This document shows, piece by piece, positions 1 to 57,433 of a stretch of 57,433 bases of DNA; the first letter of the stretch is position 1; each line of letters starts with the position of its first letter. A program made the translations under genes and the position numbers. A model generated the notes under the pieces. The model was not told the DNA's origin. It saw only the letters and a program-made list of their open reading frames with translations, and ran no database searches. The stretch comes from a virus (Duplodnaviria > Caudoviricetes), in the IMG/VR virus record IMGVR_UViG_3300033145_001062, positions 1 through 57,433 of that record; one strand, given 5' to 3'.

Positions 1-114
1 CTGAATATCTTATTTCTGTTATCTACAATCTGCTTCTCAAAATTAGATGTAATTTTAGTACAATTTTCTTTTTGATTTTTTATATCTGTTTTTATACTCC
101 CTATGTCGATTTTC
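1..114. repeat. Terminal direct repeat, left copy (circularity / assembly overlap)
   Basis: 1-114 is identical to 57320-57433. Confidence 0.97.
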
Positions 115-278
115 ATCCCATCAACCTTTTTATCGGTATCATCTACAGTATTTTTAATATCCTTCAAATCAATTCCGTTGCCATTTTGCTTCTTAGTATC
201 CCTTATAATTTTCAACCAACTTCCTATACTTGAAATTACAAGTACAATAATACCGCCTGTTGTTATTGGCTCAACCAT
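1..278 (-). CDS. Junction-spanning 99-aa protein with N-terminal hydrophobic helix and coiled coil (continues 57319-57298)
   Basis: Hand translation: MVEPITTGGIIVLVISSIGSWLKII...NKIFSMKGKGK*. AGGAGAG SD upstream. Complete only after circularisation. Confidence 0.8.
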   Translation of the reverse strand, partial: MVEPITTGGIIVLVISSIGSWLKIIRDTKKQNGNGIDLKDIKNTVDDTDKKVDGMKIDIGSIKTDIKNQKENCTKITSNFEKQIVDNRNKIF

Positions 279-290
279 TTAACTCTCCTG

Positions 291-575
291 TTAATAAATT
301 TCAATTTCATTAATCTCTAATAATCGTTTCATGCGCCAATATTGATAGAGGAATCCTTTGGATACGATTGCTGTGTTTTTATCCTTGATCTTTATCAATA
401 CATCGTCGGGAATAATCCCATTTTTTATAAATCCGTATATCTCAATCTCGCCTATCTCTGTTGAAGGCGTTATGATGACCTGTGGCTTGCAAGCGCTAAG
501 TAAGCAGAAGCTTGCGAACACGATCAGCGTCGCCATCCAGGATAGCCTGTTTAATCGCTTTTTTGTCTTTTGCAT
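291..575 (-). CDS. Putative lipoprotein, o-spanin-like (start possibly 536)
   Basis: Hydrophobic stretch followed by lipobox LLSAC; lies downstream of the endolysin. Confidence 0.55.
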   Translation of the reverse strand: MQKTKKRLNRLSWMATLIVFASFCLLSACKPQVIITPSTEIGEIEIYGFIKNGIIPDDVLIKIKDKNTAIVSKGFLYQYWRMKRLLEINEIEIY

Positions 576-657
576 TTTTCCTTTTTTTGATATATTTCCC
601 TATGTTTAATATTGCAGTCGTTAAAGCTGACAAAACATTGAATATTTTTTTTTTCAT
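496..657 (-). CDS. 53-aa protein overlapping the lipoprotein gene, possible i-spanin
   Basis: Hand translation MKKKIFNVLSALTTAILNIGKYIKK...LLLT*. ATGA-coupled to the stop of 654..842. Confidence 0.45.
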   Translation of the reverse strand: MKKKIFNVLSALTTAILNIGKYIKKRKNAKDKKAIKQAILDGDADRVRKLLLT

Positions 658-842
658 AGTTTATTAATCTCTTTTTGTAACCCCCGATGATATTTTATCA
701 ATGCGATACTTCTTCTTTCGTAGATAGGACAATAATATTGATTTTTTAATAAATGATTTTCCTTTTCAAGGATTTTAATTCTACGATCCATAAGTTTATT
801 TTGCTTCTTTAATAACTCAATATCTTGCTCTAATTTGCTCAT
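654..842 (-). CDS. Hypothetical coiled-coil protein
   Basis: ORF track; tightly packed with neighbours. Confidence 0.6.
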   Translation of the reverse strand: MSKLEQDIELLKKQNKLMDRRIKILEKENHLLKNQYYCPIYERRSIALIKYHRGLQKEINKL

Positions 843-845
843 CTT

Positions 846-1391
846 TTACCCCTCATCCCCAAACGGATCGCAAACAACAAAATTATCGCCACGATAGTTA
901 ATAGGCCGGATTTTTATAAAAGCGTTCTGGTCATCTGCTTGTAATTCATAAAGTTGTTTTTTTATAATCGTAGGGATAAATTCATTTTCATAGGTTTCAA
1001 ATTGAATCCTAGACATGTTCTCTGGATAGAAAGATTTTAACACTCGGTCGTTTATTATCGTTTCGTACAGGTCAAATTTAGGCCGGCCCCCACCGGAAGC
1101 CCCGATGGTATGATATCCGTCAATTAATATCTCAGTATGGATGACATGTCCAGATTGATTCATCCAGAATGCAAGATACGACCTTTTATAAAAGTTTTTT
1201 TGGTTATCTTTGTATAAATCGAATAATCCGGCTGCTGTATAATCTACATAAGCAGGTAATTTACCAACAGCTTTTAAACATTCAACCTCATATCCGGAGC
1301 AATCGAAAAGAGGCCCATCGCCAGCCCAGACATAACGGCGCCCAATCCAGGACATCGCATAGTCAACAAATATTTCTCTCTTGCTTATCAT
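846..1391 (-). CDS. NlpC/P60-family cell-wall peptidase (endolysin)
   Basis: GRRYVWAG...FDCSG catalytic Cys motif and a later His (HVIHTE). Confidence 0.85.
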   Translation of the reverse strand: MISKREIFVDYAMSWIGRRYVWAGDGPLFDCSGYEVECLKAVGKLPAYVDYTAAGLFDLYKDNQKNFYKRSYLAFWMNQSGHVIHTEILIDGYHTIGASGGGRPKFDLYETIINDRVLKSFYPENMSRIQFETYENEFIPTIIKKQLYELQADDQNAFIKIRPINYRGDNFVVCDPFGDEG

Positions 1392-1406
1392 GTTGCCAAC
1401 ATAATC

Positions 1407-1435
1407 AAAATAAATGATGAGATCGGAAATGTCAA
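1407..1435 (-). promoter_or_regulatory. Possible sigma70 promoter for the endolysin
   Basis: TTGACA-17-TATTTT; weak -10. Confidence 0.35.
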
Positions 1436-1451
1436 GAAAAAGAAATGTAAC

Positions 1452-2147
1452 TTATTTTAGATATAACTGATTATTTTCAACATCTTGTCGGTAATCCGCA
1501 ATTTCTATGTGCTTTGTTAAATTACAATGCTGGCATAATATTTGTAAATTATCGAAATTATTAGATCCTCCCTTGGTAACTGGGATTATATGGTCGATAT
1601 GAAAATTATTTGAACAGGGTTTTTTATCCTTTTCGCATGTTATGACCCCGTACTTGAAGATATTGGCATTGATTACTCTATCTACGACACCCTTTTTGAC
1701 CGTGCCATAACTACGCCTTTTTAAATGGTTTTCCCTAACTTTTCCTGGATTTTTTAATTTATATTTTTTATCCCATTCTTTTCTTTTTCCTGGATTTTCA
1801 GCTTGATATTTTTTAATAACTGCTTTTGTTTTTTCCGGATATTCAGCATAATATTTTTTGCGTAGCGCTTTTAATCTTTCTGAATTTTCAGCATAATATT
1901 TTCTCATATATATTTTTATTTTTTCTTTATTTTCCAATCTATATTCTTCTCTTTTTCCTGGATTTTCCAATTTATATTTTTTATCCCATTCTTTTCTTTT
2001 TCCTGGATTTTCCAATTTATATTTTTTACTTAGCATTTTTATTCTCTCTGAATGTTCAATATAATATTTTTTATGATAGCATTCTCCACATAATCCTTTG
2101 GCATGATGTTCTTTGACTTCTTTACAGGCTTTACAAATTATCTTCAT
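1452..2147 (-). CDS. HNH homing endonuclease (paralog of 12599..13267)
   Basis: FHIDHIIP...GGSNNFDNLQILCQHCN motif; N-terminal CxxC/H/CxxC and Lys/Tyr-rich repeats. Confidence 0.9.
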   Translation of the reverse strand: MKIICKACKEVKEHHAKGLCGECYHKKYYIEHSERIKMLSKKYKLENPGKRKEWDKKYKLENPGKREEYRLENKEKIKIYMRKYYAENSERLKALRKKYYAEYPEKTKAVIKKYQAENPGKRKEWDKKYKLKNPGKVRENHLKRRSYGTVKKGVVDRVINANIFKYGVITCEKDKKPCSNNFHIDHIIPVTKGGSNNFDNLQILCQHCNLTKHIEIADYRQDVENNQLYLK

Positions 2148-2155
2148 AATTATTC

Positions 2156-2270
2156 TTAAATAAAAAAACCCCCTTTCGACAGTAGAGAATAAGCACTAAT
2201 GGAATGGCTTATCTGTTTACTCAGGGGTTTTCTTTTTTTAATTGGGTTTTCCATCAATACTTATTCTCTA
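2156..2270 (-). ncRNA. Structured leader / attenuator-like RNA E1
   Basis: 22-bp complementarity 2249-2270 with 2183-2204; all three mismatches are G-U on the minus strand. Competing stem 2224-2231 with 2165-2172, followed by a U-tract. Confidence 0.7.
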
Positions 2271-2275
2271 ATATA

Positions 2276-2304
2276 AGTATAACATTTTTTGTAAAATTTT
2301 TCAA
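2276..2304 (-). promoter_or_regulatory. Sigma70 promoter
   Basis: TTGAAA-17-TATACT with TG extended -10. Confidence 0.75.
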
Positions 2305-2342
2305 GCATAATCTCCCCCCGCCCATCCCACATGCTTAATTAC

Positions 2343-2684
2343 TTACTTTTTAGCCTTGTTGAATTCTGCTTTGAAAAGTATGCCCATAATTACAGTCAGC
2401 ACAGCGACAATAGCTTCAACTGGCAGTTCAAGCCCGAATGTTTCACTAACCGCTACAAGGATTGCTGATATAAACGCAATAATAAATTTCGGATCCTTAA
2501 ATTTCCCGATCTGTGATCCAATGCGTTTAATATCTGATTTAGCCTCAAATAGCACATAGCACAATATTGCTGTTACTCCGGCTAATACTGACATGCTGTC
2601 TAAGGTTAATCCGAACTGTTCACTGAAAAAAGCAAGTACCGTACCAATAACAGCAAGCACCGACATTAATGATTTTCTCGACAT
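2343..2684 (-). CDS. Putative holin with internal duplication, about 4 TM helices
   Basis: Two similar halves (SRKSLMSVLAV...FGLTL / DPKFIIAFISA...FGLEL); near the endolysin; AGGAGG SD. Confidence 0.7.
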   Translation of the reverse strand: MSRKSLMSVLAVIGTVLAFFSEQFGLTLDSMSVLAGVTAILCYVLFEAKSDIKRIGSQIGKFKDPKFIIAFISAILVAVSETFGLELPVEAIVAVLTVIMGILFKAEFNKAKK

Positions 2685-2730
2685 TTTAAACCTCCTAAAT
2701 TAAGATCAAAGCTCTTCGGATGTTGAATCA

Positions 2731-2919
2731 TTATTCTAATTCAGCCTCCCTCTTTTCTCTCTCTTTCTGTATATCCCAGTAATATTTCTCATCCTTAGCT
2801 TCCTCATAAGCCCTCTCCTCACAATTATCAGGGTCTAATCCCTTAGAGCAGGTCTCGTCATCAGTGAGATGTTCACATTGAATGCTGTGGCAATATTCAT
2901 ATTCTTTAGCTACTTTCAC
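2731..2919 (-). CDS. Hypothetical Cys-rich protein
   Basis: ORF track; start overlaps the upstream stop. Confidence 0.55.
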   Translation of the reverse strand: MKVAKEYEYCHSIQCEHLTDDETCSKGLDPDNCEERAYEEAKDEKYYWDIQKEREKREAELE

Positions 2920-3185
2920 TTTTTCCCCTCCATATCTTCAACACGTTCAAGAGCGACAACCCTAATCCCATCCGGAGTCATAGCCTCATGGCGCCAATAG
3001 CCATCATCTTTTAGAAATTTTATTGAGATATGCTTAAGTAAGTTTTCTTTCCCAAGCTCATGGAATTTATCATCCTCAATCTGGATTTGAATATTGCTTA
3101 TTCCTATAAGCCCCGAATCGCCATAAAGCTCCGCAAATTCCTTTTGTAATTTAGATACCTTTCTTAGAAACTCTTTGTTGGTCAT
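2916..3185 (-). CDS. Hypothetical protein
   Basis: ORF track; AAGGAGG SD. Confidence 0.65.
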   Translation of the reverse strand: MTNKEFLRKVSKLQKEFAELYGDSGLIGISNIQIQIEDDKFHELGKENLLKHISIKFLKDDGYWRHEAMTPDGIRVVALERVEDMEGKK

Positions 3186-3516
3186 TTTTTTTCCTCCTTT
3201 CTTTCAAATATTCATCCATAAGCCCTTTTAGAAAATCAAAGAGCAATTTAGCGCTTTCCTCAGCTTTGCCTTCAAATTTTAGAACACCGTCTTCCCAATC
3301 TAATTTTCCAATTTCCTCATTGTCTCTAAAAAACGTCATTTTATAAAGCTCGGTATCTTTAGGTGCTGTAGTAATCTGATTATGTCTGTTGGTCGTTTTT
3401 TCCTCCTTTTTTGTCTTTGGTGCTTCAATCTTAAAGGCATCCTTTTCTTTAACTGAAGCAACCTTCTTGTCGCCAATTAATAAATTTACTACTTTTCCAT
3501 CCTTTTTTTTAGGCAT
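3151..3516 (-). CDS. Hypothetical protein
   Basis: ORF track; AAGGAG SD. Confidence 0.65.
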   Translation of the reverse strand: MPKKKDGKVVNLLIGDKKVASVKEKDAFKIEAPKTKKEEKTTNRHNQITTAPKDTELYKMTFFRDNEEIGKLDWEDGVLKFEGKAEESAKLLFDFLKGLMDEYLKERRKKNDQQRVSKKGI

Positions 3517-3551
3517 TTTTTCTCTCCTTTTTTATTTAATTGATTTTTCCA

Positions 3552-3908
3552 TTAATAATGATGTTTTAATAGCTGGATATCTTCCTCTGCTTTCTCTAAT
3601 TTTTCCCAAATAAGATCGAATTTTTTCTCTAATTGTATGTGTGTGAAATTATGCAAATCTTTAAAATTTTCTAATTTCCTTAATCTTTCTTCTTCCTCAC
3701 GCATATTGCCTATATTCTCAACTTCCTCATCCTCAATTTTATTTATCTCCAAAAACCAGTTCCTCTCTTTTTTCCCGTGAAACTCTATTGTTTTTTTACA
3801 CCCACATGGTAAATTTATTGACCCTATATACGTATAATCTTCCGGTATATATGGGATTTTGTAATTCTTCTCATGCTTTTCACATCTTATCTCCATTGTA
3901 TAATACAT
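3552..3908 (-). CDS. Hypothetical protein
   Basis: ORF track; AAGGAG SD. Confidence 0.6.
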   Translation of the reverse strand: MYYTMEIRCEKHEKNYKIPYIPEDYTYIGSINLPCGCKKTIEFHGKKERNWFLEINKIEDEEVENIGNMREEEERLRKLENFKDLHNFTHIQLEKKFDLIWEKLEKAEEDIQLLKHHY

Positions 3909-4069
3909 TTTTTCTCCTTTCTTAATCTTTTATTTTCCTCGATTAATCTGGCATTTTCCGTCAATACAGAAAAAAGTAACCTCCTGATTTCCTTCTCTTT
4001 TTGCTCTAAGAGATAAAACGGGTCTTTATGTCTGCCCATTTTTTTCCTCGATTGATCCAGAAATTTCAA
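3887..4069 (-). CDS. Hypothetical protein
   Basis: ORF track. Confidence 0.5.
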   Translation of the reverse strand: MKFLDQSRKKMGRHKDPFYLLEQKEKEIRRLLFSVLTENARLIEENKRLRKEKKCIIQWR

Positions 4070-4253
4070 TGCTTTTTAGCATTCGTTCATCTAAAATATC
4101 CCTGATATCTAAGAGAACTTCAAGGATACTATTTCGTATTGCCGTGTTTTCAAATGGAGTAGTTGCCTCTATAGCCACCTTACTTCTCATTTTGACTTTT
4201 GACATTTTTTTCTCCTTTTTTTTAACTTTTGCGCTTATCATATTTACTTCCAA
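4026..4253 (-). CDS. Hypothetical protein (start probably later, at MSKVK)
   Basis: ORF track; AAGGAG SD before the internal Met. Confidence 0.5.
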   Translation of the reverse strand: MEVNMISAKVKKKEKKMSKVKMRSKVAIEATTPFENTAIRNSILEVLLDIRDILDERMLKSIEISGSIEEKNGQT

Positions 4254-4383
4254 TTAAGCCTCTTAAATCATCCCGTGCATCCTCAACGCTATACTCATTA
4301 TTGAGAATTTGCACTAGGTAAAATTTGGGATGTTCCCAGCAGTTATCTATGTCCTCTTCTGTAAAAAACTTTTTTTCATTCAT
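4222..4383 (-). CDS. Hypothetical 53-aa protein
   Basis: Hand translation MNEKKFFTEEDIDNCWEH...; ATGA overlap with the upstream gene. Confidence 0.55.
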   Translation of the reverse strand: MNEKKFFTEEDIDNCWEHPKFYLVQILNNEYSVEDARDDLRGLIGSKYDKRKS

Positions 4384-4661
4384 TTCATTTCCCCCTTGCT
4401 CAACTCAAGCTGTAGTTTCCGCAATTCCTGTTGCTCTAATTTTAACTGCTCAATGTAGATTATTAATTTCTGGGTTAAGCTGTCAATTACAACCTTGTCC
4501 TCGATAATCTCAGCAACCTGCTCTTTCAACTCAAGCTGATCGGTTCGAATCTCGCTATTGATTTGTAAACTCATAATAAATGAACCAACCGCCAGTCCAA
4601 TAATAAAGCCGATAATAAATATAATTGTATACCATATTTGGTCATGCTCTTTATTCGTCAT
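4380..4661 (-). CDS. Membrane-anchored coiled-coil protein
   Basis: N-terminal TM segment IIFIIGFIIGLAVGSF. Confidence 0.6.
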   Translation of the reverse strand: MTNKEHDQIWYTIIFIIGFIIGLAVGSFIMSLQINSEIRTDQLELKEQVAEIIEDKVVIDSLTQKLIIYIEQLKLEQQELRKLQLELSKGEMK

Positions 4662-5013
4662 TTCCTATTTCCTCCCTTAAATCGCCGTCTCTGAATGTAA
4701 ATGGAAAAAGCTCCAATTGTTCTACATCATCAGCAAGTTCAGGATGGGCATTACATACCCTTTTAAACCTCTCGAATAGTGGGATCGCCTTTTTCCTCAG
4801 ATAGTCCCGGTACTCCAGAATCTCCTCTTTCCTGACCGGATAGAACCCGCCTCTGTCGCAGGTTACAATAGGAAGTTGACTATAAATATTCCTAAATTCT
4901 CGATCTGAAATAATAAATGCAGGGACATGTTTCGACATAAACTTATCCCTGGTTATAGCATTCTCCCTACCCGAATGATGCTCTTTATAGAGCCTTAAAA
5001 TATATTCCTTCAT
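4651..5013 (-). CDS. Hypothetical protein, possibly winged-helix DNA-binding
   Basis: GRENAITR...SDREFR...PIV..GGFYP pattern typical of phage wHTH proteins. Confidence 0.5.
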   Translation of the reverse strand: MKEYILRLYKEHHSGRENAITRDKFMSKHVPAFIISDREFRNIYSQLPIVTCDRGGFYPVRKEEILEYRDYLRKKAIPLFERFKRVCNAHPELADDVEQLELFPFTFRDGDLREEIGNDE

Positions 5014-5014
5014 C

Positions 5015-5155
5015 CTATCTTCCCTTTAAAATCTTCAATTCCTTCCTAAGCCTTGCGATCTCTATTTCCAGATCGTACTTGCTACCTGATACAATTGCAG
5101 CATAAATAACCAATATAAAAAGCCCAACAGCTAAACCTCCTAAAAATTCAATCAT
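5015..5155 (-). CDS. Small membrane protein (46 aa)
   Basis: Hand translation MIEFLGGLAVGLFILVIYAAIVSG...; AGGAGG SD. Confidence 0.6.
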   Translation of the reverse strand: MIEFLGGLAVGLFILVIYAAIVSGSKYDLEIEIARLRKELKILKGR

Positions 5156-5178
5156 TTCATCCTCCTTTTTTATTTCAT

Positions 5179-6360
5179 TCATTTAGTCAACCTCATTAAT
5201 AATCTTCCCAGCCCCTGCATGTCCCGCCATCGCATAGCCGAGAAGTCATAATAATATCTATCCGGCATTGTATTGTGTATGCCATCTGGCAGTCGGATAT
5301 CATTCTGCCTATGTCCATTAAGCATTTCCATAAGTACAAGACCATCTATATGTGCTTGTTTTAGTAACGCCTTGGCGGTTGCAAGTGGGATAGGGACAGG
5401 TGCATATTGTCCATTCACTCGCCAGCCATCAGTTGAGATTCCGCTAAAATAAGGCATGAGTAGTGTTTTTTTATTGTAGCTTTTCAAATCCCCCACCTGG
5501 TGAATAACTGGAGTAAAATGCTGTCTCGTTCTGGGTGATATTTCAGCTTCAGTCGAGGTAAATCTTCTCCATCTGGGGCAATCCCGACCCCAGGTTTCAT
5601 CAATAATTTCTTTCATCCGCATATGCCAGGCTGTACCAGAATATCCCTCGTTACAGGTTTCGATACTGATATATTTTCTTTCCCTTGGGGACAAGGAATC
5701 ATAAATTCTATTGAGCATATATCGAGTCATGGCTTCTACGATTTTGCCTGTATTTTCCGCTCGAGGACTTCCAAGAGACCACTCTATATAAGCTTCATAA
5801 GCATTTGCGGCTGAAGAAGTTTCTATATTATTATTATCAGGATTAAGAAAATTTTTAGCCCAGGAACAGTTATTTCGATAATGGAATGCACAGCCATCTA
5901 TCAAGGAAATAATCAACATGATTTTCCTGTACACAACTTTTTGTATCCTGGATAACACGGCTGTTTCCCAGTTGGCATTAATATATTTTCCTATTTTTTC
6001 ATCAGCTTCATCGGGATCAGGCATAATAAATTTACCCTCATCATCCCTCACAAACGGTTCTAAATTCCATTTACAATATTCAGGGTGCCAACATTGAGAA
6101 AATAAGAATACTCTTGTGGTATTCCCCGCTTCCATTGTTACGTATTTATCCAGGATCATGTCTAAATCATAAATACGAGTAGTCCAGAGCATTTCAGGAA
6201 TAAATAGAGTTGCCAGGAAAAATGGTTTTCCTGTCTGTTTTTTAATTTCATATACTTGCAGTTCCTTTTTCACCTCTACAGGGATTACGGGGCTATAATT
6301 TGCCGGTGGTATGTTTATTTGTGCCATTATCAAACCTCCTATAAAAATTAGATTAAGCAT
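5179..6360 (-). CDS. Putative TIM-barrel glycoside-hydrolase-like protein (SD-supported start at 6327)
   Basis: GNTTRVF, ETCNEG and ISTDG motifs resemble clan GH-A-like proteins. The first 11 codons are the repeat micro-ORF. Confidence 0.5.
   Translation of the reverse strand: MLNLIFIGGLIMAQINIPPANYSPVIPVEVKKELQVYEIKKQTGKPFFLATLFIPEMLWTTRIYDLDMILDKYVTMEAGNTTRVFLFSQCWHPEYCKWNLEPFVRDDEGKFIMPDPDEADEKIGKYINANWETAVLSRIQKVVYRKIMLIISLIDGCAFHYRNNCSWAKNFLNPDNNNIETSSAANAYEAYIEWSLGSPRAENTGKIVEAMTRYMLNRIYDSLSPRERKYISIETCNEGYSGTAWHMRMKEIIDETWGRDCPRWRRFTSTEAEISPRTRQHFTPVIHQVGDLKSYNKKTLLMPYFSGISTDGWRVNGQYAPVPIPLATAKALLKQAHIDGLVLMEMLNGHRQNDIRLPDGIHNTMPDRYYYDFSAMRWRDMQGLGRLLMRLTK
6325..6360 (-). repeat. Linker repeat R1 (MLNLIFIGGLIM, in frame with the downstream gene)
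   Basis: ATGCTTAATCTAATTTTTATAGGAGGTTTGATAATG. Confidence 0.9.
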
Positions 6361-6637
6361 TTATTTTCATCTTTTTAAGCTTTTTCTCCCACCTATCTAA
6401 GCGTATAAGGCGTTCCCTTGTTATATCTTCCCTGAAATTTAAATCACTACAAATCCCTTCTTCAAATAATACCCATAAACAATCGGTGCAATCTTTATTT
6501 TCAGAAATAGCACAAAGGGGACAACCAAAACTATTAATTTCCCCATAATCACATGGTGTATCATCTGATTCATATTTTTCATAGTGCCTTCTTAATTCCT
6601 CAATAGCCTCAAGCCATTGTCCTATTTTTCTTTTCAT
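6353..6637 (-). CDS. Hypothetical Cys-rich cassette protein
   Basis: ORF track; bounded by R2 and R1. Confidence 0.7.
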   Translation of the reverse strand: MKRKIGQWLEAIEELRRHYEKYESDDTPCDYGEINSFGCPLCAISENKDCTDCLWVLFEEGICSDLNFREDITRERLIRLDRWEKKLKKMKINA

Positions 6638-6672
6638 TTACCCAAACCTTCTATAAAAATTAGGTTAAGCAT
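6634..6672 (-). repeat. Linker repeat R2 (micro-ORF MLNLIFIEGLGK*)
   Basis: ATGCTTAACCTAATTTTTATAGAAGGTTTGGGTAAATGA. Confidence 0.9.
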
Positions 6673-6784
6673 TTCGCTTACTTTTAACTCTCCTTGGTTT
6701 TCGTCCCACGCACAAACCAAAAACCCAGGGAGCGTATTTCCCCCAGCGTACATGCTCAAAAAGCCAAAAACATAAATTTCTCAT
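6665..6784 (-). CDS. 39-aa cassette protein
   Basis: Hand translation MRNLCFWLFEHVRWGKYAPW...KRNA*. TAATG coupling upstream; stop lies inside R2. Confidence 0.55.
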   Translation of the reverse strand: MRNLCFWLFEHVRWGKYAPWVFGLCVGRKPRRVKSKRNA

Positions 6785-7020
6785 TAGTATTCTTCGTAAA
6801 TAATTTGCTGAACATACGCACTGTTTATTCGTTGAGTCACAACTGTATGAAGACCTACTTCTGCTACTTTAAACCATACAACGGCAGCCATCTGACCATT
6901 TTCTTCATATGGAATTATCCTCATCTCTGGACAATTCTGTATCATAGTTCCATCGCCCAATACTAACATTTTAATTCTTCTTTCTTCAGACATTATTTTA
7001 GTGCTTTTTATTTCTCCCAT
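6784..7020 (-). CDS. Hypothetical cassette protein
   Basis: ORF track; start follows R3. Confidence 0.65.
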   Translation of the reverse strand: MGEIKSTKIMSEERRIKMLVLGDGTMIQNCPEMRIIPYEENGQMAAVVWFKVAEVGLHTVVTQRINSAYVQQIIYEEY

Positions 7021-7055
7021 CTAATTAGACCTCCTATAAAAATTATGTTAAGCAT
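7008..7055 (-). repeat. Linker repeat R3 (micro-ORF MLNIIFIGGLIRWEK*)
   Basis: ATGCTTAACATAATTTTTATAGGAGGTCTAATTAGATG. Confidence 0.9.
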
Positions 7056-7536
7056 TTGATTCTTTAACTCCAATAGACGCCCTGCATTTTGTTTTATACC
7101 TATATGCTCTAACGCTTATATTTTCAGGCGGATTCTGCCCTATCCGTCTAATGCAAGAAATAAGAATCATCATTTCTTTGGTTAAATCTGAAATAAAAAC
7201 CTCAGACTTTTTTACACACTGGACTTTCCCAGAATCTTTAAGAATTAATAACCCCCATTTTGGAGGTATTTCATCTATTGAGTTTACAACTCCTTCTGGC
7301 ATTAAATAATATCTATATTGACCTACTCCATCTTTAAGCATGCGCCTTGACCATTTATGTCTATCTGCAAAAAAATCCTGCCTATTTGTTTTACATTCTA
7401 TCAGTGTTGATACAAAACTTTTCCATCCAAAAACATCGGGTGTTTCCACAGCCCAGGTTGTCAACTCCGTTACGACTATATCACATTTTCCCCAAAGCCA
7501 CTTCTTGCCGATTTCAACTAATTCCCTATGAGTCAT
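7048..7536 (-). CDS. MmcB-like PD-(D/E)XK nuclease
   Basis: ETPDVFG...LIECKTNRQDF...YRYYLMP...WGLL. Confidence 0.7.
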   Translation of the reverse strand: MTHRELVEIGKKWLWGKCDIVVTELTTWAVETPDVFGWKSFVSTLIECKTNRQDFFADRHKWSRRMLKDGVGQYRYYLMPEGVVNSIDEIPPKWGLLILKDSGKVQCVKKSEVFISDLTKEMMILISCIRRIGQNPPENISVRAYRYKTKCRASIGVKESNA

Positions 7537-7571
7537 TTGACCAAACTCCCTATAAAGATTAGATTAAGCAT
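7533..7571 (-). repeat. Linker repeat R4 (micro-ORF MLNLIFIGSLVK*)
   Basis: ATGCTTAATCTAATCTTTATAGGGAGTTTGGTCAAATGA. Confidence 0.9.
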
Positions 7572-7727
7572 TTATTTAATCTTCACTCCGATTGATTTAA
7601 GCCAACTTTCGATATATCTAATTTCTCTTTCATATAATTCTACATTATCGCTTTCATCTTCTACGATAGTTATTAAATTATTATAAAAATCAAAAATATC
7701 TTTTTTTGTTATTTCGCATGTTTTCAT
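7572..7727 (-). CDS. 51-aa cassette protein
   Basis: Hand translation MKTCEITKKDIFDFYNN...GVKIK*; exactly fills the R5-R4 interval. Confidence 0.7.
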   Translation of the reverse strand: MKTCEITKKDIFDFYNNLITIVEDESDNVELYEREIRYIESWLKSIGVKIK

Positions 7728-7762
7728 TTCAACAGTCCTCCCATAAAAATTATGTTAAGCAT
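7724..7762 (-). repeat. Linker repeat R5 (micro-ORF MLNIIFMGGLLK*)
   Basis: ATGCTTAACATAATTTTTATGGGAGGACTGTTGAAATGA. Confidence 0.9.
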
Positions 7763-7927
7763 TTATTTTCTATCAGATGACTCAAATGGAGAACAAAATT
7801 CATCCAATAATTCCTTTAATGTATTCATGGCTTTAATTATATTTACTAATTTAACATCATTTATCTTATAGCGGTTCACTCCCCAATCTGCTAGGTCTTT
7901 AACTGTTATCTTTTTTTTTCTTTTCAT
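7763..7927 (-). CDS. 54-aa cassette protein
   Basis: Hand translation MKRKKKITVKDLADWGV...SSDRK*; exactly fills the R6-R5 interval. Confidence 0.7.
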   Translation of the reverse strand: MKRKKKITVKDLADWGVNRYKINDVKLVNIIKAMNTLKELLDEFCSPFESSDRK

Positions 7928-7962
7928 TTAATTAATTCTCCTATAAAAATTATGTTAAGCAT
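7924..7962 (-). repeat. Linker repeat R6 (micro-ORF MLNIIFIGELIK*)
   Basis: ATGCTTAACATAATTTTTATAGGAGAATTAATTAAATGA. Confidence 0.9.
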
Positions 7963-8147
7963 TTATGTTTTTTCTTCCCCCAGCTTGCTGGCGGCAACTC
8001 CCTATCAAGGGCATCCGTTATTCCCGAATATTCTTCTTCCATTAAGCTAATATTAATTATATCGTTTTTTAATTTCTTTGTAGGCTCTATTCCATGTCTC
8101 GGCAACATTTCATCCAGGCTATTTTCCCAATATTTTCGTGAATTCAT
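7950..8147 (-). CDS. Hypothetical cassette protein
   Basis: ORF track; stop lies inside R6. Confidence 0.65.
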   Translation of the reverse strand: MNSRKYWENSLDEMLPRHGIEPTKKLKNDIINISLMEEEYSGITDALDRELPPASWGKKKHKCLT

Positions 8148-8779
8148 TTAACCAAACCTCCCGCATAATATTTGTTCTTTCGTAAGTTATCTTTCGCCCA
8201 TAATGGTTGAAGATTATCTAATGCCCAACATTGTCGAAACTCTTTATCCTTATAAGAATCAAAATCAAAACTAAAAATGGGTCTAATATGGTCTATATGC
8301 CATTTTCCCTGATTATCCCAAGTCATCCCTTCTTTAAATTGTGATTCTAAGTGTTGTATTAAATTATCCAAGGTGTATCCAACTAATTTCTCCCAATGAT
8401 ATCCATTTTTATTTCTTTTTAGAGATTGTCGCATAAGGGTACTAATGGCATTACTTAGTTTATTTCTGGGATTTTTAAGAAATTCTTTATAACGGCTGTT
8501 GATTTCATCTCTATGGCGTTCTCGATAAGTTACTTGATATTGTTTCGCTTTCTTTGGATTATTTTCTCTCCATTTTTGATTTTTCTTATTAACTCGATCT
8601 GGATTGTCTTTGGCATATTTAATTACTCTTTGGATGATGTGTTCTTGATGCTTGAGATAATAGCTTCTCTTCTGCTCTTTGACTGCCTCTAGATTATCTA
8701 AACGATATTGCTTACATTGCTCATTCTCTTTTTTTTTATTCTTTAAATAACGTTTTCTTCTAGATTCTTTATTTTCCAT
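8144..8779 (-). CDS. HNH-type homing endonuclease
   Basis: WHIDHIRP...CWALDNLQPLWAKDNLRK. Confidence 0.85.
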   Translation of the reverse strand: MENKESRRKRYLKNKKKENEQCKQYRLDNLEAVKEQKRSYYLKHQEHIIQRVIKYAKDNPDRVNKKNQKWRENNPKKAKQYQVTYRERHRDEINSRYKEFLKNPRNKLSNAISTLMRQSLKRNKNGYHWEKLVGYTLDNLIQHLESQFKEGMTWDNQGKWHIDHIRPIFSFDFDSYKDKEFRQCWALDNLQPLWAKDNLRKNKYYAGGLVK

Positions 8780-9770
8780 TTAGCTGCCTCGCCATTTCAC
8801 CAGCATATTTTAGCATATCTCTATAGTCAAACGGATCGTCATTTTTCAAGCCCGGAAACATCGAAGAGTCCCTAAAGCCATAGTAGGTGACTGCTTGAAT
8901 GTCACATTTAAAAGCAAGATTCATAATCTGCTTAGTTCGGGCAAGGCTCATCCCGGAGCGAAAGGCAAAGAATTCATTGAAGACCACTGGTTTCCCCCTT
9001 CGCACATCTTCTCTGAATGAGGCTTCTTGCCAAGCTCGGTGATGGCTATTAATATCCAAGCCATTATATAGATTATGGAAATCAATTGATTGCCTCAATC
9101 CCTTGAGACCACTCCATGCCCCACCGCTTATAATGCAACCCTGGTGTTTTAACCATTTAGCTACATCTATAGCCATTTCTACATTCTTTGGTTCATCAAG
9201 AAATTCATTATTGATATCAAAAAATACATTACCCAACTTAGCCAGCTCTCCCATTTCATCTAATTCAACTAATAATCCCTTTGATTTTTTGTGTGCTCTA
9301 AACACAGTCACCTCAACTATAATTCCAGCATCTTTCATCCGCTTGCAATGGTTATAAAGAAGATTGGTATTCCTAATCCCTCCATGCCTGACATAGTTTA
9401 TGCCCGACTCTATAAGTTTATTTTCATACCACTCAAGGCTGTACTGCCCCCAGTCATATGGATAGCCATGTTCACCCGTTGCCCGCCATAGGGCTTCCCA
9501 GCGGGATACACCACAGAGCTTAATGGGGCTTCCGCCATATAATATCTTGCCATTCTCAACTGTAAGCTTTTTGTCGGGAGTGGGGTTGGGATCAGGTTCT
9601 CCCTTGCATTCCCTAAGGTCATCCTCACAATCTGTAAGACGTCTTCCGCATTCGTTAAGTTCTTCCTTACAGCTCTGATATTTGTTTCTCCATATATTCC
9701 TTAAATGTCGCATATCCAAATATTTCTCTTTCCATTCTAAAGCTCGTTTTTTCCACCACGCCTTCGTCAT
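8769..9770 (-). CDS. Coiled-coil plus GH-A/GH5-like domain protein (paralog of 23228..24163)
   Basis: SGINYVRHG, NVFFDINNEF and KPVVFNEF motifs; PDPNPTP linker. Confidence 0.6.
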   Translation of the reverse strand: MTKAWWKKRALEWKEKYLDMRHLRNIWRNKYQSCKEELNECGRRLTDCEDDLRECKGEPDPNPTPDKKLTVENGKILYGGSPIKLCGVSRWEALWRATGEHGYPYDWGQYSLEWYENKLIESGINYVRHGGIRNTNLLYNHCKRMKDAGIIVEVTVFRAHKKSKGLLVELDEMGELAKLGNVFFDINNEFLDEPKNVEMAIDVAKWLKHQGCIISGGAWSGLKGLRQSIDFHNLYNGLDINSHHRAWQEASFREDVRRGKPVVFNEFFAFRSGMSLARTKQIMNLAFKCDIQAVTYYGFRDSSMFPGLKNDDPFDYRDMLKYAGEMARQLNGK

Positions 9771-10225
9771 TTTACCCTCCTTTTGTTTTCCATATGTCTT
9801 TTAGTAATATTTTCTACTATTTCTATAAACCTACAATTACCAAACACATAGTGTCTATCGGTATAAATCCGGTCAATAGATGGTCGCACCATTTCAGAAG
9901 CGTTATCTCTGAGGTATAGAGTCCTAACCTCATCCTTTGTGAGCTTAAACTGTATACCTTTGCCACCGTAATATCTATAGTCTTTATTATTGGGATTATT
10001 ACAACGCTGTTCTGCAAGGTGATGATGATTTTCCCATGGATTCTCTGCACGATATTCTCTTATGTATACTTTTCTTTCTTCTTTATGGTCAGCGTTATAT
10101 TTTTTCTGCTTTTCCAATATCTCTTTTCTGTTGGCAATATACCATATTTTTTCCCGTTCCTTTATTTTCTTTCTGTTTTTAATGTAATATTTTCTATCGT
10201 ACTCTTTTTTTTCTGCTTTATTCAT
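9767..10225 (-). CDS. HNH-like endonuclease
   Basis: QRCNNPNNKDYRYYGGKGI...SIDRI...Y..GNCRF. Confidence 0.75.
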   Translation of the reverse strand: MNKAEKKEYDRKYYIKNRKKIKEREKIWYIANRKEILEKQKKYNADHKEERKVYIREYRAENPWENHHHLAEQRCNNPNNKDYRYYGGKGIQFKLTKDEVRTLYLRDNASEMVRPSIDRIYTDRHYVFGNCRFIEIVENITKRHMENKRRVK

Positions 10226-10272
10226 TTTATCCTTCTGTTATTTTAACGTTAGAAAATATAATAATCAGGATT

Positions 10273-10536
10273 TTATCTCCTCTTTTTTACTCGCCATGAC
10301 TCTACATAGCGCACACGTTTTTGCTCTAAATTATAATTCCAATATCTGTCTCCAAATACGAGTATTTTTATTCGTCCCCCATCCATTTCTTTAAGCGGTA
10401 TACAAGGCATCGTATATTCCAAACAATTATGCCCTAGACAATGCCTACAGCTTAGAATATGGGTACAATCCGTCCTTTTCCAATGTTCCTTATTCATCTT
10501 ATCCTCCTGTCGGAAATTCTTGTATAAGTTTCTCAC
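10273..10536 (-). CDS. Hypothetical protein (start probably MNKEH, near 10497)
   Basis: ORF track; AGGAGG SD before the internal Met. Confidence 0.6.
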   Translation of the reverse strand: MRNLYKNFRQEDKMNKEHWKRTDCTHILSCRHCLGHNCLEYTMPCIPLKEMDGGRIKILVFGDRYWNYNLEQKRVRYVESWRVKKRR

Positions 10537-11119
10537 CCCAGATTTCCTTGAGATTGTTTTTTAGGTGTATTTTCTTATGGCACTTTTTACATAATGTAAG
10601 CCCATTATTAACATCAAAAATTAATTCTAAATTTTTATTTTTGATGCAATCACTCACAAAAATAATATGATGGGCTTCCAGTATATTTCCTTTATAAAAT
10701 CCGCAATTTTGACAGATATAGCCGTCTCTCTTGAATACAGATTCACGCCACGATGCATATTTCTTTAAACCTCTTATTTTTATAATTAGGGCAGTAGTTC
10801 CACCCCTCCAACATGGATTATTTTTTCCATTTAGATTTTCAGTTTGCCACAAGCCTTTGCATTTTCTTGAACAAAATTTTTTATCCTTCTTGTGTGGTTC
10901 GGCTTGAAATTTTACCTTACAAAACAAACATTCTTTTTGTATCTTGCCACCTTTCCATGCGGGATTGTCTGCCCCTAACATTTTGCCTGTTTTCCCTTCA
11001 CTTATTTTTACTCCCCACGTAACCTTTCTTCCCTTTTTTATCCATGTATTTTTCCTTCCCTTTAAAGCTCTGCTCATTTTTTCTTTATGTTCTTGTGTTC
11101 TTACATAATATCCAGCCAT
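10499..11119 (-). CDS. HNH homing endonuclease with NUMOD3-like and Zn-finger N-terminus
   Basis: EHKEKMSRALKG, CLFC..FCSRKC, RDGYICQNCG..LEAHHI..NGLTLCKKCH. ATG at 11119 chosen over TTG at 11200. Confidence 0.85.
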   Translation of the reverse strand: MAGYYVRTQEHKEKMSRALKGRKNTWIKKGRKVTWGVKISEGKTGKMLGADNPAWKGGKIQKECLFCKVKFQAEPHKKDKKFCSRKCKGLWQTENLNGKNNPCWRGGTTALIIKIRGLKKYASWRESVFKRDGYICQNCGFYKGNILEAHHIIFVSDCIKNKNLELIFDVNNGLTLCKKCHKKIHLKNNLKEIWGEKLIQEFPTGG

Positions 11120-11124
11120 ATTAA

Positions 11125-11228
11125 AAATAAAACCCCCGTTCAGCAATGGATAGCACAAGGCAGAATTGACTTGCATGCCTAATAGGGGGTTTTTTCTCAA
11201 GCTAAATTTCCTACCATTATACTATCCA
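11125..11228 (-). ncRNA. Structured leader / attenuator-like RNA E2
   Basis: 11209-11228 pairs with 11147-11165 (G-U wobbles, one bulge). Competing stem 11185-11193 with 11129-11137 plus U-tract. Confidence 0.7.
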
Positions 11229-11233
11229 AATAT

Positions 11234-11262
11234 ATTATATAATTTCCATATCATATTGTCAA
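11234..11262 (-). promoter_or_regulatory. Consensus sigma70 promoter
   Basis: TTGACA-17-TATAAT. Confidence 0.88.
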
Positions 11263-11918
11263 TCTCTTGGCCATTCTTGTATCAAAGGGCCTAAAACTGG
11301 CCCCCATATTTTAGCTAAATTATTCTTTAAAAAAACCGGAATCCCTGCATTTTGGCAAAAGCCAACAATAGCCTTAATCCATTCTATTTGCGGGTCATAT
11401 TTCTTTCCGTAGCCGGATAATTTTCCAACGATCGCCCAATTAACACATTTTGGAATGCTCCATCCTGGCGGAAGTGGATTGCTAAATAGTGGTTCCCATG
11501 AAATGAATTTAATTTTAGCCTTTATCCTATGAAGATAACTCATCCTTTCTTGGTCACCCATGCCCGTAATACTCACCCCCAAATGCACATTATCCGGCAT
11601 AGGTCGGTCAATATTCTCAGGCATTTTAGTTAGGATTTGGAAGGTGTGTTGGGGAAAATCCTCCATTCTCTTAAATATCTTATCCCTCCAATCCTTTGGA
11701 ATCCAGCTCCCGAATAATTCATGGGTCGAGCAGAGAAATATCTTCCTGGGAGACTTTGGAAGCCTATCGAAAGCTGATAATTCAAGTCGAATAGGCTCAG
11801 ATAATCGCCCCATTTTATACATCGGAAGGGTATAGCAATACCAACATCCTCCCTTGCATTTACCCTTTATCGGATTACATGTTTTATCTGTCCAGCCAAT
11901 TGATTCTTTTAAGCTCAT
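11259..11918 (-). CDS. DUF5131 / phage Gp37-Gp68 family protein
   Basis: IGWTDKTCNP..C..GC.YCY, HTFQILTK, FISWEPL, GIPVFLK. Confidence 0.88.
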   Translation of the reverse strand: MSLKESIGWTDKTCNPIKGKCKGGCWYCYTLPMYKMGRLSEPIRLELSAFDRLPKSPRKIFLCSTHELFGSWIPKDWRDKIFKRMEDFPQHTFQILTKMPENIDRPMPDNVHLGVSITGMGDQERMSYLHRIKAKIKFISWEPLFSNPLPPGWSIPKCVNWAIVGKLSGYGKKYDPQIEWIKAIVGFCQNAGIPVFLKNNLAKIWGPVLGPLIQEWPRD

Positions 11919-11919
11919 T

Positions 11920-12096
11920 TTACCCTCCTATTATTTTCTCATATTTTAGCTTGATTGTTTTTTCCGGTACAAATTCAAGATTTAAACATTCCGCCATAGC
12001 CTCAAGCCGATTATATAAATCCTCCCTATCCCTTTCCAACTGGATTACCTGATTTTTTAAATTATCTATCATGTCTTCTAGCTCTGATTTTCTCAT
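11920..12096 (-). CDS. Hypothetical 58-aa coiled-coil protein
   Basis: Hand translation MRKSELEDMIDNLKNQ... Confidence 0.55.
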   Translation of the reverse strand: MRKSELEDMIDNLKNQVIQLERDREDLYNRLEAMAECLNLEFVPEKTIKLKYEKIIGG

Positions 12097-12105
12097 TTTA
12101 ATCCC

Positions 12106-12594
12106 TCATTTTTCTCTATCTTCGAATTCATTTATTCCCCAAGCTAAAATACAAACCGCATCCGCCTCGTCATCTGAAATTATCTCTCTCCCTGGACTTC
12201 TTTTCTGATTCTTAAATATTTTATTAGCAGCTTTTATCATATCTTTTTTACTTGCCTTACCTGAACCGGTTATAAATTTCTTTACCGCTCCGGAGTGGAC
12301 TTTCATATAATCTGTTTTTAATATACTGCATATTTCTTCTATCCTTGATGTTAGCCCGACTTGTATTTGAGTAGCAGCGCCACCCCTTAAATGGCTCATT
12401 TCATAAATTATCAAATCCGGTTTAATCCTTTTTATTATTCTATCTAACCAGGTCCGGAAATATAAATATCGCATCCCCGGACTCTCCCCCCGCCTTGTTC
12501 TAAATGTCTGTACTCCAGATTCAATGCGATTCATATCGTTAAAAAAAACAGCCCATCCTGTAGATAATCCTGGATCAATTGCGAATATTTTCAT
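12106..12594 (-). CDS. ruvC: RuvC-like Holliday junction resolvase
   Basis: AIDPG..TGWA, IIYE, VKKFITGSGKASK, DEADA. Confidence 0.9.
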   Translation of the reverse strand: MKIFAIDPGLSTGWAVFFNDMNRIESGVQTFRTRRGESPGMRYLYFRTWLDRIIKRIKPDLIIYEMSHLRGGAATQIQVGLTSRIEEICSILKTDYMKVHSGAVKKFITGSGKASKKDMIKAANKIFKNQKRSPGREIISDDEADAVCILAWGINEFEDREK

Positions 12595-12598
12595 TTAT

Positions 12599-13267
12599 TC
12601 ACCTCAAATATAATTGATTATTATTACTATTTTCTCGATAATCCATTATTTTAGCTTGCTTGCTTTGATTACAATAAGCACAGAGAATTTGAAGATTATT
12701 ATAATCATTACTTCCGCCTCGACTTATGGGCACGATATGATCTATGTGGAAACCATTCTCGCAATGCTCATAATGCCCATCTTCCTTTTTGCCATTTATA
12801 TTTTCGCAGGTTATGACCCCGTACTTGAAAATATTGGCATTGATTACTCTATCGATTACACCTTTTCTTACTCGCCCATTAGCCCTTCTTTTTATATGAG
12901 CTTGCCTGTTGTTTAACTTACCCTTAAATGACTGCCGATATTCTCTTATTTTTTCTTTATTTTCACCATAATATTTTTTACTATACGCCTTTATTTTCTC
13001 TGGATTTTCAACCCGGTATTTCTCAACATGTGCTTTCACCTTTTCTTTATTTTCAAGATAATATTTTCTATTACACTTCTTTATGCTTTCTTTATTCTCA
13101 AGCCTATATTTAATTCTTTTTCCTGAATTTTCAGCCCGGTATTTTTTATGGCGTGCCTTTATCTTCTCTTTATTCTCAAGCCAATATTTCTGACAGTAAC
13201 ATTTTTTACACATCCCTTTAGCACAATGTTCTTTAAGTTCTCCACATTCCTTACAAATTTTTTTCAT
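12599..13267 (-). CDS. HNH homing endonuclease (paralog of 1452..2147)
   Basis: FHIDHIVP..GGSNDYNNLQILCAYCN. Start MKKICKEC at 13267 chosen by analogy with the paralog. Confidence 0.9.
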   Translation of the reverse strand: MKKICKECGELKEHCAKGMCKKCYCQKYWLENKEKIKARHKKYRAENSGKRIKYRLENKESIKKCNRKYYLENKEKVKAHVEKYRVENPEKIKAYSKKYYGENKEKIREYRQSFKGKLNNRQAHIKRRANGRVRKGVIDRVINANIFKYGVITCENINGKKEDGHYEHCENGFHIDHIVPISRGGSNDYNNLQILCAYCNQSKQAKIMDYRENSNNNQLYLR

Positions 13268-13279
13268 AATTATCCCAAT

Positions 13280-13382
13280 ATAAAAAAGCCTGTTCACAGC
13301 TGAGACACTGGAATTGCTCTGGATTGAGCAAGACAGATACTATAAACAGGCTTTTATTTGCTTTCATTTATCCAGCGTCTCA
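13280..13382 (-). ncRNA. Structured leader / attenuator-like RNA E3
   Basis: 13371-13382 pairs with 13301-13312 (one G-U). Stem 13345-13355 with 13284-13294 plus U-tract. Inner hairpin 13314-13331. Confidence 0.7.
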
Positions 13383-13389
13383 TAATAAT

Positions 13390-13418
13390 ATTCTATAAAA
13401 ATCTAATACAAAAGTCAA
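13390..13418 (-). promoter_or_regulatory. Sigma70 promoter
   Basis: TTGACT-17-TAGAAT. Confidence 0.75.
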
Positions 13419-13518
13419 GTGATTTTATCATTTTTTTCTGAATTATCCATCAATCGTTAAAATATTCAATTTAGCCTCCTATACACTATTTTAAGCGGGA
13501 ATATTTTATTCATTTTAC

Positions 13519-13734
13519 TTATTCCCTTTCAAGCTCCATAAAAGCATTATCAAATTCTGATAAAAGACGAATCCTCATATCTTCTAATGTTCTTCTAAGC
13601 ATATATTTAATTTCTCTGGAGCCTTTTTCTGATAAATAATCAGAAGCAAAATCATTTCTTGCTCTAAATTCTAAAGTTGAAACTCCTGGAAATTTTTCAT
13701 GTAAATATTTACTTTTGAATGATTTTGTGCTCAT
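13519..13734 (-). CDS. Hypothetical protein
   Basis: ORF track; AGGGAG SD. Confidence 0.6.
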   Translation of the reverse strand: MSTKSFKSKYLHEKFPGVSTLEFRARNDFASDYLSEKGSREIKYMLRRTLEDMRIRLLSEFDNAFMELERE

Positions 13735-13891
13735 TTTATTCTCCCTTAATTACTCTTTTTATTTTTAAAATAATCATTTATTAAACAAATATAAGCAACC
13801 CCAGACATAAAACCAATCAAAGAGTTTGGTATTATCTTTAATCCATGTAATATCATTTGAAGAAAAATAATAATAATAAACAATGCAATTC

Positions 13892-14176
13892 TCATTTCAT
13901 AACCTCTTCTTTAAGGATTCTATCCCAATAAAAATTACCAATATGCTTTTTACTCAAAGCCCTTGCATACCAAAATCCACCAATAAACCCCTTATTTTCT
14001 ATTTTCTTCAATCTTTGATACCAATCATCCTTTGTAGAATATGAAAATTCTACCGTATCTCGATATACTTCAATCATATAAGAAGATAAAACATCTTTTT
14101 CGTATGTATAACTAAATACTCTTTTCCACACAAATTTAATTCTTGCTTTTTTGTACCACCCCTTTCTTTTTCTCAT
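13892..14176 (-). CDS. Hypothetical protein
   Basis: ORF track; GAGG SD. Confidence 0.6.
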   Translation of the reverse strand: MRKRKGWYKKARIKFVWKRVFSYTYEKDVLSSYMIEVYRDTVEFSYSTKDDWYQRLKKIENKGFIGGFWYARALSKKHIGNFYWDRILKEEVMK

Positions 14177-14177
14177 T

Positions 14178-14942
14178 TTATAACCTCACTTTATATTTAA
14201 AATCCTTATGCTCCCTCCACTTATCAGATCGCAGCCAGGTTGAAGCATATTTTTTCCTTTTATCGAAATTATTAACCAGCCTTTCATGCTTTAAATAATC
14301 AGCCTCCCCCCAAAGTGCTTTTATTAACTCATCTTTAGTTATTTTTTTTCGTAGCGTTTTGAATGCTTTTTTAGCCATCCCTTTGTCCCCTACCGGATTT
14401 TTAGGGTTTCCCATAGCTTTATAACCTTTCCAGAATTCTTCAAATTCTTCTTCTAATTCGGTTTTTTTAGTCGTTGGTTTTTCGGGTATATGTTTTATAT
14501 CTTTATTCTTTATATCTTTATTCTTTATATCTTTATTCTTATAGGCGTCCTTTTTTCCGGCCGGTATGTCCTCATTTCCGGCCATTTCATTAATTATATC
14601 TTTTTTTATCCGTCTTTTATGCCGTTCTGATAGCTGATATTTATTCCATTTAATGATATATAAAACTCCACTTTTCTCTTTCCCTAATTTACCAATCCTT
14701 ATAAATTTATGTATAGCATTCCTTAACTGATCTTCTTTAATTACTAACATTCCAGCAAGTTGAGTTATTAAATACGGCGTATCCTCATTTGCTCTTATAA
14801 ATCCATTATCTTTTGACGCAAGTGCTAATAAATCAATCCATATAGCACGTTCAATAATAGTACATTCAATCCGCATTGAACCAAATATCCATTTATCCGT
14901 CCAGAATGGAAACCATTTCATTTTAGAATCACGTTCTTTCAT
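14178..14942 (-). CDS. Phage replication initiator / replisome organiser
   Basis: N-terminal MKWFPFWTDKW..GSMR...WIDLLALAS; low-complexity linker; C-terminal FEEFWK.Y...A.KAF...YASTWL domain. Confidence 0.75.
   Translation of the reverse strand: MKERDSKMKWFPFWTDKWIFGSMRIECTIIERAIWIDLLALASKDNGFIRANEDTPYLITQLAGMLVIKEDQLRNAIHKFIRIGKLGKEKSGVLYIIKWNKYQLSERHKRRIKKDIINEMAGNEDIPAGKKDAYKNKDIKNKDIKNKDIKHIPEKPTTKKTELEEEFEEFWKGYKAMGNPKNPVGDKGMAKKAFKTLRKKITKDELIKALWGEADYLKHERLVNNFDKRKKYASTWLRSDKWREHKDFKYKVRL
14494..14538. repeat. 3 x 15-bp tandem repeat within the initiator gene (candidate origin iterons)
   Basis: TTTATATCTTTATTC x3, encoding KNKDI repeats. Confidence 0.85.
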
Positions 14943-14945
14943 TTC

Positions 14946-15290
14946 TTAATCCTTTAACTCTATACCTCTAATATTGGCAATTTTTTCCATACATTTTGTA
15001 CATAAGATATCTTTTATATTATAAGTAACCCCACAAATTGTTTTCCATTTTTCATTATCAATCATTTTTAAATCCGGCCACATTTTACCGCATCTTACAC
15101 ATATTGTAGGGTATAATAAAAATGGCTCTCTTTCGTTATCAGAAAGCTTGCAATCACATTGAAGTTTTTGTCCTCCACATTTTGGACATCTTTCCATATC
15201 GCAACCTCGCCAATGCAGCTCACCTTCTTTAACTCCACAATCAGGACAAGTTTGTATTGCTTTTTTTAGCATTTTATCTCTTCCCCCCAA
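14946..15290 (-). CDS. Cys-rich zinc-binding hypothetical protein
   Basis: CPDC..H..GCD.ERCP.CGGQ..CDC and further CxxC pairs. Confidence 0.7.
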
Positions 15291-15294
15291 TATA

Positions 15295-15370
15295 TAAAAA
15301 GCCCGCCTCCAACTAAGACATCAGGGATCGCTCTGGATAGAGCAAGTTGAATACCAGTAACGGGCTTATT
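15295..15370 (-). ncRNA. Structured element E4 (paralog of E3/E5, lacking its own promoter)
   Basis: Stem 15361-15367 with 15299-15305 plus U-tract. Inner GCTCT-GGAT-AGAGC hairpin resembles E3. Confidence 0.6.
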
Positions 15371-15377
15371 TTATTGT

Positions 15378-15632
15378 TCATTTTTCATTTCTTCCCGTAA
15401 AAGCATTTTTCCAGCAATTTAAACTAATCGGATGCTGGGTTGCCCCACTATGAACAAAGACCCAAACCTTACCAAAAAACAAGACTTTCAATCTTTCAAC
15501 AAAGGTCACTTTCCAACAGCTTAAGCAACTTGCTCCATCTGTATAAATAGGCAACGCTCCGCATTCTTCGTCTGCCATGCTATTTGGTTTCATCAGTGTT
15601 TGATTTGATTCTTTAAATTCTATTGGCTTCAT
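15378..15632 (-). CDS. Hypothetical phage protein
   Basis: ORF track; AGGGAG SD. Confidence 0.7.
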   Translation of the reverse strand: MKPIEFKESNQTLMKPNSMADEECGALPIYTDGASCLSCWKVTFVERLKVLFFGKVWVFVHSGATQHPISLNCWKNAFTGRNEK

Positions 15633-15647
15633 TTATTTCTCCCTAAA

Positions 15648-15754
15648 ATAAAAAAAGCCCGCCTGCAGCTGAGCCACCAAGTCTGCCGATATGGCAGAAA
15701 AGATTGGACTACAAGACGGGCTTTATTGTTATTTCTCATTTTCTTGGTAGCTCA
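15648..15754 (-). ncRNA. Structured leader / attenuator-like RNA E5
   Basis: 15743-15754 pairs with 15670-15681 (one U-G). Stem 15715-15724 with 15654-15663 plus U-tract. Inner hairpin 15682-15698. Confidence 0.7.
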
Positions 15755-15761
15755 TACTCAT

Positions 15762-15790
15762 ATACTATAAAATCCAATATCATTTGTCAA
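15762..15790 (-). promoter_or_regulatory. Sigma70 promoter
   Basis: TTGACA-17-TAGTAT. Confidence 0.7.
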
Positions 15791-15791
15791 G

Positions 15792-15860
15792 AAAAAAAAG
15801 GGCGCAGGCAAAAAAGGTGTCAAGGAGGGGATATGCGGTTTGTTAAACCACCTGCGCCCT
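15792..15860 (-). terminator. Terminator-like stem with large internal loop after ssb
   Basis: Perfect 10-bp stem (15851-15860 with 15799-15808) followed by a U-run. Confidence 0.6.
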
Positions 15861-15871
15861 GGTTTGCCATG

Positions 15872-16282
15872 TTAAAAGGGGATTTCTTCCCCGTCATCAT
15901 CATTAACATCATCACCTTCAACTTGAATATTAGCCAATCTTGCCCATTTTTTCCCCGGTTCCTTCTCGTCTTCTACGTGAATAATATTCGCTTTAAATGA
16001 AGTTCCGACAATATCAAGGTTCTCGCTTAGATGAATTGTGCCATCTTCCCTTTCCTTCCCGCCCAAAGCTTTTAGGAGCTGGCCATAACGCTCATCCCAA
16101 GGGATAAAAGATTCAGCATGCCAGCGTTTTTCCTCATTGTTTCCGGTAACCCTAAATTTGAATAATACGGTTACAAAATCCCCCTGGCTGCCGGATCGCT
16201 TTCGCTTTTCAGGTTCCTCTGAAAGCATAAAAGTATAGGTTCCTTCCGGTAACATTCTCGGTTGATGATCTGGTAATTTCAT
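15872..16282 (-). CDS. Putative single-stranded DNA-binding protein (DUF669-like)
   Basis: LPEGTY start, beta-rich core, acidic tail ending DDDGEEIPF; lies near the Sak4-like gene. Confidence 0.75.
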   Translation of the reverse strand: MKLPDHQPRMLPEGTYTFMLSEEPEKRKRSGSQGDFVTVLFKFRVTGNNEEKRWHAESFIPWDERYGQLLKALGGKEREDGTIHLSENLDIVGTSFKANIIHVEDEKEPGKKWARLANIQVEGDDVNDDDGEEIPF

Positions 16283-16557
16283 TATTTATCTCCTTTAATT
16301 TTGTTTAATGGTTTGAAAATATAGTAACGATATGTATAATCAAAATCATCACAAAAAGTACCAACATAATTAGGGTATCTACCCACTGTGCAATCTGGCT
16401 CATTTGAAGCCCCATCCCTCGCACATATAGCAAGGTAGCCCGCTTTAGCTATATTTTCATAGGGATCATCTGAATCTAAAACTTGATAATTCCGATACCT
16501 AAGCCCAATTGTTTCGGGGTCTAATCCAAAAACTTCCTTAATTTTTTCTTCATTCAT
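16282..16557 (-). CDS. Hypothetical protein
   Basis: ORF track. Confidence 0.6.
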   Translation of the reverse strand: MNEEKIKEVFGLDPETIGLRYRNYQVLDSDDPYENIAKAGYLAICARDGASNEPDCTVGRYPNYVGTFCDDFDYTYRYYIFKPLNKIKGDK

Positions 16558-16730
16558 TTCTTCTCCTTTTTTAATACGATTATTTCATATTCTAAGCTAA
16601 AAATTTTATCTTTTAAGCTGGCTATCTTCTCTGTCAATTTGCTACAGCATGTGCTGCAAAAAACAAGCTCCCCTCCCTCCATATCTTTCCTACACTCATC
16701 ACAATAACTTAATATTGCCGCTATAGTCAT
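16554..16730 (-). CDS. 58-aa Zn-finger/coiled-coil protein (paralog of 20008..20205)
   Basis: Hand translation ..CDECRKDMEEGELVFCSTCCSKL.. Confidence 0.6.
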   Translation of the reverse strand: MTIAAILSYCDECRKDMEGGELVFCSTCCSKLTEKIASLKDKIFSLEYEIIVLKKEKK

Positions 16731-17782
16731 TATTTCTTCTCCTTCTCTTTCTTAGGTTTTTCTTCTTCGACCTTAGCCTTGATTAATGATTTATTCTTCA
16801 AAGCCTTATAGCCGATAATTAAAATTTCAGTTTGCATTCCGCTTATTTCTTTTTTTGATTTAGTGTTAAATATCTCCTGCATGAGTTTCAGTCGGGCAGT
16901 TTTGACATCACTGTTTTGAGCTGATCCTGGACAAAGCAGGTGAATCTCTGCTTCAATTTTTTCAATCATAATATCATGTTCTCTCCCTCTATCATATCTG
17001 TTATTATCTGGGAACATGTCCTCAGAATTACGCTCAGAATCAAGAGCCCTGTGTTTACCATGAATATTTAATTTTTTAATGTGCGGTAAAAATTCCTTGA
17101 ATCCAGGATCATCAAAATGTTTCCCGTCAATAGTATCAAATCTGTCTTTTACAACCCAGGCTCTATGGACCCAGCCGGCCCCCGCCCTTGCTGATGTGCG
17201 GTGTTTTACAAGCTCTACAAGAAGAGATGGTTCAAATGCAGTCTCAACCTCAGCCTTCATTTTAGTTCCAGTTCGTTTTGTTTCAAGTACGCCTTCCTCA
17301 TCTTCAATATCTTCCCAGACATCGCCTACCCTACCGCACATGATTATATGAAGTTTGGAGTTTACAAATTTCTCTGTAAACTCTCTCCAGGTCTGTTTTA
17401 GGGGTATCCAATGACGTAAAGTTATCCTGGATAAATTATGCTTTTTCTGATAGGCGTCCATTAATTCATTCCAGAAATGTGTTATTGAATCGATTATTAT
17501 TATTGAACCCTTCTTTTCAGCCTCATCAACTCCGGCAATCAGATCCTTAAACGCTCTTGATTTTGCTACAAGAAGCTTAACTTTAGCATCCTTAAATTTC
17601 TCCAGCACAAAATCACTTCCTGTTTCCGTATCGAGGAAATATACCGGCTTTTTAGCTTTAGTAAAAGCATGTAAACCTATGGCAATATCAGAAGCCGTCC
17701 ACGTCTTCCCGCTTCCCGCCCCGCCATACATTCCCATTTTTAGAAAAGCCATTTCTAATTCTCCAACTTTAAAAATACTCAT
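16730..17782 (-). CDS. AAA_24 / Sak4-like ATPase (recombination/annealing protein)
   Basis: Walker A GGAGSGKT, LDTETGS, Walker B IIIDSITHFW, VKDR. Confidence 0.85.
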   Translation of the reverse strand: MSIFKVGELEMAFLKMGMYGGAGSGKTWTASDIAIGLHAFTKAKKPVYFLDTETGSDFVLEKFKDAKVKLLVAKSRAFKDLIAGVDEAEKKGSIIIIDSITHFWNELMDAYQKKHNLSRITLRHWIPLKQTWREFTEKFVNSKLHIIMCGRVGDVWEDIEDEEGVLETKRTGTKMKAEVETAFEPSLLVELVKHRTSARAGAGWVHRAWVVKDRFDTIDGKHFDDPGFKEFLPHIKKLNIHGKHRALDSERNSEDMFPDNNRYDRGREHDIMIEKIEAEIHLLCPGSAQNSDVKTARLKLMQEIFNTKSKKEISGMQTEILIIGYKALKNKSLIKAKVEEEKPKKEKEKK

Positions 17783-17850
17783 TTTATTTTCTCCTTTATT
17801 TAAAACTTTTTTTGGAATCCTTTTTTTTGATAACTGTCATTTTTTCTCCT

Positions 17851-18285
17851 TTACTTGATATCAGAAAAATACATTGTAAAGTGCTTTAAGAAATATGCCT
17901 TTTTGCGTTCAATTTCCTCTATTTCCTGTTTTTTCTTTTTAATTTCATCATCAAGTTGAGCTACAACTTCACCCTTATTAATCTGCAATGTTTCGTCATA
18001 ATCACCTGCAATCTCAACATCTTTAGATTCGCTATTATAAGATAAGAATACGAGTTTTGTTTCACTATAAGAGATATCAAGATAAACAACAGTTGCCGTT
18101 GGCAATTTTTCGAATAAAGTAAATCCAACAATTACTCCGCTATGGACTTCAAAGGTATCGGTGTATTTTTTAGTTAAAACCTTAACCCTATCTCCAACTC
18201 TGAACCTGTCGACTCGCTTCATTTGGCGAGTATCGACCTCAAACTTTACTCCATTAATCTCAATAAGTCTTTTTTCTTCATTCAT
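17851..18285 (-). CDS. Hypothetical protein (SH3/KOW-like plus coiled coil)
   Basis: FRVGDRVKV motif; AAGGAG SD. Confidence 0.65.
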   Translation of the reverse strand: MNEEKRLIEINGVKFEVDTRQMKRVDRFRVGDRVKVLTKKYTDTFEVHSGVIVGFTLFEKLPTATVVYLDISYSETKLVFLSYNSESKDVEIAGDYDETLQINKGEVVAQLDDEIKKKKQEIEEIERKKAYFLKHFTMYFSDIK

Positions 18286-18431
18286 TTTTTTCTCCTTGAC
18301 AATGAATAACCAACAATATATATTAGCTATATTGATAGATTTTCATCCTTTTGAGTCCCCCATTTAACTCCTTTTTTGGGGGGCTTTTTCTCTACCAAAA
18401 ATTTTACCCAATTTAAAATCTTTCCATATAG

Positions 18432-18450
18432 CCTCCATTTTAATTATTTT
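18432..18450. repeat. 19-bp direct repeat, copy 1
   Basis: CCTCCATTTTAATTATTTT, identical to 18729-18747. Confidence 0.85.
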
Positions 18451-18716
18451 CATATATTCTCTTTTAATTTTTTAATTTGCTTCATTAATTTTTTAATTTG
18501 CTTTCTCTGATAGACTGCGGTAATATAGATTTCTGCTAATTGATGATCATGTGTCCCGAAAAAAAAGCCAGATCCAAACATATGGGGTAGAAAATTAAAT
18601 CTCATCATTTCCGCAAATTTTTGTTTAAATTTTTTATCTTCAAATTCGTTTGAATAAACTTTTAAAAAATTATCAATTAGCTCCATAAACGCAGCCGTAT
18701 CTAATTCATATGACAT
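18450..18716 (-). CDS. Hypothetical protein flanked by 19-bp direct repeats
   Basis: ORF track; GGAGG SD within the repeat. Confidence 0.65.
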   Translation of the reverse strand: MSYELDTAAFMELIDNFLKVYSNEFEDKKFKQKFAEMMRFNFLPHMFGSGFFFGTHDHQLAEIYITAVYQRKQIKKLMKQIKKLKENI

Positions 18717-18728
18717 TTTATCTTATCT

Positions 18729-18747
18729 CCTCCATTTTAATTATTTT
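18729..18747. repeat. 19-bp direct repeat, copy 2
   Basis: Identical to 18432-18450. Confidence 0.85.
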
Positions 18748-18861
18748 TCCTCAATTCCCTTAAAGCCTCATCAAGCTTCCAGGCCAGTTTCAATATCATG
18801 CTCCGGCCTTTAAAGATAAAGAATATATCAATTACTAATAATAAGGCTATGATTAGCCGAA

Positions 18862-19134
18862 TCATCTTAACCGCTCCAATTCAATTTTGATCTTAGCCTG
18901 TTTTTTTTCAAGCTCGATAATTCTGTTATCATCCGGTATCAGACCCAGGAAACGTCCAACAATTTCAGCATATTTGTCGCTGGGCCTAAATCGCTCGGAT
19001 TCCCAGTTGCTCAATGTTTGATAAGATATGCCAGTAGCTTTCATTATGCGATATTTATTAGTCTTTTTCTTCTGCATAGTTCCTGTAAAATTCGATCCGG
19101 ATAGTTTAATTTTTATTTTATATAGAGTAGTCAT
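18862..19134 (-). CDS. XRE/Cro-like HTH regulator
   Basis: IMKATGISYQTLSNWES.R..P. Confidence 0.75.
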   Translation of the reverse strand: MTTLYKIKIKLSGSNFTGTMQKKKTNKYRIMKATGISYQTLSNWESERFRPSDKYAEIVGRFLGLIPDDNRIIELEKKQAKIKIELERLR

Positions 19135-19538
19135 TTATCCATCCCAAGCTTAATTTGTGAGATTATTTTATTTATATCAAAATTATTTAACCAAAGAACA
19201 TTTTCAAAGTTCCTATTTGTTTTATTATAAATAGGTTTAAATTGTTCAATTAATTGTGCCTCAACTATTAATAATTCTTTTCCATTTTCAATTCTAATAA
19301 TTTTTATTCTCATAATTTCATCTGAATATGGGCTATTTAATGAACAATGACTCCTCAATCTATTACCTATGCCACCTGAACAGCCAATATAAATAATATC
19401 TTTATTTGAATATAGTATATAAATTCCCCTTATACAAAGATGACGAAAAAATAACTTATTTATTGGAATTGATATAATTTTCCCACAAGGGAAATGGGAA
19501 TCAATTACATTTTCAATATCTTCTATAAAAGTACTCAT
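19131..19538 (-). CDS. GIY-YIG nuclease
   Basis: GIYILY...IYIG...RLRSH...E..LI...P.YN. Confidence 0.85.
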   Translation of the reverse strand: MSTFIEDIENVIDSHFPCGKIISIPINKLFFRHLCIRGIYILYSNKDIIYIGCSGGIGNRLRSHCSLNSPYSDEIMRIKIIRIENGKELLIVEAQLIEQFKPIYNKTNRNFENVLWLNNFDINKIISQIKLGMDK

Positions 19539-19777
19539 TATCCCAACCTTTCTAATTTAGCTTTGATTTCTTCAATTTCCTTCCCTTGTCTTGAAACCTC
19601 TGAAATAATAGTCCTATCTCCGCATCTTATCCGTTTCCAATACTCCTGCTGATGTTCTGTACAACAAAAATAATGTTCTTTCCTGTTTGTATCAAAACTA
19701 ACTTCGCATTCTTCTAATCGGCAAATTCTATGAAACTTAAATTTAAGGGCTTTTTGTGCTTTCTTTGTGGTTTTCAT
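19538..19777 (-). CDS. Zn-finger hypothetical protein
   Basis: C....C...F......FC...H pattern; GGAGG SD. Confidence 0.6.
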   Translation of the reverse strand: MKTTKKAQKALKFKFHRICRLEECEVSFDTNRKEHYFCCTEHQQEYWKRIRCGDRTIISEVSRQGKEIEEIKAKLERLG

Positions 19778-19819
19778 TATTTAACCTCCGTTTTTTCTAT
19801 ATCATTCATGTACACGATT

Positions 19820-19848
19820 ATTATATAGCCTCTATAGCACAAAGTCAA
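19820..19848 (-). promoter_or_regulatory. Sigma70 promoter
   Basis: TTGACT-17-TATAAT. Confidence 0.8.
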
Positions 19849-20007
19849 CCCCCAATCTCACCCCTTCCGCCTCTTCCTCTTCTTTGATTTAAAAATAGCC
19901 TTCCAGAGCAGCCCGATTACAATCAATAAATCAATGAAAATTAGCGCTGCGATTATAGCCATTGCTGTTATTTCTATCATTTATCTTTCCCCCTTTTTAT
20001 TAAAAAA

Positions 20008-20205
20008 TTAATCTGGCAGCTTTGATATTGCTGTCTTTAAATCCCATTCTAATCCGGCTATTTTATCTTCTAATTCTTTTACTCTCTCTGCACAGCCGGC
20101 TAAGCCACCCTCTAATTTACTATAACAATCCCTGCAATAAACTAGATTGCCCTCCTCAAGTTGTTTCTGACAGCTATCACAAGTCGTTTCAATTTTAATT
20201 GGCAT
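20008..20205 (-). CDS. Zn-finger/coiled-coil protein
   Basis: CDSC...VYCRDC. Confidence 0.6.
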   Translation of the reverse strand: MPIKIETTCDSCQKQLEEGNLVYCRDCYSKLEGGLAGCAERVKELEDKIAGLEWDLKTAISKLPD

Positions 20206-20208
20206 TAT

Positions 20209-20409
20209 TTAATCCTCCGTTTTTCCAAACATTATATTGTTAAGATTCATATCTATTATAAGCTGTCCAGTATGCCGACCAAAGAATACAACCTCAGCAC
20301 GCCTTAGCTCTACTTTTCCATTATACCGGAAAGGCTCAATTTCCTTGAGGATCTCAACTGGAGTTCCATATTTTGTTTTGCCTTTCAATCCTGGAGTTAT
20401 TTCTATCAT
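20209..20409 (-). CDS. Hypothetical protein
   Basis: ORF track. Confidence 0.55.
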   Translation of the reverse strand: MIEITPGLKGKTKYGTPVEILKEIEPFRYNGKVELRRAEVVFFGRHTGQLIIDMNLNNIMFGKTED

Positions 20410-20420
20410 TTATCCCCCTT

Positions 20421-20645
20421 CTAAAATGGGATAGTCTCAATATAATCATATCCAGTTTTATCTAATAATTCAGAATAAGTGCCTACGAAATATTTATCTT
20501 GATTGATTTCGTATATATGAACAGTCTCAGTCATGCTTCGTTTAAAAGTATAGTCAAACCCCATTAGTTTTTTATATACTTTTTTAGCCTCTGAATATGT
20601 CGTGTAATGTTTTTTTATTTTTTTCGGCTCCTCCAAATTTGCCAT
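20421..20645 (-). CDS. Hypothetical protein
   Basis: ORF track; AAGGAG SD. Confidence 0.6.
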   Translation of the reverse strand: MANLEEPKKIKKHYTTYSEAKKVYKKLMGFDYTFKRSMTETVHIYEINQDKYFVGTYSELLDKTGYDYIETIPF

Positions 20646-20793
20646 TATTTTTTCTCCTTATCTTTAGTTATTACCACAATTAATAAACAAGTTATTATTG
20701 CTGCTAATACATTATCCTGGGCAAGACAAAGCACCACTGTGCCTATACCTATTACAAGAACCGTAATATTTTCCCAAAAAGAACCTTTTAATT

Positions 20794-21090
20794 TCATCCA
20801 AATCTCCTTTTTAATAAATTTAAAACATAGGCAGCAGCGATAAAAGACCCTCTATGAAATTCTCTTGTAGCGTTGTCAAGAGCAGAATTCTTTCCTTTTC
20901 TATGTGCTATTTTGTAATTTATCAAGGTCTCTTTGAGGTCATTTATTTTCTTTTTTAGCTTTATATTTTCTTCTTCAGGGCTTAGTTCCGTAATTATATT
21001 TTTCATCCCTACCTTCTTTTTCTCCGCATCTTTCTCCAGCTTTGCAAGCCTTGTTACGGTAGAGTAAAATCCTTCAGTTAATTCGTCCAT
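20794..21090 (-). CDS. Hypothetical protein
   Basis: ORF track; GAGGTG SD. Confidence 0.6.
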   Translation of the reverse strand: MDELTEGFYSTVTRLAKLEKDAEKKKVGMKNIITELSPEEENIKLKKKINDLKETLINYKIAHRKGKNSALDNATREFHRGSFIAAAYVLNLLKRRFG

Positions 21091-21426
21091 TTATCACCTC
21101 ATATAATTTAATCGATATTGCCTTCTTTTCCTCTCTCCGATCCGCTTGCGCTCCTGGATATAGACGCTCAATACTTTTTTATCTATCGCAGACAGCTTGA
21201 TTTTCTTGGTTTTCTTTTTCTCTTTCATTGCCCCGCACCGGATGACCCGATTTTAACTATGAGATTATGGGTTGTTGTGATTATCTTTTCCTTGAGAAAT
21301 CTCAACTCTTTTGGATTTAATTTTCTATTAATGAGGTTTTTTGCAGATATTTGTATAGTAGATTCTAACCAATATAAAAAAATTTTATCATTTTTTTTCA
21401 TCCTTTTTTTTCTCCTTTTATTTTCC

Positions 21427-21786
21427 TTAAACAGCCCAGGCGCCAGGATAGGTTTTTGCGTGTTTATCCAAAGCTTTATTCCACGCTGTTACTGGGAAAA
21501 AAACATCACTAAGGCTCCTTGCCCCATTAAAAGCCTCAACCGGGACTATTTTAATATATTCCCTATGATCTACTCCCAGCTCAGCCTCAAATATGTTACA
21601 AAAATTCACAAGATCGTCAAAGTCCCCGCAAAATAAATGGCCTAACATAGCCTGGTCAACCTCATAAGTTTGTTTTTCATTTTCATTCATTTTAATACCA
21701 TCCCTTTTTTTTATTTTCATCAACTTTTTTCCCAAACTCATCCGCTTTACATTGTAAGCATAATTTTTTACCAGCATAAATTTCAT
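21427..21786 (-). CDS. Hypothetical protein (true start probably internal)
   Basis: ORF track. Confidence 0.5.
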   Translation of the reverse strand: MKFMLVKNYAYNVKRMSLGKKLMKIKKRDGIKMNENEKQTYEVDQAMLGHLFCGDFDDLVNFCNIFEAELGVDHREYIKIVPVEAFNGARSLSDVFFPVTAWNKALDKHAKTYPGAWAV

Positions 21787-22158
21787 GTAGGGTTATTTTC
21801 CCGCATTTTTCACAATAGATTTTTTCCGTTGGGACCTGGTTTAATAATTGTTTTAAATTCATTTTATTTTCTCCTTTTGATATTCAAAGGACAAGAAGTA
21901 TCCAACGCCCAATCAACTGTGTCAGGCTCGTTGAGAGCTACATAGCTCCTATTATCATTGAAATCCGATAATGAGGCTTTACTTCTTTCCACGCCCCCAG
22001 TCCAAAATACTCGATACCTACTAATGACATAACGTCTACCAATGCCCGAAGGTCTTTTGGATTTTTCAGTATTTTTCTCCGCTGGTTGGTGCGTCCTGTT
22101 TACCATGATTTTTGTCTCGTGTCTCCTTGTCCTTTGATGTCTCATTTGTTATATATAT

Positions 22159-22187
22159 AATATAGTATATAAAGCAATGTTTGTCAA
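22159..22187 (-). promoter_or_regulatory. Probable early promoter at the start of the early region
   Basis: TTGACA-17-TATATT after a non-coding gap that follows the tail genes. Confidence 0.7.
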
Positions 22188-22435
22188 CCCCTAAATTCGA
22201 GCTATTTTCAGGGATAGCCATAACTTGTTTATTTATATAGAGTTAGAGGGGTAAATTAATTTAAAATAAATTGAAATGAAAGAGTCGGTTTTAGGTAAAA
22301 GAGGGCAATTTTTAATTTTTATCTTCCCGTGGCTCTATTCTGTTATGGTATATCAGCAAAAAAACTGGGAAAATAATCACCCCATAAGCTAATCCAATCG
22401 TTATCCCTAGCATAGTTTTGAGCAGGTTTTTCATC

Positions 22436-22804
22436 TTATTCCTCTAAAGTCAGCGTCAAGGTTTGATTCGTCGGGGTCACAGACAGCCGGATCCCACGTA
22501 AAAGCCCCGTATGATTAACGTCTTTTGTCGCCGAAACTCTCTCCTCCACTGTAATTGAATCACGAATCTCTACAGGAACTGGACAGAATTCGGAGACTAC
22601 CTCGAGATATTCCTTCTTATCCTTTAGGCGAGCTAATAAAGCCGTTGCCATATTCCCAGCATCCGCATCGCTCTGGAAGAGTACATTATCGACCTGTAAA
22701 GACTTCTCCCCTCCGACTAAAGCTTTATCAGCATCCGAGGCTTCTGCTGATCCCCTAAATTTGAAGATTTCCGTCTGCTCTGGCTTGCTATATATTACGG
22801 CCAT
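22436..22804 (-). CDS. Tail protein resembling the C-terminal part of a baseplate hub
   Basis: EKSLQVDNVLFQS..AGNMATALL...PVEIRDSITV...LTLTL pattern. Confidence 0.5.
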   Translation of the reverse strand: MAVIYSKPEQTEIFKFRGSAEASDADKALVGGEKSLQVDNVLFQSDADAGNMATALLARLKDKKEYLEVVSEFCPVPVEIRDSITVEERVSATKDVNHTGLLRGIRLSVTPTNQTLTLTLEE

Positions 22805-23040
22805 TATTTTTTACCCTTCCCATTTGGTATTGTCTTTTTTGGAATAGCTGGGACGTCCTTTCTTTCAAGAAATCGATTGTCATTAGACAAGCTCCATTGT
22901 TCACCTGGATTATCAAGGCTTATCCCGAGTTCGACTGCTATTTCGTTTAAAAGTTCTTGCACCTCTGCTTGAACCTGCCTGGCCTCATTTTTTGCAGCCC
23001 TAATAGCATATTGCTGTACCTTGCTTAGTTCTTTTTTCAT
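22804..23040 (-). CDS. Hypothetical protein
   Basis: ORF track; coupled to neighbours. Confidence 0.6.
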   Translation of the reverse strand: MKKELSKVQQYAIRAAKNEARQVQAEVQELLNEIAVELGISLDNPGEQWSLSNDNRFLERKDVPAIPKKTIPNGKGKK

Positions 23041-23285
23041 ATTTTTGTCTCCAATTTTACTGAACCTATATATATCTCCCCACCATCACATTCAGGGCAA
23101 ATATCTACTCCTCCACATGACGCATTAAGCACAGGCTTGCCACAGCCAATACAAGGGGCAGTTTCGTCATACTCTATTTCCTTATAAGTCCCGTCTTTTT
23201 TCGGTATTCTTAATTTTTTCATTTTTTTTATCTCCGATTTATTTCTTTGCAATAACTTCCTGCAAACCTCAACCGTTCTCTCCAA
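23037..23285 (-). CDS. Small Zn-finger protein (start probably near 23222)
   Basis: CIGC...CPEC. Confidence 0.55.
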   Translation of the reverse strand: MERTVEVCRKLLQRNKSEIKKMKKLRIPKKDGTYKEIEYDETAPCIGCGKPVLNASCGGVDICPECDGGEIYIGSVKLETKI

Positions 23286-24163
23286 TTATAATCAAACATA
23301 TAATACTGGCATCCCTGCCCTCCAGCCTCTATAGTCTCTTTCATAATCCGCTTCATACCTGCAAATCCCAGGCTCGTGTCTATGTCGAAATATTCGTTAC
23401 GAATAACTGGTTTATCATATCCTAAATATTGTTTAATCCAGTCTTTTGTCCACTCTCTATGAATAGATATAATTTGGTTATCGCTCTTTATCGGATCAAA
23501 TCTGTCTGAATATTCCCGCCCATTGGTGCAATGCCCCCAAGCTCCCGCCGAACAGATACCACCCCTATCATTTACATATTTTATTATCTCCCTTACCTTG
23601 TTTATATTATCTACGGCACAAAATTCATTGTGAGCGTCATAAAATACATTCGGCAAATCTATAGTAGCATCTACCGCCTGACGATAATCACCCATCTGGT
23701 CTATAAGCCCGTGATTATAAAGTCCCACCTCTACGATAATCCCATTTTTACCCATCTTTATACAATGTTGTCGCCATAGCCCCATGTCCTTACATATACC
23801 ATGTCGGACATAATTAATCCCAGATTTAATCAGTTCACTTTCATACTCTTCTAAATCTGCTACTCCCCAGTTGTTCCACCATTTTTTCTCTAAAAATAAT
23901 GCTTTCCAACGTGAACAACCAATCAATATAATGGGTTCTGTACCGCCATCTTTATAACAGAGAACACCATCATGGATTGCAAGCTTAGCGGGCTTCAGTG
24001 TTGGGGGGGGTTCGGGCGGTTCGGGCGGCGTTGGTTCAGGCGGTTCAGGCGGTTCAGGCGGTTTAATTGGGTCGGGATCGGGGTTTCCGGTTGAAGCCTT
24101 TCGGTAAAATAAAACAATCCCTATGATTAATATAACAGCCAATAATATTATTAATAATTTCAT
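23228..24163 (-). CDS. Membrane-anchored, Pro-linker, GH-A/GH5-like protein
   Basis: N-terminal TM helix, (PPE)n linker, SGINYVRHG, NVFYDAHNEF, KPVIRNEY. Confidence 0.65.
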   Translation of the reverse strand: MKLLIILLAVILIIGIVLFYRKASTGNPDPDPIKPPEPPEPPEPTPPEPPEPPPTLKPAKLAIHDGVLCYKDGGTEPIILIGCSRWKALFLEKKWWNNWGVADLEEYESELIKSGINYVRHGICKDMGLWRQHCIKMGKNGIIVEVGLYNHGLIDQMGDYRQAVDATIDLPNVFYDAHNEFCAVDNINKVREIIKYVNDRGGICSAGAWGHCTNGREYSDRFDPIKSDNQIISIHREWTKDWIKQYLGYDKPVIRNEYFDIDTSLGFAGMKRIMKETIEAGGQGCQYYMFDYNWRERLRFAGSYCKEINRR

Positions 24164-27100
24164 TTACCTTAACCTCGCCTCTAATTTATCTATTCTTTCT
24201 TTAAGAGTCTGATTTTTCTCTTCAAGTTGGCGTATTGCTCCCATAAAAAGCAGATTCATTTTTTTGCCTGAAATATATCTATCAAGTCTCGTTCCTTTTC
24301 CATCAGCTTTATATCTTGTCCTTCTGTATCCCTTTAATTTCTTTCTGTCTTCTGGTTTTAAAGCACCAAACGTTTCTTCAACCTCACTTACATGGACAAT
24401 TTTATGTTTCTTAAATACATCTTTTTCTTTCATTTTAGTTCTTGAAATCTTTGAGGTAAGTATTTCTTCAACTTCTTTAACCAATTGAATATCGTCTTCA
24501 TCTTGGAATCCTGAACCCGCCCCATCATGAAAATAATCACCATCTTCATCCACAAAAAAGACCATTTTTTCATTTGCACCAGCAGGAACAGTTCTAATCC
24601 CCCAGATGTTTGCATTAGCATTCCAATGACCATAAGTATGATTAGTAGCATCACCCAATAATGGTTCTTCTACTATAACAGTCGAAGTAGTACCATCTTT
24701 AACTGTAGCGGCATAAGCATTCATGAAAGCATATACAGCCCAAGAAGCCCAGACTAAACCATCGGCTAGGGAGCACCACCAAATCCCACCTCTATCTGGG
24801 TCACTTATCCTTTGAGTTAAAAATGTATCCGTTTCTATAGAACCCCATCCTCCCCAATTTGTAATTTGATGGTTAACGCCTGTTCCCTTATAATCTATTA
24901 ATTCAGTAACATCGGTTCCTTGATATATAAGTAATTTTTCATCAACATTGTCACTGTCGCTAATTTTTAATTGATTAGTGGTAATCGAATTAGTATATAC
25001 TTTCCCCCCATCAATATAAGTTGCGTCAGCCCCATGCATCCACTCTTCAGGTACTTGATGTGGCTTCCAATTCGTAAGCTTATCTCCTGGCTCAAACTGT
25101 AAGCCTGTGGCCAATGATGATACTCTCGTCCCAGCCGCAGGATGATATATCGGATAAAATCTAATTCGCACATATTTACAATCCGCAGGAAAGGCTACGT
25201 CATAATCATCACTATTTGGCCCGAAAGTCCCCGAATAACGTGTCCATGAATCAGAAGTGTCAGATATAGCCTCCATTGAAGTAGGGTAGCCAATGGCAGG
25301 ATCGCAAGCGACTTTATCAGAATCATAAAAAAATAATCCAAGATACCATTTAATGACATCACTAGAGGAAACTTTTCTTACCCATACGCTGAGAGTATAC
25401 GGGTCTGTTCTCTCGACAGGGATATATTCATCACCCGCCAATAAGATTACGCCAGCACCATCATTATTTTCTGCTGCTTGGTGAGAATTATAAGCATACT
25501 CCCAGGGGTATTTTTTGTAGGGTGCCGTGGCTTTCCAAGCAAAATGATTCTCCCAGGTTCCGCCTACTGTTAAATGCCAATGAACGGGCTCGTCTATATT
25601 CTGTCCATCATAGTTAAAAACGCTGTTCTTTATGAGGTTTTGATGTCCTATTTCCGTAAAAGCATCATCGGATACTTCACCAAGAGTCAAGGTCTTGGCT
25701 GCGATTGAATTAGCAAGTATCGAGTTTGTATAAATGTCTCCACCGTCTATAAGTGTAGTATCGCTTGCATGTCTCCAAGCCTCGATATTGGTTTTGATTG
25801 TGCTGCTGCCAAACATTCTATCAGTTACGGCAGCATTCAATCCAGCTACGACTATTGAACTTGTATATATAAATCCACCATCTATATAGGTTGTATCTCC
25901 GGCTTTCATCCAAGCCTCGATATTACCTTTGGCTGTCGGATTAGTGAACATCCGATCTGTGACTTCCGCATCGCAGCCGGCAATAATAATTTTACCAGCA
26001 GAAACTGAAGTTAATGGCATTCTGACATATGAGTCTCCGTCTGGTACATCATCAAGGTCAAACATTATTTCCGTACCGTCTAAAATGCGCAAGAGCGGAT
26101 CATAGGTTGAATATTCCTCTCCCTCAATTATAATATGATTCCTTACCTCATCGATGTTTTCGATATATTTAAAAGTGCTTATAAGTTCTTTCCCGAATGT
26201 GAAATCAGCAGCGCCTACAGTTGCAATAGATCGAAAAACAGGCGTCCCATCGTATTTGAAAAAGAATTCATAATCTACTCTCTCGCATATTTTCTGAATG
26301 GCATATAACGCAGAAACTCCGGTATTGAATCTTACCCTGTCTATAGTTACCCCAGTCGCCTCATAATCCATAGCCGCAAGGGCTGCTGCTCTATCGTCAT
26401 AAAGCCCAGCAGTAACAAGGATATCCGCCACGACATTTTCAGGCGCTTGAGACGTGTAATAATAAATGAGAAGCTCAAGATCGCTTGCTGCGGGTATGCT
26501 GCTTGGAAGAAACCAAAATTTCTTTGTGGCATCATCTATGCCCTTATCATAAATCCAGGTATCTGGGGCATATATCTGCGTACCATCCAGGTATGCGATA
26601 TAAGCACCATTGCACCCCAAACCAGTCAAACTATAATCAGCCTGATCTGCAACTGTTACCGTGTCTTTAACGGCTCCCCAATAATTATCAGGACTCTTGA
26701 GTTTCACTTCCGTCAAATATTGTGCATAGTCAAAGCCCTTGATGGTGATTTGATTTGCACTATTATTAATCTGGACATCAGAAATTACCCCTACGAACCA
26801 TTTCCAGAGATAATCTGAGGCTCCAATTTTAAATCCCGTCCAGAACCTAACCTTTCTACCAATTTTAAAAAAGGAATTGTATATCCCCTCATCATTTTTT
26901 GGGTTTAAATTCCCGTCAATATCATCTATGATTGCTGTAAATTCTGCCGCTATCGGACAATATGAAAGTTCACGTTGCCCGCTCGAATAATTAGCCTCAA
27001 TGAGATAATTCTTGCTATCAAGATCACAAAGATTTTCTGACAATGAATAGCAGGATATTTCATCAAAATAGAAAGCCTGAGAAGCGATTATACAATAAAG

Positions 27101-27760
27101 CGTAATATAGGTTGTTGTAGTTGTAGCTTCAAAAATTACCGTATATGCTGTCCAGGCATCAGCGGTAATTGTCCCCGAATCATAATATTGCGCTCCTGCA
27201 ATAGCAGTACCAATCTTTATCTTTCCGTCAATGCCGGTAGTTATGTCTTTAGCATAAACAGTTACCTTATATACCTTACCAATGACAGTAGTGATTTCCT
27301 GTGACGTGTATCTTGTCCCCGTGGCGTCTGCTAAAACTTTCATGCAGTTGCCAATTTTACCCCCCGCCTCTGTTGTTAAAGTACATCCTGTTCCAGCTAC
27401 CCATCCTGGGGGCGGGTCGGTATCTACACTAAAATCACCATTCTGGACTAAATCTACCCCAACGCCTGAGTCGGGATGATTTACATCGGCTGTAGCTCCG
27501 GATGTCCCCCCTGTTATTTGCTCATTATCATGAAATTTACCGCTGCAATTATCAAGAATTAAGGTGGATCCGTCATCAGATCGCACTATTGCTGTAGCTC
27601 CGGATGTTCCCCCTGTTATTTCCTCAAGCACATCAAAAGCCCCTACTAAATTGTCATAATTTAACGAACCAATAGGGTCAACTTGGAGTTCTAGCCTAGA
27701 AATGGGCTGCTTGGTTTTGACCTCAAAATCAGCAGCAGCAAGGCCTAGTAAATTCTGCAT
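24164..27760 (-). CDS. Large tail tip / hub-fibre protein with carbohydrate-binding-like domains
   Basis: Follows the distal tail gene. LVQNGDF and NLIKNSVF CBM-like starts, IDGG.IYT.SI repeats, C-terminal coiled coil (GAIRQL...LEAR). Confidence 0.8.
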   Translation of the reverse strand: MQNLLGLAAADFEVKTKQPISRLELQVDPIGSLNYDNLVGAFDVLEEITGGTSGATAIVRSDDGSTLILDNCSGKFHDNEQITGGTSGATADVNHPDSGVGVDLVQNGDFSVDTDPPPGWVAGTGCTLTTEAGGKIGNCMKVLADATGTRYTSQEITTVIGKVYKVTVYAKDITTGIDGKIKIGTAIAGAQYYDSGTITADAWTAYTVIFEATTTTTYITLYCIIASQAFYFDEISCYSLSENLCDLDSKNYLIEANYSSGQRELSYCPIAAEFTAIIDDIDGNLNPKNDEGIYNSFFKIGRKVRFWTGFKIGASDYLWKWFVGVISDVQINNSANQITIKGFDYAQYLTEVKLKSPDNYWGAVKDTVTVADQADYSLTGLGCNGAYIAYLDGTQIYAPDTWIYDKGIDDATKKFWFLPSSIPAASDLELLIYYYTSQAPENVVADILVTAGLYDDRAAALAAMDYEATGVTIDRVRFNTGVSALYAIQKICERVDYEFFFKYDGTPVFRSIATVGAADFTFGKELISTFKYIENIDEVRNHIIIEGEEYSTYDPLLRILDGTEIMFDLDDVPDGDSYVRMPLTSVSAGKIIIAGCDAEVTDRMFTNPTAKGNIEAWMKAGDTTYIDGGFIYTSSIVVAGLNAAVTDRMFGSSTIKTNIEAWRHASDTTLIDGGDIYTNSILANSIAAKTLTLGEVSDDAFTEIGHQNLIKNSVFNYDGQNIDEPVHWHLTVGGTWENHFAWKATAPYKKYPWEYAYNSHQAAENNDGAGVILLAGDEYIPVERTDPYTLSVWVRKVSSSDVIKWYLGLFFYDSDKVACDPAIGYPTSMEAISDTSDSWTRYSGTFGPNSDDYDVAFPADCKYVRIRFYPIYHPAAGTRVSSLATGLQFEPGDKLTNWKPHQVPEEWMHGADATYIDGGKVYTNSITTNQLKISDSDNVDEKLLIYQGTDVTELIDYKGTGVNHQITNWGGWGSIETDTFLTQRISDPDRGGIWWCSLADGLVWASWAVYAFMNAYAATVKDGTTSTVIVEEPLLGDATNHTYGHWNANANIWGIRTVPAGANEKMVFFVDEDGDYFHDGAGSGFQDEDDIQLVKEVEEILTSKISRTKMKEKDVFKKHKIVHVSEVEETFGALKPEDRKKLKGYRRTRYKADGKGTRLDRYISGKKMNLLFMGAIRQLEEKNQTLKERIDKLEARLR

Positions 27761-28119
27761 TATGTTTCCTCGACTGCGAAATTTACCCTATAATATTTTG
27801 TTGTATCGTTTGGGTTTATACATTCGTAAGAAAAATCAGTCATTACGACATCATATGATGTAGCTGATTCATAATTGTTTTGAAATTTTAATACTTGGTT
27901 ACGTTCCCACTCTGTGATGAGGGATGTAAGTTGAGCATTAGTTGTTTTATTGCAAGTTACTCGCCACCGCCTGAACTGGTCATAAAATCCCCAACGTCTA
28001 CTTCCGTCTGACATTTCAACTCGTCGCAATTGTTTAGAATATTCAATAGGCATAGAGATTGCAACGCCCGCTACTGTTATTTCAGAACCCGAAACGCCAA
28101 GTTTTATTGTGCTCGCCAT
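27760..28119 (-). CDS. Putative distal tail protein
   Basis: Position right after the tape measure; size; terminal F..EE motif. Confidence 0.6.
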   Translation of the reverse strand: MASTIKLGVSGSEITVAGVAISMPIEYSKQLRRVEMSDGSRRWGFYDQFRRWRVTCNKTTNAQLTSLITEWERNQVLKFQNNYESATSYDVVMTDFSYECINPNDTTKYYRVNFAVEET

Positions 28120-31103
28120 TATCGCCCTCCCCTCCTGGCTTCTTGCCTCTCTACAGCAGCAAATATTTTCTCAGCAGCCGTATTTATTGTATAGTCATCA
28201 AGTTTTTGAGCGTAAATATTTATAATATTAGTCATTGTAGCCCCTGTATTTAAATTAGCATTTTGAGGAGATGATGGACTCAATGACAATGAGCTTAAAT
28301 TTTTTGATGGAATAAAATATTCTGGTTCCGATGGCGTTCCGTGTGCCATAACCAATTGAGGCGATGTTATAACCGCACCCGATGAGGCCCCCTGGAGCTT
28401 TTTTATGAGTTTAGAAATTCTGCCTAAGAGAATATTTGAGGAATCAAGCTTTCTACATATTGCATCCTGTTGCTTCCAAACTAAATCTTCTAATAGTCTA
28501 TTAGTATAATCTAAATTTACTGATGGCTTAAGAGCATTGAAAATGGCCGCCACGCCAAGGGCAAGAATTCCCAATGCGCCTATCGTAGATAATAAAGAGG
28601 TTGCGGCAGTTCCGGTTGTTGTAATTATACCAGCAGCACCTGTGGCAGCTCCGCCAATCCCATCTGTTATTTTTTTGCCAATGTCAGTAATGCTTGTAAG
28701 AATATTAGATACAAATTTAGTTGTCCATTTTGCTATCATCTGACCTACCATATCTGCAAATTGGACAACAACAGCATCCCAGATTCCTTTTAATCCATCC
28801 TTTAGAGATGTCGCCCCTCTCAGAACCTCGCTTATCGTAGAAGCCCATTTAGTTTGCAAACCATCCGCCATTTCGTCCCAGGCAGATTTTGTTTTTTTTG
28901 CTGCATCCTCAGCTTTATCAGGAATGCTTCCCAGTCCATACCCCATATCTTCAAGAACAGTGTTAGCTGTATCTCCAAAGTCTATCCATTCTTCCGCATC
29001 ATCTTCAATTGCCATATCAAGGTCACTAAACTCATCTTTCAAGGCGCTTATTTTGCCCTTTAGCTCTACAGCCTGATTAATAAACGTTTGCCAGGCAGCT
29101 TCACCTTTAAAAACTTTTGCCATTAAATCCCAGTATTTAGATTCTAATTTTTCAACTTCTGTCCTTTCATCTTTGATTTTGGGGATAATTCTTGTTGTTT
29201 CATCGAAATTTTCTTTCTGGGCATCAATTAAGGCTTCAAGGGCTAATTTACGTTTTTCTAATTGATCAATTAATTTTGGGGTTAAATTGGCCTTGTCCCT
29301 TAATGCGGCAGTAATTTTATTATATGCTTTAAAGAGCAAATCCAAGCTAGTTAATTCACCCCGCATTTTTTCAAGTTCCTTCTTTCGTTCTTCTGTAAGA
29401 GTTCCTTTAATTTTCGCAATTTCTATTAGATTGTCAATATAGGCGTCAACCCCCTTGGATAACATCGTATAGCTTTCACGCAACCCTCTCTGTGCCGTTT
29501 TTGTTGCATTTGTAATTCTATTTAATTTTCCCTCTGCAATGGCTGCCTCTTCAGCTGCCTTTTTAGCAATTTCGGCATTTTTCTTTACATAATTATAGGC
29601 AAGTTGTAGATTTTTTGCATGTTTTAGTGTCCCATCTGCCAACTTTTTCATAACCTTTGTAACATCACCATGATTGCGTTGGATAGCATTTGCAAATTCA
29701 TTGCTATGTAAAGTTGAATCTTTTATAGCAACCCAAAAAGCTCTTAGAGATACAACAGCATTTTCGGTTTCTTTTTCAAAATCGTAAACAGATTTTCCCA
29801 TATTTTTAAAATCTGCAATTATCCCTGGTATTCGACTTGCAATAATAGCAAGTCCCCCAATTACTATTCCAATTGGGCCTGATAATGCAGCAAGAGCCAC
29901 TTTTATTTTAGGCAAAATAACCAGCAATTTACCAAAAATCAGCAGAAGCGGGCCTGCTGCGGCTGCTAAACCAGCGACTGTAATAATTGTTTTTTTAGTG
30001 CCCTCTGAGAGCTTGTTGAACCACAAAACAGCAGGCTTGAGTTTGTTATCAACTAAGTCTTTAATCCCAGGGCCAAGAATCTTAAATATCTGAATTGCAG
30101 CCTCAGTCAATGCAGAGGTAAGCAGTTTAAAGCTACCCTTCAGCGTATTTATCTGCATCTCCGCCATTTTCGCAGCAGCTTCTGTACCGGTAATTTCTTT
30201 TTCAAATTTCCGGATCGCATCGCTTCCCTTTGAAAGGAGTGCAGCAAAAGCGGGTCCAGCTCTTACCCCGAATATTTCGATAATATTTTTTGTTGTTGCT
30301 CCCCGCTCACCTAAAATTTCAATAATATCAGCAAAATGTTTAGTTGTTGGGTCTATATCCTCAATAGTAAGTCCTAATTTTGCCAGGGTTTTTTGTGCTT
30401 CTGATGTAGGTTTCAATAATCGTGCAATTCCCATACGCAATGCAGTTCCTGCCATTGATGCTTCATAACCAGCATTATACAAAACCATCAATGTAGCAGC
30501 AGCCTCCTCTACGGATTTTCCCATGCTGTTAAAAATAGGCCCTACATAAGTCATTGATGTATTTAATTTCTCCAGAGTAGCCTGAGAATTGCTGATAGCT
30601 GCGGCAAAAACATTTGTTACTCGCTCTGCATCACCTGAGCCAAGCTGAAATTGATTAAGAGAAGCCACGACCGTATCTGTAGTAAAAGCTAAATTAGATT
30701 GAGTTGCAGCAGCTAGATCAAGAGTCGGCTTAATAGCCCTACCCATATCATTAACTTTCCAGCCAGCAGAGGCCATGAAATACATAGCATCGGCAGATTG
30801 TTTAGCTGAAAATACCGTAGTTTCACCCATTTCACGGGCAATCCCCTCCATCCGCTTAAGCTCTTCACCTGTTGCACCCGATACTGATGCAGCATTCATC
30901 ATTGACTGCTCAAAATCAGCTCCCATTTTAACAGCAGCAGCCCCCACGGCAAGGATAGGCAAAGTCACCATCATTGTCAGTTTCTTGCCGACAGCGGCAA
31001 ATCTTGCTCCGACCTTTACCATAGCCTTCTCTGCATCGGACATGCCTTTATAGAAGCGGTCTAATTTTGTGTCAAGAACAATAAAAAGTTCTCCGACTTT
31101 CAT
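28119..31103 (-). CDS. Tail tape measure protein (TP901-like)
   Basis: TVFSA.Q.ADAM..MA.AG, LDLAAA, AGTALR motifs; long helical protein. Confidence 0.95.
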   Translation of the reverse strand: MKVGELFIVLDTKLDRFYKGMSDAEKAMVKVGARFAAVGKKLTMMVTLPILAVGAAAVKMGADFEQSMMNAASVSGATGEELKRMEGIAREMGETTVFSAKQSADAMYFMASAGWKVNDMGRAIKPTLDLAAATQSNLAFTTDTVVASLNQFQLGSGDAERVTNVFAAAISNSQATLEKLNTSMTYVGPIFNSMGKSVEEAAATLMVLYNAGYEASMAGTALRMGIARLLKPTSEAQKTLAKLGLTIEDIDPTTKHFADIIEILGERGATTKNIIEIFGVRAGPAFAALLSKGSDAIRKFEKEITGTEAAAKMAEMQINTLKGSFKLLTSALTEAAIQIFKILGPGIKDLVDNKLKPAVLWFNKLSEGTKKTIITVAGLAAAAGPLLLIFGKLLVILPKIKVALAALSGPIGIVIGGLAIIASRIPGIIADFKNMGKSVYDFEKETENAVVSLRAFWVAIKDSTLHSNEFANAIQRNHGDVTKVMKKLADGTLKHAKNLQLAYNYVKKNAEIAKKAAEEAAIAEGKLNRITNATKTAQRGLRESYTMLSKGVDAYIDNLIEIAKIKGTLTEERKKELEKMRGELTSLDLLFKAYNKITAALRDKANLTPKLIDQLEKRKLALEALIDAQKENFDETTRIIPKIKDERTEVEKLESKYWDLMAKVFKGEAAWQTFINQAVELKGKISALKDEFSDLDMAIEDDAEEWIDFGDTANTVLEDMGYGLGSIPDKAEDAAKKTKSAWDEMADGLQTKWASTISEVLRGATSLKDGLKGIWDAVVVQFADMVGQMIAKWTTKFVSNILTSITDIGKKITDGIGGAATGAAGIITTTGTAATSLLSTIGALGILALGVAAIFNALKPSVNLDYTNRLLEDLVWKQQDAICRKLDSSNILLGRISKLIKKLQGASSGAVITSPQLVMAHGTPSEPEYFIPSKNLSSLSLSPSSPQNANLNTGATMTNIINIYAQKLDDYTINTAAEKIFAAVERQEARRGGR

Positions 31104-31569
31104 TATCTTTTCCTCTTTTTCTCATGCAAAGCTTTGTAATCTTCCTCGTCAAAAATCTTCACCTTGCCATCCTTATCCGTTTTAAGAAGAGTCCAGAATT
31201 TCTTCTTATGAAATTGTAACATTTCTTGTGTTCTTTTTTCCTTTTCCTCTGGGTTTAACGGTGTTATAGCCTCTTTTTTTACCTCGTCTTTAAACCCAAC
31301 CAATTCATTTGCGCTGATATCCCTTTTATAAGTCTTGCCGGCTGTGTTAATAATCCACGATGAAATAAAAGCTGCACGTCTCCACTCTTGTTTATCCTTT
31401 TCTCTTTCTCTCTCAAAATACGCCTCCGCTATTTCAGCAAGCTCAACTGGTTTCAGCTTCCAAAATATGCCAGGCAAAATTCCGATTTTTAAGGCTAAGT
31501 TGTAACTTTCTTCGATGTAGTCTTTTTTGCTCCAGTCTTCGGTATCTTTGGCTTCACTATTTTTTTTTT
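31103..31569 (-). CDS. Tail assembly chaperone C-terminal extension (gpT-like, -1 frame)
   Basis: Frame is open from the A10 run: ..DWSKKDYIEESYNLALKIGILPGIFWKLKPVEL.. Confidence 0.8.
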
Positions 31570-31911
31570 AGGGTTTTTAAAAAATGTGCTCTGCATGATT
31601 GCATCCATCAATTTCCCGCCCAACTCTTCCGGATTGTTCATAAAACAATTATCAAGAATTTTTCCAACCTCTTTGATCGTTATATCGGGTGTCTCGTCCA
31701 AAAGCCCAGCCCAAAGAAAACCACGCAATTCATATAATGGCAATACTATTCCTGATTTTTTATCTTTACCTTCCCCAGCAATGCTCACGAATTTCTGCAA
31801 ATCAAAAAATGATACTCCGCATTCTCTCTGAAGCTCTGCAAAGGCATTAAAGTCAAAACAAAGTCGCCTTTTTTTGTCTAACTGAATTGGTATAGATTTA
31901 ACTACTGGCAT
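31495..31911 (-). CDS. Tail assembly chaperone (gpG-like)
   Basis: LCFDFNAFAELQ...LWAGL; lies between tail tube and tape measure. Confidence 0.85.
   Translation of the reverse strand: MPVVKSIPIQLDKKRRLCFDFNAFAELQRECGVSFFDLQKFVSIAGEGKDKKSGIVLPLYELRGFLWAGLLDETPDITIKEVGKILDNCFMNNPEELGGKLMDAIMQSTFFKNPKKKIVKPKIPKTGAKKTTSKKVTT
31560..31569 (-). other. Programmed -1 frameshift slippery site (A10)
   Basis: CCT AAA AAA AAA ATA; the -1 frame has a stop immediately before the run. Confidence 0.75.
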
Positions 31912-31935
31912 AATTTCTTACCTCCGTTTTCTTCT

Positions 31936-32355
31936 TTAGCTTGCTGAAATAGTCAGCGCATCGGTTCCTTCAAGTGTAAACGTGAACACAGCAGCTCCGG
32001 CATCTGGAGAAGGAAAATCCAAAGATGTCAGAAAAGCTTTGCCTGTAGCTGTCACAGCACCGTCAGCAAAAGTGAAAATAACATCAATATAAACAGTACC
32101 TATATTAGTGTCACGGTTCTGCCAATGCTCAACAAGTACTTTTTTGCCGATGTTTCCAGTAAAATAGTTGCCAGTACCTGTCATAGACCAATCCCTTGTT
32201 GAAGAAATCAATTGCCGCCAATAACCAGAATCTCTATTAGTCAAATCAACTACAGCCTGACCGCAATGCAAAGAAAAATCCGTACTTTCTGCAATTGCTG
32301 CACCCTCTACCGTGAGGGTTGCTAAATGACCTGTCATTCCTGATGTTTCTCCCAT
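31936..32355 (-). CDS. Major tail tube protein (TP901-1-like)
   Basis: VDLTNRDS.YWRQ...RDWS...G.AFLTSL....AVFTFTLEGT..L. Confidence 0.85.
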   Translation of the reverse strand: MGETSGMTGHLATLTVEGAAIAESTDFSLHCGQAVVDLTNRDSGYWRQLISSTRDWSMTGTGNYFTGNIGKKVLVEHWQNRDTNIGTVYIDVIFTFADGAVTATGKAFLTSLDFPSPDAGAAVFTFTLEGTDALTISAS

Positions 32356-32383
32356 AATATCCTCCTAAAAAATATATATATTT

Positions 32384-32815
32384 CTAAACAGGACTCATGT
32401 CCTGCCTAAATCTTAAAATTCCATGTCTTAAAAAAAGCTCAGGATTCTCTGGATCGAGCATAATTCCTGCGTAATCTAAATAAAAATGAATATTATAATA
32501 ACCTGTTATCGATAAAACAGACGATGTAAGCGCCTGAATAATATTATTCTGCATATCCGCACAAGCTTTGTCGCCTAGTCCGGAAGTCCGATCAACCCAA
32601 CTGTCAACCTGGAAGGCATTGTCCTCTCCCTCTGTATCTCTAGTTGTAAACTCTGCGGATTTTACTCCCATCAGCATACCAATAACATGATATGGGTATG
32701 CTGTATTGTCCGGTACATGATTATAAAATGAATATGAACTGGTTAAAGCATGAGTTGTCAATCGAGAATAAACTGCTGTTAAAAGTGCTGAAAATCCTAA
32801 TTTTCTTGTTGTCAT
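32384..32815 (-). CDS. Tail terminator/completion protein (DUF3168-like)
   Basis: AVYSRL..YNHVP..AYPY.VIG...RHGILRFR. Confidence 0.8.
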   Translation of the reverse strand: MTTRKLGFSALLTAVYSRLTTHALTSSYSFYNHVPDNTAYPYHVIGMLMGVKSAEFTTRDTEGEDNAFQVDSWVDRTSGLGDKACADMQNNIIQALTSSVLSITGYYNIHFYLDYAGIMLDPENPELFLRHGILRFRQDMSPV

Positions 32816-32819
32816 TTTA

Positions 32820-35006
32820 TTAAAACCTATTTATAACCCTGTGTATTTCATGTTTATTATTAAAATAATTATTTGACGATGATCGTCTAAAATAATTATA
32901 GTTTGAATCATGGATTGAATTCATATGAACTGCCTGAGCATTAAGACAACTTGCCACCTTCCATTTTGTTTTTTTCAATTCCAAAAAGAAATCTAAATGT
33001 TCCCATTCAACTTTGATTCTATTGTCCCACATGACATTATCAAAAACCGCTCTTTTAGCAAGAAAAAAATTAACAACTTGATCAGCATAAACATACATAG
33101 AGTCAATTGCCTTATATATTTTTTTTGCATTTGGGCGTCTAAAAAGCATTCCTCGGTCAATCTCAAATTGCACTCCCCTTTGATAGCTTTCGCTTGTTAG
33201 ATAATCGCCATTTTCTGAAAAAAGCATCCCAGAGCAAATACCTATATTTCTATTCATATCCAAAACACTTTTCATTTTAATAATAGATTCTGAATCCTGA
33301 AGTGCTATATCATCATCCATTATCAATATATAATCCTCTGTTGATTTTTTTATAATCTCATTTCTGCCAACTGATATTCCACTATTGAAGGGAAGTTTTA
33401 TTATCATATGACCATCATTTGTAAGCTGTTGATAGCGGTATTCCTTTTCAATGGAAATATCCCCATCATCAGCTATATAGAGCCTATAAGGAATTGATAA
33501 ATGTTCCTCTATCGAATCTATGGTTTTAAAAAGACTCTCCTCCCGCAAAAATGTTTTAATACCAACTGCTATTTTAGCATTATTTATTTTGGTTCTTTTT
33601 AAATTGCTTTTTACCGGCATAGTCACTATTTTGCCTTTTTTAAAAAAATCCTTATTAATGGCTTTGCAATCCTGCCAATATTTATAATTTCTATCAGGCG
33701 TTCTCCAATTGTCTCCATATCGTTCCCTAAGATATTGTTTTACAGGGAAAGGAACGAAACATCTTTTTCCACGAAAAAATATTTCCTGGAGATCCAAAAA
33801 AAGATTTTCTGAGAAAATAACCGGATAAAAAATCATATTTTTACCCCACCGCCCTTTATCATCGGGCCCAAAAACACCATGCCAGCGGAAATTGCCTTTG
33901 CGATAAAAGAAAAATAAATCAAGCTTTATGCCTTTTCTTTTAAAGCTTAGTTCAGTTTTCTTACCTTTATATTCCCATCCCTTATATAGGCTAAATCCGG
34001 CCTCCTGAAATTCTTTTTTAAAGGTTTCCCATAATCTAACATGTCGCCCATCCATGCCAATATCTATATCAGGGTCCCATCCGATAAAATTATTTTCCCT
34101 TATCGCACCTAAACATGTTCCTGCCTCCAGCCACCATTTGCACTTATGTTTATTAAGAATATTAATTGCAAGCTCTAAATTCTCATCTTTCATACTGTAA
34201 TCCGGAAACATAGAATCAAATGCAATAGGATTTTTTAAATTATAGGATGATACACTATATTTTATATTCCATTTTTTCCCAAACAATTTCCAGCCAGCAG
34301 GTCGCCCTCTATATTTTGTATAACCTGTTTTTATTACCATGTCTTTTTTATGATACATCCAAACATCCGGTGTATAAGCAACCTTCCAGGGTGTATCATA
34401 TTTTATGCGCAGGAAAAAATCTGAATGTTCAAATGCTGTTTTAAACTGATTATCCCATTTACAGCCTTCCCACACTATCCGCCTCATCATAAAAACATTC
34501 AGTATCAAATCACACAGGAAGTATTTAATTTTCCCGATTTTTTTCCACTCCGGATATTCAATTTTATTGATATAATGTGTATCATTTTCGATTTTTATAT
34601 TAGCTTCGTAATGCTGTTCTTTAACCTCATTAGTTTTTAATAGCCCGCCAACTATTCCGATTTTGTCTTTTTTATCCAGCACCTCTAACCACTTCTCAAG
34701 CTTAGTACCTTCGGTAAAAATAATATCATCTTCGCATACAACAATAGTTTTATATTTTTTTGGTATCAATTTAAGGCTTTCGTTTCTTACTCCACTCACC
34801 CCTAAATCAAATGGCAACTCAAATAGCTTGCATTTATGCTGCTGACAAAATTTCTTCTTTTGCTTATTCGGCTCTCCATTGTCGCCGATAAAAATGGCAA
34901 TTTCAGGGTAATATTTACGTATAGATTTAATACAGCGATAAAGGCACTCATCCCGCAGAAATGTTGTAACCATAATTGCAGTACTTTTAAAGCGATTTTC
35001 ATTCAT
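32820..35006 (-). CDS. GT2-LicD-GT2 fusion protein
   Basis: Two TFLR...D..LPF..G.S..RN...DD domains flank a GTCLGAIR..FI.WD.DIDIG LicD domain. Confidence 0.85.
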   Translation of the reverse strand: MNENRFKSTAIMVTTFLRDECLYRCIKSIRKYYPEIAIFIGDNGEPNKQKKKFCQQHKCKLFELPFDLGVSGVRNESLKLIPKKYKTIVVCEDDIIFTEGTKLEKWLEVLDKKDKIGIVGGLLKTNEVKEQHYEANIKIENDTHYINKIEYPEWKKIGKIKYFLCDLILNVFMMRRIVWEGCKWDNQFKTAFEHSDFFLRIKYDTPWKVAYTPDVWMYHKKDMVIKTGYTKYRGRPAGWKLFGKKWNIKYSVSSYNLKNPIAFDSMFPDYSMKDENLELAINILNKHKCKWWLEAGTCLGAIRENNFIGWDPDIDIGMDGRHVRLWETFKKEFQEAGFSLYKGWEYKGKKTELSFKRKGIKLDLFFFYRKGNFRWHGVFGPDDKGRWGKNMIFYPVIFSENLFLDLQEIFFRGKRCFVPFPVKQYLRERYGDNWRTPDRNYKYWQDCKAINKDFFKKGKIVTMPVKSNLKRTKINNAKIAVGIKTFLREESLFKTIDSIEEHLSIPYRLYIADDGDISIEKEYRYQQLTNDGHMIIKLPFNSGISVGRNEIIKKSTEDYILIMDDDIALQDSESIIKMKSVLDMNRNIGICSGMLFSENGDYLTSESYQRGVQFEIDRGMLFRRPNAKKIYKAIDSMYVYADQVVNFFLAKRAVFDNVMWDNRIKVEWEHLDFFLELKKTKWKVASCLNAQAVHMNSIHDSNYNYFRRSSSNNYFNNKHEIHRVINRF

Positions 35007-36570
35007 TATTTAATATCTCCTTAACTAAGGGATGAGAGAATACAATTTCTTTTCTCTTAAAATGTTCCTGGCTTGTAAGATTATCAACTTTTTCCTTTTT
35101 CCATATTCTCGAGGAATACCAGTTATGATAAATCGTCGCCTTATCATTAATATAATACTCATCTCCCCACGCCCCATCATAGAATTTCTTTTTATTCGGT
35201 TCATATCCGGCAGGGATTCTCAAAACCTTATAACCTAAATTAATTACATCATAATAATTCTTGCGCCCTACATCATAACCATTCATGGGGGCAAAGCTCA
35301 GTTTGTTATCAATAAAGAATTTTGTTTCAAAGAATTGAAAACAGGCGTGGATTGGCTTTGTTCTCGGATTGCCTGTTACCCATTTTTTTGCTGCTTCCTC
35401 ATTATATAATTTTCCTTCAGGATCGCCGCCTTTAGCTGCTATAAGTTTTATTTTAGGATCAGAGTAAAATAGCTCTTTAAAATCATAGTCCCATTTACTA
35501 CGTTGAAGGTGTGCATCGATATCCAAAACCAGGCAAAAATATTCACTTGCTGTTCTAATAGCTAAATCTAATCCCCTTCCATGTCCTATATTTTTCCCTA
35601 AAAAAATGGTATTAACATCTTTTTGAGTTTCCAGCCATTCCTTAGAGCCATCTTCGGAAGCATTATCTATAATAATGATTTCATAGGGAAGGGCGGTAAA
35701 TTTTCTTACAGAATTTACCAATAGCTTCACCCAATCTAAACAGTTATAATTTACAGAAAGAATAGATACATTTATATCATTTACCACCCTTAATGTTTTG
35801 AGATTTTTCTTAATTGCTTTCCATCGTGGCGCAATCATGGGATGTTCAGGCCGGAAGTGATTGCGAGTTATGCCTCCATAATGTTTAACCCTTATATCCC
35901 AAAAATTCAAAGGCATTGGATGTATTTTATATTTGTTATTCGTCTCAAAAAGCACTTTTTCGGTGAACCTCCATGCTGTATCTCTGCTAACATTATCCTT
36001 TTTGACCTCTCTTTGACCTGGCGTTGTTATCACCAACCCAAGCTGAGAATAACCAGCTTTGTCGAATATATGCTTATATTTATAATCCTTATAGCTAATT
36101 CCGTTTTGCTGCCAATCATCTTCACCTTCAAATTCCCTGTAAAGATTGACATTGAGAAGCATAACGCAAGGCCAGTATACGGGGGCTATACAATGACCAT
36201 CTGCTGCAATTCCACCCCATCTAAATCTTGCAACGCCCAAATCATTAGCATTCCTAACCTTATTGGCCAGGAGTGAAAGCCAATCTCCCTGAATAATTTC
36301 ACAGTCACTATCCAAAAGACAGGCAAATTTTGTATCGCATTTTTTCAAAAGTGCTGACAAGGCTTGTCCATGTCCCAACTTGCGTTTGCTTTCTAAAAGC
36401 TTTATATCATTGCAATTTCTCAGGTATTCTTTATCTGCTGAGTCTTCAGGTGAAGAGTCCATGACAACAATTTTATAATCAATCCCTCTTGTTCGTTCAA
36501 TAATGCTCTCAATGCAGAGTTCTATAGCTTCATGTCCCTGATAGTTTGCAATCAAAATGGATATTGTCAA
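34999..36570 (-). CDS. Tandem two-domain GT2 glycosyltransferase
   Basis: Two ISIL..NY...D.S...GHG..L...LD.D domains; TTG start with GGAGG SD. Confidence 0.85.
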   Translation of the reverse strand: MTISILIANYQGHEAIELCIESIIERTRGIDYKIVVMDSSPEDSADKEYLRNCNDIKLLESKRKLGHGQALSALLKKCDTKFACLLDSDCEIIQGDWLSLLANKVRNANDLGVARFRWGGIAADGHCIAPVYWPCVMLLNVNLYREFEGEDDWQQNGISYKDYKYKHIFDKAGYSQLGLVITTPGQREVKKDNVSRDTAWRFTEKVLFETNNKYKIHPMPLNFWDIRVKHYGGITRNHFRPEHPMIAPRWKAIKKNLKTLRVVNDINVSILSVNYNCLDWVKLLVNSVRKFTALPYEIIIIDNASEDGSKEWLETQKDVNTIFLGKNIGHGRGLDLAIRTASEYFCLVLDIDAHLQRSKWDYDFKELFYSDPKIKLIAAKGGDPEGKLYNEEAAKKWVTGNPRTKPIHACFQFFETKFFIDNKLSFAPMNGYDVGRKNYYDVINLGYKVLRIPAGYEPNKKKFYDGAWGDEYYINDKATIYHNWYSSRIWKKEKVDNLTSQEHFKRKEIVFSHPLVKEILNNE

Positions 36571-37047
36571 TTATCCCTCCCACACTTTCCTGAGTTTTTT
36601 TGTCCTCCAGTCGCCATACCTTATCTTGAGATATTTTTCAACAGGATGGGGAACATTGTAATCTCTATTTTTATAATTCACTTTGTCAAAAGATTGGAGA
36701 AAAATTCGATCAGAAAATTCAAAATAAATGTCAAGCAATATACCATATTTAAGGAAATGCCTATTCTTGCCATATGTCCGCCTATTTATGAATCCATTTT
36801 TAATCAATTCTGCTGTAAGTTCCTCAAGTCCCCCTAATATTCCCACATCAATATCATTATCGCCGATTATATATCCACCATCCCTTACAAAGCCAAGACA
36901 ACTCCCATAAAGCAAAAATGTTTTAATTTTTAATCTCTCTGCTATATCCCAGTATTCATTTAACAATTTATCTGCAATATCTGGTATTTTACATGGGTCG
37001 ATATTCCCATATGGATGCCATCTCATTTTATACTCCAGTTGCTCCAA
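36571..37047 (-). CDS. LicD-family phosphotransferase
   Basis: YGSCLGFVRDG..I.GDNDIDVG...P...YL..RYGDW. Confidence 0.85.
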   Translation of the reverse strand: MEQLEYKMRWHPYGNIDPCKIPDIADKLLNEYWDIAERLKIKTFLLYGSCLGFVRDGGYIIGDNDIDVGILGGLEELTAELIKNGFINRRTYGKNRHFLKYGILLDIYFEFSDRIFLQSFDKVNYKNRDYNVPHPVEKYLKIRYGDWRTKKLRKVWEG

Positions 37048-37742
37048 TGTGTAATTTTTCGTGAAGCATGTTTCATGTAATATTTCTGATCTTCTGTCAG
37101 ATTTTCAGGATCAAGATACCAGTCTAAATGCCTTGCTGAATATGGAGCTAGAACCCTAGCTCCCCGCATCGGCCTTACCCATCGCTTTCCTGCCCTAATC
37201 ATCCCGAAAGTAGTATCAATAGGAGCAAACACGTATTTTATAATCTTATCTTCATACAGAATTGTATTTATCTTTCTTGAATGAAAATCTTTATGCCAAC
37301 CGCCGGAAAGCAACTTTTCTTTTTTCGGGTAACAATCTGGAATATCATCTATCCTCAACATCGGGCCAACTACGCTGATTTGCTTTATATTTTCCAGAAG
37401 ATAACTATAAACATCCAAAATATTACCCTCAATATTATCTAAAGCTATATCAGGGTCAGTCACTACATAATTGCTTTTAGGATGACTTTCGAAATAATTT
37501 TGAATAATCCCATCAATGCTATTGAGTTCAGCCTTTAAGCTGATTCTGTCTTGCCAGTATATTTTCATATTTTCATTTTCTAATTTTTTCAGAAAATCAA
37601 TCATGGGGCCGAAACTTGAACCAAAATCAATGATGACAACTTCAAAGGGTGTTTTGATATAATCATAGTAAGATTGCATTGACTTTTTCAGCGCCTCTAA
37701 TCTGTCACAAGTTATTATAAATATTGGTATCATCTTAATCAA
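37023..37742 (-). CDS. GT2-like glycosyltransferase
   Basis: IIDFGS, YVVTDPDI, APIDTTF, ARHL.WY. Confidence 0.75.
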   Translation of the reverse strand: MIKMIPIFIITCDRLEALKKSMQSYYDYIKTPFEVVIIDFGSSFGPMIDFLKKLENENMKIYWQDRISLKAELNSIDGIIQNYFESHPKSNYVVTDPDIALDNIEGNILDVYSYLLENIKQISVVGPMLRIDDIPDCYPKKEKLLSGGWHKDFHSRKINTILYEDKIIKYVFAPIDTTFGMIRAGKRWVRPMRGARVLAPYSARHLDWYLDPENLTEDQKYYMKHASRKITHWSNWSIK

Positions 37743-38754
37743 CGCTTCCTTCTAATGAGTTTGCTGGATTCAAATCAAAGAGACCGCCACGTTTATTTAT
37801 TACATTTTTATATTCACTTGGAATTTCTTTGATAGCTCTTAATCCTTCAAAATCAAATGCTTTTCCGTAAGTTCTATTCCATCCACCGCAATGTTCTTTC
37901 AACAAGCAGGAATTACAAGGCTCTCCCTTAATTCCAACCTTTTTACTTGATCTGCTTGAAAATTCCCACACCCGCTCTATGTCTTCTGAGTAATGTCTAT
38001 ATTCCCATTCCCAGGGATCAAATAAAACATATCGTGCATTTGTAACATATTTCCAAAAATGGGGCTTTAATAGGCACATAGGGAAATATCTAAGAGTAAA
38101 AATTATTTTATTTTCTTCCATATACGCCATCGCCTCTTCTAAAACATCAACCAATTCAACGGGGTTAACCGCCACTTTTCTCAAATATAACCTCCAATGA
38201 TAATGAGGAAGAAAATTCAAAAGAGAAATATGAAATGCCCCAAGTTGAGCAGCCTTTTTGACGATATCGAAAATTTCATATTGATTCAATTGCTGAAGTG
38301 TTATATTAATTCTAAATGGGTAATTGTTTCTATTTAACCATTTTAAAAGTTCCATTTGTTTCTGTCCTGCTCTTTTTCTCTCTGCAATTTTATCTAATGT
38401 TTTCCCTAATCCGTGCATAGAAACCTGAAGATGATCCAATCCCAAATCATATAATCGCTGATATTTTTCAATACTTATACTACCATTAGTTATTATCAGA
38501 GATTTCATCCCTATTCTTGAAATATAACTAATAATCTCATCAATTTGATCATGTAACATCGGCTCGCCTTTTCCGCAAAGAACCACAGAATCACAACCAC
38601 GGCTTTTGCCGGCATCTATTTCCCTTTTAAGCTGATCTAAAGGAGTATCCTTATTTGTATGTAATTCTTCAAATCTTCTGAAAAAGCAATGTTTACAGTT
38701 CCAGTTACATTTCCATGTAACATTTTCCAGACCAACTACTTTACAAGGTTTCAT
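37735..38754 (-). CDS. Radical SAM enzyme with C-terminal Cys cluster
   Basis: CNWNCKHC, GEP, TNG, VSMHG, and C-terminal CNSC....CGG. Confidence 0.9.
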   Translation of the reverse strand: MKPCKVVGLENVTWKCNWNCKHCFFRRFEELHTNKDTPLDQLKREIDAGKSRGCDSVVLCGKGEPMLHDQIDEIISYISRIGMKSLIITNGSISIEKYQRLYDLGLDHLQVSMHGLGKTLDKIAERKRAGQKQMELLKWLNRNNYPFRINITLQQLNQYEIFDIVKKAAQLGAFHISLLNFLPHYHWRLYLRKVAVNPVELVDVLEEAMAYMEENKIIFTLRYFPMCLLKPHFWKYVTNARYVLFDPWEWEYRHYSEDIERVWEFSSRSSKKVGIKGEPCNSCLLKEHCGGWNRTYGKAFDFEGLRAIKEIPSEYKNVINKRGGLFDLNPANSLEGSVD

Positions 38755-39269
38755 ATTTTCCTAAAAATTATTAAATATCTTTCTCTTCCAATCTCTTGAT
38801 ATTTAGGTTTTATGTTTTTATTCACAAAATCTGTAACATCTTTTTTATAACCATAATCATGAAAGGCTATAATTCCACCTTTTCTAACAAAGCCAATCCA
38901 TTCCATATCCTTATTCAATGCCTTTTCTGTATGTTTGCTGTCTATAAATAGCCCATCTATTATCATGCTCCAAGATCCTAAGACATCTTCACTTTTTTTC
39001 TTGTGCCAAATGATATTTTTGCCTTTGATCCTTGATTTAAAGATCTTCTCTACTCCATTCATGATCACTTTATCATTAGGATCATATCCATTTATGAACG
39101 GGTCTATAGCAATGACTATATTATTTTCAGCAAGTGCGCATGTTGTTTTTCCTACGTAACTACCTATCTCAACAATTATCTTGTTGCTTTCTATGACCTT
39201 TTTAAGCAGATCAACTTCCTTGTCTGTCATTGAAATTCTTTTATAAGCCGTCTCTAAATTCATTGCCAT
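38751..39269 (-). CDS. Class I SAM-dependent methyltransferase (Methyltransf_24-like)
   Basis: VEIGSYVG.T, IDPF, LFIDS.H, GGIIAFHDY. Confidence 0.88.
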   Translation of the reverse strand: MAMNLETAYKRISMTDKEVDLLKKVIESNKIIVEIGSYVGKTTCALAENNIVIAIDPFINGYDPNDKVIMNGVEKIFKSRIKGKNIIWHKKKSEDVLGSWSMIIDGLFIDSKHTEKALNKDMEWIGFVRKGGIIAFHDYGYKKDVTDFVNKNIKPKYQEIGRERYLIIFRKI

Positions 39270-39823
39270 TTGCTCCTGAAATAATCTCTATTTTGAGTAT
39301 TAAAAGGGTTTTTATGTTCATTCCTATGTACTATTTTCACTTTATTCGCAACAAAGAATTTCCCTCCCAGTTGTTTACAGAAATCAGTATCCTCAAAACC
39401 ACTTCCTTTATAGTTCTCGTCAAATCTCAATTTGGTATTTCTGAAAGCACAGCAAGCTGTAATCATAGTTCTGACTTCAATAAAATCCTTCGATATATCT
39501 AAATTTCCATAATTTGTTTTATGCAGTGTACCATCAGGATTTAACAATCTTGCTCCAACCATGCTTGCTTTTGTTTTTTTCAATGCATTAATTAAATCCT
39601 TATCCCATCCGCAAGGGAAACCCTCTACATCATCATCACACATAATTATAAATTCGCCCCGTGCTTTATCTAATCCAATATTTCTATTTTTTGCCGCAGA
39701 CTTATTAGCATTTGATACTATAATCAAATCCAATTCATATACCACGGAGTTTTTGATTTCAGAAATTAAATCTGCTATTTCCTTTTCTGTTTTTATTGTA
39801 GGAATTATTATACTTACCTTCAT
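39260..39823 (-). CDS. GT2 glycosyltransferase
   Basis: VSIIIPT, RNIG..ARGEFI..CDDD, FDE.Y...FEDTDFC. Confidence 0.9.
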   Translation of the reverse strand: MKVSIIIPTIKTEKEIADLISEIKNSVVYELDLIIVSNANKSAAKNRNIGLDKARGEFIIMCDDDVEGFPCGWDKDLINALKKTKASMVGARLLNPDGTLHKTNYGNLDISKDFIEVRTMITACCAFRNTKLRFDENYKGSGFEDTDFCKQLGGKFFVANKVKIVHRNEHKNPFNTQNRDYFRSKWQ

Positions 39824-40248
39824 TTCAGCCTCACATCCTTTTTCATAATTATCCCAATAGCCTTAATCGTCTCACCTTCGTGCATAAAATAAGCAGGGAA
39901 AAGATACGGTTGAGCTGCCATTTTTTTCGTTCCGTGTTCTTGCCAGTAGCCGTACTTGACATTAGTTCCAACGACATAAACTAAATCTTTTGGCCCTTCA
40001 GGTTTTTTTATCCCATCGCCTGGCTTTGCCTTTTTCCCTGTTTTCCCTTCGCTCATAGGACTGTCAGCCCAATTAGTTGAGATTGAGGCCCGGAGACGAC
40101 CCGTATCAACAGGACACCCCTCTTTAGCAGCCAACTCAATCTTAAAAGCCTGTTTTTTCAGCCTGTCCTTAATAGCTTGAGTTTTGATAATCTGATATTT
40201 TTTCAAATTAGCAACGACCTCTGGAATTCCTTTTACATATGTAGGCAT
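39820..40248 (-). CDS. HK97 gp10-family neck/tail protein
   Basis: PVDTGRLRASI...VGTNVKY...EHGT.KM.AQPYL.PA. Confidence 0.92.
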   Translation of the reverse strand: MPTYVKGIPEVVANLKKYQIIKTQAIKDRLKKQAFKIELAAKEGCPVDTGRLRASISTNWADSPMSEGKTGKKAKPGDGIKKPEGPKDLVYVVGTNVKYGYWQEHGTKKMAAQPYLFPAYFMHEGETIKAIGIIMKKDVRLK

Positions 40249-40589
40249 TATATTTCCCTCCCTACCTCTACACAGGCAAGTTTCATAAATCGCCCTTTCT
40301 CCCTCCAGGGCAGTACAAGCTTAATGTCATACACTCGGCTTCCCCAGTAAATACGCTGCGATTCTTCAACTCCTGATAAATATTCCATGTACCAGAAAAC
40401 CTCAGCAAAAACATCTACTTTGTTATATTTAAATATCTCCTTACCTTTAGGGATAAGCACTAAAGCCCCCTTAACCCTTTTATATGTAGTCGTCCAGGTT
40501 GAAGGCAAATAACCACCCGCACCATCTGGAGCACCTTTAGTAAAATCCTTTATCTTCACTGTCTTATCCAAGTGACCTGCAAAGCTCAT
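40248..40589 (-). CDS. Head closure / head-tail adaptor
   Basis: DGAGG...W, RI.W..R.YDI motifs; position. Confidence 0.8.
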   Translation of the reverse strand: MSFAGHLDKTVKIKDFTKGAPDGAGGYLPSTWTTTYKRVKGALVLIPKGKEIFKYNKVDVFAEVFWYMEYLSGVEESQRIYWGSRVYDIKLVLPWREKGRFMKLACVEVGREI

Positions 40590-40960
40590 CTCCTACTCCT
40601 AATCATTGACGTGGGGTTCACGCCATATGTCCCATCAACAGAAGGTTGCATCGGGCCTAGCTCACGTATTAGCCGCACTTTCCTTCTTATCCTTCGTCTA
40701 ATATTTATATCCTTATAATATATTTCAACTGATATATCACTTGTTACATCGCTTATTTTCTCTATTTTTAGTATTTTTGCACTTATAAATTTATGCCTAA
40801 ATTGATTAAATAATTTTTTCTCCATATCTGGATACATAGCGCTCCATGAAATCTGACAATACCTGGCCATCATCTTCCAGTTCCGCTTCTCCCAAGCCTC
40901 AAGGAATTTAGCCATAGTCCATTCAGGGCTTTTTTTAGGATAGTCAGTTGACTTAATCAT
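40586..40960 (-). CDS. Hypothetical protein
   Basis: ORF track. Confidence 0.6.
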   Translation of the reverse strand: MIKSTDYPKKSPEWTMAKFLEAWEKRNWKMMARYCQISWSAMYPDMEKKLFNQFRHKFISAKILKIEKISDVTSDISVEIYYKDINIRRRIRRKVRLIRELGPMQPSVDGTYGVNPTSMIRSRR

Positions 40961-41092
40961 TTTATTATTCCGATTTTAGATTCTCGTTTGCTTTTCTGCA
41001 CACGCCGTCTAATTATTTGCAATCTAAAGAAATGAATGATCGTGACCAAAAGCACAGCAATACCAACCCATACTATGTAAATTTCTTTCATC

Positions 41093-42247
41093 CTAAAAAC
41101 TCCTCTTTTTAAATAAATCTAGCCCGTTTTGAATCTCTATTGGCATTATGGCTCTGGCCTTTTCAAAATCCGATATGGAGATTTTCTCATACTCATAATC
41201 TGCGCCTTCACCAAACACCTCGCTTTTCAATTCCTCATCACCCGCTCGCTTTGATTTGCCATAAACATAGCATACCAGGTGTATGCAAAATTGCTCTAAT
41301 ACATAAGGAATTGTAATGTAGCCGGCTGTAAAGTCAATAAAATATTCCTGGCCTGCGCTGAAACCGCCGGCTTTATACAAAATCCCCTCATTCCTAGCCT
41401 CGGAGGGATTCAACAGCTTATAATCCGTTATGTCATCATCTACAGTCTCGCAATAAGCCTGCTTTGTAGCATTTACAAACATTGACGGTCTAATCAGGAG
41501 TTCAGAAGCATTTCTGGTAGCCGTATCCGTAGCCATTGTAGTTATTGACCAGCCTTTCGCTAAAGCATTTATAGCAGTTATTAGGTCATCTATTTTGTCA
41601 TAATCAGTAAGGGTAAGCTCCGTATCATCAGCATTTGTCCCACCATCTACGATGAGTCTGATTTTAGTCGACGTTATCTCGACTGTACAAAAATTAGCAT
41701 CTGTGGATGTATTTTTAATTGAGAACGAATTAGCCCGCCCCACAGACAGCCTTGTTACTCTTGTTACTGGATACTGCTCAAGTAGTAATTTGCTGAATCC
41801 TGCGCCATAATATATTTCTCTTGTGTAATTAGTTGTCTTGAGGATCCGGTTGCAATAACGATTAATCATGTCGGAGGCTCGGTCTATTAGTCTCTCGATG
41901 AGATATCTATCCTGTATCGTAAACACCTGCTCATTTTCATCACCCAGCGTATTTAAAGCACCCGTTACAAGTAAATCATCCGACTCAGCAGAACCATGAT
42001 AAATAAGCCCAGCCTTCCAATCGGTAGTATCGTTTATTTCATCTACAAGTTTGGTCAGCGTATCATAGGTTGCAAAAAGAATATCGCCTCCAGGAGTTAA
42101 GGTTAATCTGTCGTCTTTCACCTCTAATGTTGAAGGGTCTACAGCTCCGGCATAATATACCCAGAGTGCATCACGTTTAGCGTCTTCTCCTAAAAAAGCT
42201 AAAACTTCAGAAATACTGGTTAAGCTTATTGTGCTGTCAAGTGCCAT
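41093..42247 (-). CDS. Head-tail connector (gp6-like) with large insertions
   Basis: LTSISEVLAFL; LI.RAS..I..YCNR; L.QYPV; FTAGY..IP..L. Confidence 0.7.
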   Translation of the reverse strand: MALDSTISLTSISEVLAFLGEDAKRDALWVYYAGAVDPSTLEVKDDRLTLTPGGDILFATYDTLTKLVDEINDTTDWKAGLIYHGSAESDDLLVTGALNTLGDENEQVFTIQDRYLIERLIDRASDMINRYCNRILKTTNYTREIYYGAGFSKLLLEQYPVTRVTRLSVGRANSFSIKNTSTDANFCTVEITSTKIRLIVDGGTNADDTELTLTDYDKIDDLITAINALAKGWSITTMATDTATRNASELLIRPSMFVNATKQAYCETVDDDITDYKLLNPSEARNEGILYKAGGFSAGQEYFIDFTAGYITIPYVLEQFCIHLVCYVYGKSKRAGDEELKSEVFGEGADYEYEKISISDFEKARAIMPIEIQNGLDLFKKRSF

Positions 42248-42263
42248 TTATCTCTCCTATAAT

Positions 42264-42899
42264 TTATTCTAAATCAGTATGCTCATGCCATTTCATTCTG
42301 AAACTTCCTTCATTATTATCCAGATAGGACGTTGCTCTGGCTAAATATTTTGTGTTCTTTTTTAAGACAAATCCTAAACTTTTCCCGTCGCCCCCTGCCT
42401 TTCCTGTAGCCTCAGTTGCTATTAGTGCCGCAGCGGTAGCAGCTGTAATAGTAGGGCCGGTTGTAATAGTGAGCGTAGATGTAATATCTGAATTTCTATT
42501 CCTATTTATCGGGGTTATAGCACTGCCTCCTGATACATTGAATTCCGCTGCATTTCCTGTATCCTCAAAAAGCTCCCAGTATGCCGGTAGATTCGCCTCT
42601 CCATAGAGAGCTATATGTGAATGTTTTGTTGTATTTGGAGTTATGATATAAAATGATAAAGGCGATAATATATCAAAAGCATCAACCGCACTTCTCTGAC
42701 TCACAACAAAAGCATGTCCTGCATGAACCTCATAATCCATAAAATCTATTACCTGAAGAGAAAAAGTTGCAGGGTCTATTCTTAAATTCTGATAGGTTGT
42801 ACCAGTATATCCCTGTATCCGTACCACTGCATCAACAACATTATAACTATAATCGTCAATATCTGAATCATATTCCCATTTTACTCTATAATCTGACAT
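42264..42899 (-). CDS. Putative virion structural protein
   Basis: Beta-rich ORF in the head-neck module. Confidence 0.55.
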   Translation of the reverse strand: MSDYRVKWEYDSDIDDYSYNVVDAVVRIQGYTGTTYQNLRIDPATFSLQVIDFMDYEVHAGHAFVVSQRSAVDAFDILSPLSFYIITPNTTKHSHIALYGEANLPAYWELFEDTGNAAEFNVSGGSAITPINRNRNSDITSTLTITTGPTITAATAAALIATEATGKAGGDGKSLGFVLKKNTKYLARATSYLDNNEGSFRMKWHEHTDLE

Positions 42900-42900
42900 T

Positions 42901-43080
42901 TTATTTCTCCTTCTCTGCTACCTCTATCATTTTATTCTTAGGAGGCCTGCTTAAAGCCTTTGCATAACCGGCCTCAATGACCACTGCTGCAAACTGCGGC
43001 CTAGACGACCTCTTAAATCTATCGCCCTTCTTCCAGCAGCTAGTCCAATCCTTAGTAAATACGATTACATCATCATTCAT
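42901..43080 (-). CDS. 59-aa head-module protein
   Basis: Hand translation ..KKGD....A..IEAGYA...PPKNKM..; ATGA-coupled. Confidence 0.6.
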   Translation of the reverse strand: MNDDVIVFTKDWTSCWKKGDRFKRSSRPQFAAVVIEAGYAKALSRPPKNKMIEVAEKEK

Positions 43081-44222
43081 TTAAGCCTCTTTTCCATTTC
43101 CTTAAACACTGGAAGCCAGTATTTCTTCCATACATTATTCCAATCATATTCCATAATATTAGTCATTGCTTTTTTTCTCATGGAATCAAATCCGCCTGAC
43201 TCCCAGAGAGAAAAAGCATCCTCTAATTTCTCTAATATCGCAGATGGTTTAGCCTCAAATCTCCACGTCTCATTTGGCAGCCATCGACTGTCATCCTCAG
43301 TCGTATTGATAAGCCATCCTGTTTTGCAGAGTTCCGTACAGCTTGTTGTATTTGTCAGTATTGCAGGAATTCCGCAGGCTTGAGCCTCTATTATCGGGAG
43401 CCCAAAACCTTCGCCTTTTGTTGGAAGGCAGAATACATCGAATCCATTGTAAATATCAGCTAGCCAATCCGGATCTATTCTACTCAGTGCATAATCCAAC
43501 TGTGGAGGCCATATCAGGGCTTTATCTATCCCAAGATTAGCTGCTATTTTATGATAATTTATAAAGCTTTGCCTTGAATCCCTCTCATTTGCAAGGGAAT
43601 GAAGATAAAGTATAGATTTTGGATGCCTCTTGTGAAATTCCTTAAAAGCCCGCATAAGGGGTACGTATCCTTTCCGGTCATCTCCATAATTAAGACCTAC
43701 AGAGCCTATTACAAAATGTTCATCTGAAAGCCCGAATTCACCTCTAAATGCTTTCCTTGCCTCGGGCTTAGGCTTGAATATTTTTGTATCAACCCCAAAA
43801 GGTGCATAAAAAGGTTTAAGCCCTATAGACTTCAACTCCCTCTCCCCATGCTTTGACATCGCCACTTGCATTCCAGTATTTTTGCAGACATCAGCTAATG
43901 TTTTGCTTATATACTCTGTATCTACGGGAACATAGGCTACCCATTTCTCTTTTGGATACTGCCTTTTGCCTTGCAGAAGCCAGATATCCCAAAGAGTAAA
44001 GATATAATCAAAATTTTCAGTTTCAATCATTTGATTAATGAAAAATGTATCCGTTCCTTCAAATATCTCAAACTCATCCCATTTATACCATCCATGATCC
44101 GCATGTTTAGTCCCGACTCTCACAAAATGACCTGCATCCCTAAGCCTCCGGATTATCTCTTTTGTGACTACTGCATAACCTGAATTGGCCATAGGCGATG
44201 CCGAATGCCAAAGTATTCTCAT
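43077..44222 (-). CDS. GT4 (GT-B) glycosyltransferase
   Basis: DVFCLPTKGEGFGLPIIEAQACGIP. Confidence 0.92.
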   Translation of the reverse strand: MRILWHSASPMANSGYAVVTKEIIRRLRDAGHFVRVGTKHADHGWYKWDEFEIFEGTDTFFINQMIETENFDYIFTLWDIWLLQGKRQYPKEKWVAYVPVDTEYISKTLADVCKNTGMQVAMSKHGERELKSIGLKPFYAPFGVDTKIFKPKPEARKAFRGEFGLSDEHFVIGSVGLNYGDDRKGYVPLMRAFKEFHKRHPKSILYLHSLANERDSRQSFINYHKIAANLGIDKALIWPPQLDYALSRIDPDWLADIYNGFDVFCLPTKGEGFGLPIIEAQACGIPAILTNTTSCTELCKTGWLINTTEDDSRWLPNETWRFEAKPSAILEKLEDAFSLWESGGFDSMRKKAMTNIMEYDWNNVWKKYWLPVFKEMEKRLK

Positions 44223-44234
44223 ATATCCTCCTTA

Positions 44235-44281
44235 TAAAAAGAAGGGATCAGGAGGCAAGCCAAAGCCTGCCCCCTGTCCTA
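44235..44281 (-). terminator. Intrinsic terminator after the capsid genes
   Basis: CAGGGGGCAGGC/GCUUGCCUCCUG stem followed by U-rich tail. Confidence 0.7.
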
Positions 44282-44293
44282 ACTCATTCAAAA

Positions 44294-44740
44294 TTAAGCA
44301 GGCAATGTTGCCTGTGCATATCTTGGTCTCAACTGTAATAGCACACCGCCAACCTTCTCCGTCCCGCTTCCCGCATCAGTTGCGAGTTTAAACCCCACAT
44401 ACTGAAAACCGCTATCTACATCCAGGTCTTCGCCTCGAACCTGAGCCACCAGAACATCTGTATCGCTTGTAGCGGTAGACGTGAATGTATCGCTTGCACC
44501 TGAAACTGTCTTAGAGCCGCTGCCATCTGAAGCAGTTGCCTGCCACATGGCAAGTGTTAATACCGCATCGCTTGCAACTCCAGAAGCATGAGCAAGACCC
44601 ACAACCAGATCATAATTTGCCATGTTGACAAATTCAGCAGAAACAACTGTGTCAGCAGGTGTAGTCTCTCCGCCCAATGCAGAGCTGAAAGCACCATATC
44701 TTGAACGAACGTTCTCTGTAAATTTGTGTATGTTTGCCAT
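44294..44740 (-). CDS. Putative capsid decoration protein
   Basis: Directly after the capsid genes; Ala/Thr/Ser-rich beta protein; AGGAGG SD. Confidence 0.6.
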   Translation of the reverse strand: MANIHKFTENVRSRYGAFSSALGGETTPADTVVSAEFVNMANYDLVVGLAHASGVASDAVLTLAMWQATASDGSGSKTVSGASDTFTSTATSDTDVLVAQVRGEDLDVDSGFQYVGFKLATDAGSGTEKVGGVLLQLRPRYAQATLPA

Positions 44741-44756
44741 AGTTTTTTACCTCCTA

Positions 44757-45827
44757 TTAGCTTGTTGTTGTTAATACAATAAACATCCCCAGGTCATTAG
44801 CTCCTCGCTTCGGTGTAATGTCTGCACTCAGAAGCGGTTGGCCGTCTGTCCTGAGAACAATCTTCCAAAACGTCTCATCAGTTTCAAAGCCGTATGTTTC
44901 GCTTGTCTCAAGAGATGTGTCTTCATATTTAACATGACGAGACGCTGATATTCTCATTTCCCTGTCGCCTATAAGATAATGCCCGTGACCAAAGTCAGCA
45001 AGGATTATGTCGCCTTCCGTTCCCATTGCCTGGCATTTCTCCGTAGGGATGAACGGTATCCCCCAAAGCATACGATTGCTAAGATCTAGAGCTGTCGCTT
45101 GATTTGCTGCCGGTGATGTCGCCTCGAATAATTCACCTATCACATCGGGATTCAATAGCCAGACAGCGCTTTCCCAGCTTCGTGGGAGTAACCGCTTGGC
45201 CATATTAGCAATATCTCTCCAGTCAATTACTCCAACCGCAGCCCGTGTAACTTGTGTTCTGCATCCGGCCTGTTCAATACCTAAGGGCATTCCACCACCT
45301 GTACCATTGATAAAAGCATCATCTTCAACGAATCGAATAGCCTGCCCGAATGATGTTTTAGCAAATTCGCCAAAACTCTCATAGTCATCCTCAAGTTCAT
45401 TACTAACAAAACAACTGCCTACTAGTTTGTGAACATTTAACTCAACTTTACCAATTGCCGGTTTAGATATAGCATCAACTTTTGATCCTCGTTCCTCTAC
45501 CCAACTAAATGTAATTCCACCAAATAGATTTGAGCTTCTATCAGAATCCTTTAATACTCGTATCACCAGCGAATCTCTTTTCATCGGGAAAACCTTAGCC
45601 CGTGGCCTAACAATCGCATTTTCCATAGCTGCATGATAAATTTCTTTAGCCCATTGTTTCGGGACTAAAGCTCCACCCTGTGAGTCTGTTCCTTCCTCCA
45701 TGTGCCCTGCGGTCTTTCCAAAAATTAGCCGACTATCCGGCTGTCCTTCGCCATCGTAAGCTTTACGGACTTTGACAAGAAATTCACCTACACATTTAAA
45801 TCCGCCCGTTTTGTCTTTATATTCCAT
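44757..45827 (-). CDS. Major capsid protein paralog 2 (HK97 fold)
   Basis: EGTDSQGGALVP, WV.E, EDDAFINGTG.G.PLGI, W..N, GDI.L.DF. Confidence 0.9.
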   Translation of the reverse strand: MEYKDKTGGFKCVGEFLVKVRKAYDGEGQPDSRLIFGKTAGHMEEGTDSQGGALVPKQWAKEIYHAAMENAIVRPRAKVFPMKRDSLVIRVLKDSDRSSNLFGGITFSWVEERGSKVDAISKPAIGKVELNVHKLVGSCFVSNELEDDYESFGEFAKTSFGQAIRFVEDDAFINGTGGGMPLGIEQAGCRTQVTRAAVGVIDWRDIANMAKRLLPRSWESAVWLLNPDVIGELFEATSPAANQATALDLSNRMLWGIPFIPTEKCQAMGTEGDIILADFGHGHYLIGDREMRISASRHVKYEDTSLETSETYGFETDETFWKIVLRTDGQPLLSADITPKRGANDLGMFIVLTTTS

Positions 45828-45836
45828 TTCGATCTC

Positions 45837-47150
45837 TTAGCTTGTGGCGTTATCTAGTACAACAAAAGGTGACATTGAGGTTACAGGTGCAGCTGCATTT
45901 CTAGGAGTTATTACACTCTGCGGCCAACATTGACCAGCAACCCTAAGCACAAATCTCCAGCAATCCTCATCAGTAACAAAAGCAACGTGTGAGCTGAAGT
46001 CTATTGTGATTGGCTGCCGATTGAAAATGAGGTAATACCGCATATCAAAATAACCAACATCGCCTTGTGTACCAAGACTTGGCATTTTCTCACTAATGAA
46101 AAACGGCCTTCCAAAGATTCTGCCAGGGATAGGATTCTGTGCGCCCATGTCTCGATTGATCCAGATAGGATTTGAAGTAGCAGCGGGAGCAGTGTCGCCA
46201 GATGTCATACCAATAAGGTCAGGAAGCACACTAGGATTAATTACCCATACTGCATAAGGATGAGAAGCAGGAAGCATGCAAGCATACATTTCACGTAAGT
46301 CTTCAAAATATAATCGACTAGATGTATTCCTGAGAACAGCCTTTACGCAACTACAATTCTGAATCCCCAACGGTTGACCAGCACCAGAGCCGTTAAGAAA
46401 AGCATCATCTGTAAAATAACCCCATGCAGAACCAAACATCCGCTTAATCAGCGGAACAAGAGCAATGGCAGAATCATCTCGCAGCTCATGTGAAAGATAG
46501 GTTACCCCCGCTAATTTATGCGGGGTCAGAGTCAATTGTCCGAATTCAGGTTTAGTAGCCCCTTTTATTCCCTTCTCTGCTACCCATTTAGCTTGTACTC
46601 CACCGAATACTGTCGTTGCATGAGAGGTGTCATCTACAAATGGAATTTTAATCGAATCTGTTTTAACTGGAGGGATAATTGTAGCCCCATTTGGCATTAC
46701 TATTGAATTTTCAAGAGCAATCATTTGAAGGTCTGATTTAAAAACCTCAGGTACAAGAAATCCACCCTGGCTGTCTTCGCCCTCTACCATATGGCCTGCT
46801 GTTTTAATATTACCTCCAGATGTAATAAAAGTTAATCGTTCATCAACAACTCTTTTCGCCAAGCCAATATCTTTAGCTTTAATTATTGCCTCTAAATATT
46901 CCTCGGGTTTTTCAAACTCTTTGCCTCTCTCAACTGCCTCTTCTTCCTTTTCGGTAGGTTTTAGACCGTCAAGAACTTCATTAACTTTCTTTTTGTCTAG
47001 ATTTATTTTGCTTTCTTCAGCTAATTCACCTAACTTATCCTCAACTGCTTTTTTTGCAAACTCATCAAGATTTTTCCTCGTTGTATCCAGAATATGCTGA
47101 GTGAGTTCAGCTTCTGTCATTGTTTTTTTCTCTTTATTTTCTTCACTCAA
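45837..47150 (-). CDS. Major capsid protein paralog 1 (HK97 fold with N-terminal coiled coil)
   Basis: EGEDSQGGFLVPE, DDAFLNGSGAGQPLGI, SPFVVL; TTG start with GGAG SD. Confidence 0.93.
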   Translation of the reverse strand: MSEENKEKKTMTEAELTQHILDTTRKNLDEFAKKAVEDKLGELAEESKINLDKKKVNEVLDGLKPTEKEEEAVERGKEFEKPEEYLEAIIKAKDIGLAKRVVDERLTFITSGGNIKTAGHMVEGEDSQGGFLVPEVFKSDLQMIALENSIVMPNGATIIPPVKTDSIKIPFVDDTSHATTVFGGVQAKWVAEKGIKGATKPEFGQLTLTPHKLAGVTYLSHELRDDSAIALVPLIKRMFGSAWGYFTDDAFLNGSGAGQPLGIQNCSCVKAVLRNTSSRLYFEDLREMYACMLPASHPYAVWVINPSVLPDLIGMTSGDTAPAATSNPIWINRDMGAQNPIPGRIFGRPFFISEKMPSLGTQGDVGYFDMRYYLIFNRQPITIDFSSHVAFVTDEDCWRFVLRVAGQCWPQSVITPRNAAAPVTSMSPFVVLDNATS

Positions 47151-47164
47151 TTTTTTTCTCCATT

Positions 47165-47330
47165 CTCTACTGGCTGTTAAATTTCAGGTCCTTCAACTTG
47201 CCTTCGTGCCTAATGTCTCCGTAGATTCAGCACATGTTAACTGATTGCTCTGTGTCAACCTCCGCTAACTGCCTCACTCTACTGACATCGCCGGAAAAGA
47301 TTAGCCTACTCTTTCCCAAAGCCAGCAGGA
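47165..47330 (-). ncRNA. Candidate structured RNA upstream of the major capsid gene
   Basis: Closing stem CUGCUGGCU/AGCCAGUAG and nested stems GAUGUC/GACAUU, GUAGA/UCUAC, GGAAAGA/UCUUUUC. Confidence 0.45.
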
Positions 47331-47340
47331 TTAATAAAAC

Positions 47341-47646
47341 TCATTTGCGTGAAATGAGCTTTGTTAATCGTCGAAATTTATTACGGAAAAACAGGGTGTA
47401 TAATACCTTAAATGGAATTTCTTTGTCACCAACTCTTTCCATAGCTATAGCCCCGTTTTTTCTTCTAATTATTTTAAACGGTTCGTTCAATATAAGTCCG
47501 CTCCGTCCTGTACCAAAGCCTCTGAAAATATCAAAACTATAATTAATGCCTTCAATGTTTACTTCCTGTTTTTTTATATTCTGTTTAATCCTTAACCGCT
47601 TCAAATCAGAACCCCATCCCGTTTCAACATTATCCTTGCCAAACAT
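47341..47646 (-). CDS. Hypothetical protein
   Basis: ORF track; AAGGAG SD. Confidence 0.55.
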   Translation of the reverse strand: MFGKDNVETGWGSDLKRLRIKQNIKKQEVNIEGINYSFDIFRGFGTGRSGLILNEPFKIIRRKNGAIAMERVGDKEIPFKVLYTLFFRNKFRRLTKLISRK

Positions 47647-48060
47647 TTAACGCTCCTTCCTAAATTCCTGATTGATTATGCCAAGGTTATCACTCCACCA
47701 TCGCCTAAAATCATCCCTATCACATTTGAATATCTTTGCCAATTGTGTCAGAGAGTTGCCTTCTTTGTGTTTTTTAACAACTTTCCTGATGTCAAGATTT
47801 AGTCTTTTCTCCGGCTTCTCTTCTAATACAGGAATCTCTTTTTCCAATCTTTTTCTAATTGTCTTGACCATCCCGGGATTTGCTTCAATAAGATTTGTTA
47901 TTACTGTTGCACGCTTATTCACCCACTCTCGCAATCGCTTCTCATTTAGATACATTTCATAAGCAACTTTTTCTGTTGACCAATTCAAAGCCTGCTTGAA
48001 ATAATCCCACTTGACAGCATTCTCTAAGGTTTCAATATGACTTAATTCTTTTTTATTCAT
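47647..48060 (-). CDS. Hypothetical protein with two HTH-like segments
   Basis: STEKVAYEM.L...RLREWV and SLTQLAKIFKC....RRW. Confidence 0.55.
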   Translation of the reverse strand: MNKKELSHIETLENAVKWDYFKQALNWSTEKVAYEMYLNEKRLREWVNKRATVITNLIEANPGMVKTIRKRLEKEIPVLEEKPEKRLNLDIRKVVKKHKEGNSLTQLAKIFKCDRDDFRRWWSDNLGIINQEFRKER

Positions 48061-51000
48061 TCCACCCTCCCTAATTTCCTTTTAATTTTTATATCCACAG
48101 CCTCACCCACAGCCTTACCTAACAACTCCTTCAGATTATCACCACTCAATATCTTCTCAATCGCCTTAGCCAGCCTAGTGTCTAATTCAGGCTTTTTAAC
48201 ATCCTTTTCTATGACCAAGCTCTTCTCTGTTGCAATTTTTGTTTCCTTTTCCTCATCCCTGCTAACCGGCTCAGTCGCATTGTAAAGTTCATCTAGATGT
48301 TCCTTGAGTGCAGTCAAGGCGTCTATTGTATCCTTAACCATCGTACGGTTTTTCGTGCTTAGGACTCGGCCTTCCTTTAGTTCTACAATCTGCTCTTGCA
48401 TCATATTGAGATTTTCCTTGAGTTCTGGAATATCCATGATTCTAAGTTCAGTTACAAGCTTATCGTCTCCCAGGATTACACCTTTCTCTGCTAACTCTGT
48501 GCGCACTTCGCTTCCATCAATAACTGAATCGCCTTTAATTTCAAATTCCGTCTCTTTTCCTGGCCCAGGCCTTTCGCTTCGCCTCATATCACCACCACAT
48601 TTAGGACATTTAATCTTATCGCAATGTTCCTCGCTCTCCATCTTATATCCGCAAGAAATACACTCGCAGTTAAACTTTTCCTGCTTCTCGTCATTGTCTT
48701 TTTTAATCTCTATTTCTTTCGTCATTTTAATATTCCCATCAATCCACTTCACCTTATCCCAAAATGCCTTAACATCAACCTTATTCCCCTTAATTTCCTC
48801 TATCAGCTCCCTCTGCTCAATCAGCTTATCAAGGCTTTTTAGCAATGCCTTCCCTATTCCTAGCTCATCTTCTTCGGCAATCATCTTAGCAAATTCAACC
48901 AATTCTTTCAAATGGGCCCCTGAAAATCCCTTTGTCTTCTCTACGATATCATCAAACAAATCCTTCTCTATATCCCCAGCCCACAGGGTAAGCATCTGTG
49001 TCCTTTCCTTTGATCCTGGCAATTCAAAATTGATAATATGATGGAATCTACCCGGTCTGTCTAGCAAAGCGTCTGGGAGTTTCTCCGGATAGTTAGATGT
49101 CATTATGGTAATCAGCCCCTTATTCTGCTTTATGCCATCCATCTCAGCCTTTACTAAATCTGTCACAAATTCCATTTCACCCCTCAGCCAAGTATCTATA
49201 TCCTCAAGGAAAAGAATCGATGGAGATAAGTCCCGAGCAAGAGAAAAGCCCAAGGCTAAAGCCCTTAGCGGGCCGACCTGCCGGAAATCTCGGCTAGATA
49301 CCCAGATGAATGTCGTATCCAATTCATTCATTAATACCCGGCCCGTCTTTGTCTTGCCTGTACCGGGGGGCCCGATAAATAACAATCCACGCCCTGTAAG
49401 ATTCTTCCCCTTCTTTTCTAAAAAGTTAGCTGATTTGATTATCGAATCCTTATACTTAGAATCTAAAATAAGATTATCCCAATTATCACCTGGCTCATCC
49501 AGGAACTCGCCACTGAGTGCAAACTTTTCACCTCTAAGGAAATTGTTTTCATAAGCCCAATTATGCACCTTATCCAGAAGGTCTTTATTCCATTCTTTAT
49601 TCTCATTTGCCGTTACAAGCGAGACATCAATCCCGCTCCAGCCAGAACTAAATTTCACTATAAGCGGCTTACCATTCGCATCGTAAAAACAGACTCCATT
49701 GATAAGGAAATCATCTGATTTATCAGAATTAAGTTTAATTATCTCAGATACTGGGGGAACCTCCCCACCGTCCCAATTAAAGCTTCTAGTGTCCTTTAAT
49801 TTGAAGTCGCCTAAAATCTTTTTGAACCCGGCCAGATATGTCCCGAGTAATGGACTAGGGATTGAATAGCTATTAAGGAAAACATCCTTAACTTTACACT
49901 CTAAGAATTTTTCATAAAGGGCATAGCTGAACGATGCTATAGGAGCTTGAACTGCTGCTATATCAAATGCTTTAGATAGTGATTTATTCCAGCGTTCCTT
50001 ATATCCAGGCTCTTTTATTTTAATATCTGCAAAATCCTTATTTTCTGAAACCCACTTTTTAGCTTCCGCCATTGTCCATTTTTCCACATCGAAAAGATAT
50101 GTATGAATTTTCTTAACCTCTCCGCAGTAGAGAGCCTTAATTCCTTCCTTTGCCGATATGGTTATTGTTGCTGTTATTTTACATCCTGGATTGACTGGGA
50201 TTCTGTGATATTGGTCGGTCGTTTCGGGCTTTGTGATTGTTTCCTTCTCTTCTTTTGCTCCTGCCTTCTCCGCCTTTTCCCCTTTGATCTCTTTTTCTTC
50301 TTTATCATTTTTGTCCTTTATCACCTCGATTTCCTTGTCATTGTTTGCAATAGGGGGGCTAAAAGTTGTCACCCCATCTTTGCCTTTTATAACCTCTATC
50401 TCGACATCCTTATCCTTCACAACCTCTATCTCTAAGTCTTTTTTGAGACGAGGGGATTTGATTGTAATCTCTCCCTTGCTTACAGCCAGGTTTAAACTTT
50501 GAGCATTTGAGGCAACTGGGACGTCTGAGTGTTCTAACATTAACCATTTTGTATAAATTGTCTTTGCCTTGTCACTCTCACCCATCTCTATCCCATAGTC
50601 CTTTTCAAGAACGCCCTGCCATTCTGCAAAAGCTTTTTTATCATCCTCCCGATTCACAGCTTCAATGGGTATAAATCCAACTGAATTAGAGTTAAGATGT
50701 TTAGCCTTTACACACTGATAAACATCCTCTGCAAACTGATGTTTAGCATAAATCGTCTTAGCTAAGATACCTTCCTTTGTCTGCTTTATCCACTGGTCGC
50801 TACCCACTGGCAAGCCTTTATAGTCGTGGCCATAAAGTACACTTGGAGACTGCCGGAAGTCATCCAGAATAGCTCCACTAGGAATCAATATCTCCCCATC
50901 CCGGTCAAGATGAGGAGTCGTTACCAACCTTATCGCAGCCCTTTCCCCCTCTTTTATTCCAATATCTTTAGGGTCAATCGGAATACCTTTTCGAATAAAC

Positions 51001-51101
51001 TCAATCTCTCCGGCCTTTTTATGTAACTTTTGAGCGTACTTTTTAGTCTTATCCGGGAATAACTCTTTTAGTTTATAGCGATCTGTGCGTAATTCTTGCA
51101 T
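48057..51101 (-). CDS. Prohead protease (HK97 family) fused to an AAA+ ATPase, Zn ribbon and scaffold-like tail
   Basis: DRDGE..VLYGHD..SVGFIP..LE.S.V.V.SN; GPPGTGKT, LFLEDID, SN.P..L..ALLDRPGRF; C..CG...CPKCG; EGRVLS.KN. Confidence 0.9.
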   Translation of the reverse strand: MQELRTDRYKLKELFPDKTKKYAQKLHKKAGEIEFIRKGIPIDPKDIGIKEGERAAIRLVTTPHLDRDGEILIPSGAILDDFRQSPSVLYGHDYKGLPVGSDQWIKQTKEGILAKTIYAKHQFAEDVYQCVKAKHLNSNSVGFIPIEAVNREDDKKAFAEWQGVLEKDYGIEMGESDKAKTIYTKWLMLEHSDVPVASNAQSLNLAVSKGEITIKSPRLKKDLEIEVVKDKDVEIEVIKGKDGVTTFSPPIANNDKEIEVIKDKNDKEEKEIKGEKAEKAGAKEEKETITKPETTDQYHRIPVNPGCKITATITISAKEGIKALYCGEVKKIHTYLFDVEKWTMAEAKKWVSENKDFADIKIKEPGYKERWNKSLSKAFDIAAVQAPIASFSYALYEKFLECKVKDVFLNSYSIPSPLLGTYLAGFKKILGDFKLKDTRSFNWDGGEVPPVSEIIKLNSDKSDDFLINGVCFYDANGKPLIVKFSSGWSGIDVSLVTANENKEWNKDLLDKVHNWAYENNFLRGEKFALSGEFLDEPGDNWDNLILDSKYKDSIIKSANFLEKKGKNLTGRGLLFIGPPGTGKTKTGRVLMNELDTTFIWVSSRDFRQVGPLRALALGFSLARDLSPSILFLEDIDTWLRGEMEFVTDLVKAEMDGIKQNKGLITIMTSNYPEKLPDALLDRPGRFHHIINFELPGSKERTQMLTLWAGDIEKDLFDDIVEKTKGFSGAHLKELVEFAKMIAEEDELGIGKALLKSLDKLIEQRELIEEIKGNKVDVKAFWDKVKWIDGNIKMTKEIEIKKDNDEKQEKFNCECISCGYKMESEEHCDKIKCPKCGGDMRRSERPGPGKETEFEIKGDSVIDGSEVRTELAEKGVILGDDKLVTELRIMDIPELKENLNMMQEQIVELKEGRVLSTKNRTMVKDTIDALTALKEHLDELYNATEPVSRDEEKETKIATEKSLVIEKDVKKPELDTRLAKAIEKILSGDNLKELLGKAVGEAVDIKIKRKLGRVE

Positions 51102-51127
51102 CTTATTGCCTCCCTTGCTAAATTTGC

Positions 51128-51156
51128 TTTACATTTATTGATTAGTTTTGTATAAT
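51128..51156 (+). promoter_or_regulatory. Sigma70 promoter for the plus-strand endonuclease
   Basis: TTTACA-17-TATAAT. Confidence 0.8.
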
Positions 51157-51169
51157 GTCTATATAAGTT

Positions 51170-51979
51170 ATGTATATATGCAAACACTGTGGAAAAGAAT
51201 TTACTCCTAAATATAAAGTTCTCTCTTGTCATAATCCTCTTTATTGTTCTCAACGTTGTTATCATGAGGCAACAAAAACTGGAGCTTTTAAGACTTGTAA
51301 ACAATGCGGCAAAAAATTTTATATTCATAGAGGTAGAATTAAGCGAGAATTTTGCTCTAAAGAATGTAGGAAAAAATCCAAGCAAATTACTAAAATATGC
51401 CCTGCTTGCAAAAAGCCCTTTACTGTTTATAAATCTATGGGTCAAAGATATATCTTTTGTAGCATGGCTTGTAAAAATAAATTTACCCTTTATAAAACTT
51501 GTCTTAGATGCGGAAAAATATTTACAGCCAAAAGAGAGGATATTAAGTATTGCTCTGAAGAATGCCGGCGCCCACCTGTTTATATTAAATGTTTGAACTG
51601 TGGCAATAAATTTAGAGTGGTTCCGTCTCAAAAAGAAACTAAACGATTTTGCTCCTTCTCCTGCTATAGAAAATATTCCGGAGAAAGCTCTATTGAGAAA
51701 ATAATTAGAAAATCCCTTGACAGGCTGAATATTAAATATATTCAAGAATTTCAAATTAATAGCTATAGTGTTGATTTTTACCTCCCAAATAATAATATAT
51801 GCCTTGAAGTAGATGGAAAATATTGGCATAAAGATGTTAAAAAGGATGCCCTAAGAGATGATAAGCTCAAGGCATTGGGATATAGTATCGTTCGCATAAA
51901 AGAATTAGACATAATAAATACAGACAATATTGATAATTTAGTCATTGTTAATTTAAACATTCATGCCTCTTCAATATAA
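51170..51979 (+). CDS. Zn-finger-repeat plus Vsr/DUF559-like endonuclease (probable homing endonuclease)
   Basis: Five C..CG/K..F...(F/Y)CS..C repeats, then S.IE...YSVDFY....LEVDG.YWH...RD..L...GY..VR. Confidence 0.88.
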   Translation: MYICKHCGKEFTPKYKVLSCHNPLYCSQRCYHEATKTGAFKTCKQCGKKFYIHRGRIKREFCSKECRKKSKQITKICPACKKPFTVYKSMGQRYIFCSMACKNKFTLYKTCLRCGKIFTAKREDIKYCSEECRRPPVYIKCLNCGNKFRVVPSQKETKRFCSFSCYRKYSGESSIEKIIRKSLDRLNIKYIQEFQINSYSVDFYLPNNNICLEVDGKYWHKDVKKDALRDDKLKALGYSIVRIKELDIINTDNIDNLVIVNLNIHASSI

Positions 51980-52896
51980 GCTGCTATGCTGCATTTGCAA
52001 AGAGGGTGTAAAGGGGGCACATTAATTTCTTCATAATCCATTTTTAATTTTTGTTCCTTTCCGTCTATTTTAACTATTGATTCATCACCTAAATCAAAAA
52101 AATTAGTTTCTAAGCTAATTATAGTTCCATCTAATTGTTCACAATGTGGACATAGACGAGGCCCGAAATATGCCACCCAAATCTTCTTCTTAACCACTCC
52201 GCTCTGCCTGTATACATTTAACGCTGCCTTATTCGATGCCCGGATAACCTGATTCTGTGCTATTATCTCAGCCCGCTTAAATCCCCAGTCTTTATAAGTC
52301 TCATAAACCCGATTTGTGAGCTCTGGTACTCCCTCGCCTGCCTCTATACCTTCGATAAGCGTTGCCCTCAGCTTTTTAACATTCACCTCTTCAAGCTTCT
52401 CTGAGAACATAGGCATATAGCTTTCCAGCCATTTTGTAACCTCTGGATTCTGCACATCAAATATCATATCAAAATCATAGAGCTCAACAACTCGTGGCCC
52501 CTCTTTTTCCATCACCTCAATGCATACATTAGTCGCTCCATTAGCCAGCTTCTTCTCAAATATAGACGTAGGATATAAAATATCATCAACCTTATCTTTT
52601 GTAAGCCACGCCTTTTTCATTTTCTTTATATTGGCTATCAGGATCCGTTCCTCTTCGCCCCATACCCTTTTTAGCATCTCCTGAAATTTCTTTTCAAACG
52701 GTGCAATAGATTTAAAGAGTGCGTTAAACAGAATATCATGGGCTAGCTTTTTATCGTCTTCTTTTAGTTCCTTATTTACTGCGATGTATATTTCTTCTTT
52801 AAAAATTGAGGCTGCCTTACCGGCACATATATCATTTAAATATTGCCATGCTATCTGCTCGGCAAGTTTGTCAGTGAGGAGGTTTTGTTTAATCAT
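51961..52896 (-). CDS. Minor head / head morphogenesis protein (Mu gpF-like)
   Basis: RA..IA.....A.N, K.W......C..C..LDG, PPLHP.C.C. Confidence 0.88.
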   Translation of the reverse strand: MIKQNLLTDKLAEQIAWQYLNDICAGKAASIFKEEIYIAVNKELKEDDKKLAHDILFNALFKSIAPFEKKFQEMLKRVWGEEERILIANIKKMKKAWLTKDKVDDILYPTSIFEKKLANGATNVCIEVMEKEGPRVVELYDFDMIFDVQNPEVTKWLESYMPMFSEKLEEVNVKKLRATLIEGIEAGEGVPELTNRVYETYKDWGFKRAEIIAQNQVIRASNKAALNVYRQSGVVKKKIWVAYFGPRLCPHCEQLDGTIISLETNFFDLGDESIVKIDGKEQKLKMDYEEINVPPLHPLCKCSIAAYIEEA

Positions 52897-53189
52897 CTAG
52901 GTTCCCACATCTCACCAAAATTACAGAATCCTATATCTAACGGACCGTTATATGGCAATCTATCACATAAATAGCCACTTCCCTTACAGTGCTGGCAAAT
53001 CATATATTCTTCGGGTTTTATTACAACCCCCGCGGTAGTTTTCCATGCGGGAATTTCCTCTTTTGTTTTTCTATTAATATAAAATTTTAAACACCTTAGC
53101 CTCTTCGTCCCTTTATATTTCACATGCCTATATTTTCTATTAGTTGCAAGGCCAACCCCATCACAATATGGACATACTTCTATTTGCAT
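52893..53189 (-). CDS. Zn-finger hypothetical protein (DnaJ-like CxxCxGxG x2)
   Basis: CPYCDGVG and CQHCKGSG. Confidence 0.6.
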   Translation of the reverse strand: MQIEVCPYCDGVGLATNRKYRHVKYKGTKRLRCLKFYINRKTKEEIPAWKTTAGVVIKPEEYMICQHCKGSGYLCDRLPYNGPLDIGFCNFGEMWEPR

Positions 53190-53321
53190 AATTATCTCTC
53201 CTTTAGTTTAATCATTTTTCTATATAATACCTTTCGTACTTATCACAGAATCGCATAGTTTCAAGATGGCAAAAATAATTAAATATATCCCACATTTCTA
53301 TGAATATTTTCTTAATTAATT

Positions 53322-54764
53322 TCATCCTAAAACCTCCTTTGCATATTTTATCACCTTAGCTGTAAATTCCCTTATCTCCCCCTCATCCACCTCGCCCAGG
53401 CTATTTATAGGCACTAACCGGCCATCAACAAGTAACTCATTTGCCAGCCCCCCAATCGCCTCCAATCCCTGCTCCAATCTCACCTCATCTCGTGTCGATA
53501 TGCCAGCCTTTACCCGCTCAGTCTGCTCCCTCAGTAATAATGCCCTATCCTCCGGCACCGGATTATCAAACACACAAAAAATATTATCGTCATATAAAGG
53601 TAAAAACTTCTCATTTAACTTATCAGCAAGCCTATCACAACGAGGCAATACACCATTCTTGGAATGCCTATAATCTGCAACCTTAGCATTGGCAAGGTTG
53701 ACGCTCTTGGAGGTTAATACACCTGGGGGGATATCAAATCCTAAGCATATCTCTTCCATGTTAATATAACGGCCTTCAATAAAGTTCATCTCCTCCGGTG
53801 TCATTGTATCACTTTTAAGGTCCATGTCTAAAGGGGGAATAACTAATTGTCCTGATTTTTTTGCACCGGCATAAGCTTGAGCAAACTGAACTTTTAGCCT
53901 CTCTTGATCTTTATCGCTTATATTTACACCAGCCTTTGGTGACAGCACCCCGCCAATTCTTGCCTTGTTCTCAAACAATGCTTTTTCAAAATCATCCATC
54001 TGCTCCCGGAGATATACAGCAGTTGCTACACCCCTAACACTGCCAAAGCCTGTAAATACGTTATTCGGATTCGGGTATGTAAAGAAAATTATCTGATCCT
54101 CTGGAATCTCAACGTTTATCGCTCCCGTCCTGTATCTATAGCTCTTTATAGGTTCATCTAGATTATCCCCGAATACAGGGTTAATGAATTGTGATGGTAT
54201 AGGCCAAATCTGCTCTGGCACTCCTAGTGCATCCTTCCTTAGCCACCAATAACATTCACCTGTCAAGTCCTGATATAAAACGGTATATTCCTTCAAATCC
54301 CTCGAATTATGTTGCGGATTAACTTGCTTCATAAGGTCAAGCCAGACATGGCTTGTTACCTCCTCTACATCTGCCGCTTTAGTTAGCCAAGGGTCAAGGT
54401 TCTGTCGTGAATATATCCAAGTCTTTAGCTTATTACTCAGCGGCCTTGTCTCAATTGTGCGATAAATTTTAGTCTTCTCTTTCTTTGCCACGTATAGCCG
54501 CAGTCGCTGAGACGCTACAGTCTGGCTGTTCAACTTTGCACATATATAGACAAATCCCTGAAATGCCCGGATAAACTCTTTTTTTGTCTTTGGTTCCTTG
54601 CCAGCCAGTAACCCAGCCCCCCACATCTCCAAGTCCATAAATGCGGAGTCATCACTCATTCCTGGACGAGATAGGCCGGTTGTTGAAAATACCTCATCTA
54701 AGCCTTTGAGATAATGACCCTTTGAGCGGCCTATCATGTTCGCTATTCTTTCTATAACATTCAT
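53322..54764 (-). CDS. Portal protein (HK97 family)
   Basis: VYIC....SQTVAS, LTGECYW, F.N.A..GG.L, I...F.IPP, T.DE.R...GL. Confidence 0.93.
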   Translation of the reverse strand: MNVIERIANMIGRSKGHYLKGLDEVFSTTGLSRPGMSDDSAFMDLEMWGAGLLAGKEPKTKKEFIRAFQGFVYICAKLNSQTVASQRLRLYVAKKEKTKIYRTIETRPLSNKLKTWIYSRQNLDPWLTKAADVEEVTSHVWLDLMKQVNPQHNSRDLKEYTVLYQDLTGECYWWLRKDALGVPEQIWPIPSQFINPVFGDNLDEPIKSYRYRTGAINVEIPEDQIIFFTYPNPNNVFTGFGSVRGVATAVYLREQMDDFEKALFENKARIGGVLSPKAGVNISDKDQERLKVQFAQAYAGAKKSGQLVIPPLDMDLKSDTMTPEEMNFIEGRYINMEEICLGFDIPPGVLTSKSVNLANAKVADYRHSKNGVLPRCDRLADKLNEKFLPLYDDNIFCVFDNPVPEDRALLLREQTERVKAGISTRDEVRLEQGLEAIGGLANELLVDGRLVPINSLGEVDEGEIREFTAKVIKYAKEVLG

Positions 54765-54768
54765 AATT

Positions 54769-56241
54769 TTACCCCACCACTATAACATCCCCAATCGTCT
54801 CATATGGATTGTGAAAACACAATAAGAAAGCATCAGCCTTGTCCGGTGATGGGAAGCCTCGTTTTTTATAATCTTTCTTGCTCTCAACAACCCGTCTGCC
54901 TTTCCTGTCTAGCTCAGGTAGATATTTCCTATTCACCAACTCTTTCTTCAGCCTGTCATCCTCTGGACATGCTATCTCGTGGATAAATTTAGATACCTCA
55001 AACCACATCTCCGATATCATGTTGGGATATTTATCCGGGTCATTAGCTGATTGCTGGAAGTTAATCCTAATAATATTATAGCGTCTCCGCTCCATGATAT
55101 TTGTCAGCCCTCCACCTACTCCACCATCATCTATCTTTATCCGCATATTTTTATTTCGCCCTACAAATATCTCCAGCTCATCGGCCAGAAACTCCAATTC
55201 CTCCGTAGGTGGTAAATTTTGCGTCGGGATAACTTTACTATCAACAACCTTTAGTCCCTTTCTCCTGTAAAATACTGTGTCATCATCGCCCCCTCTAGCC
55301 ACGTCCACGCCGGCTTCTTCCTGCCCCTCGACATTAAAATTCTTATCATCCCAATTCTCCTCCATCTTCTTAACCTGGCTCAACTTGATTATCGTATCAG
55401 CACCCTGGTCAGCTATCTCACCCTTAACCTTTGTAAGATATAGTACCGAATCTTTGCCCCATTCCCTCTCACACTCCTCAACCCATGCCGGACTTGCAAT
55501 CTGGACGCCTAGCTCTGCCGGGGTCATCTCTTTTCTCTCAAATCGCTCCGGGTGCTCTAAGTCCGGTACGTCTATATATTTGAATGCCTCACCTGTCATA
55601 TATGGCGATTCATCGGCTGAAATGTGAATCTTATTCCAGTCTGACTTTTTATCCTCAAATGCTTTGTAGAAGTTTTCACCCACTCCCACGCCATCCGTTG
55701 TTGATATAACCAGCCAGCGACAAAACCCACCCGTCATCAACCCCCGTACTGAGTCCCATTGCCATTGCTCAATGCCTTTAGCCTCGTCAAATATAAATAG
55801 CAATGCCGGGGCATGCCAGCCCTCAGCTCTTGCCGGTTTATCCGTGCTGAATCCTATAGCATAATGGTCAGCCTGATCTGTTTTTATAATCGTAGTCAGG
55901 CATTCACCTTCAAGTTGTATCCGGCTTGTCTGATATATCTGGCTTATCTCAGCCCATAGGAGATTTTTGATTTGTGAGAATGTGGGAGCAGTTGTGATTA
56001 CTTTAGAGTTGTCAAAATTATTGAGGAACCAGACAGTTACTTCTGCCGCTGAAAACGTTTTGGAGCTTCCGTGGCAAGCTCTAACTGCCGTCTTCTTATT
56101 CTCTGCGACAGACTTTAATATCTCCCTTTGCTTTTTCCACGTTTTATGACCCAACGCCCATTCTACGAAAAAGACAGGATTCTTCCTGCATTCCTGCATG
56201 AGAGTGGCTTGGACTTGGATTGACTCTTCAGCTAGTTGCAA
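54769..56241 (-). CDS. terL: Terminase large subunit
   Basis: AVRACHGSSKT, TTAPT..Q...LW.EI, FDEA.G, GVDVARGGDD.T, SPDKADA. Confidence 0.93.
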   Translation of the reverse strand: MQLAEESIQVQATLMQECRKNPVFFVEWALGHKTWKKQREILKSVAENKKTAVRACHGSSKTFSAAEVTVWFLNNFDNSKVITTAPTFSQIKNLLWAEISQIYQTSRIQLEGECLTTIIKTDQADHYAIGFSTDKPARAEGWHAPALLFIFDEAKGIEQWQWDSVRGLMTGGFCRWLVISTTDGVGVGENFYKAFEDKKSDWNKIHISADESPYMTGEAFKYIDVPDLEHPERFERKEMTPAELGVQIASPAWVEECEREWGKDSVLYLTKVKGEIADQGADTIIKLSQVKKMEENWDDKNFNVEGQEEAGVDVARGGDDDTVFYRRKGLKVVDSKVIPTQNLPPTEELEFLADELEIFVGRNKNMRIKIDDGGVGGGLTNIMERRRYNIIRINFQQSANDPDKYPNMISEMWFEVSKFIHEIACPEDDRLKKELVNRKYLPELDRKGRRVVESKKDYKKRGFPSPDKADAFLLCFHNPYETIGDVIVVG

Positions 56242-56486
56242 TTGTTGTCCTCTTTTTTATATAGCCAAAACTTCCACCACTTTCTTTTATAGTCGGGACA
56301 ATCATTGTTTGCATTTTTGCTCCACGGGTAATTTCTGCACTTAATATATGGTTTTCTGTAATGACCATAATCTTCTATTTCTAACTTACACCCATCAAAA
56401 ATCGTGCGTTTCTCATTAAGATCAATTGGTTGGCGTATAACCCTTGACATAAAATATTTGCAATCTTTACAATAAACTTTCTTCAT
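56232..56486 (-). CDS. Hypothetical Cys-rich protein
   Basis: ORF track. Confidence 0.6.
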   Translation of the reverse strand: MKKVYCKDCKYFMSRVIRQPIDLNEKRTIFDGCKLEIEDYGHYRKPYIKCRNYPWSKNANNDCPDYKRKWWKFWLYKKEDNNCN

Positions 56487-56488
56487 CC

Positions 56489-56740
56489 CTAAACCTCCTT
56501 TTCTTTTACTTTGCTCGCAGTACGCTCATGATAAACTCTAAAAGCTTCAAATGTATCGCGCAAATCCTTGATGACTATTAAAGAAAACTCAGTTTCACAT
56601 ACATCACAAGACGCCTCATATAAATATTTTCCGCCATCGGTTTTATAACAATATTCATATTTTAGCGTCCTTTCTCCACACATGGGGCATTGGCTTTTCC
56701 TGGGTCTTATTATTGTTTCCATTTTAAACCTCCTAAGCAT
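56489..56740 (-). CDS. Zn-ribbon hypothetical protein
   Basis: CPMC...CDVC; AGGAGG SD before METII. Confidence 0.6.
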   Translation of the reverse strand: MLRRFKMETIIRPRKSQCPMCGERTLKYEYCYKTDGGKYLYEASCDVCETEFSLIVIKDLRDTFEAFRVYHERTASKVKEKEV

Positions 56741-56804
56741 ACTATAGAGGTTATTTTTCTGTTTATCAAACTATGCACCTATTTCAAAGCCTCCCTTATA
56801 TCTT

Positions 56805-57125
56805 TCATTTCTTACACTCTTCCATAGATTTTTTCAAATCAACCATTGATAGCCTATGTTCATGTTTTATGTTTCCTTCTATCCCTACGTTTGATGGTAA
56901 CATTTTTGCAATCATTTTATAAAACTCACCTTGACATTTATTATTCTTTTTCGCCCACTTGACTAAACCATCAACACCACCTAGCTCTTCAAACGCTTCT
57001 AAAAATGCTTCTTTTAATTCAGTAAATTTATTCTTACTCCCCTTTGGCCTTCCCGGCCCAGCTTCGGTAAGCTTGTGTTTACCGTTTTTCTGTTTGTCTT
57101 CTGTTTTTTTAACAGATTCACTCAT
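56805..57125 (-). CDS. Putative terminase small subunit
   Basis: GPGRPKGSKNK.T..K....AF..LGG...L..WA; upstream of terL. Confidence 0.75.
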   Translation of the reverse strand: MSESVKKTEDKQKNGKHKLTEAGPGRPKGSKNKFTELKEAFLEAFEELGGVDGLVKWAKKNNKCQGEFYKMIAKMLPSNVGIEGNIKHEHRLSMVDLKKSMEECKK

Positions 57126-57301
57126 TCTATTTCATCCATCAAAACTACCATAATACTATCATCCGCCTTATGGAGCTTATTAATCTTATTCAATATATCA
57201 TCAGTCGGTGTAAATTGTAAAATCAATCTTGATTCTTTGTCGCCTGATACTAAACTTTTTGTAGTCAATTGCTTCACCAAAGATTTAAACGCAACTTTCA
57301 C
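57122..57301 (-). CDS. Hypothetical 59-aa protein
   Basis: Hand translation from GTG: MKVAFKSLVKQLTTKSLVSGDKE...DEIE*; coupled at both ends. Confidence 0.6.
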   Translation of the reverse strand: MKVAFKSLVKQLTTKSLVSGDKESRLILQFTPTDDILNKINKLHKADDSIMVVLMDEIE

Positions 57302-57319
57302 TTCCCTTTCCCTTTCATA

Positions 57320-57433
57320 CTGAATATCTTATTTCTGTTATCTACAATCTGCTTCTCAAAATTAGATGTAATTTTAGTACAATTTTCTTTTTGATTTTTT
57401 ATATCTGTTTTTATACTCCCTATGTCGATTTTC
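57320..57433. repeat. Terminal direct repeat, right copy
   Basis: Identical to 1-114. Confidence 0.97.

Follow-up and report, generated by a model that had tools for sequence, protein, structure and literature searches.

Promoter-proximal leader RNAs with conserved open reading frames ahead of phage early genes, candidate translation-coupled attenuators

In the pR′-6S RNA-tR′ arrangement of phage lambda, a constitutive strong promoter yields a short terminated transcript followed by genes that need read-through (Q antitermination), and to our knowledge this leader has neither a conserved translated frame nor a helix from the 5′ end to a loop. Type III toxin-antitoxin systems (ToxIN) consist of a promoter, a pseudoknot-forming RNA, a terminator, and a nuclease gene; the complementary sites are named a2/b2 in P1 and seqA/seqC in P4; and at rph-pyrE the leader frame ends just before the terminator. 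At pyrBI, the translating ribosome itself keeps the terminator hairpin from forming, which it can do only while coupling over the pyrL leader peptide is tight (PMC5021804). Where a terminator follows a gene by a few bp, a translating ribosome represses it almost completely (PMC4824070). Mycobacteria have attenuators made of leaderless short ORFs; their polycysteine ORFs begin at the transcript's 5′ end and control the downstream operon (bioRxiv 10.1101/834739). Phage C4 and CI RNAs are processed by RNase P (PMC5499578).

We found five copies of a promoter-plus-leader RNA, E1 to E5, on the minus strand of the window (the whole stretch of 57,433 nucleotides analyzed), ahead of phage early genes, and they form one RNA family. 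A preliminary description had counted five elements and attributed a shared architecture to E1, E2, E3, and E5; all the parts it described were found on the minus strand where it had placed them, and the fifth element, which it left unnamed, is E4. About 49 distinct members were found in related phage contigs from metagenomes, with 46 matches to model R1 at E < 0.001 (89 sources searched) and 47 to model R2 at E ≤ 0.001 (87 sources searched). A model that was not trained on E2 recovered it with 32.9 bits (E 4.2e-5). As the best match in the window beyond the five elements scored far lower (14.9 bits), we consider that the window holds exactly five members and no sixth; a 16-bit match falls on the strand opposite to E1. 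In a full member, a near-consensus sigma-70 promoter is followed by segment A (at about +1), an A-rich linker, the 5′ arm of a long stem (S5′), a hairpin (H), segment B, the 3′ arm (S3′), and a U tract. Segment A makes up the first 12–14 nt of the RNA, and its partner B sits about 70 nt downstream, within the loop of stem S, so that H plus B form an insert of about 45 nt in the terminator stem; 7–8 U follow S, and the terminated RNA is predicted to measure about 105 nt. In 38 members the upstream DNA sufficed to score the promoter; all 38 match at least 8 of 12 consensus positions, and 33 have a 17-nt spacer. Of 42 U tracts, 37 have T at 7–8 of 9 positions, and the A:B helix starts 0–3 nt from the predicted 5′ end in all members.

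The canonical member E5 (15643..15790, minus strand, as are all features below; 94.4, 100.2, and 92.7 bits in three model searches) comprises a promoter with 10 of 12 consensus positions (−35 at 15790-15785, −10 at 15767-15762), the leader RNA, and a U tract. Its 5′-terminal segment A (15743..15754, from alignment columns) pairs with segment B in the loop closed by S (15670..15681, from pairing and alignment columns) over 12 bp with one G-U (15754-15743 with 15681-15670). By fold and alignment, S5′ lies at 15708..15724 (columns 44–65 of alignment A4), H at 15683..15699, and S3′ at 15654..15669, with the U tract from 15653 down. A mini-frame, ORF1 (15729..15755), starts with an AUG at about +1 and runs for 8 codons to a stop at the foot of S, and a second frame, ORF2 (15629..15739), spans S5′, H, B, S3′, and the U tract in 36 codons and ends in a stop that overlaps the start of an 84-aa gene (15378..15632; no Pfam or PHROG match). 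E3 (13274..13418, 78.9 bits) is built alike, with a promoter at 13418-13390 (10/12), a 12-bp A:B helix with one G-U (13382-13371 with 13312-13301), S5′ at 13355-13339, H at 13330-13314, S3′ at 13300-13285, ORF1 of 9 codons (13354..13383), and ORF2 of 38 codons (13251..13367), which ends 17 nt into the HNH endonuclease gene (12599..13267) in a different frame.

Of the divergent members, E1 (2154..2304, 31.8 bits, E 2.5e-4) has a promoter with a TG extension (2304-2276, 10/12), an A:B helix of 22 bp with three G-U (2270-2249 with 2204-2183), and stem arms at 2234-2223 and 2173-2162 followed by a U tract; it lacks the 5′ AUG (AUG1) and a clear H. Its ORF2-like frame (2156..2254) runs 32 codons through the terminator, with the AUG inside the A:B helix and the stop 9 nt before the start of an HNH endonuclease gene (1452..2147; Pfam HNH, E 6.7e-11), of which the gene after E3 is a paralog (phmmer E 2.2e-64). 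E2 (11118..11262), recognized by promoter, A:B, and model match, has a promoter matching all 12 consensus positions (11262-11234), 12 contiguous A:B pairs with two G-U (11228-11217 with 11158-11147), to which two further pairs beyond a 1-nt bulge can be added by eye, and stem arms at 11200-11185 and 11137-11121. A 6-codon frame (11217-11197) ends in a UGA that overlaps a UUG, and the frame from this UUG is open through the terminator into an HNH gene with a NUMOD3 motif (open frame 10499-11200; gene 10499..11119). In E1, E2, E3, and E5, segment A starts 6–8 nt past the −10 hexamer, and therefore at about +1, and the contiguous A:B helices contain no non-pairs, every non-Watson-Crick pair being a G-U, as the preliminary description had noted. 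E4 (15287..15399; E 1.8e-5, 1.5e-6, and 3.9e-8 in model matches) is a partial member with S5′ (15368-15353), H (15344-15329), a B-like segment (15327-15314), S3′ (15313-15298), and a U tract. Both promoter and A are missing, and a search for a partner of its B-like segment found none. The UGA stop of the 84-aa gene lies 12 nt ahead of its S5′, and the frame corresponding to ORF2 is closed inside B. Downstream are a 114-aa gene and a replisome-organizer gene (14178..15290; Pfam Phage_rep_org_N, PHROG 270), the latter with iteron-like repeats within it.

Taken singly, the 12-bp helices of E2, E3, and E5 are modestly unlikely (14–37 of 2000 shuffles reach them; 0 of 2000 for E1), and the weight of the case for A:B rests on the homologs. 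From these we built covariance models, a check that had been proposed beforehand, leaving S out of the model behind alignment A4 and A:B out of the one behind A3. Across the 44 distinct rows of A4, 89.0% of cells were paired against 66.4% in shuffled alignments, none of 500 shuffles reaching that value, and sliding the partner columns left 39–49% paired; because A4 was fitted to A:B, its paired percentage is inflated. Double changes occurred in all 12 pairs of A:B (94.6% paired), in 7 of 10 pairs of the outer S (92.5%), in 5 of 6 of the inner S (77.7%), and in 4 of 5 of H (80.4%). In A3, cognate A:B runs (n = 40) reached a median of 12 bp, compared with 6 bp in 1560 non-cognate pairings. The predicted helices A:B, S, and H are thus all backed by covariation. 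Moreover, G-U cells outnumbered A-C cells in A:B (29/4), S (88/20), and H (18/6), which argues for selection on the RNA of the gene strand and bears out the RNA-level selection suggested earlier. Four further members, an independent set obtained by terminator pattern search or from genome contigs, all had an A:B helix of 10–14 bp and an ORF2 of 31–38 codons, and three had AUG1. The A:B and terminator helices do cross, as had been described, but the view of them as alternatives was not supported, since a search of the family revealed no competing conserved pairing for B (47.6% paired, the background level); the two may well form together.

What is new here is a conserved AUG after A that opens a frame through the terminator. 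This AUG2 lies 1–5 nt after A, in the +1 frame, and ORF2 extends over 30–42 codons across the whole terminator to end near the start of the next gene, usually within about 20 nt and with a 4-nt overlap in 10 cases. The frame is free of stops in 40 of 40 members and is the sole stop-free frame in 31, an openness expected by chance with P ~1e-16 (~1e-15 if each 80%-identity cluster is represented once). By frame relative to AUG2, the linker contains 0/47/49 stop triplets and the stretch S5′–S3′ contains 0/27/21. Since the register of ORF2 varies (25/8/7 against S5′, 7/20/13 against S3′) in a frame that is kept open, its translation appears to be conserved and not its peptide; indeed, neither ORF1 nor ORF2 peptides showed conservation or a regulatory codon run in the family. 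AUG2 occupies the aligned columns in 38 of 40 members (by eye, one more has it one codon upstream), and the triplet is near-invariant amid variable flanks. AUG1 is present in 39 of 41 members, 4–9 nt past the −10, and ORF1 runs from this 5′-terminal AUG for 7–11 codons to a stop 0–12 nt before the G of S5′; the three frames between the two AUGs contain 0/13/12 stops, and 38 of 39 members share one frame offset. In 15 of 37 members AUG1 is 8–9 nt past the −10, so some transcripts would carry a 1–3-nt leader. A Shine-Dalgarno signal was sought at AUG2 and none was found (mean anti-SD duplex −3.2 kcal/mol, against −2.5 for random 14-mers), so that initiation would need a 5′-proximal, leaderless-like start or re-initiation after ORF1; the downstream genes have strong Shine-Dalgarno sites (mean −6.3 kcal/mol). 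With two frames kept open far beyond chance, the earlier label of RNA-only switches is not supported.

Nor does the earlier notion that three of the elements gate potentially toxic HNH nucleases fit the family, whose tie to HNH genes is not specific: the 43 downstream genes that could be classed include 3 full-length HNH paralogs and one 62-aa HNH-like fragment, against 19 replisome organizers, a share that partly reflects the way the loci were fetched. The rest are diverse and include methyltransferase-like genes.

The elements are probably cis-acting promoter-proximal leaders, and the best reading of their sequences, to which we give about an even chance, is a pyrBI/pyrE-like transcription attenuator coupled to translation, with A:B locking the 5′ end of the RNA. 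While the nascent RNA is short, A would be single-stranded and the 5′ end open to ribosome loading. A ribosome that sat at the stop of ORF1, by the foot of S, or that translated ORF2 through S5′, would then block the terminator hairpin, and RNA polymerase would read into the gene. If no ribosome had loaded before B emerged, A:B would shut over both start codons, S would form, and transcription would end at the U tract to give a compact ~105-nt RNA, paired at its 5′ end. A:B and S would thus make up a single “off” state, a pseudoknot, with the ribosome itself and not a third helix as the “antiterminator”, and H might be a pause hairpin that synchronizes polymerase and ribosome. Natural variants speak for the attenuator, namely the ORF2-like start of E1 inside A:B and the S5′ of E4 12 nt past an ordinary gene stop; the reading is weakened by E1, which has no AUG1, by E2, whose ORF2 is closed after 6 codons, by E4, where it is closed inside B, by the 1–3-nt leader expected on some transcripts ahead of AUG1, and by the lack of a Shine-Dalgarno signal at AUG2. 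If it is true, the module would tie early genes (the replication initiator, HNH, and others) to the speed of ribosome loading on the nascent RNA.

Other readings account for part of these observations. The preliminary description had favored RNA-only auto-repression like that of C4/CI, in which B RNA, once released, pairs in trans with nascent A and silences the gene, the elements being orthogonal. The A:B complementarity is indeed real, covaries, and differs from element to element within one genome, termination is predicted to yield an RNA of about 105 nt, and attenuator-derived RNAs such as rnTrpL are reported to act in trans (PMC6614838). We nevertheless regard this as very improbable: an Rfam scan of the elements gave no match to any family, nor to the C4 model even at E ≤ 10; each A and B has a single partner, and a search of the genome for a second target, like those of P1 and P4, found none beyond chance; in the released RNA, the cis partner A would already occupy B; the elements sit among replication and other early genes rather than in an immunity operon; and the two open frames are left unexplained. 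These frames are equally unaccounted for if each element is a stand-alone gene for a pseudoknotted small RNA of about 105 nt that acts in trans, for example in replication initiation, with incidental read-through. A strong promoter and terminator for each element, the compact, covariation-backed fold, the 19 organizers among 43 downstream genes, many directly after a member, and the iteron-like repeats in the organizer gene would suit such an RNA, but the organizer link is partly a product of locus fetching, the genes after other members include HNH and methyltransferase-like ones, and the most variable sequences, A and B, pair with each other instead of being exposed, so we hold it to be quite unlikely.

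The selection on the frames also bears on a factor-dependent attenuator, in which the choice between termination and read-through would fall to a protein of the phage or its host (a Q/N-type antiterminator, or one that binds the RNA at the conserved AAUGA motif, the loop of H, or the 5′ helix) and the open frames would be a by-product. Its layout would be that of lambda, several copies per genome suit a global timing switch, and there are conserved single-stranded motifs and the covarying H; yet it offers no reason why 144 stop triplets avoid one frame of variable register to the structure, or why a near-invariant triplet amid variable flanks is exactly AUG, and it seems to us unlikely. We likewise see a small chance that termination is unregulated, with A:B shielding the mRNA 5′ end from 5′-end-dependent RNases, ORF2 relaying ribosomes to the downstream start, and S with its U tract mainly halting upstream transcription. 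This would agree with the position of the helix at the predicted 5′ end, with the nearness of the ORF2 stop to the downstream start, and with E4 as a plain terminator-like module that has no promoter. However, the downstream genes have strong Shine-Dalgarno sites of their own, so coupling is not needed, and a terminator placed after its own promoter would cut the output of that promoter if RNA polymerase could not get past it, so that some means of bypass is again required.

Compared with known systems, the family shares with C4 (P1/P7), CI (P4), and CA (N15) complementary segments within one phage leader and a predicted short leader-derived RNA, and differs from them in matching no Rfam C4 model, in having one A and one B with no second target, in lying outside any immunity or antirepressor context, and in its selected reading frames. 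It resembles lambda pR′-tR′ in its strong promoter and predicted short terminated transcript followed by genes; it differs in its conserved open frames and 5′-to-loop helix, and no Q-like factor, Q-binding element, or sigma-dependent pause signal was noticed. With ToxIN it shares the order of promoter, structured RNA, terminator, and gene, but none of the elements contains tandem RNA repeats and the downstream genes are mostly not nucleases. With the mycobacterial leaderless attenuators it shares a short ORF at the transcript's 5′ end, but they use Cys-codon runs to sense cysteine, whereas here the RNA fold is conserved and not the peptides. The closest likeness is to pyrBI (pyrL) and pyrE of E. 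coli, where an intrinsic terminator lies near the promoter ahead of the gene and control is mediated by the ribosome with no antiterminator helix: ORF2 crosses the terminator as the pyrL frame does, and ORF1, as in rph-pyrE, ends at the foot of S, with no third helix conserved. Unlike pyrBI and pyrE, the family has an A-rich linker in place of a U-rich pause region before the terminator, starts that are 5′-terminal or without a Shine-Dalgarno signal, two overlapping frames, a terminator holding an insert of about 45 nt, and a helix of 12–22 bp that anchors the RNA's 5′ end in the terminator loop, and it stands ahead of phage early genes in several copies per genome.

The virus record is complete, with direct terminal repeats over its 57,433 bp and a G+C content of 37%, and nearly all of its genes lie on the minus strand, as do the five leader RNA elements, E1 to E5. 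From 5′ to 3′ the parts of such a leader are a promoter, a segment A, a linker, the 5′ arm of a terminator stem S (S5′), an inner hairpin H, a segment B, the 3′ arm of the stem (S3′) and a U tract, and the helix formed by A and B at the 5′ end (A:B) crosses S. We recovered the A:B helices that the preliminary description had reported in four of the elements: 22 bp with three G-U pairs in E1, 12 contiguous bp with two G-U pairs in E2 (by eye, two further pairs follow past a one-base bulge), and 12 bp with one G-U pair in each of E3 and E5. Segment A starts 6–8 nt past the −10 hexamer in the window elements. Since between 14 and 37 of 2000 shuffles reach a 12-bp helix, each helix of this length taken alone is weak evidence. 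The four promoters named in that description are likewise among the best sigma-70-type matches of the first 20 kb; the E2 promoter (11262-11234) agrees with the consensus at 12 of 12 positions and those of E5 (15790-15762), E3 (13418-13390) and E1 (2304-2276) at 10 of 12 each. The "loop" of the terminator is an insert of about 45 nt that holds H and B, and a simple terminator scan allowing loops of 3–8 nt did not list the elements.

To find further members, we obtained 80 metagenome and 9 viral loci with an alignment of 13 replisome-organiser proteins, relatives of the protein encoded downstream of E4. Many relatives of this protein are present in metagenomes, and the single organiser protein used as a query found none in viral contigs; the HNH endonuclease protein led to one viral locus, which lacks the element. 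No DNA relative of the window was found among GenBank phages (14.6 kb in near mode, 3.3 kb in distant mode), and the window contains no tRNA or tmRNA. When the five elements were compared with the fetched loci by BLAST, many loci proved to contain relatives of E3, E4 and E5. All of these point the same way as the organiser gene and, read by eye, have their parts in the same order. Run on 89 sources, a covariance model of S plus H (R1) matched 54 times at E ≤ 1, with 46 matches below E = 0.001. A model of A:B plus H (R2), run on 87 sources, matched 47 times at E ≤ 0.001, E1 being among these matches (31.8 bits); all these family loci derive from one protein-based fetch. A third model, built from the 47 matches of R2 and free of E2, recovered E2 at 32.9 bits (E = 4.2e-5). 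Because its best match in the window outside the five elements scored 14.9 bits, apart from a 16-bit match on the strand opposite E1, the window has exactly five members, and the count proposed earlier is borne out by the model scores. Moreover, an independent set, consisting of viral contigs scanned with a pattern for the terminator flanks only plus genome-contig loci, yielded four members outside the alignment made with the A:B plus H model (A4). All four have an A:B helix of 10–14 bp and an ORF of 31–38 codons running through the terminator, and three have the 5′ AUG. An exact pattern of the E3/E4 hairpin core matched viral contigs twice, both times inside an unrelated coding gene, and we set these matches aside as chance. 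Five related viral genomes carry 0–1 copies each, and the genome contigs with related loci name MAGs of several phyla. The members are related by descent; 37 of 40 fall into separate clusters at 80% identity.

The pairing was then assessed across A4, whose 47 rows (44 distinct) were annotated with A:B and H as one bracket type and S as the crossing type. Paired cells made up 89.0%, compared with 66.4% after shuffling (0 of 500 shuffles reached the observed value) and 39–49% when the partner columns were slid. A:B was 94.6% paired, with double changes in 12 of 12 pairs; H was 80.4% paired (4 of 5 pairs with double changes). Stem S as a whole had been left out of the model that produced A4; its outer part was 92.5% paired, 7 of 10 pairs having double changes, and its inner part 77.7% (5 of 6). 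As A4 had been fitted to A:B, this helix was retested on the alignment from the S plus H model, where, over 40 distinct full-length members, the longest ungapped cognate helix measured 12 bp at the median, against 6 bp for non-cognate A/B combinations (n = 1560), among which the long cases are close relatives of each other. G-U cells exceed A-C cells in A:B (29 and 4), S (88 and 20) and H (18 and 6), so selection acts on the RNA of the gene strand. The minimum-energy fold of E5 offered one competing partner for B, the linker after S5′, and this pairing was rejected because at 47.6% paired it equals background. It follows that the crossing helices A:B and S are both under selection and that no third, alternative helix is. 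By a rough geometric estimate, the linker of 17–25 nt is just long enough for both helices. Among the 38 members with enough upstream DNA, all have promoters with at least 8 of 12 consensus matches, and 33 have a 17-nt spacer; the U tract has 7–8 T per 9 positions in 37 of 42 members. A predicted intrinsic terminator, with a covarying stem and a U tract, lies between a promoter and a structural gene, as expected of a ribosome-mediated attenuator. The covariation support is unusually clean, and the family is new to Rfam: no model matched the whole window at the gathering score, and at E ≤ 10 the region 1400-16500 gave only three unrelated weak matches. Nor did Rfam match a group I intron or a HEARO/IscB-type RNA beside the HNH genes.

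Two reading frames accompany the structure. The first AUG (AUG1) lies 4–9 nt past the −10 hexamer in 39 of 41 members, which places it at, or within about 3 nt of, the predicted transcription start and fits leaderless initiation. The mini-frame that it opens (ORF1) has 7–11 codons and ends, in 39 of 39 members with AUG1, 0–12 nt before the G of S5′, so that its stop falls inside the A-U base of stem S. Stop codons between AUG1 and AUG2 number 0, 13 and 12 in the three frames, and AUG2 is in the +1 frame of AUG1 in 38 of 39 members. We considered reading AAUGAA as conserved Asn-Glu codons of ORF1 and set this aside, since only A-U-G is near-invariant and the flanks vary. AUG2 lies 1–5 nt past A within an AAUGA motif, at aligned columns in 38 of 40 members and, by our own reading, one codon further upstream in one more. 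It opens a frame (ORF2) of 30–42 codons in 36 of 40 members; the remaining four are longer or reach the end of the available DNA. ORF2 passes through both arms of S, with H and B between them, and through the U tract, and comes to its end close to the next gene's start codon. This frame is free of stops in 40 of 40 members and is the sole stop-free frame in 31. A frame picked at random would do so with a probability of about 1e-16, which becomes 1e-15 when each 80%-identity cluster contributes a single member. Counted by frame relative to AUG2, the linker has 0, 47 and 49 stop triplets, some 30 of those in the second frame being the trivial UGA of AUGA, and the stretch from S5′ to S3′ has 0, 27 and 21, giving 144 in the other two frames and none in that of ORF2. 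We rejected the idea that ORF2 encodes a conserved small protein because its register varies, split 25/8/7 relative to S5′ and 7/20/13 relative to S3′; the length from S5′ to S3′ modulo 3 is also inconstant (9/17/14). It is therefore the translatability of the frame, and not its peptide, that is conserved, and the leader peptides show neither conservation nor codon runs. AUG2 has no Shine-Dalgarno signal (anti-SD duplex −3.2 kcal/mol, compared with −2.5 for random 14-mers), which counts against a canonical start at this codon; the duplex of the downstream genes is −6.3 kcal/mol. With ORF2 overlapping the terminator and ORF1 abutting it, and with frames kept open by selection, the leaders share a further property of ribosome-mediated attenuators. 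To our reading, the conservation of these leader reading frames is new here.

The copies in the window can be regarded as natural variants of this design, with E3 and E5 as the canonical members. E1 lacks the 5′ AUG and has its ORF2 start codon inside the 22-bp A:B helix, followed by a 32-codon frame through the terminator. In E2, a frame of 6 codons ends at a UGA that overlaps a UUG, and reading on from this UUG meets no stop across the terminator and into the HNH gene. Flanked by the 84-aa gene on one side and, on the other, by a 114-aa gene situated ahead of the replisome organiser, E4 (15287-15399) has a core like that of E3 but neither promoter nor A, and its ORF2 is closed in B. The 84-aa gene, an ordinary one, stops 12 nt before S5′ of E4, which is the layout where a ribosome that is ending translation shields a terminator.

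HNH endonuclease genes follow E1, E2 and E3, and the 84-aa gene after E5 belongs to no known family. The preliminary description had taken three of the leaders as gates of nucleases, a view that does not hold for the family: of 43 classed downstream genes, three are full-length HNH paralogs and one is a 62-aa HNH-like fragment. Nineteen are replisome organisers, a share inflated by fetching the loci through the organiser gene, and the rest are diverse, including ParB-like, methyltransferase-like and PAPS-reductase-like proteins by our own reading of their N-terminal sequences. Given this diversity, the module is a leader of early genes in general. Some early promoters of the phage do without it, as two strong promoter-like sites on the minus strand, at 19848-19820 (TTGACT-17-TATAAT) and about 22240-22200 (TTGACA...), precede genes that have no such module. 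The HNH genes after E1 (1452-2147) and E3 (12599-13267) are paralogs (phmmer E = 2.2e-64), and because each has its own leader copy, such an HNH gene may travel together with its promoter and leader. At 1740-2028 the gene after E1 contains a 45-nt unit repeated 6.7 times (68% matches), which would give a 15-aa module repeated in the N-terminal half of the protein. On the related contig L009, a canonical leader at 391-508 precedes a 62-aa HNH-like ORF resembling the N-termini of the window HNH proteins, and a second leader lies at 3865-3980. In a 304-aa protein (P0015), HNH domains are joined to the N-terminal part of the organiser (90% identity across 43% of the query), which might reflect a fusion or an HNH insertion where the gene was mis-called. 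Inside the replisome-organiser gene of the window, at 14494-14540, a perfect 15-nt unit is repeated 3.1 times; it is iteron-like and may mark a candidate replication origin. Elsewhere on the minus strand (6640-7770), a motif of about 40 nt (AAATGCTTAAC.TAAT.TTTATAGGAGG...ATG) lies directly upstream of at least four small genes.

As the most likely mechanism, at about even odds, we propose that a ribosome loading at the free 5′ end would block S, and that A:B would close both start codons once B has been made, so that the "off" state would consist of A:B and S together. On a more tentative idea, which we regard as possible and rather doubtful, one portable gate set by ribosome loading would control many early operons in this lineage of sediment phages and sense the free-ribosome level of the host directly. 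The transcript would start at AUG, leaving a loading window of about 90 nt of transcription before B emerges. A ribosome loaded in that time would be brought by the leaderless mini-ORF and the overlapping ORF2 onto the terminator and would force read-through. If none has loaded, the 5′ end would pair with B and bury both start codons, and the pseudoknotted terminator would fire. Neither a protein nor a ligand sensor would be involved. Were this gate real, it would be a phage example of attenuation with the ribosome as the only antiterminator, and it would add a new structural trick, the leader start codons being shut off when the 5′ end of the same RNA base-pairs within the terminator loop. 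Whatever its mechanism, the family heads early operons, at their 5′ end, in a group of phages that are uncultured, and it illustrates how open-frame statistics can point to a translated leader even when the peptide varies. Being modular, as short as about 150 bp with the promoter, and diverse by nature, with 37 different A helices in 40 members, the element might supply orthogonal parts for controlling expression.

Finally, we compared the leaders with known RNA regulators. The preliminary description had likened them to the C4 and CI antisense RNAs, in which, according to PMC5499578, RNase P processes the active RNA out of the leader. This analogy failed in the tests applied: in the comparison with the c4-type models of Rfam that had been proposed as a check, no element matched C4 even at E ≤ 10, and the analogy leaves the open frames unexplained. 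Nor does A or B have a second target in the 57-kb genome, where the cognate segment is the only outstanding partner of each and the remaining runs of 10–15 pairs, dispersed over coding sequence, are no more than chance would give. The context also differs, as C4 acts within the c4-icd-ant immunity operon (PMC8198154). Tandem antitoxin RNA repeats like those of ToxIN (a type III toxin-antitoxin system) are absent from every element. Attenuation of the trp/his type would call for an antiterminator helix and regulatory codons, and we found neither, the sole competing pairing of B being the one at background level; the pyrBI/pyrE subtype of attenuator needs neither of them. In mycobacteria, leaderless short ORFs are known to act as attenuators (bioRxiv 10.1101/834739). 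The proposed ribosome loading would also fit the report in PMC4824070 that the ribosome represses almost completely a terminator placed a few bp after a gene.

What the first reader, a model, noticed from the sequence alone, without database searches (positions are those of the whole stretch)
6325..8165. Gene-cassette array joined by linkers that each encode a conserved 12-aa translational-coupling micro-ORF
Seen: six copies of ATGCTTAA(C/T)(A/C)TAAT(T/C)TTTAT(A/G)G... separate unrelated small genes. They translate to MLNLIFIGGLIM, MLNLIFIEGLGK*, MLNIIFIGGLIR(WEK*), MLNLIFIGSLVK*, MLNIIFMGGLLK* and MLNIIFIGELIK*. Divergence is largely synonymous or conservative: Leu10 is TTG/TTG/CTA/TTG/CTG/TTA, Asn3 is AAT/AAC, and position 4 is Leu/Ile. 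Each micro-ORF starts at or overlaps the upstream stop and carries an SD-like purine run for the next gene. In five of six copies the next ATG lies exactly 35 nt after the micro-ORF ATG, four of them as ATGA overlaps; R1 is fused in frame. Inference: this is a natural plug-and-play expression linker, analogous to synthetic bicistronic designs, that may also supply homology for cassette gain or loss (possibly via the Sak4-like protein). The hydrophobic peptides could also be functional. I know of no described system with this exact layout, but have not searched.
Basis: partly seen in the sequence, partly recalled or inferred. Interest (0 to 1): 0.9.

Follow-up and report, generated by a model that had tools for sequence, protein, structure and literature searches.

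The report
Repeated stop-and-restart joints between phage genes
A phage has copied one short junction sequence, which ends one gene in any reading frame and carries the ribosome site for the next, in front of six unrelated genes; it marks where accessory genes were stacked, and it resembles junction repeats already described in other phages.

Summary
Six minus-strand copies (first ATG at 6360, 6672, 7055, 7571, 7762, 7962) stand against 0.05 expected by chance. All translations and the 35/33-nt spacings are as reported.

The window is a complete 57.4-kb siphovirus-like genome. The element (E) has two halves:
- **5' block (~26 nt):** AU-rich and unstructured, with an ATG and TAA stops in all three frames. 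Upstream genes really end at different ones.
- **3' half:** Shine-Dalgarno, spacer and start. It matches "J", the conserved 3' end of the neighbouring 333-aa glycosidase-like gene family.

Relatives carry one E, before the conserved GH5-like 382-aa gene, and hold different small genes between J and E. The 162-aa gene's homology to a relative starts at the second ATG of one E and stops just before the next.

Best reading (about 0.5): E is a portable gene joint that was multiplied as accessory genes were stacked by short-homology recombination. Selection for translating the 12-codon micro-ORF could be neither shown nor excluded (about 0.25). A sigma-70 promoter, a conserved RNA fold and a known RNA family were not found.

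Closest known are cluster K mycobacteriophage SAS repeats and T4-type PeSLs. This scan has noted similar linker arrays in other phages. I rate it a new variant of a known kind.

The parts
7925..7964 (-). E copy R6. First ATG at 7962-7960; micro-ORF MLNIIFIGELIK*; ATGA overlap with the 54-aa gene's start at 7927. The upstream 65-aa gene stops at the element's third TAA (7950-7952).
7725..7764 (-). E copy R5. First ATG at 7762; MLNIIFMGGLLK*; ATGA overlap with the 51-aa gene's start at 7727. The upstream 54-aa gene stops at the TAA directly 5' of the ATG (7763-7765).
7534..7573 (-). E copy R4. First ATG at 7571; MLNLIFIGSLVK*; ATGA overlap with the 162-aa gene's start at 7536. Its 3' half, GGGAGTTTGGTCAAATGA, is nearly the J junction of the relatives. 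The upstream 51-aa gene stops at the TAA directly 5' of the ATG.
7018..7057 (-). E copy R3. First ATG at 7055; the micro-ORF runs to 7008 (MLNIIFIGGLIRWEK*) and overlaps the 78-aa gene (start 7020) by 11 nt. The upstream 162-aa gene stops at the GCTTAA TAA (7048-7050) and so ends ..ESNA*.
6635..6674 (-). E copy R2. First ATG at 6672; MLNLIFIEGLGK*; weaker SD (GAAGG); ATGA overlap with the 94-aa gene's start at 6637. It shares 50 nt at 86% identity with R6, reaching into the first codons of the next gene.
6325..6362 (-). E copy R1. First ATG at 6360, 33 nt before and in frame with the start (6327) of the conserved 382-aa GH5-like gene. It is the only copy with counterparts at the same position in relatives (L001/L002, L017). 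The upstream 94-aa gene stops at GCTTAA (..KINA*).
8145..8169 (-). Junction J (ATTATGCGGGAGGTTTGGTTAAATG). It is the 3' end of the HNH gene (..YYAGGLVK*) plus the start of the 65-aa gene. In L001 and L017 the same sequence (24 of 26) ends the 333-aa gene homologue (..YAGSLVK*). It resembles the 3' half of E and has the same long SD-to-ATG distance.
7950..8147 (-). 65-aa gene, the first variable gene after J.
   Evidence: no family
7763..7927 (-). 54-aa cassette gene.
   Evidence: no family
7572..7727 (-). 51-aa cassette gene.
   Evidence: weak phrog_38385, E 0.0014
7048..7536 (-). 162-aa cassette gene (phrog_631, E 4.8e-33; weaker hit to a 'DNA repair protein' PHROG). It has a homologue in L001 with other junctions. 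Homology begins at the second ATG of R4 and ends about 6 nt before R3.
6784..7020 (-). 78-aa cassette gene, a real small-protein family: 25 representative proteins at E<=1e-3, the best 70% identical.
6725..6746 (-). Terminator-like hairpin followed by a T-run, inside the 145-nt gap between the 78-aa gene and R2. The lowest-energy fold instead forms a longer alternative hairpin.
6353..6637 (-). 94-aa Cys-rich cassette gene. The word-based search of 5.8 billion proteins returned only the protein itself.
5179..6327 (-). Conserved 382-aa gene downstream of the array. Predicted TIM barrel closest to GH5 glycosidases. Distant homologues carry an N-terminal membrane helix.
8144..8779 (-). HNH endonuclease-like gene (211 aa) lying between the 333-aa gene and J.
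8769..9770 (-). 333-aa glycosidase-like gene, the left-hand conserved neighbour of the variable slot.

Best explanation
E is a portable gene joint on a polycistronic message, built from two parts.

1. A ~26-nt AU-rich, unstructured block, (A)AATGCTTAAYNTAATYTTTATRG. It carries TAA in all three frames, so the upstream gene ends whatever its frame.
2. A J-type ribosome-binding site (GGAGG, a long T-rich spacer, ATG[A]) that starts the next gene.

Ancestrally there was one E, in front of the conserved GH5-like 382-aa gene. The slot between the 333-aa gene's end (J) and E holds a different small gene in each relative.

Inferred history: in this phage five more genes were stacked into the slot by short-homology crossovers between the J-like half of a resident E and the J junction of a co-infecting relative (X-E-GH crossed with 333-J-Y-E-GH gives X-E/J-Y-E-GH). 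Each event adds one gene and one E. The phage's own Sak4-like annealing protein may have catalysed this.

The 12-codon micro-ORF arises because an ATG-bearing block is fused, in register, to what is elsewhere the last five codons of a real gene. Ribosomes may well re-initiate on it, but I take that as incidental, or at most helpful, rather than the reason the element exists.

Shown: the anatomy, the use of all three stops, the presence of E and J in relatives, the variable slot content, and homology breakpoints at the edges of E. Inferred: the crossover mechanism, the role on mRNA, and the origin of the core.
For: - Six copies against 0.05 expected, with none elsewhere in 57 kb. E is therefore a local joint, not a genome-wide signal.
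- Identity among 9 copies (6 from the window plus L001, L011, L017) is 29% at -60..-13, 42% at -12..-1, 89% at 0..25, 55% at 26..37 and 35% beyond.
- Upstream genes stop at three different TAAs of E, one per frame. R4 and R5 stop at the TAA before the ATG. R1 and R3 (and L001) stop at GCTTAA, giving ..NA*. R6 stops at ACATAA.
- J is conserved 24 of 26 in L001 and L017, although the tblastx hit between the genes it closes is only 36% identical.
- On the whole minus strand, the motif SD + TTTG.. + ATG occurs only at J, R4, R2, R1 and one unrelated site (5 hits).
- The GGAG-to-ATG distance is 14 in R3, R5, R6 and J and 13 in R4. It is 14 in only 7 of the 53 non-E genes with an upstream GGAG, a set that includes J (modes 10 and 12).
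- Slot content differs in all three phages seen. The window has six genes, L001/L002 has an unrelated 65-aa gene, and L017 has a 49-aa gene.
- L011 has an E after an HNH gene and before yet another gene.
- The 162-aa gene aligns with its L001 homologue from AAATGACTCA (second ATG of R4) to about 6 nt before R3, and the flanks are unrelated.
- No secondary structure: RNAalifold predicts 0 pairs for 9 copies, and single folds are weak with z between -1.75 and +1.27.
- Sak4-like and RuvC-like genes are present.
- Phage annealing recombinases work on short, diverged homology (abstract starts of PMC5499656 and PMC8093625; Discussion passage of PMC2839356 on patches under 50 bp).
Against: - Only one genome shows the array. 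No population or read data could be obtained, and the contigs of six closer relatives could not be fetched. No crossover has been observed; all are inferred.
- Recombination alone does not explain why the core is 24-25 of 26 identical between phages whose adjacent gene is only 65% identical in DNA. Some function of the core remains unidentified.
- Several features fit a translated relay ORF. The ATG is invariant in 9 of 9 DNA copies. The first-to-second ATG distance is exactly 35 nt in 6 of 6 copies not in front of the GH gene. By my hand count, about 10 stop triplets in the variable spacer all lie outside the micro-ORF frame (roughly p 0.02-0.06, and the copies are not independent).
- The terminator-like hairpin before R2 would fit E being a promoter there.
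Confidence: 0.5

Rival explanations
1. Relay micro-ORF. Ribosomes finishing the upstream gene re-initiate at the element's ATG, translate 12 codons across the SD, and stop on the next gene's start (ATGA). This hands ribosomes on and keeps the site open, as in a synthetic bicistronic design, and this translation is what selection maintains.
For: - The ATG is invariant in 9 of 9 DNA copies, and P0004 starts MPNIIFIGGLIM.
- Upstream stops lie from 3 nt before to 13 nt after the ATG in 5 of 6 window copies, in L001, and 3 nt before in L011. Reported coupling tolerates such spacings (passages of PMC12548453).
- The ORF is open in 9 of 9 copies, while the other two frames of the spacer often hold stops (hand count).
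- The ATG-to-ATG distance is exactly 35 nt in 6 of 6 copies not in front of the GH gene, at an SD distance used by only 7 of 53 other genes.
- ATGA overlap occurs in 5 of those 6.
- The left edge of conservation lies 2 nt before the ATG.
Against: - No SD precedes the first ATG.
- The RBS region is already unstructured, so there is little to melt.
- The downstream genes have their own strong SD.
- Substitutions show no codon periodicity (7:5:11, hand count). Synonymous sites of the core are nearly frozen: CTT and TTT in 9 of 9, ATA in 8 of 9.
- The open frame, the stop and the 35-nt length can all be inherited from J, where a real gene is read in the same frame.
- P0008 reads ..GYFTLIFIGVIIMAQ with no Met or stop at that place.
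- In L017 the likely upstream gene ends 23 nt before the ATG.
Confidence: 0.25
2. Shared operator or processing site. The 26-nt core is bound on the mRNA (or DNA) by a phage or host factor, such as a translational repressor or an AU-specific endoribonuclease. This would co-regulate or separate the six cistrons right at their ribosome sites.
For: - Nucleotide-level conservation exceeds that of the neighbouring coding sequence (24-25 of 26 against 65-75%).
- The four variable positions are fixed in place.
- The block is single-stranded and AU-rich, directly 5' of the SD.
- The authors of the SAS repeats proposed the same kind of role for them (passages of PMC3203893).
Against: - No candidate binding protein was found among 50 proteins scanned in Pfam and/or PHROGs.
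- The element has no dyad symmetry (by eye).
- Relatives have only one copy, so a 'regulon' would be a single gene.
- No complementary partner of 10 nt or more lies on the transcribed strand.
Confidence: 0.12
3. Promoter. Each E is a transcription start signal, so every cassette is its own transcription unit, as with T4-type PeSLs or morons.
For: - A terminator-like hairpin lies about 50 nt upstream of R2.
- The core contains CATAAT in 3 of 6 window copies.
- In T4-type phages, repeats flanking accessory genes are promoters (passages of PMC2839356).
Against: - In the sigma-70 scan of 1-20000, none of the 60 promoter-like sites listed lies on the minus strand between 4486 and 9566; 30 weaker sites were not shown. 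The same phage has perfect TTGACA-17-TATAAT sites elsewhere (11262).
- The would-be -10 has its key second base variable (A in 3 copies, C in 5, T in 1 of 9).
- Nothing is conserved where a -35 would lie (29-42% identity upstream).
- No phage RNA polymerase was seen among the proteins scanned, including the ten largest ORFs.
- The element does not occur anywhere else in the genome.
Confidence: 0.06
4. Relic or alternative 5' coding end. The core is the start of a real gene. Either it is the first half of the N-terminal membrane anchor of the GH5-like protein, giving a long isoform from the first ATG and a short one from the second, or it is a collapsed small gene. The other five copies would be passive duplicates with no function of their own.
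For: - Distant homologues P0013-P0017 begin with a membrane helix, and MAFFT places MLNLIFIGGLI over its first half.
- In front of the GH gene the element is in frame in 3 of 3 DNA copies and in P0004 and P0008.
- P0002 begins MIAQ, as if the second ATG were missing.
- Nearly the same letters open unrelated real genes: a P-loop gene in 9 Brachyspira genomes, and a gene whose product starts MLKIIFI and carries a CxxxCxxC motif in L037.
Against: - Eleven residues are too short for an anchor.
- No SD serves the first ATG.
- Passive duplicates would not stay 89% identical while their flanks are at background, unless they are very recent.
- The alignment of short hydrophobic stretches is weak evidence.
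Confidence: 0.1

Closest known systems
Start-associated sequences (SAS/ESAS) of cluster K mycobacteriophages (Pope et al. 2011, PMC3203893; passages read)
   Same: Both are short asymmetric repeats in one orientation that contain the SD core and sit a few bases before start codons of unrelated non-structural genes. In both, the upstream gene's stop codon sometimes lies inside the repeat. In both, conservation goes beyond what rRNA pairing explains and the function is unknown. A role in translation initiation or as a factor-binding site has been proposed for SAS.
   Different: SAS is a 13-bp GC-rich consensus (GGGATAGGAGCCC) present in 11-19 copies across the right half of the genome, and half the copies have 17-bp inverted repeats. 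E is about 40 nt and AU-rich, has no inverted repeat, carries an ATG and three-frame stops, and forms six copies within 1.8 kb (one copy in relatives). There is no sequence similarity.
PeSLs (promoter-early stem-loops) of T4-type phages (Arbiol et al. 2010, PMC2839356; abstract and passages read; PMC4122927 seen in the listing only)
   Same: Both are conserved short cassettes flanking accessory genes without known homologues in hyperplastic regions. Both act, or are proposed to act, as linkers for short-homology recombination that inserts, deletes or swaps single genes. Crossovers in PeSLs were mapped between the -10, SD and ATG.
   Different: PeSLs consist of a strong sigma-70 promoter plus a terminator stem-loop, and mini-circles were shown by inverse PCR. 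E shows neither a promoter nor a stem-loop, lies within an operon, and works, if at all, at the level of translation. No circles have been tested.
Synthetic bicistronic designs, and natural leader-peptide coupling (abstract starts of 10.1101/2023.02.09.527918 and PMC5995908; review PMC12548453, passages; the original BCD paper and the plasmid leader-peptide cases are recalled, not read)
   Same: A short first cistron holds the SD of the second and ends on or next to its start codon.
   Different: A BCD leader has its own SD and promoter-proximal start. E's ATG has no SD and could only be reached by re-initiation. Translation of E's ORF is unproven. E also carries stops for the other two frames.
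Conserved 'boundary' or linker sequences at mosaic joints of lambdoid phages, and the modular-evolution idea (recalled; discussed in PMC2839356)
   Same: Short conserved sequences at gene boundaries where homology between mosaic relatives starts and stops.
   Different: Those are single conserved joints between orthologous modules, not a tandem array of one joint within one genome.
Integron gene cassettes (attC sites)
   Same: An array of unrelated promoterless small genes separated by a repeated site.
   Different: attC sites are imperfect inverted repeats that fold, and they need an integrase and an attI site. E has no fold, and no integrase family was hit among the 50 proteins scanned.

Membership tests
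SAS (cluster K start-associated sequences) | Match to the 13-bp consensus GGGATAGGAGCCC with at most 2 deviations | tested here: not met
   E reads ..TTTATAGGAGGTTTG... Only the AGGAG core is shared. Consensus taken from PMC3203893.
SAS (cluster K start-associated sequences) | Contains the SD core, lies a few bases before the start codon, one orientation only | tested here: met
   All six copies are on the minus strand, with GGAG(G) 7-10 nt before the ATG.
SAS (cluster K start-associated sequences) | 11-19 copies spread over the non-structural half of the genome | tested here: not met
   Six copies within 6325-7964 and none elsewhere. Relatives have one copy.
PeSL (T4-type promoter-early stem-loop) | Strong sigma-70-like promoter in the repeat | tested here: not met
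   No promoter-like site at any E among the 60 sites listed (30 weaker not shown). No conserved -35 region.
PeSL (T4-type promoter-early stem-loop) | Stable stem-loop or terminator in the repeat | tested here: not met
   RNAalifold predicts 0 pairs. Single folds give -2.7 to -11.8 kcal/mol and are not significant.
PeSL (T4-type promoter-early stem-loop) | Flanks accessory genes in a variable region, with homology to relatives breaking at the repeat | tested here: met
   Slot content differs in the window, L001 and L017.
PeSL (T4-type promoter-early stem-loop) | Recombination between copies gives mini-circles or deletions | not testable with these tools
   Needs inverse PCR or reads. No sequencing run could be listed.
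Bicistronic-design-like coupling leader | Short leader ORF that contains the SD of the next gene and stops on or next to its start | tested here: met
   R2, R4, R5, R6 and L011 have the ATGA overlap. R3 has an 11-nt overlap. R1, L001 and L017 are fused in frame.
Bicistronic-design-like coupling leader | Leader ORF has its own ribosome-binding site or is otherwise translated | tested here: inconclusive
   No SD lies 5-10 nt before the first ATG in 8 of 9 copies (L011 has GAGG at about 8 nt; reading). Re-initiation after the nearby upstream stop is possible. No expression data are available.
Integron cassette array | attC-type foldable imperfect inverted repeat between genes | tested here: not met
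Integron cassette array | Integron integrase next to the array | tested here: not met
   No recombinase or integrase family among the proteins flanking the array or among the other 40 scanned. Not every small ORF was scanned.
Any Rfam RNA family | Covariance-model match | tested here: not met
   0 matches at E<=1 in 5000-9000, both strands.

The most novel reading that the evidence does not exclude
E is a naturally evolved 'plug-and-play' expression adaptor. A universal three-frame stop block hands terminating ribosomes, through a 12-codon relay ORF kept in exact register (35 nt, ATGA), to the start of whatever gene lies downstream. Newly captured genes are then expressed independently of context. 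The same 40 nt serve as the homology patch by which the phage's annealing recombinase captures and stacks such genes. This would be a translational counterpart of PeSLs and integrons, and a natural precedent for synthetic bicistronic designs.
Probability: 0.22. Interest if true: 0.7.

Novelty: new variant of a known kind. Interest (0 to 1): 0.45.

Why it matters
Phage genomes are mosaics, and how single small genes get in and out without wrecking neighbouring expression is only partly understood. This locus shows gene-precise joints: homology to a relative begins at a start codon and ends just before a stop. Both sides of a variable slot are held by ~26-nt sequences (J and E) that are far better conserved than the genes around them.

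If E also standardises translation of whatever follows, it would be a compact natural part (stops in three frames, open leader, SD) of interest for operon engineering. For annotation, it warns that 12-codon ORFs and '..NA*' gene tails at such joints are by-products of the joint.

It adds an unstructured, ATG-bearing type to the hairpin-type linker repeats that this scan has noted in other phages.

Tried and rejected
- **Sigma-70 promoter:** none of the 60 listed promoter-like sites lies at any E (30 weaker sites were not shown). By eye, the only -10-like hexamer has its second base variable and no -35 is conserved.
- **T4 middle-promoter activator box:** a resemblance of the first bases of E to this box (recalled) was considered. 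I dropped it because the spacing to any -10-like hexamer is too short, and no T4-like regulator was seen among the proteins scanned.
- **IHF-type site (recalled consensus):** only 2 of 9 copies fit. Dropped.
- **Archaeal TATA box:** the spacing to the start codon is too short. Dropped.
- **Conserved RNA structure:** none. An apparent compensatory pair between R1 and R2 is not kept in the other seven copies (by eye).
- **Known RNA family:** none. **tRNA genes:** none.
- **Trans-acting antisense partner:** no complement of 10 nt or more on the transcribed strand. Hits on the other strand are the E copies themselves plus short partial matches at 39, 5317-5328 and 5798.
- **Extra degenerate copies:** none.
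- **Other linker families in relative L018:** none.
- **Paralogy among cassette genes:** none.
- **Cultured-phage relatives:** no match by blastn for the array, and none by tblastn for the 94-aa, 78-aa and 382-aa proteins.
- **More relatives in IMG/VR:** the exact E pattern gave 2 loci. Two looser patterns gave 8 and 19 loci; apart from L001 and L002, none had a tblastx hit to the window except L037 (weak hits to structural genes), where the match is the start of an unrelated gene. The J pattern gave the same 2 loci. A protein query gave 0 relatives and an alignment query gave the same 2 contigs.
- **Metagenome scan:** 9 loci. Two are real relatives (L011, L017). Seven have no homology and no SD after the match.
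- **Genome scan:** 9 loci, all the same gene start in Brachyspira. One independent site is about what my rough estimate gives for chance. A terminase query found nothing in 4 of those genomes, so no host link is claimed.
- **Sequencing runs:** none was listed and no RNA holder was listed.
- **dN/dS:** not computable on 12 codons. My substitution counts are hand counts, and the p-values are rough and ignore relatedness of the copies.
- **Supplementary files:** Figures 14 and 15 and the supplements of PMC3203893 could refine the SAS comparison.
- **Not in print:** the only searches that bear on whether such an ATG-bearing linker array has been described are. I therefore do not claim that it is unpublished.

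Full report
**What the window is.** The 57,433-base window is a complete virus record with a 114-bp terminal repeat. All sizeable ORFs lie on the minus strand. PHROG matches give:
- terminase, portal, two major-head-like proteins and a tape-measure protein;
- a Sak4-like annealing protein, a replication initiator, a RuvC-like resolvase and HNH endonucleases.

No RNA polymerase was seen among the ten largest proteins. G+C is 31-44%. No cultured phage is related at the loci I queried.

**The observation.** Shuffles give 0.05 on average, and 0 of 100 reach six. A profile built from nine copies finds nothing else in the genome: the six score E 2.6e-10 to 7.8e-9 and the next hit scores E 1.4. The micro-ORF translations, the 35-nt spacing (33 nt and in frame for R1) and the ATGA overlaps are as reported. 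The genes between copies are unrelated to one another.
- The 78-aa protein belongs to a real small-protein family, with 25 representative proteins at E<=1e-3.
- The 162-aa protein matches phrog_631.
- The 94-aa protein found only itself.

**Anatomy of the element (E).** I aligned nine copies: the six from the window plus L001, L011 and L017. Mean pairwise identity by segment is:

| Segment (relative to the first ATG) | Identity |
|---|---|
| -60 to -13 | 29% |
| -12 to -1 | 42% |
| 0 to 25 | 89% |
| 26 to 37 | 55% |
| beyond 37 | 35% |

The conserved block therefore begins two bases before the ATG and fades through the SD and spacer. It is AU-rich and unstructured. RNAalifold predicts no pair, single folds are weak and not significant, and no Rfam family matches.

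The block holds TAA in all three frames, and all three are used:
- The 51-aa and 54-aa genes end at the TAA just before the ATG.
- The 94-aa and 162-aa genes end at GCTTAA (tails ..KINA*..ESNA*). The L001 65-aa gene does the same (..YENA*).
- The 65-aa gene ends at ACATAA.

**The 3' half is not private to E.** The junction at 8145-8169 (J) reads ..GGGAGGTTTGGTTAAATGA, and there a real protein, the HNH endonuclease, ends ..YYAGGLVK* in the same frame as the micro-ORFs. In relatives L001 and L017 the same 26 nt (24 of 26 identical) close the homologue of the 333-aa glycosidase-like gene (..YAGSLVK*). The tblastx hit between those genes is only 36% identical. In the window the HNH gene sits between the 333-aa gene and J, as if it had been inserted into that gene's end.

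On the whole minus strand the motif 'SD, TTTG.., ATG' occurs only at J, R4, R2, R1 and one unrelated place. The GGAG-to-ATG distance of R3, R5, R6 and J is 14, and that of R4 is 13. This value is found in 7 of the 53 non-E genes with an upstream GGAG, a set that includes J; the modes are 10 and 12. So E is a private 5' block (ATG plus stops plus AU tract) joined to a J-type ribosome site. The C-terminal 'GGLVK*' of the micro-ORFs, their open frame and their ATGA stop can all be inherited from a normal gene end.

**Relatives.** Exact-pattern scans gave:
- two IMG/VR contigs (L001/L018 and L002/L019, near-identical at this locus);
- two metagenome contigs (L017, L011), among 9 loci of which the other 7 are chance hits.

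L001/L002 and L017 each show one E at the same place as R1, before the homologue of the 382-aa gene, again 33 nt upstream and in frame. L011 has an E (MLNLIFIGELVK*, ATGA) after an HNH gene and before a different gene.

Between J and E the three phages hold different genes. The window holds six genes with five internal E copies. L001 holds an unrelated 65-aa gene. L017 holds a 49-aa gene. The 162-aa gene has a homologue in L001 at another position with other junctions. The alignment is good from AAATGACTCA (second ATG of R4) to about 6 nt before R3 and unrelated outside. So E copies sit exactly at mosaic breakpoints. L018 has no repeat family of its own.

**Conservation of the core.** Between the window, L001 and L017 the first 26 nt of E are 25/26, 24/26 and 25/26 identical. 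The adjacent 382-aa gene is 65%, 65% and 75% identical in DNA, and only 50-59% of codons for identical residues are the same. The core is therefore held at the nucleotide level, or it is kept uniform by frequent exchange.

My hand count of substitution states by micro-ORF codon position is 7:5:11, which is not significant. Two patterns do hint at an open-frame constraint:
- About ten stop triplets in the variable spacers all lie outside the micro-ORF frame.
- The ATG-to-ATG distance is 35 nt in 6 of 6 copies not in front of the GH gene.

Both are also expected if the spacers descend from J-type gene ends. P0004 begins MPNIIFIGGLIM. P0008 (518 aa) reads from a YopX-like ORF straight through ..GYFTLIFIGVIIMAQ.., with neither Met nor stop.

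**The conserved neighbour.** The 382-aa protein folds confidently (pLDDT 86.6) as a TIM barrel closest to GH5 glycosidases (best Foldseek E 2.2e-7, TM 0.53). It has 16 homologues. The five most distant start with a membrane helix, and MAFFT lays MLNLIFIGGLI over the first half of that helix. Nearly the same letters also open unrelated genes: a P-loop gene in nine Brachyspira genomes, and a gene in L037 whose product starts MLKIIFI and carries a CxxxCxxC motif. I take these matches as chance, but they show that the core looks like an ordinary 5' coding end. The core may therefore be a relic of one.

**What it most likely is.** The phage uses canonical sigma-70 promoters elsewhere, for example a perfect site at 11262. 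No promoter-like site is listed on the minus strand between 4486 and 9566, so the array is read as part of a longer message. One terminator-like hairpin lies at 6725-6746, before R2.

I read E as a portable joint. It ends the upstream ORF in any frame, provides an open AU-rich leader, and starts the next gene from a strong J-type site. The array is most simply made by crossovers between the J-like half of a resident E and the J of a co-infecting relative. Each such event adds one gene and one E, and gives exactly the observed E-5'/J-3' hybrids with the J spacing. Phage annealing recombinases act on short, diverged homology (abstract starts; passage).

Rivals, with my weights:

| Reading | Weight |
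|---|---|
| Portable joint (best) | 0.5 |
| Relay micro-ORF as the selected function | 0.25 |
| Shared operator or RNase site | 0.12 |
| Relic 5' coding end, or dual start of the GH gene | 0.1 |
| Promoter | 0.06 |

A functional hydrophobic peptide seems least likely. The last third of the 'peptide' is dictated by the SD and by J, and it varies (G/S/E/V at residue 9).

**Comparison with known systems.** The closest are the SAS repeats of cluster K mycobacteriophages: asymmetric, containing the SD, placed before starts of unrelated non-structural genes, with stops sometimes inside, and of unknown function. Next are the PeSLs of T4-type phages, which are linkers for modular shuffling of accessory genes. 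E fails the defining features of both, since it has no consensus match, no promoter and no stem-loop. I therefore do not file it as a member of either family. It works like them in position and probably in evolution. It resembles a bicistronic design in layout only.

This scan has noted repeated stop-to-start linkers in other phages. Those were mostly hairpins. This one is unstructured and carries an ATG.

**Limits.**
- There is one genome with the array, four related contigs, no reads and no RNA data.
- The small p-values are rough and ignore shared descent.

Noticed in passing
window 6640-6784 (minus strand): The only long non-coding gap in the array. It has a terminator-like hairpin plus T-run (6746-6725), and the lowest-energy fold instead forms a long competing hairpin (CTCCCTGGGTTTTTGG pairing with GAAAACCAAGGAGAG). 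This may be an attenuator. A 39-aa ORF (6665-6784) overlaps it and is doubtful.
   Followed up: partly
window 8144-8779 and 8769-9770; L001 4287-5216; L017 3316-4059: The HNH gene appears to be inserted into the 3' end of the 333-aa glycosidase-like gene. Relatives' homologues end ..YAGSLVK* at J. In the window the 333-aa protein ends ..YAGEMARQLNGK*, and the HNH protein carries the old tail ..YYAGGLVK*.
   Followed up: partly
window 5179-6327: The 382-aa protein is a confident TIM barrel closest to GH5 glycosidases. It has no Pfam or PHROG hit. Distant homologues carry an N-terminal membrane helix and a proline-rich linker. A 55-aa membrane protein gene follows (5015-5182). It may be a lysis or depolymerase enzyme.
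   Followed up: partly
protein P0008 (metagenome, DNA not seen): A 518-aa predicted protein in which a YopX-like ORF (PF09643) runs through the E-like stretch, without a stop, into the GH5-like protein. It could be a fusion, a read-through or a sequencing error.
   Followed up: no
L020-L028 (nine Brachyspira genomes); L037: Twenty-five letters of E are identical to the first codons of a P-loop gene (MLNIIFIGAPGVGKGTQ..) conserved across Brachyspira. A similar stretch opens a gene whose product starts MLKIIFI and carries a CxxxCxxC motif in L037. I judged both to be chance. No terminase match was found in 4 of the Brachyspira genomes.
   Followed up: partly
window 1730-2135 and 12940-13190: Two paralogous HNH genes (1452-2147 and 12599-13297) contain runs of 45-nt (15-codon) tandem repeats. 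The L011 HNH gene is a homologue.
   Followed up: no
L001 3590-3626: Upstream of the 159-aa gene, inside the end of the preceding ORF (..EIVIYLVEGDK*), the stretch TAATCTATTTAG..GGGGGATAAATGA weakly resembles E (TAATCTAATCTTTATAGGGAG..AAATGA). It could be a decayed copy or chance. The nhmmer profile search listed no hit there.
   Followed up: partly
window 16726-16757, 20641-20672, 22800-22831: A second small family of three similar ribosome-site regions (32 nt, 75-78% identity) lies in front of other genes.
   Followed up: no
window 7537-7565 (plus strand): A promoter-like site (TTGACC, 17-nt spacer, TAGATT) on the strand opposite R4. It is not conserved opposite the other copies.
   Followed up: partly

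Follow-up and report, generated by a model that had tools for sequence, protein, structure and literature searches.

A prohead protease polyprotein with an inserted AAA ATPase cassette in an uncultured tailed phage

Results

The window analysed here (57,433 nucleotides) is a complete phage genome of 57 kb, in which a capsid-maturation protease and an AAA ATPase are encoded as one chain. The gene, on the minus strand (48057..51101; all coordinates below refer to this strand), is an ORF of 1014 codons plus the stop without any internal stop. Its ATG start is preceded by a GGAGG ribosome site, and none of the in-frame internal starts has a Shine-Dalgarno match of at least 5 bases. Parsing of the AlphaFold2 model gave, in the N-terminal part, a protease (residues 6-208), a disordered linker (209-290) and a small β/α domain (291-355), and in the C-terminal part an N-domain (391-560), an AAA domain with its lid (561-775), a Zn ribbon (∼807-845) and a helical tail (864-1009). 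The uninterrupted frame and this parse agree with an earlier note on this DNA, which had described a single multidomain ORF of 1014 residues. A free-standing gene for a DUF559/HNH-type endonuclease adjoins the polyprotein gene on the opposite strand.

Profile matches, alignment, the AlphaFold2 model and a fold match identify residues 6-208 (50478..51086) as an HK97-type (S78) prohead serine protease. The match of the 1014-residue protein by itself is weak: Pfam S78 gave an E of 0.037 (14.6 bits, under the cutoff of 21), TIGR01543 (proheadase_HK97) an E of 1.7e-5, or 1.9e-6 for the domain alone (25-28 bits, under the cutoff of 59), and a PHROG head-maturation protease an E of 4e-4. At the family level the assignment is firm. 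S78 is matched by 25 of 46 diverse relatives at E≤1e-3 (best E 1.5e-12), and H92 (50826-50828), S140 (50682-50684), G142 and E190 (50532-50534) are unchanged across 132 aligned sequences; the conserved His and Ser are presumably the catalytic residues. The predicted fold matched BFVD entry A0A6J7XH88, a "phage head maturation protease", with an E of 1.5e-12 and a TM score of 0.65 on the target. Family matches, invariant residues, fold and gene position thus uphold the N-terminal HK97-type protease that had been proposed from the sequence.

The protease is followed by a charged linker (residues 209-290; 50232..50477), whose 82 residues have a pLDDT below 50 and whose length varies among relatives. 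It carries three KD-x-EIEV-[VI]-K repeats (residues 221-230, 231-240 and 254-263), and a fourth EIE[VI] motif, MTKEIEIKKD (residues 793-802; 48696..48725), lies directly after the ATPase cassette. The pattern E[IV]E[IVLF] occurs five times in the polyprotein versus twice in the other ∼15,200 residues of minus-strand ORFs, and in relatives it recurs at two places, directly behind the protease and behind the lid. The EIE[VI] motif was absent from the capsid proteins; therefore, it is not a general maturation site, and it may be only a linker repeat.

Three further parts flank the cassette. The small domain of four strands and a helix (residues 291-355, KPETTDQYHRIPV...; 50037..50231) is also found in relatives without the AAA cassette, and the same relatives keep the Cys4 Zn ribbon (residues 812-845; 48567..48668), recognized by weak Pfam/NCBIfam Zn-ribbon matches, and the helical tail (residues 864-1014; 48060..48512). 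The tail, defined by AlphaFold2, relatives and an alignment, has an invariant ELKEGRVLSxKNR segment (48345-48389) and ends in G-R/K-V-E (48060-48089); K46, G48, R49, S52, R56, G148 and V150 are invariant in a tail alignment of 21 sequences. The tail is presumed to be a capsid-targeting or scaffold part.

The cassette itself comprises residues ∼357-795, that is, an N-domain and a classical-clade AAA module. The AAA domain and lid (residues 561-775; 48777..49421) were assigned by Pfam, PDB sequence matches and alignment. PF00004 matches residues 573-693 with an E of 9.9e-20, TIGR01241 (FtsH family) matches the AAA sequence at 8.7e-22, and among solved structures VAT, p97 and Cdc48 are closest in sequence (E ∼1e-29). 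The marks of the classical clade are present: Walker A GPPGTGKT (residues 577-584), located at exactly the 49350-49373 that the earlier note had given as approximate, the sensor-1 asparagine N670 (49092-49094) and RPGRF (residues 682-686; 49044-49058) with the two SRH arginines. They are unchanged in 104 sequences of 29-48% identity, as are K583, T584, E633, D634, D636, N670, R682 and R685 individually; the domain is not degenerate in relatives. The invariance of the catalytic residues argues for strict constraint on the ATP site, as do inteins that interrupt the P-loop at residue 580/581 in three relatives (P0086, P0193 and P0196).

The description of the module as an intact classical AAA+ ATPase holds for Walker A, sensor-1 and the SRH, but not for two other elements. 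In Walker B (ILFLEDID; 49194-49217) the acidic pair is inverted, being ED rather than DE (E633 in 121 of 122 and D634 in 123 of 124 filled alignment cells). In pore-loop 1 (RDFRQVGP; 49269-49292) the aromatic position is occupied by Q608, and in the family by Y (39), R (35), H (15) or K (12) in 120 filled cells. Lack of conservation of this aromatic residue is expected for an enzyme that does not thread its substrate.

Models and structure searches suggest that the N-domain (residues 357-560, folded core 391-560; 49422..50033) has an α+β fold like that of the Bcs1/YjoB N-terminal domain. When the full model was searched with Foldseek, YjoB (7w42) ranked first (E 1.1e-17, 426 columns, ∼19% identity) and Bcs1 entries took ranks 3-13 (E 4.5e-17 to 1e-12, 376-414 columns), with Rpt, FtsH and Cdc48 below them and aligned over ∼250 columns. 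The three top matches of the N-domain model alone were Bcs1 (E ∼1e-4). With VIA-align the N-domain reached Z 6.0-7.0 against Bcs1, which is not above background (an unrelated Flpp3 chain had Z 7.4), and in the wide search mBcs1 had Z 5.7. An N-domain profile found no matches, and hence neither Bcs1 nor YjoB, among PDB sequences; Pfam BCS1_N matched neither the 1014-residue protein nor any of 46 diverse relatives; and Bcs1 and YjoB are absent from the 60 best PDB matches of the family AAA profile, which are Cdc48, p97, AFG2, YME1, PAN and similar proteins. One weak lead came from the Atlas, where 13% of the members of one cluster (score 0.79) carry BCS1_N. Judged by the AAA sequence alone, a Bcs1/YjoB affinity is not favoured.

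Kwon et al. (2022; PMC9565160) describe YjoB and Bcs1 as active ATPases in which Walker B "exceptionally" reads ED in place of DE. The ED Walker B, the non-conserved pore-loop aromatic and the fold of the whole unit together point to a cassette of the Bcs1/YjoB type (chambered chaperones or translocases of folded proteins) rather than an FtsH/Cdc48 unfoldase. The premise that RPGRF marks FtsH, Cdc48 and proteasomal unfoldases was too coarse, as these three features fit Bcs1/YjoB better.

More than 100 independent metagenomic clusters have the same fusion, placed between the portal/MuF and capsid genes. The N-domain-AAA unit has 674 representatives at E≤1e-30, which suggests long purifying selection on the ATPase function, and among the matches listed 108 of 120 homologues have the AAA motifs plus the same N- and C-termini. 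A family protease profile matches 71 of 82 cassette-bearing locus ORFs, and of the 11 ORFs without a match four are truncated by a contig end. The order portal, (MuF), protease-N-domain-AAA, major capsid protein (MCP) is kept from 25% to 90% capsid-protein identity. In these head modules we saw neither a stand-alone copy of the cassette, which is always tethered to the capsid-targeted chain, nor a separate scaffold gene. Genomes of fusion-bearing phages measure 47-99 kb, and prophage-like copies are present in Melioribacteraceae and Pirellulales MAGs. With one open frame here and recurrence in so many independent clusters, a mis-assembly or a missed stop codon is discounted: we conclude that the fusion is real and selected, and not an assembly chimera. 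No cultured phage with the fusion was found, none of 68 matching phage records covering at least 80% of the query, and our literature search found the protease-AAA fusion in no paper.

Homologues exist both with and without the insert, a comparison that the earlier note had proposed. In relatives whose capsid proteins are 80-85% identical, precisely residues ∼357-795 are missing, and three relatives with genomes at least 91% complete have no copy of the cassette anywhere. On the protease tree, cassette presence needs at least 11 changes, five of which are forced by well-supported branches. In three loci (L003, L004 and L084) the cassettes are 79-90% identical and the adjoining protease only 34-36%, a pattern of a cassette recombining independently of the protease. 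In P0047, P0112 and P0118 the same linker region is occupied by other, unrelated inserts. In a further, deeply divergent locus (L113) the AAA domain is 55% and the N-domain 42% identical, whereas identity is 25% in the MCP and 30% in the portal. Since close relatives make a capsid of the same kind in its absence, the cassette is accessory and not a core maturation step.

Discussion

Our best reading, to which as a whole we give a probability of about 0.4, is that the gene, part of the phage head module, codes for a protease-scaffold polyprotein into which a self-contained ATPase cassette is inserted, and that the cassette is an accessory ATP-driven chaperone brought into the prohead by this polyprotein. 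The chain would be built into the assembling prohead via its tail, like other prohead proteases. The ATPase would thereby be present in many copies within or on the growing shell and could assemble into hexameric or heptameric rings whose N-domains enclose a chamber. Driven by ATP, these rings would retain, release or move folded proteins of the head, either capsid subunits or internal proteins, without threading or unfolding them. Cleavage of the linkers by the protease, possibly at the EIE[VI] motifs that recur in these disordered segments, may then free the modules. We infer all of these elements: prohead incorporation, ring formation, cleavage sites and substrate. As the cassette is dispensable, any morphogenetic role would be only auxiliary or host-dependent.

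A chaperone does not need fusion to the protease, and cargo loading fits the fusion equally well. The carrier role for the protease put forward in the earlier note agrees with all that was observed. In that case the protease-scaffold chain would be a vehicle, and the ATPase, ejected with the DNA, would be an enzyme of host takeover or counter-defence. The freed, folded ATPase (∼50-60 kDa) would be too large for the capsid pores and would stay in the head; T4 internal proteins and Alt, as well as MuF-toxin fusions, are precedents for packaged cargo. Such a role accords with a cassette that is optional among close relatives and missing from complete relative genomes, that recombines independently of its protease, shares its linker region with unrelated inserts in other phages, and is always tethered to a capsid-targeted chain. 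However, the insert is nearly always the same cassette instead of a polymorphic set of effectors, it is more conserved than the capsid genes (L113), unlike fast-evolving counter-defence cargo, and a ring ATPase would have to unfold, cross the tail and reassemble. We consider a packaged effector unlikely, though it is the strongest competitor of an accessory chaperone. Patchy presence and mosaic identity, the adjoining endonuclease gene and the inteins in some cassette copies could also be read as signs of a selfish in-frame passenger, tolerated in a disordered linker and spread by recombination, possibly with the aid of the neighbouring homing endonuclease and the inteins, with no role in the phage life cycle. 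This is very improbable: no change in the catalytic residues was seen over 104-132 sequences, the cassette keeps 40-55% identity between phages whose capsid proteins are ∼25% identical, a Pfam search found no nuclease or recombinase of the cassette's own, and the breadth of the family speaks for long selection on its ATPase function.

Another alternative takes the polyprotein as an ATP-dependent maturation protease or unfoldase, whose ring, in the manner of Lon or FtsH, unfolds or extracts scaffold or delta-domain segments and feeds them to the tethered protease, or else remodels the shell. Protease and AAA module do share one chain in 71 of 82 locus ORFs, the module is of the classical clade with both SRH arginines and closest in sequence to Cdc48, FtsH and PAN, and a Tyr is kept at the pore-loop position in 39 of 120 relatives. 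Nevertheless, that aromatic is not conserved and is Q in the protein studied here, and the ED Walker B and whole-unit fold suggest a non-threading Bcs1/YjoB type. Furthermore, the protease is N-terminal, and a disordered linker of ∼80 residues and variable length plus the small domain precede the AAA module, which makes a stacked chamber unlikely. Maturation also proceeds without the cassette in relatives that have the same protease and capsid proteins. We regard an AAA protease as improbable, and the ATP-driven scaffold removal suggested in the earlier note is weakened, because the Bcs1/YjoB type handles folded proteins in a chamber.

The accessory chaperone reading and the cargo reading share a wider proposition, namely that a large group of uncultured tailed phages has its maturation protease carry a Bcs1-like ATP-driven ring into the prohead, where the ring either positions or translocates folded proteins or is stockpiled and injected as an enzyme. 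As a whole this is doubtful; if true, capsid assembly would have its first energy-consuming step ahead of DNA packaging. HK97-like head assembly, DNA packaging aside, is taken as ATP-independent, with scaffold, protease and shell self-assembling. Judging by its motifs, a catalytically intact AAA ATPase is tied to the maturation protease in hundreds of phage lineages, and this design, common to hundreds of uncultured phages, is described in no cultured phage. If the ATPase works in the prohead, it would add an energy-dependent chaperone or loading step to the textbook pathway and provide a viral, experimentally tractable substrate for a Bcs1/YjoB-type AAA protein; if it is injected cargo, it would represent a general way of loading large enzymes into heads. 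The natural pairs with and without the cassette, with capsid proteins 80-85% identical, are ready controls.

The polyprotein combines features of several known systems. Its N-terminal fold, His/Ser motifs and gene position between portal/MuF and MCP are those of the HK97 gp4-type prohead protease (Peptidase_S78, TIGR01543), and, as in the protease-scaffold fusions known from tailed phages, a long helical C-terminal region substitutes for a separate scaffold gene. Ordinary HK97-type prohead proteases have ∼200-400 residues and are ATP-independent, whereas this one has ∼440 extra residues of N-domain and AAA module plus the Zn ribbon and small domain; unlike curated S78/TIGR01543 members, it scores below both cutoffs. 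Lon and FtsH also join an AAA module and a protease on one polypeptide, but here the protease comes first, has a different fold and is followed by a long disordered linker, the pore-loop aromatic is unconserved and Walker B reads ED.

Mitochondrial Bcs1 (PDB 6sh3, 6ukp, 9gs2 and others) is an AAA heptamer that translocates the folded Rieske protein. The cassette resembles it in the top N-domain matches, the full-model ranks 3-13 and the ED Walker B, but has no BCS1_N match and VIA Z scores of 6-7, no better than unrelated folds. Kwon et al. (PMC9565160) describe Bcs1 as anchored in the membrane by an N-terminal helix and B. subtilis YjoB (PDB 7w42/7w46) as a soluble AAA chaperone, a hexamer whose N-domains form a chamber. 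YjoB is a stand-alone cellular protein, restricted to Bacillales according to these authors, who report no transmembrane segment in it. The phage unit is like YjoB in its best Foldseek match over N-domain and AAA module, its ED Walker B and its presumed solubility, and unlike it in being embedded in a phage polyprotein, in the ∼19% identity and in that YjoB lies outside the 60 best PDB sequence matches. The same two-domain unit of ∼400-450 residues is found, as a separate gene, in stand-alone BCS1-like AAA ATPases encoded by phages and giant viruses (for example BFVD A0A6J5RXQ2 and A0A5K0U7S7), for which Iyer et al. (2021; PMC7824862) proposed a role in loading folded proteins into heads. Protease and AAA module are not joined in any of the 50 best BFVD matches. 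The homologue gp37 of Erwinia phage Frozen lies among non-structural genes, where it adjoins a second AAA gene and a metallopeptidase gene.

Head module and its neighbours

The window, 57,433 bp, is a complete virus record with direct terminal repeats (its first 25 nt are found again at 57,320), and almost all of its genes lie on the minus strand. Its head module includes the large terminase (54769-56241), the portal (Pfam Phage_portal, E 6.5e-45; 53322-54764), then a Cys-rich protein of 98 aa, a MuF-like protein (51961-52896), and the polyprotein gene (48057..51101, minus strand), whose product joins an HK97-type protease to an N-domain and an AAA module. Two small minus-strand genes, coding for a 137-aa HTH protein (47647-48060; HTH_28, E 1e-4) and a 101-aa protein (47341-47646), separate the polyprotein gene from those of two HK97-fold capsid proteins, also on the minus strand: MCP1 (437 aa; 45837-47150; Pfam Phage_capsid, E 3.7e-35) and MCP2 (356 aa; 44757-45827; E 1.4e-31). 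The capsid proteins are tandem paralogues, of which MCP1 alone is extended at its N-terminus, by ∼125 aa. Relatives both with and without the AAA module keep the pair. The HTH gene occupies the same position in many relatives of either kind (loci L001, L004, L018, L019, L037 and L084) and is missing there in others; it puts a putative DNA-binding protein within the head module.

Between the MuF and polyprotein genes lies what is apparently the sole convincing plus-strand gene of the genome (51170-51979). Its product, 269 aa long, combines repeated Cys-rich fingers with a DUF559/Vsr-like endonuclease domain (Pfam E 4.6e-10; PHROG HNH endonuclease, E 1e-21). Because some relatives have no gap between MuF and protease (in L004 the MuF gene ends 10 nt before the protease), this gene looks like a free-standing homing endonuclease.

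A single chain with protease and AAA modules

The polyprotein is encoded by a single open frame of 1014 aa, and the ribosome site GGAGG lies upstream of its ATG. A scan of the internal in-frame starts revealed none with a Shine-Dalgarno match of at least 5 bases except the first ATG, so that a nested internal gene, in the style of lambda C/Nu3, was rejected. Since only the first ATG has a comparable ribosome site, the polyprotein is made as one chain. An AlphaFold2 model (132-sequence alignment, mean pLDDT 80.1) was parsed into a protease (residues 6-208), a disordered linker (209-290), a small domain of four strands and a helix (291-355), an N-domain (391-560), an AAA domain with its lid (561-775), a Zn ribbon (∼807-845), and a helical tail (864-1009) interrupted by disordered segments.

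The AAA domain matched Pfam PF00004 strongly (E 9.9e-20), and VAT, p97 and Cdc48 matched it by sequence at ∼1e-29. The protease assignment is weak on this protein alone (Pfam S78, E 0.037; TIGR01543, E 1.7e-5; PHROG head maturation protease, E 4e-4) but firm across the family: Pfam S78 was matched by 25 of 46 diverse relatives (best E 1.5e-12), H92, S140, G142 and E190 do not vary among 132 sequences, and the model resembles a phage head-maturation protease (E 1.5e-12). The strong AAA match and this family-level support, together with the model parse and the motif positions, therefore bear out the domain anatomy read by the earlier note from the DNA, including its placing of Walker A at about 49350-49373. 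The polyprotein thus combines these domains in one chain, with conserved protease and ATP sites.

The architecture recurs in metagenomic relatives

A word-index search gave 177 homologues, all metagenomic. Among the 120 listed, the AAA module was present by motif in 108, and most share an N-terminus of the form M-ELRTDRYKLK... or MK-ITE-LKF... and a C-terminus ...KK-G-K/R-V-E. An exhaustive HMMER search returned 674 representatives at E≤1e-30; every one of the best 150 scored at least 341 bits, and the stretch usually in common was query residues ∼365-775, that is, the N-domain and AAA as one unit. The AAA domain, whose decay in relatives the earlier note had considered, is intact at its ATP site: K583, T584, E633, D634, D636, N670, R682 and R685 are invariant in 104 N-domain-AAA matches with 29-48% identity to the query. 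H92, S140 and E190 are each kept in at least 90% of the same set.

Viral contigs, scanned in two rounds, yielded 146 loci (a few contigs occur twice, as L002/L081 and L006/L085), with 82 locus ORFs bearing the N-domain and AAA. A family protease profile matched 71 of these 82. The 11 misses include four ORFs cut at a contig end and L094, where the protease lies upstream in another frame. In the remaining misses, L102, L116, L118/L119/L143 and L121, the 170-350 N-terminal residues gave no match to the family protease profile or to Pfam S78, and may represent a different protease or another carrier domain. The order portal, (MuF), [protease...N-domain-AAA], MCP is kept even at ∼25% capsid-protein identity to the window. 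A chimera or mis-assembly was rejected, since over 100 independent clusters and the 82 locus ORFs show the same architecture.

Among cultured phages, none of 68 matching records covered 80% or more of the query; the matches were to the AAA part or the protease part. Only seven loci were found in GTDB genomes; two of them belong to Melioribacteraceae and Pirellulales MAGs and sit within long contigs, which is consistent with prophages of bacteria.

An optional N-domain-AAA cassette

Twelve homologues that look complete (P0039, P0047, P0063, P0073, P0101, P0102, P0109, P0112 and P0116-P0119; 562-681 aa) begin and end with the same N- and C-terminal sequences but have no AAA. They retain the protease, the EIEV linker, the small domain, the EGRVLSxKNR helix, the terminal G-K-V-E and, usually, the Zn ribbon. 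Relative to the query they lack precisely residues ∼357-795, the N-domain-AAA unit that we call the cassette. Over the common parts, identity to the query is 72% for P0039 and 70% for P0047. On a protease-domain tree of 120 rows, AAA presence or absence requires at least 11 changes, five of them forced by well-supported branches, with 6 of the 18 'no-AAA' rows being possibly truncated proteins.

A separate AAA gene compensating for the missing cassette was sought and rejected. No N-domain or AAA match was found in 22 cassette-less loci of up to 10 kb, downstream tail or capsid genes included, nor anywhere in three cassette-less relatives with genomes 91-100% complete. As a positive control, the same query was run on five cassette-bearing genomes; in all five it matched once only, within the polyprotein ORF. 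Cassette-less loci can be close to the window: their MCP1 and MCP2 are 80% and 85% identical to its own in L019, and 83% and 81% in L037. As judged from these gene contents, the cassette is dispensable, relatives existing without a copy, and it is obligatorily tethered to the head-module polyprotein.

In L003, L004 and L084 the cassette is 79-90% identical to that of the window and the protease only 34-36%; L007 has the reverse pattern. Read from such identities, the cassette recombines independently of the protease. In age and in conservation it nevertheless surpasses the shell: identity to the window in L113 is 55% for the AAA, 42% for the N-domain and 25% for the MCP.

Some members carry other inserts. 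P0086, P0193 and P0196 have inteins of ∼320-400 aa within the Walker A loop (P-loop), at query residue 580/581; among 46 relatives, Pfam detected Intein_splicing in four and HNH_3 in one. The other inserts of AAA-less relatives matched no Pfam family, among them one in the polyprotein linker or tail of P0112 and P0118 with the motif ...SYKLPHH...GVRAAMGA..GARGG.

The cassette resembles Bcs1/YjoB-type AAA proteins

The description of the module as an intact classical AAA+, made in the earlier note, holds for the strong AAA match and the invariant ATP-site residues, but not for Walker B and the pore loop. Walker B reads ILFLEDID, with the acidic pair ED instead of DE, and relatives have it fixed: of the filled alignment cells, 121 of 122 carry E633 and 123 of 124 carry D634. 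In pore loop 1, Q608 stands where the alignment has the aromatic residue of VAT and p97; among 120 filled cells of the family alignment, this position is Y in 39, R in 35, H in 15 and K in 12.

When the N-domain was modelled together with the small domain (61-sequence alignment, pLDDT 83.8), the top three Foldseek matches in the PDB were Bcs1 (6sh3, 9gs2 and 9gsn; E ∼1e-4, probability 1.0), and START-like folds ranked next. With the full model, Bacillus subtilis YjoB (7w42) came first (E 1.1e-17, 426 columns) and Bcs1 entries second (376-414 columns); Rpt, FtsH and Cdc48 ranked lower, with only the ∼250 columns of the AAA domain aligned. The best BFVD matches were stand-alone phage and giant-virus proteins of ∼400-450 aa, several of them named BCS1. 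According to Kwon et al. (2022, PMC9565160), YjoB and Bcs1 'exceptionally' carry ED in Walker B, as the cassette does, and are still active; their N-domains have a common fold without sequence identity, and both use an internal chamber, YjoB as a substrate-specific chaperone and Bcs1 as a translocase of the folded Rieske protein.

In contrast to these structural matches, sequence places the AAA domain nearest to Cdc48, p97, AFG2, YME1 and PAN, and Bcs1 and YjoB were absent among its best 60 PDB sequence matches. An N-domain profile gave one chance-level match to PDB sequences (E 0.11), and BCS1_N was not matched in Pfam searches of the polyprotein or of 46 relatives. VIA-align scored the N-domain against Bcs1 at Z 6.0-7.0, no better than the Z 7.4 of unrelated chains, and no match stood out in a wide VIA search (best an unrelated chain, Z 7.4; Bcs1, Z 5.7). 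Since the VIA scores are at background and sequence affinity is lacking, we claim a likeness and not proven membership: the models suggest that the cassette is built, and may work, like a Bcs1/YjoB-type AAA.

Possible role in the prohead

In HK97-like assembly the protease is co-assembled inside the prohead via its C-terminal part, and afterwards digests the scaffold and itself. Because of this co-assembly, the polyprotein chain would carry many copies of the ATPase into the prohead, where a predicted ring chamber could hold, release or move folded head proteins under the control of ATP. On account of the Bcs1/YjoB features we favour such handling of folded head proteins, auxiliary to assembly, as the most likely activity, with a probability of roughly 40%. 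Its main rival, that the folded ATPase is merely stockpiled in the head and then ejected, would suit the patchy distribution and mosaicism of the cassette; the deep conservation and monotony of the insert speak against it, and we regard it as rather unlikely. The pore loop, the ED motif, the reverse arrangement of protease and AAA, and the floppy linker make an unfoldase-protease of the FtsH/Lon kind less probable still. Least credible, and very improbable in our judgement, is a purely selfish passenger.

The pieces are known: HK97-type proteases, protease-scaffold fusions and stand-alone BCS1-like phage ATPases. For the latter, Iyer et al. (2021, PMC7824862) propose that they translocate folded proteins into the phage head. 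The stand-alone homologue of Erwinia phage Frozen is located among non-structural genes. We found no description of a prohead protease-AAA fusion in full-text literature searches; a haloarchaeal-virus preprint (10.1101/2025.02.15.638363) has 'prohead protease' only as a legend entry, and the protease-AAA union was absent among the 50 best BFVD matches. Nor did the 68 matching records of cultured phages contain this in-frame union with a maturation protease at the scaffold position of the head module. The natural with/without pairs make the fusion directly testable.

Linkers, Zn ribbon and tail

The polyprotein has five copies of the motif E[IV]E[IVLF] (residues 32, 224, 234, 257 and 796), against just two in the remaining ∼15,200 residues of minus-strand ORFs of at least 80 aa; the capsid proteins have none. 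In relatives, the second protease subtype included, the form KDLEIEVVKD directly follows the protease, and additional copies lie in the linker and after the lid. We infer from this pattern only that these motifs are candidate autoprocessing sites.

In the tail, the K, G, R, S and R of ELKEGRVLSxKNR and the G-x-V of the C-terminus are invariant in 21 sequences. A complex prediction for the tail (864-1014) with MCP1 gave no verdict (scores 0.00 and 0.00) and speaks neither for nor against an interaction. Seven very long members (P0161, P0164, P0166, P0176, P0182, P0203 and P0225; 1275-1460 aa) have 600-950 residues after the AAA that matched no Pfam family at E≤1e-3. The Zn ribbon precedes the N-domain in eight distant loci (L092, L097, L101, L105, L111, L120, L139 and L140) and follows the EGRVLS helix in three close ones (L001, L003 and L037); this shifting position indicates module shuffling inside the linker regions of the polyprotein.
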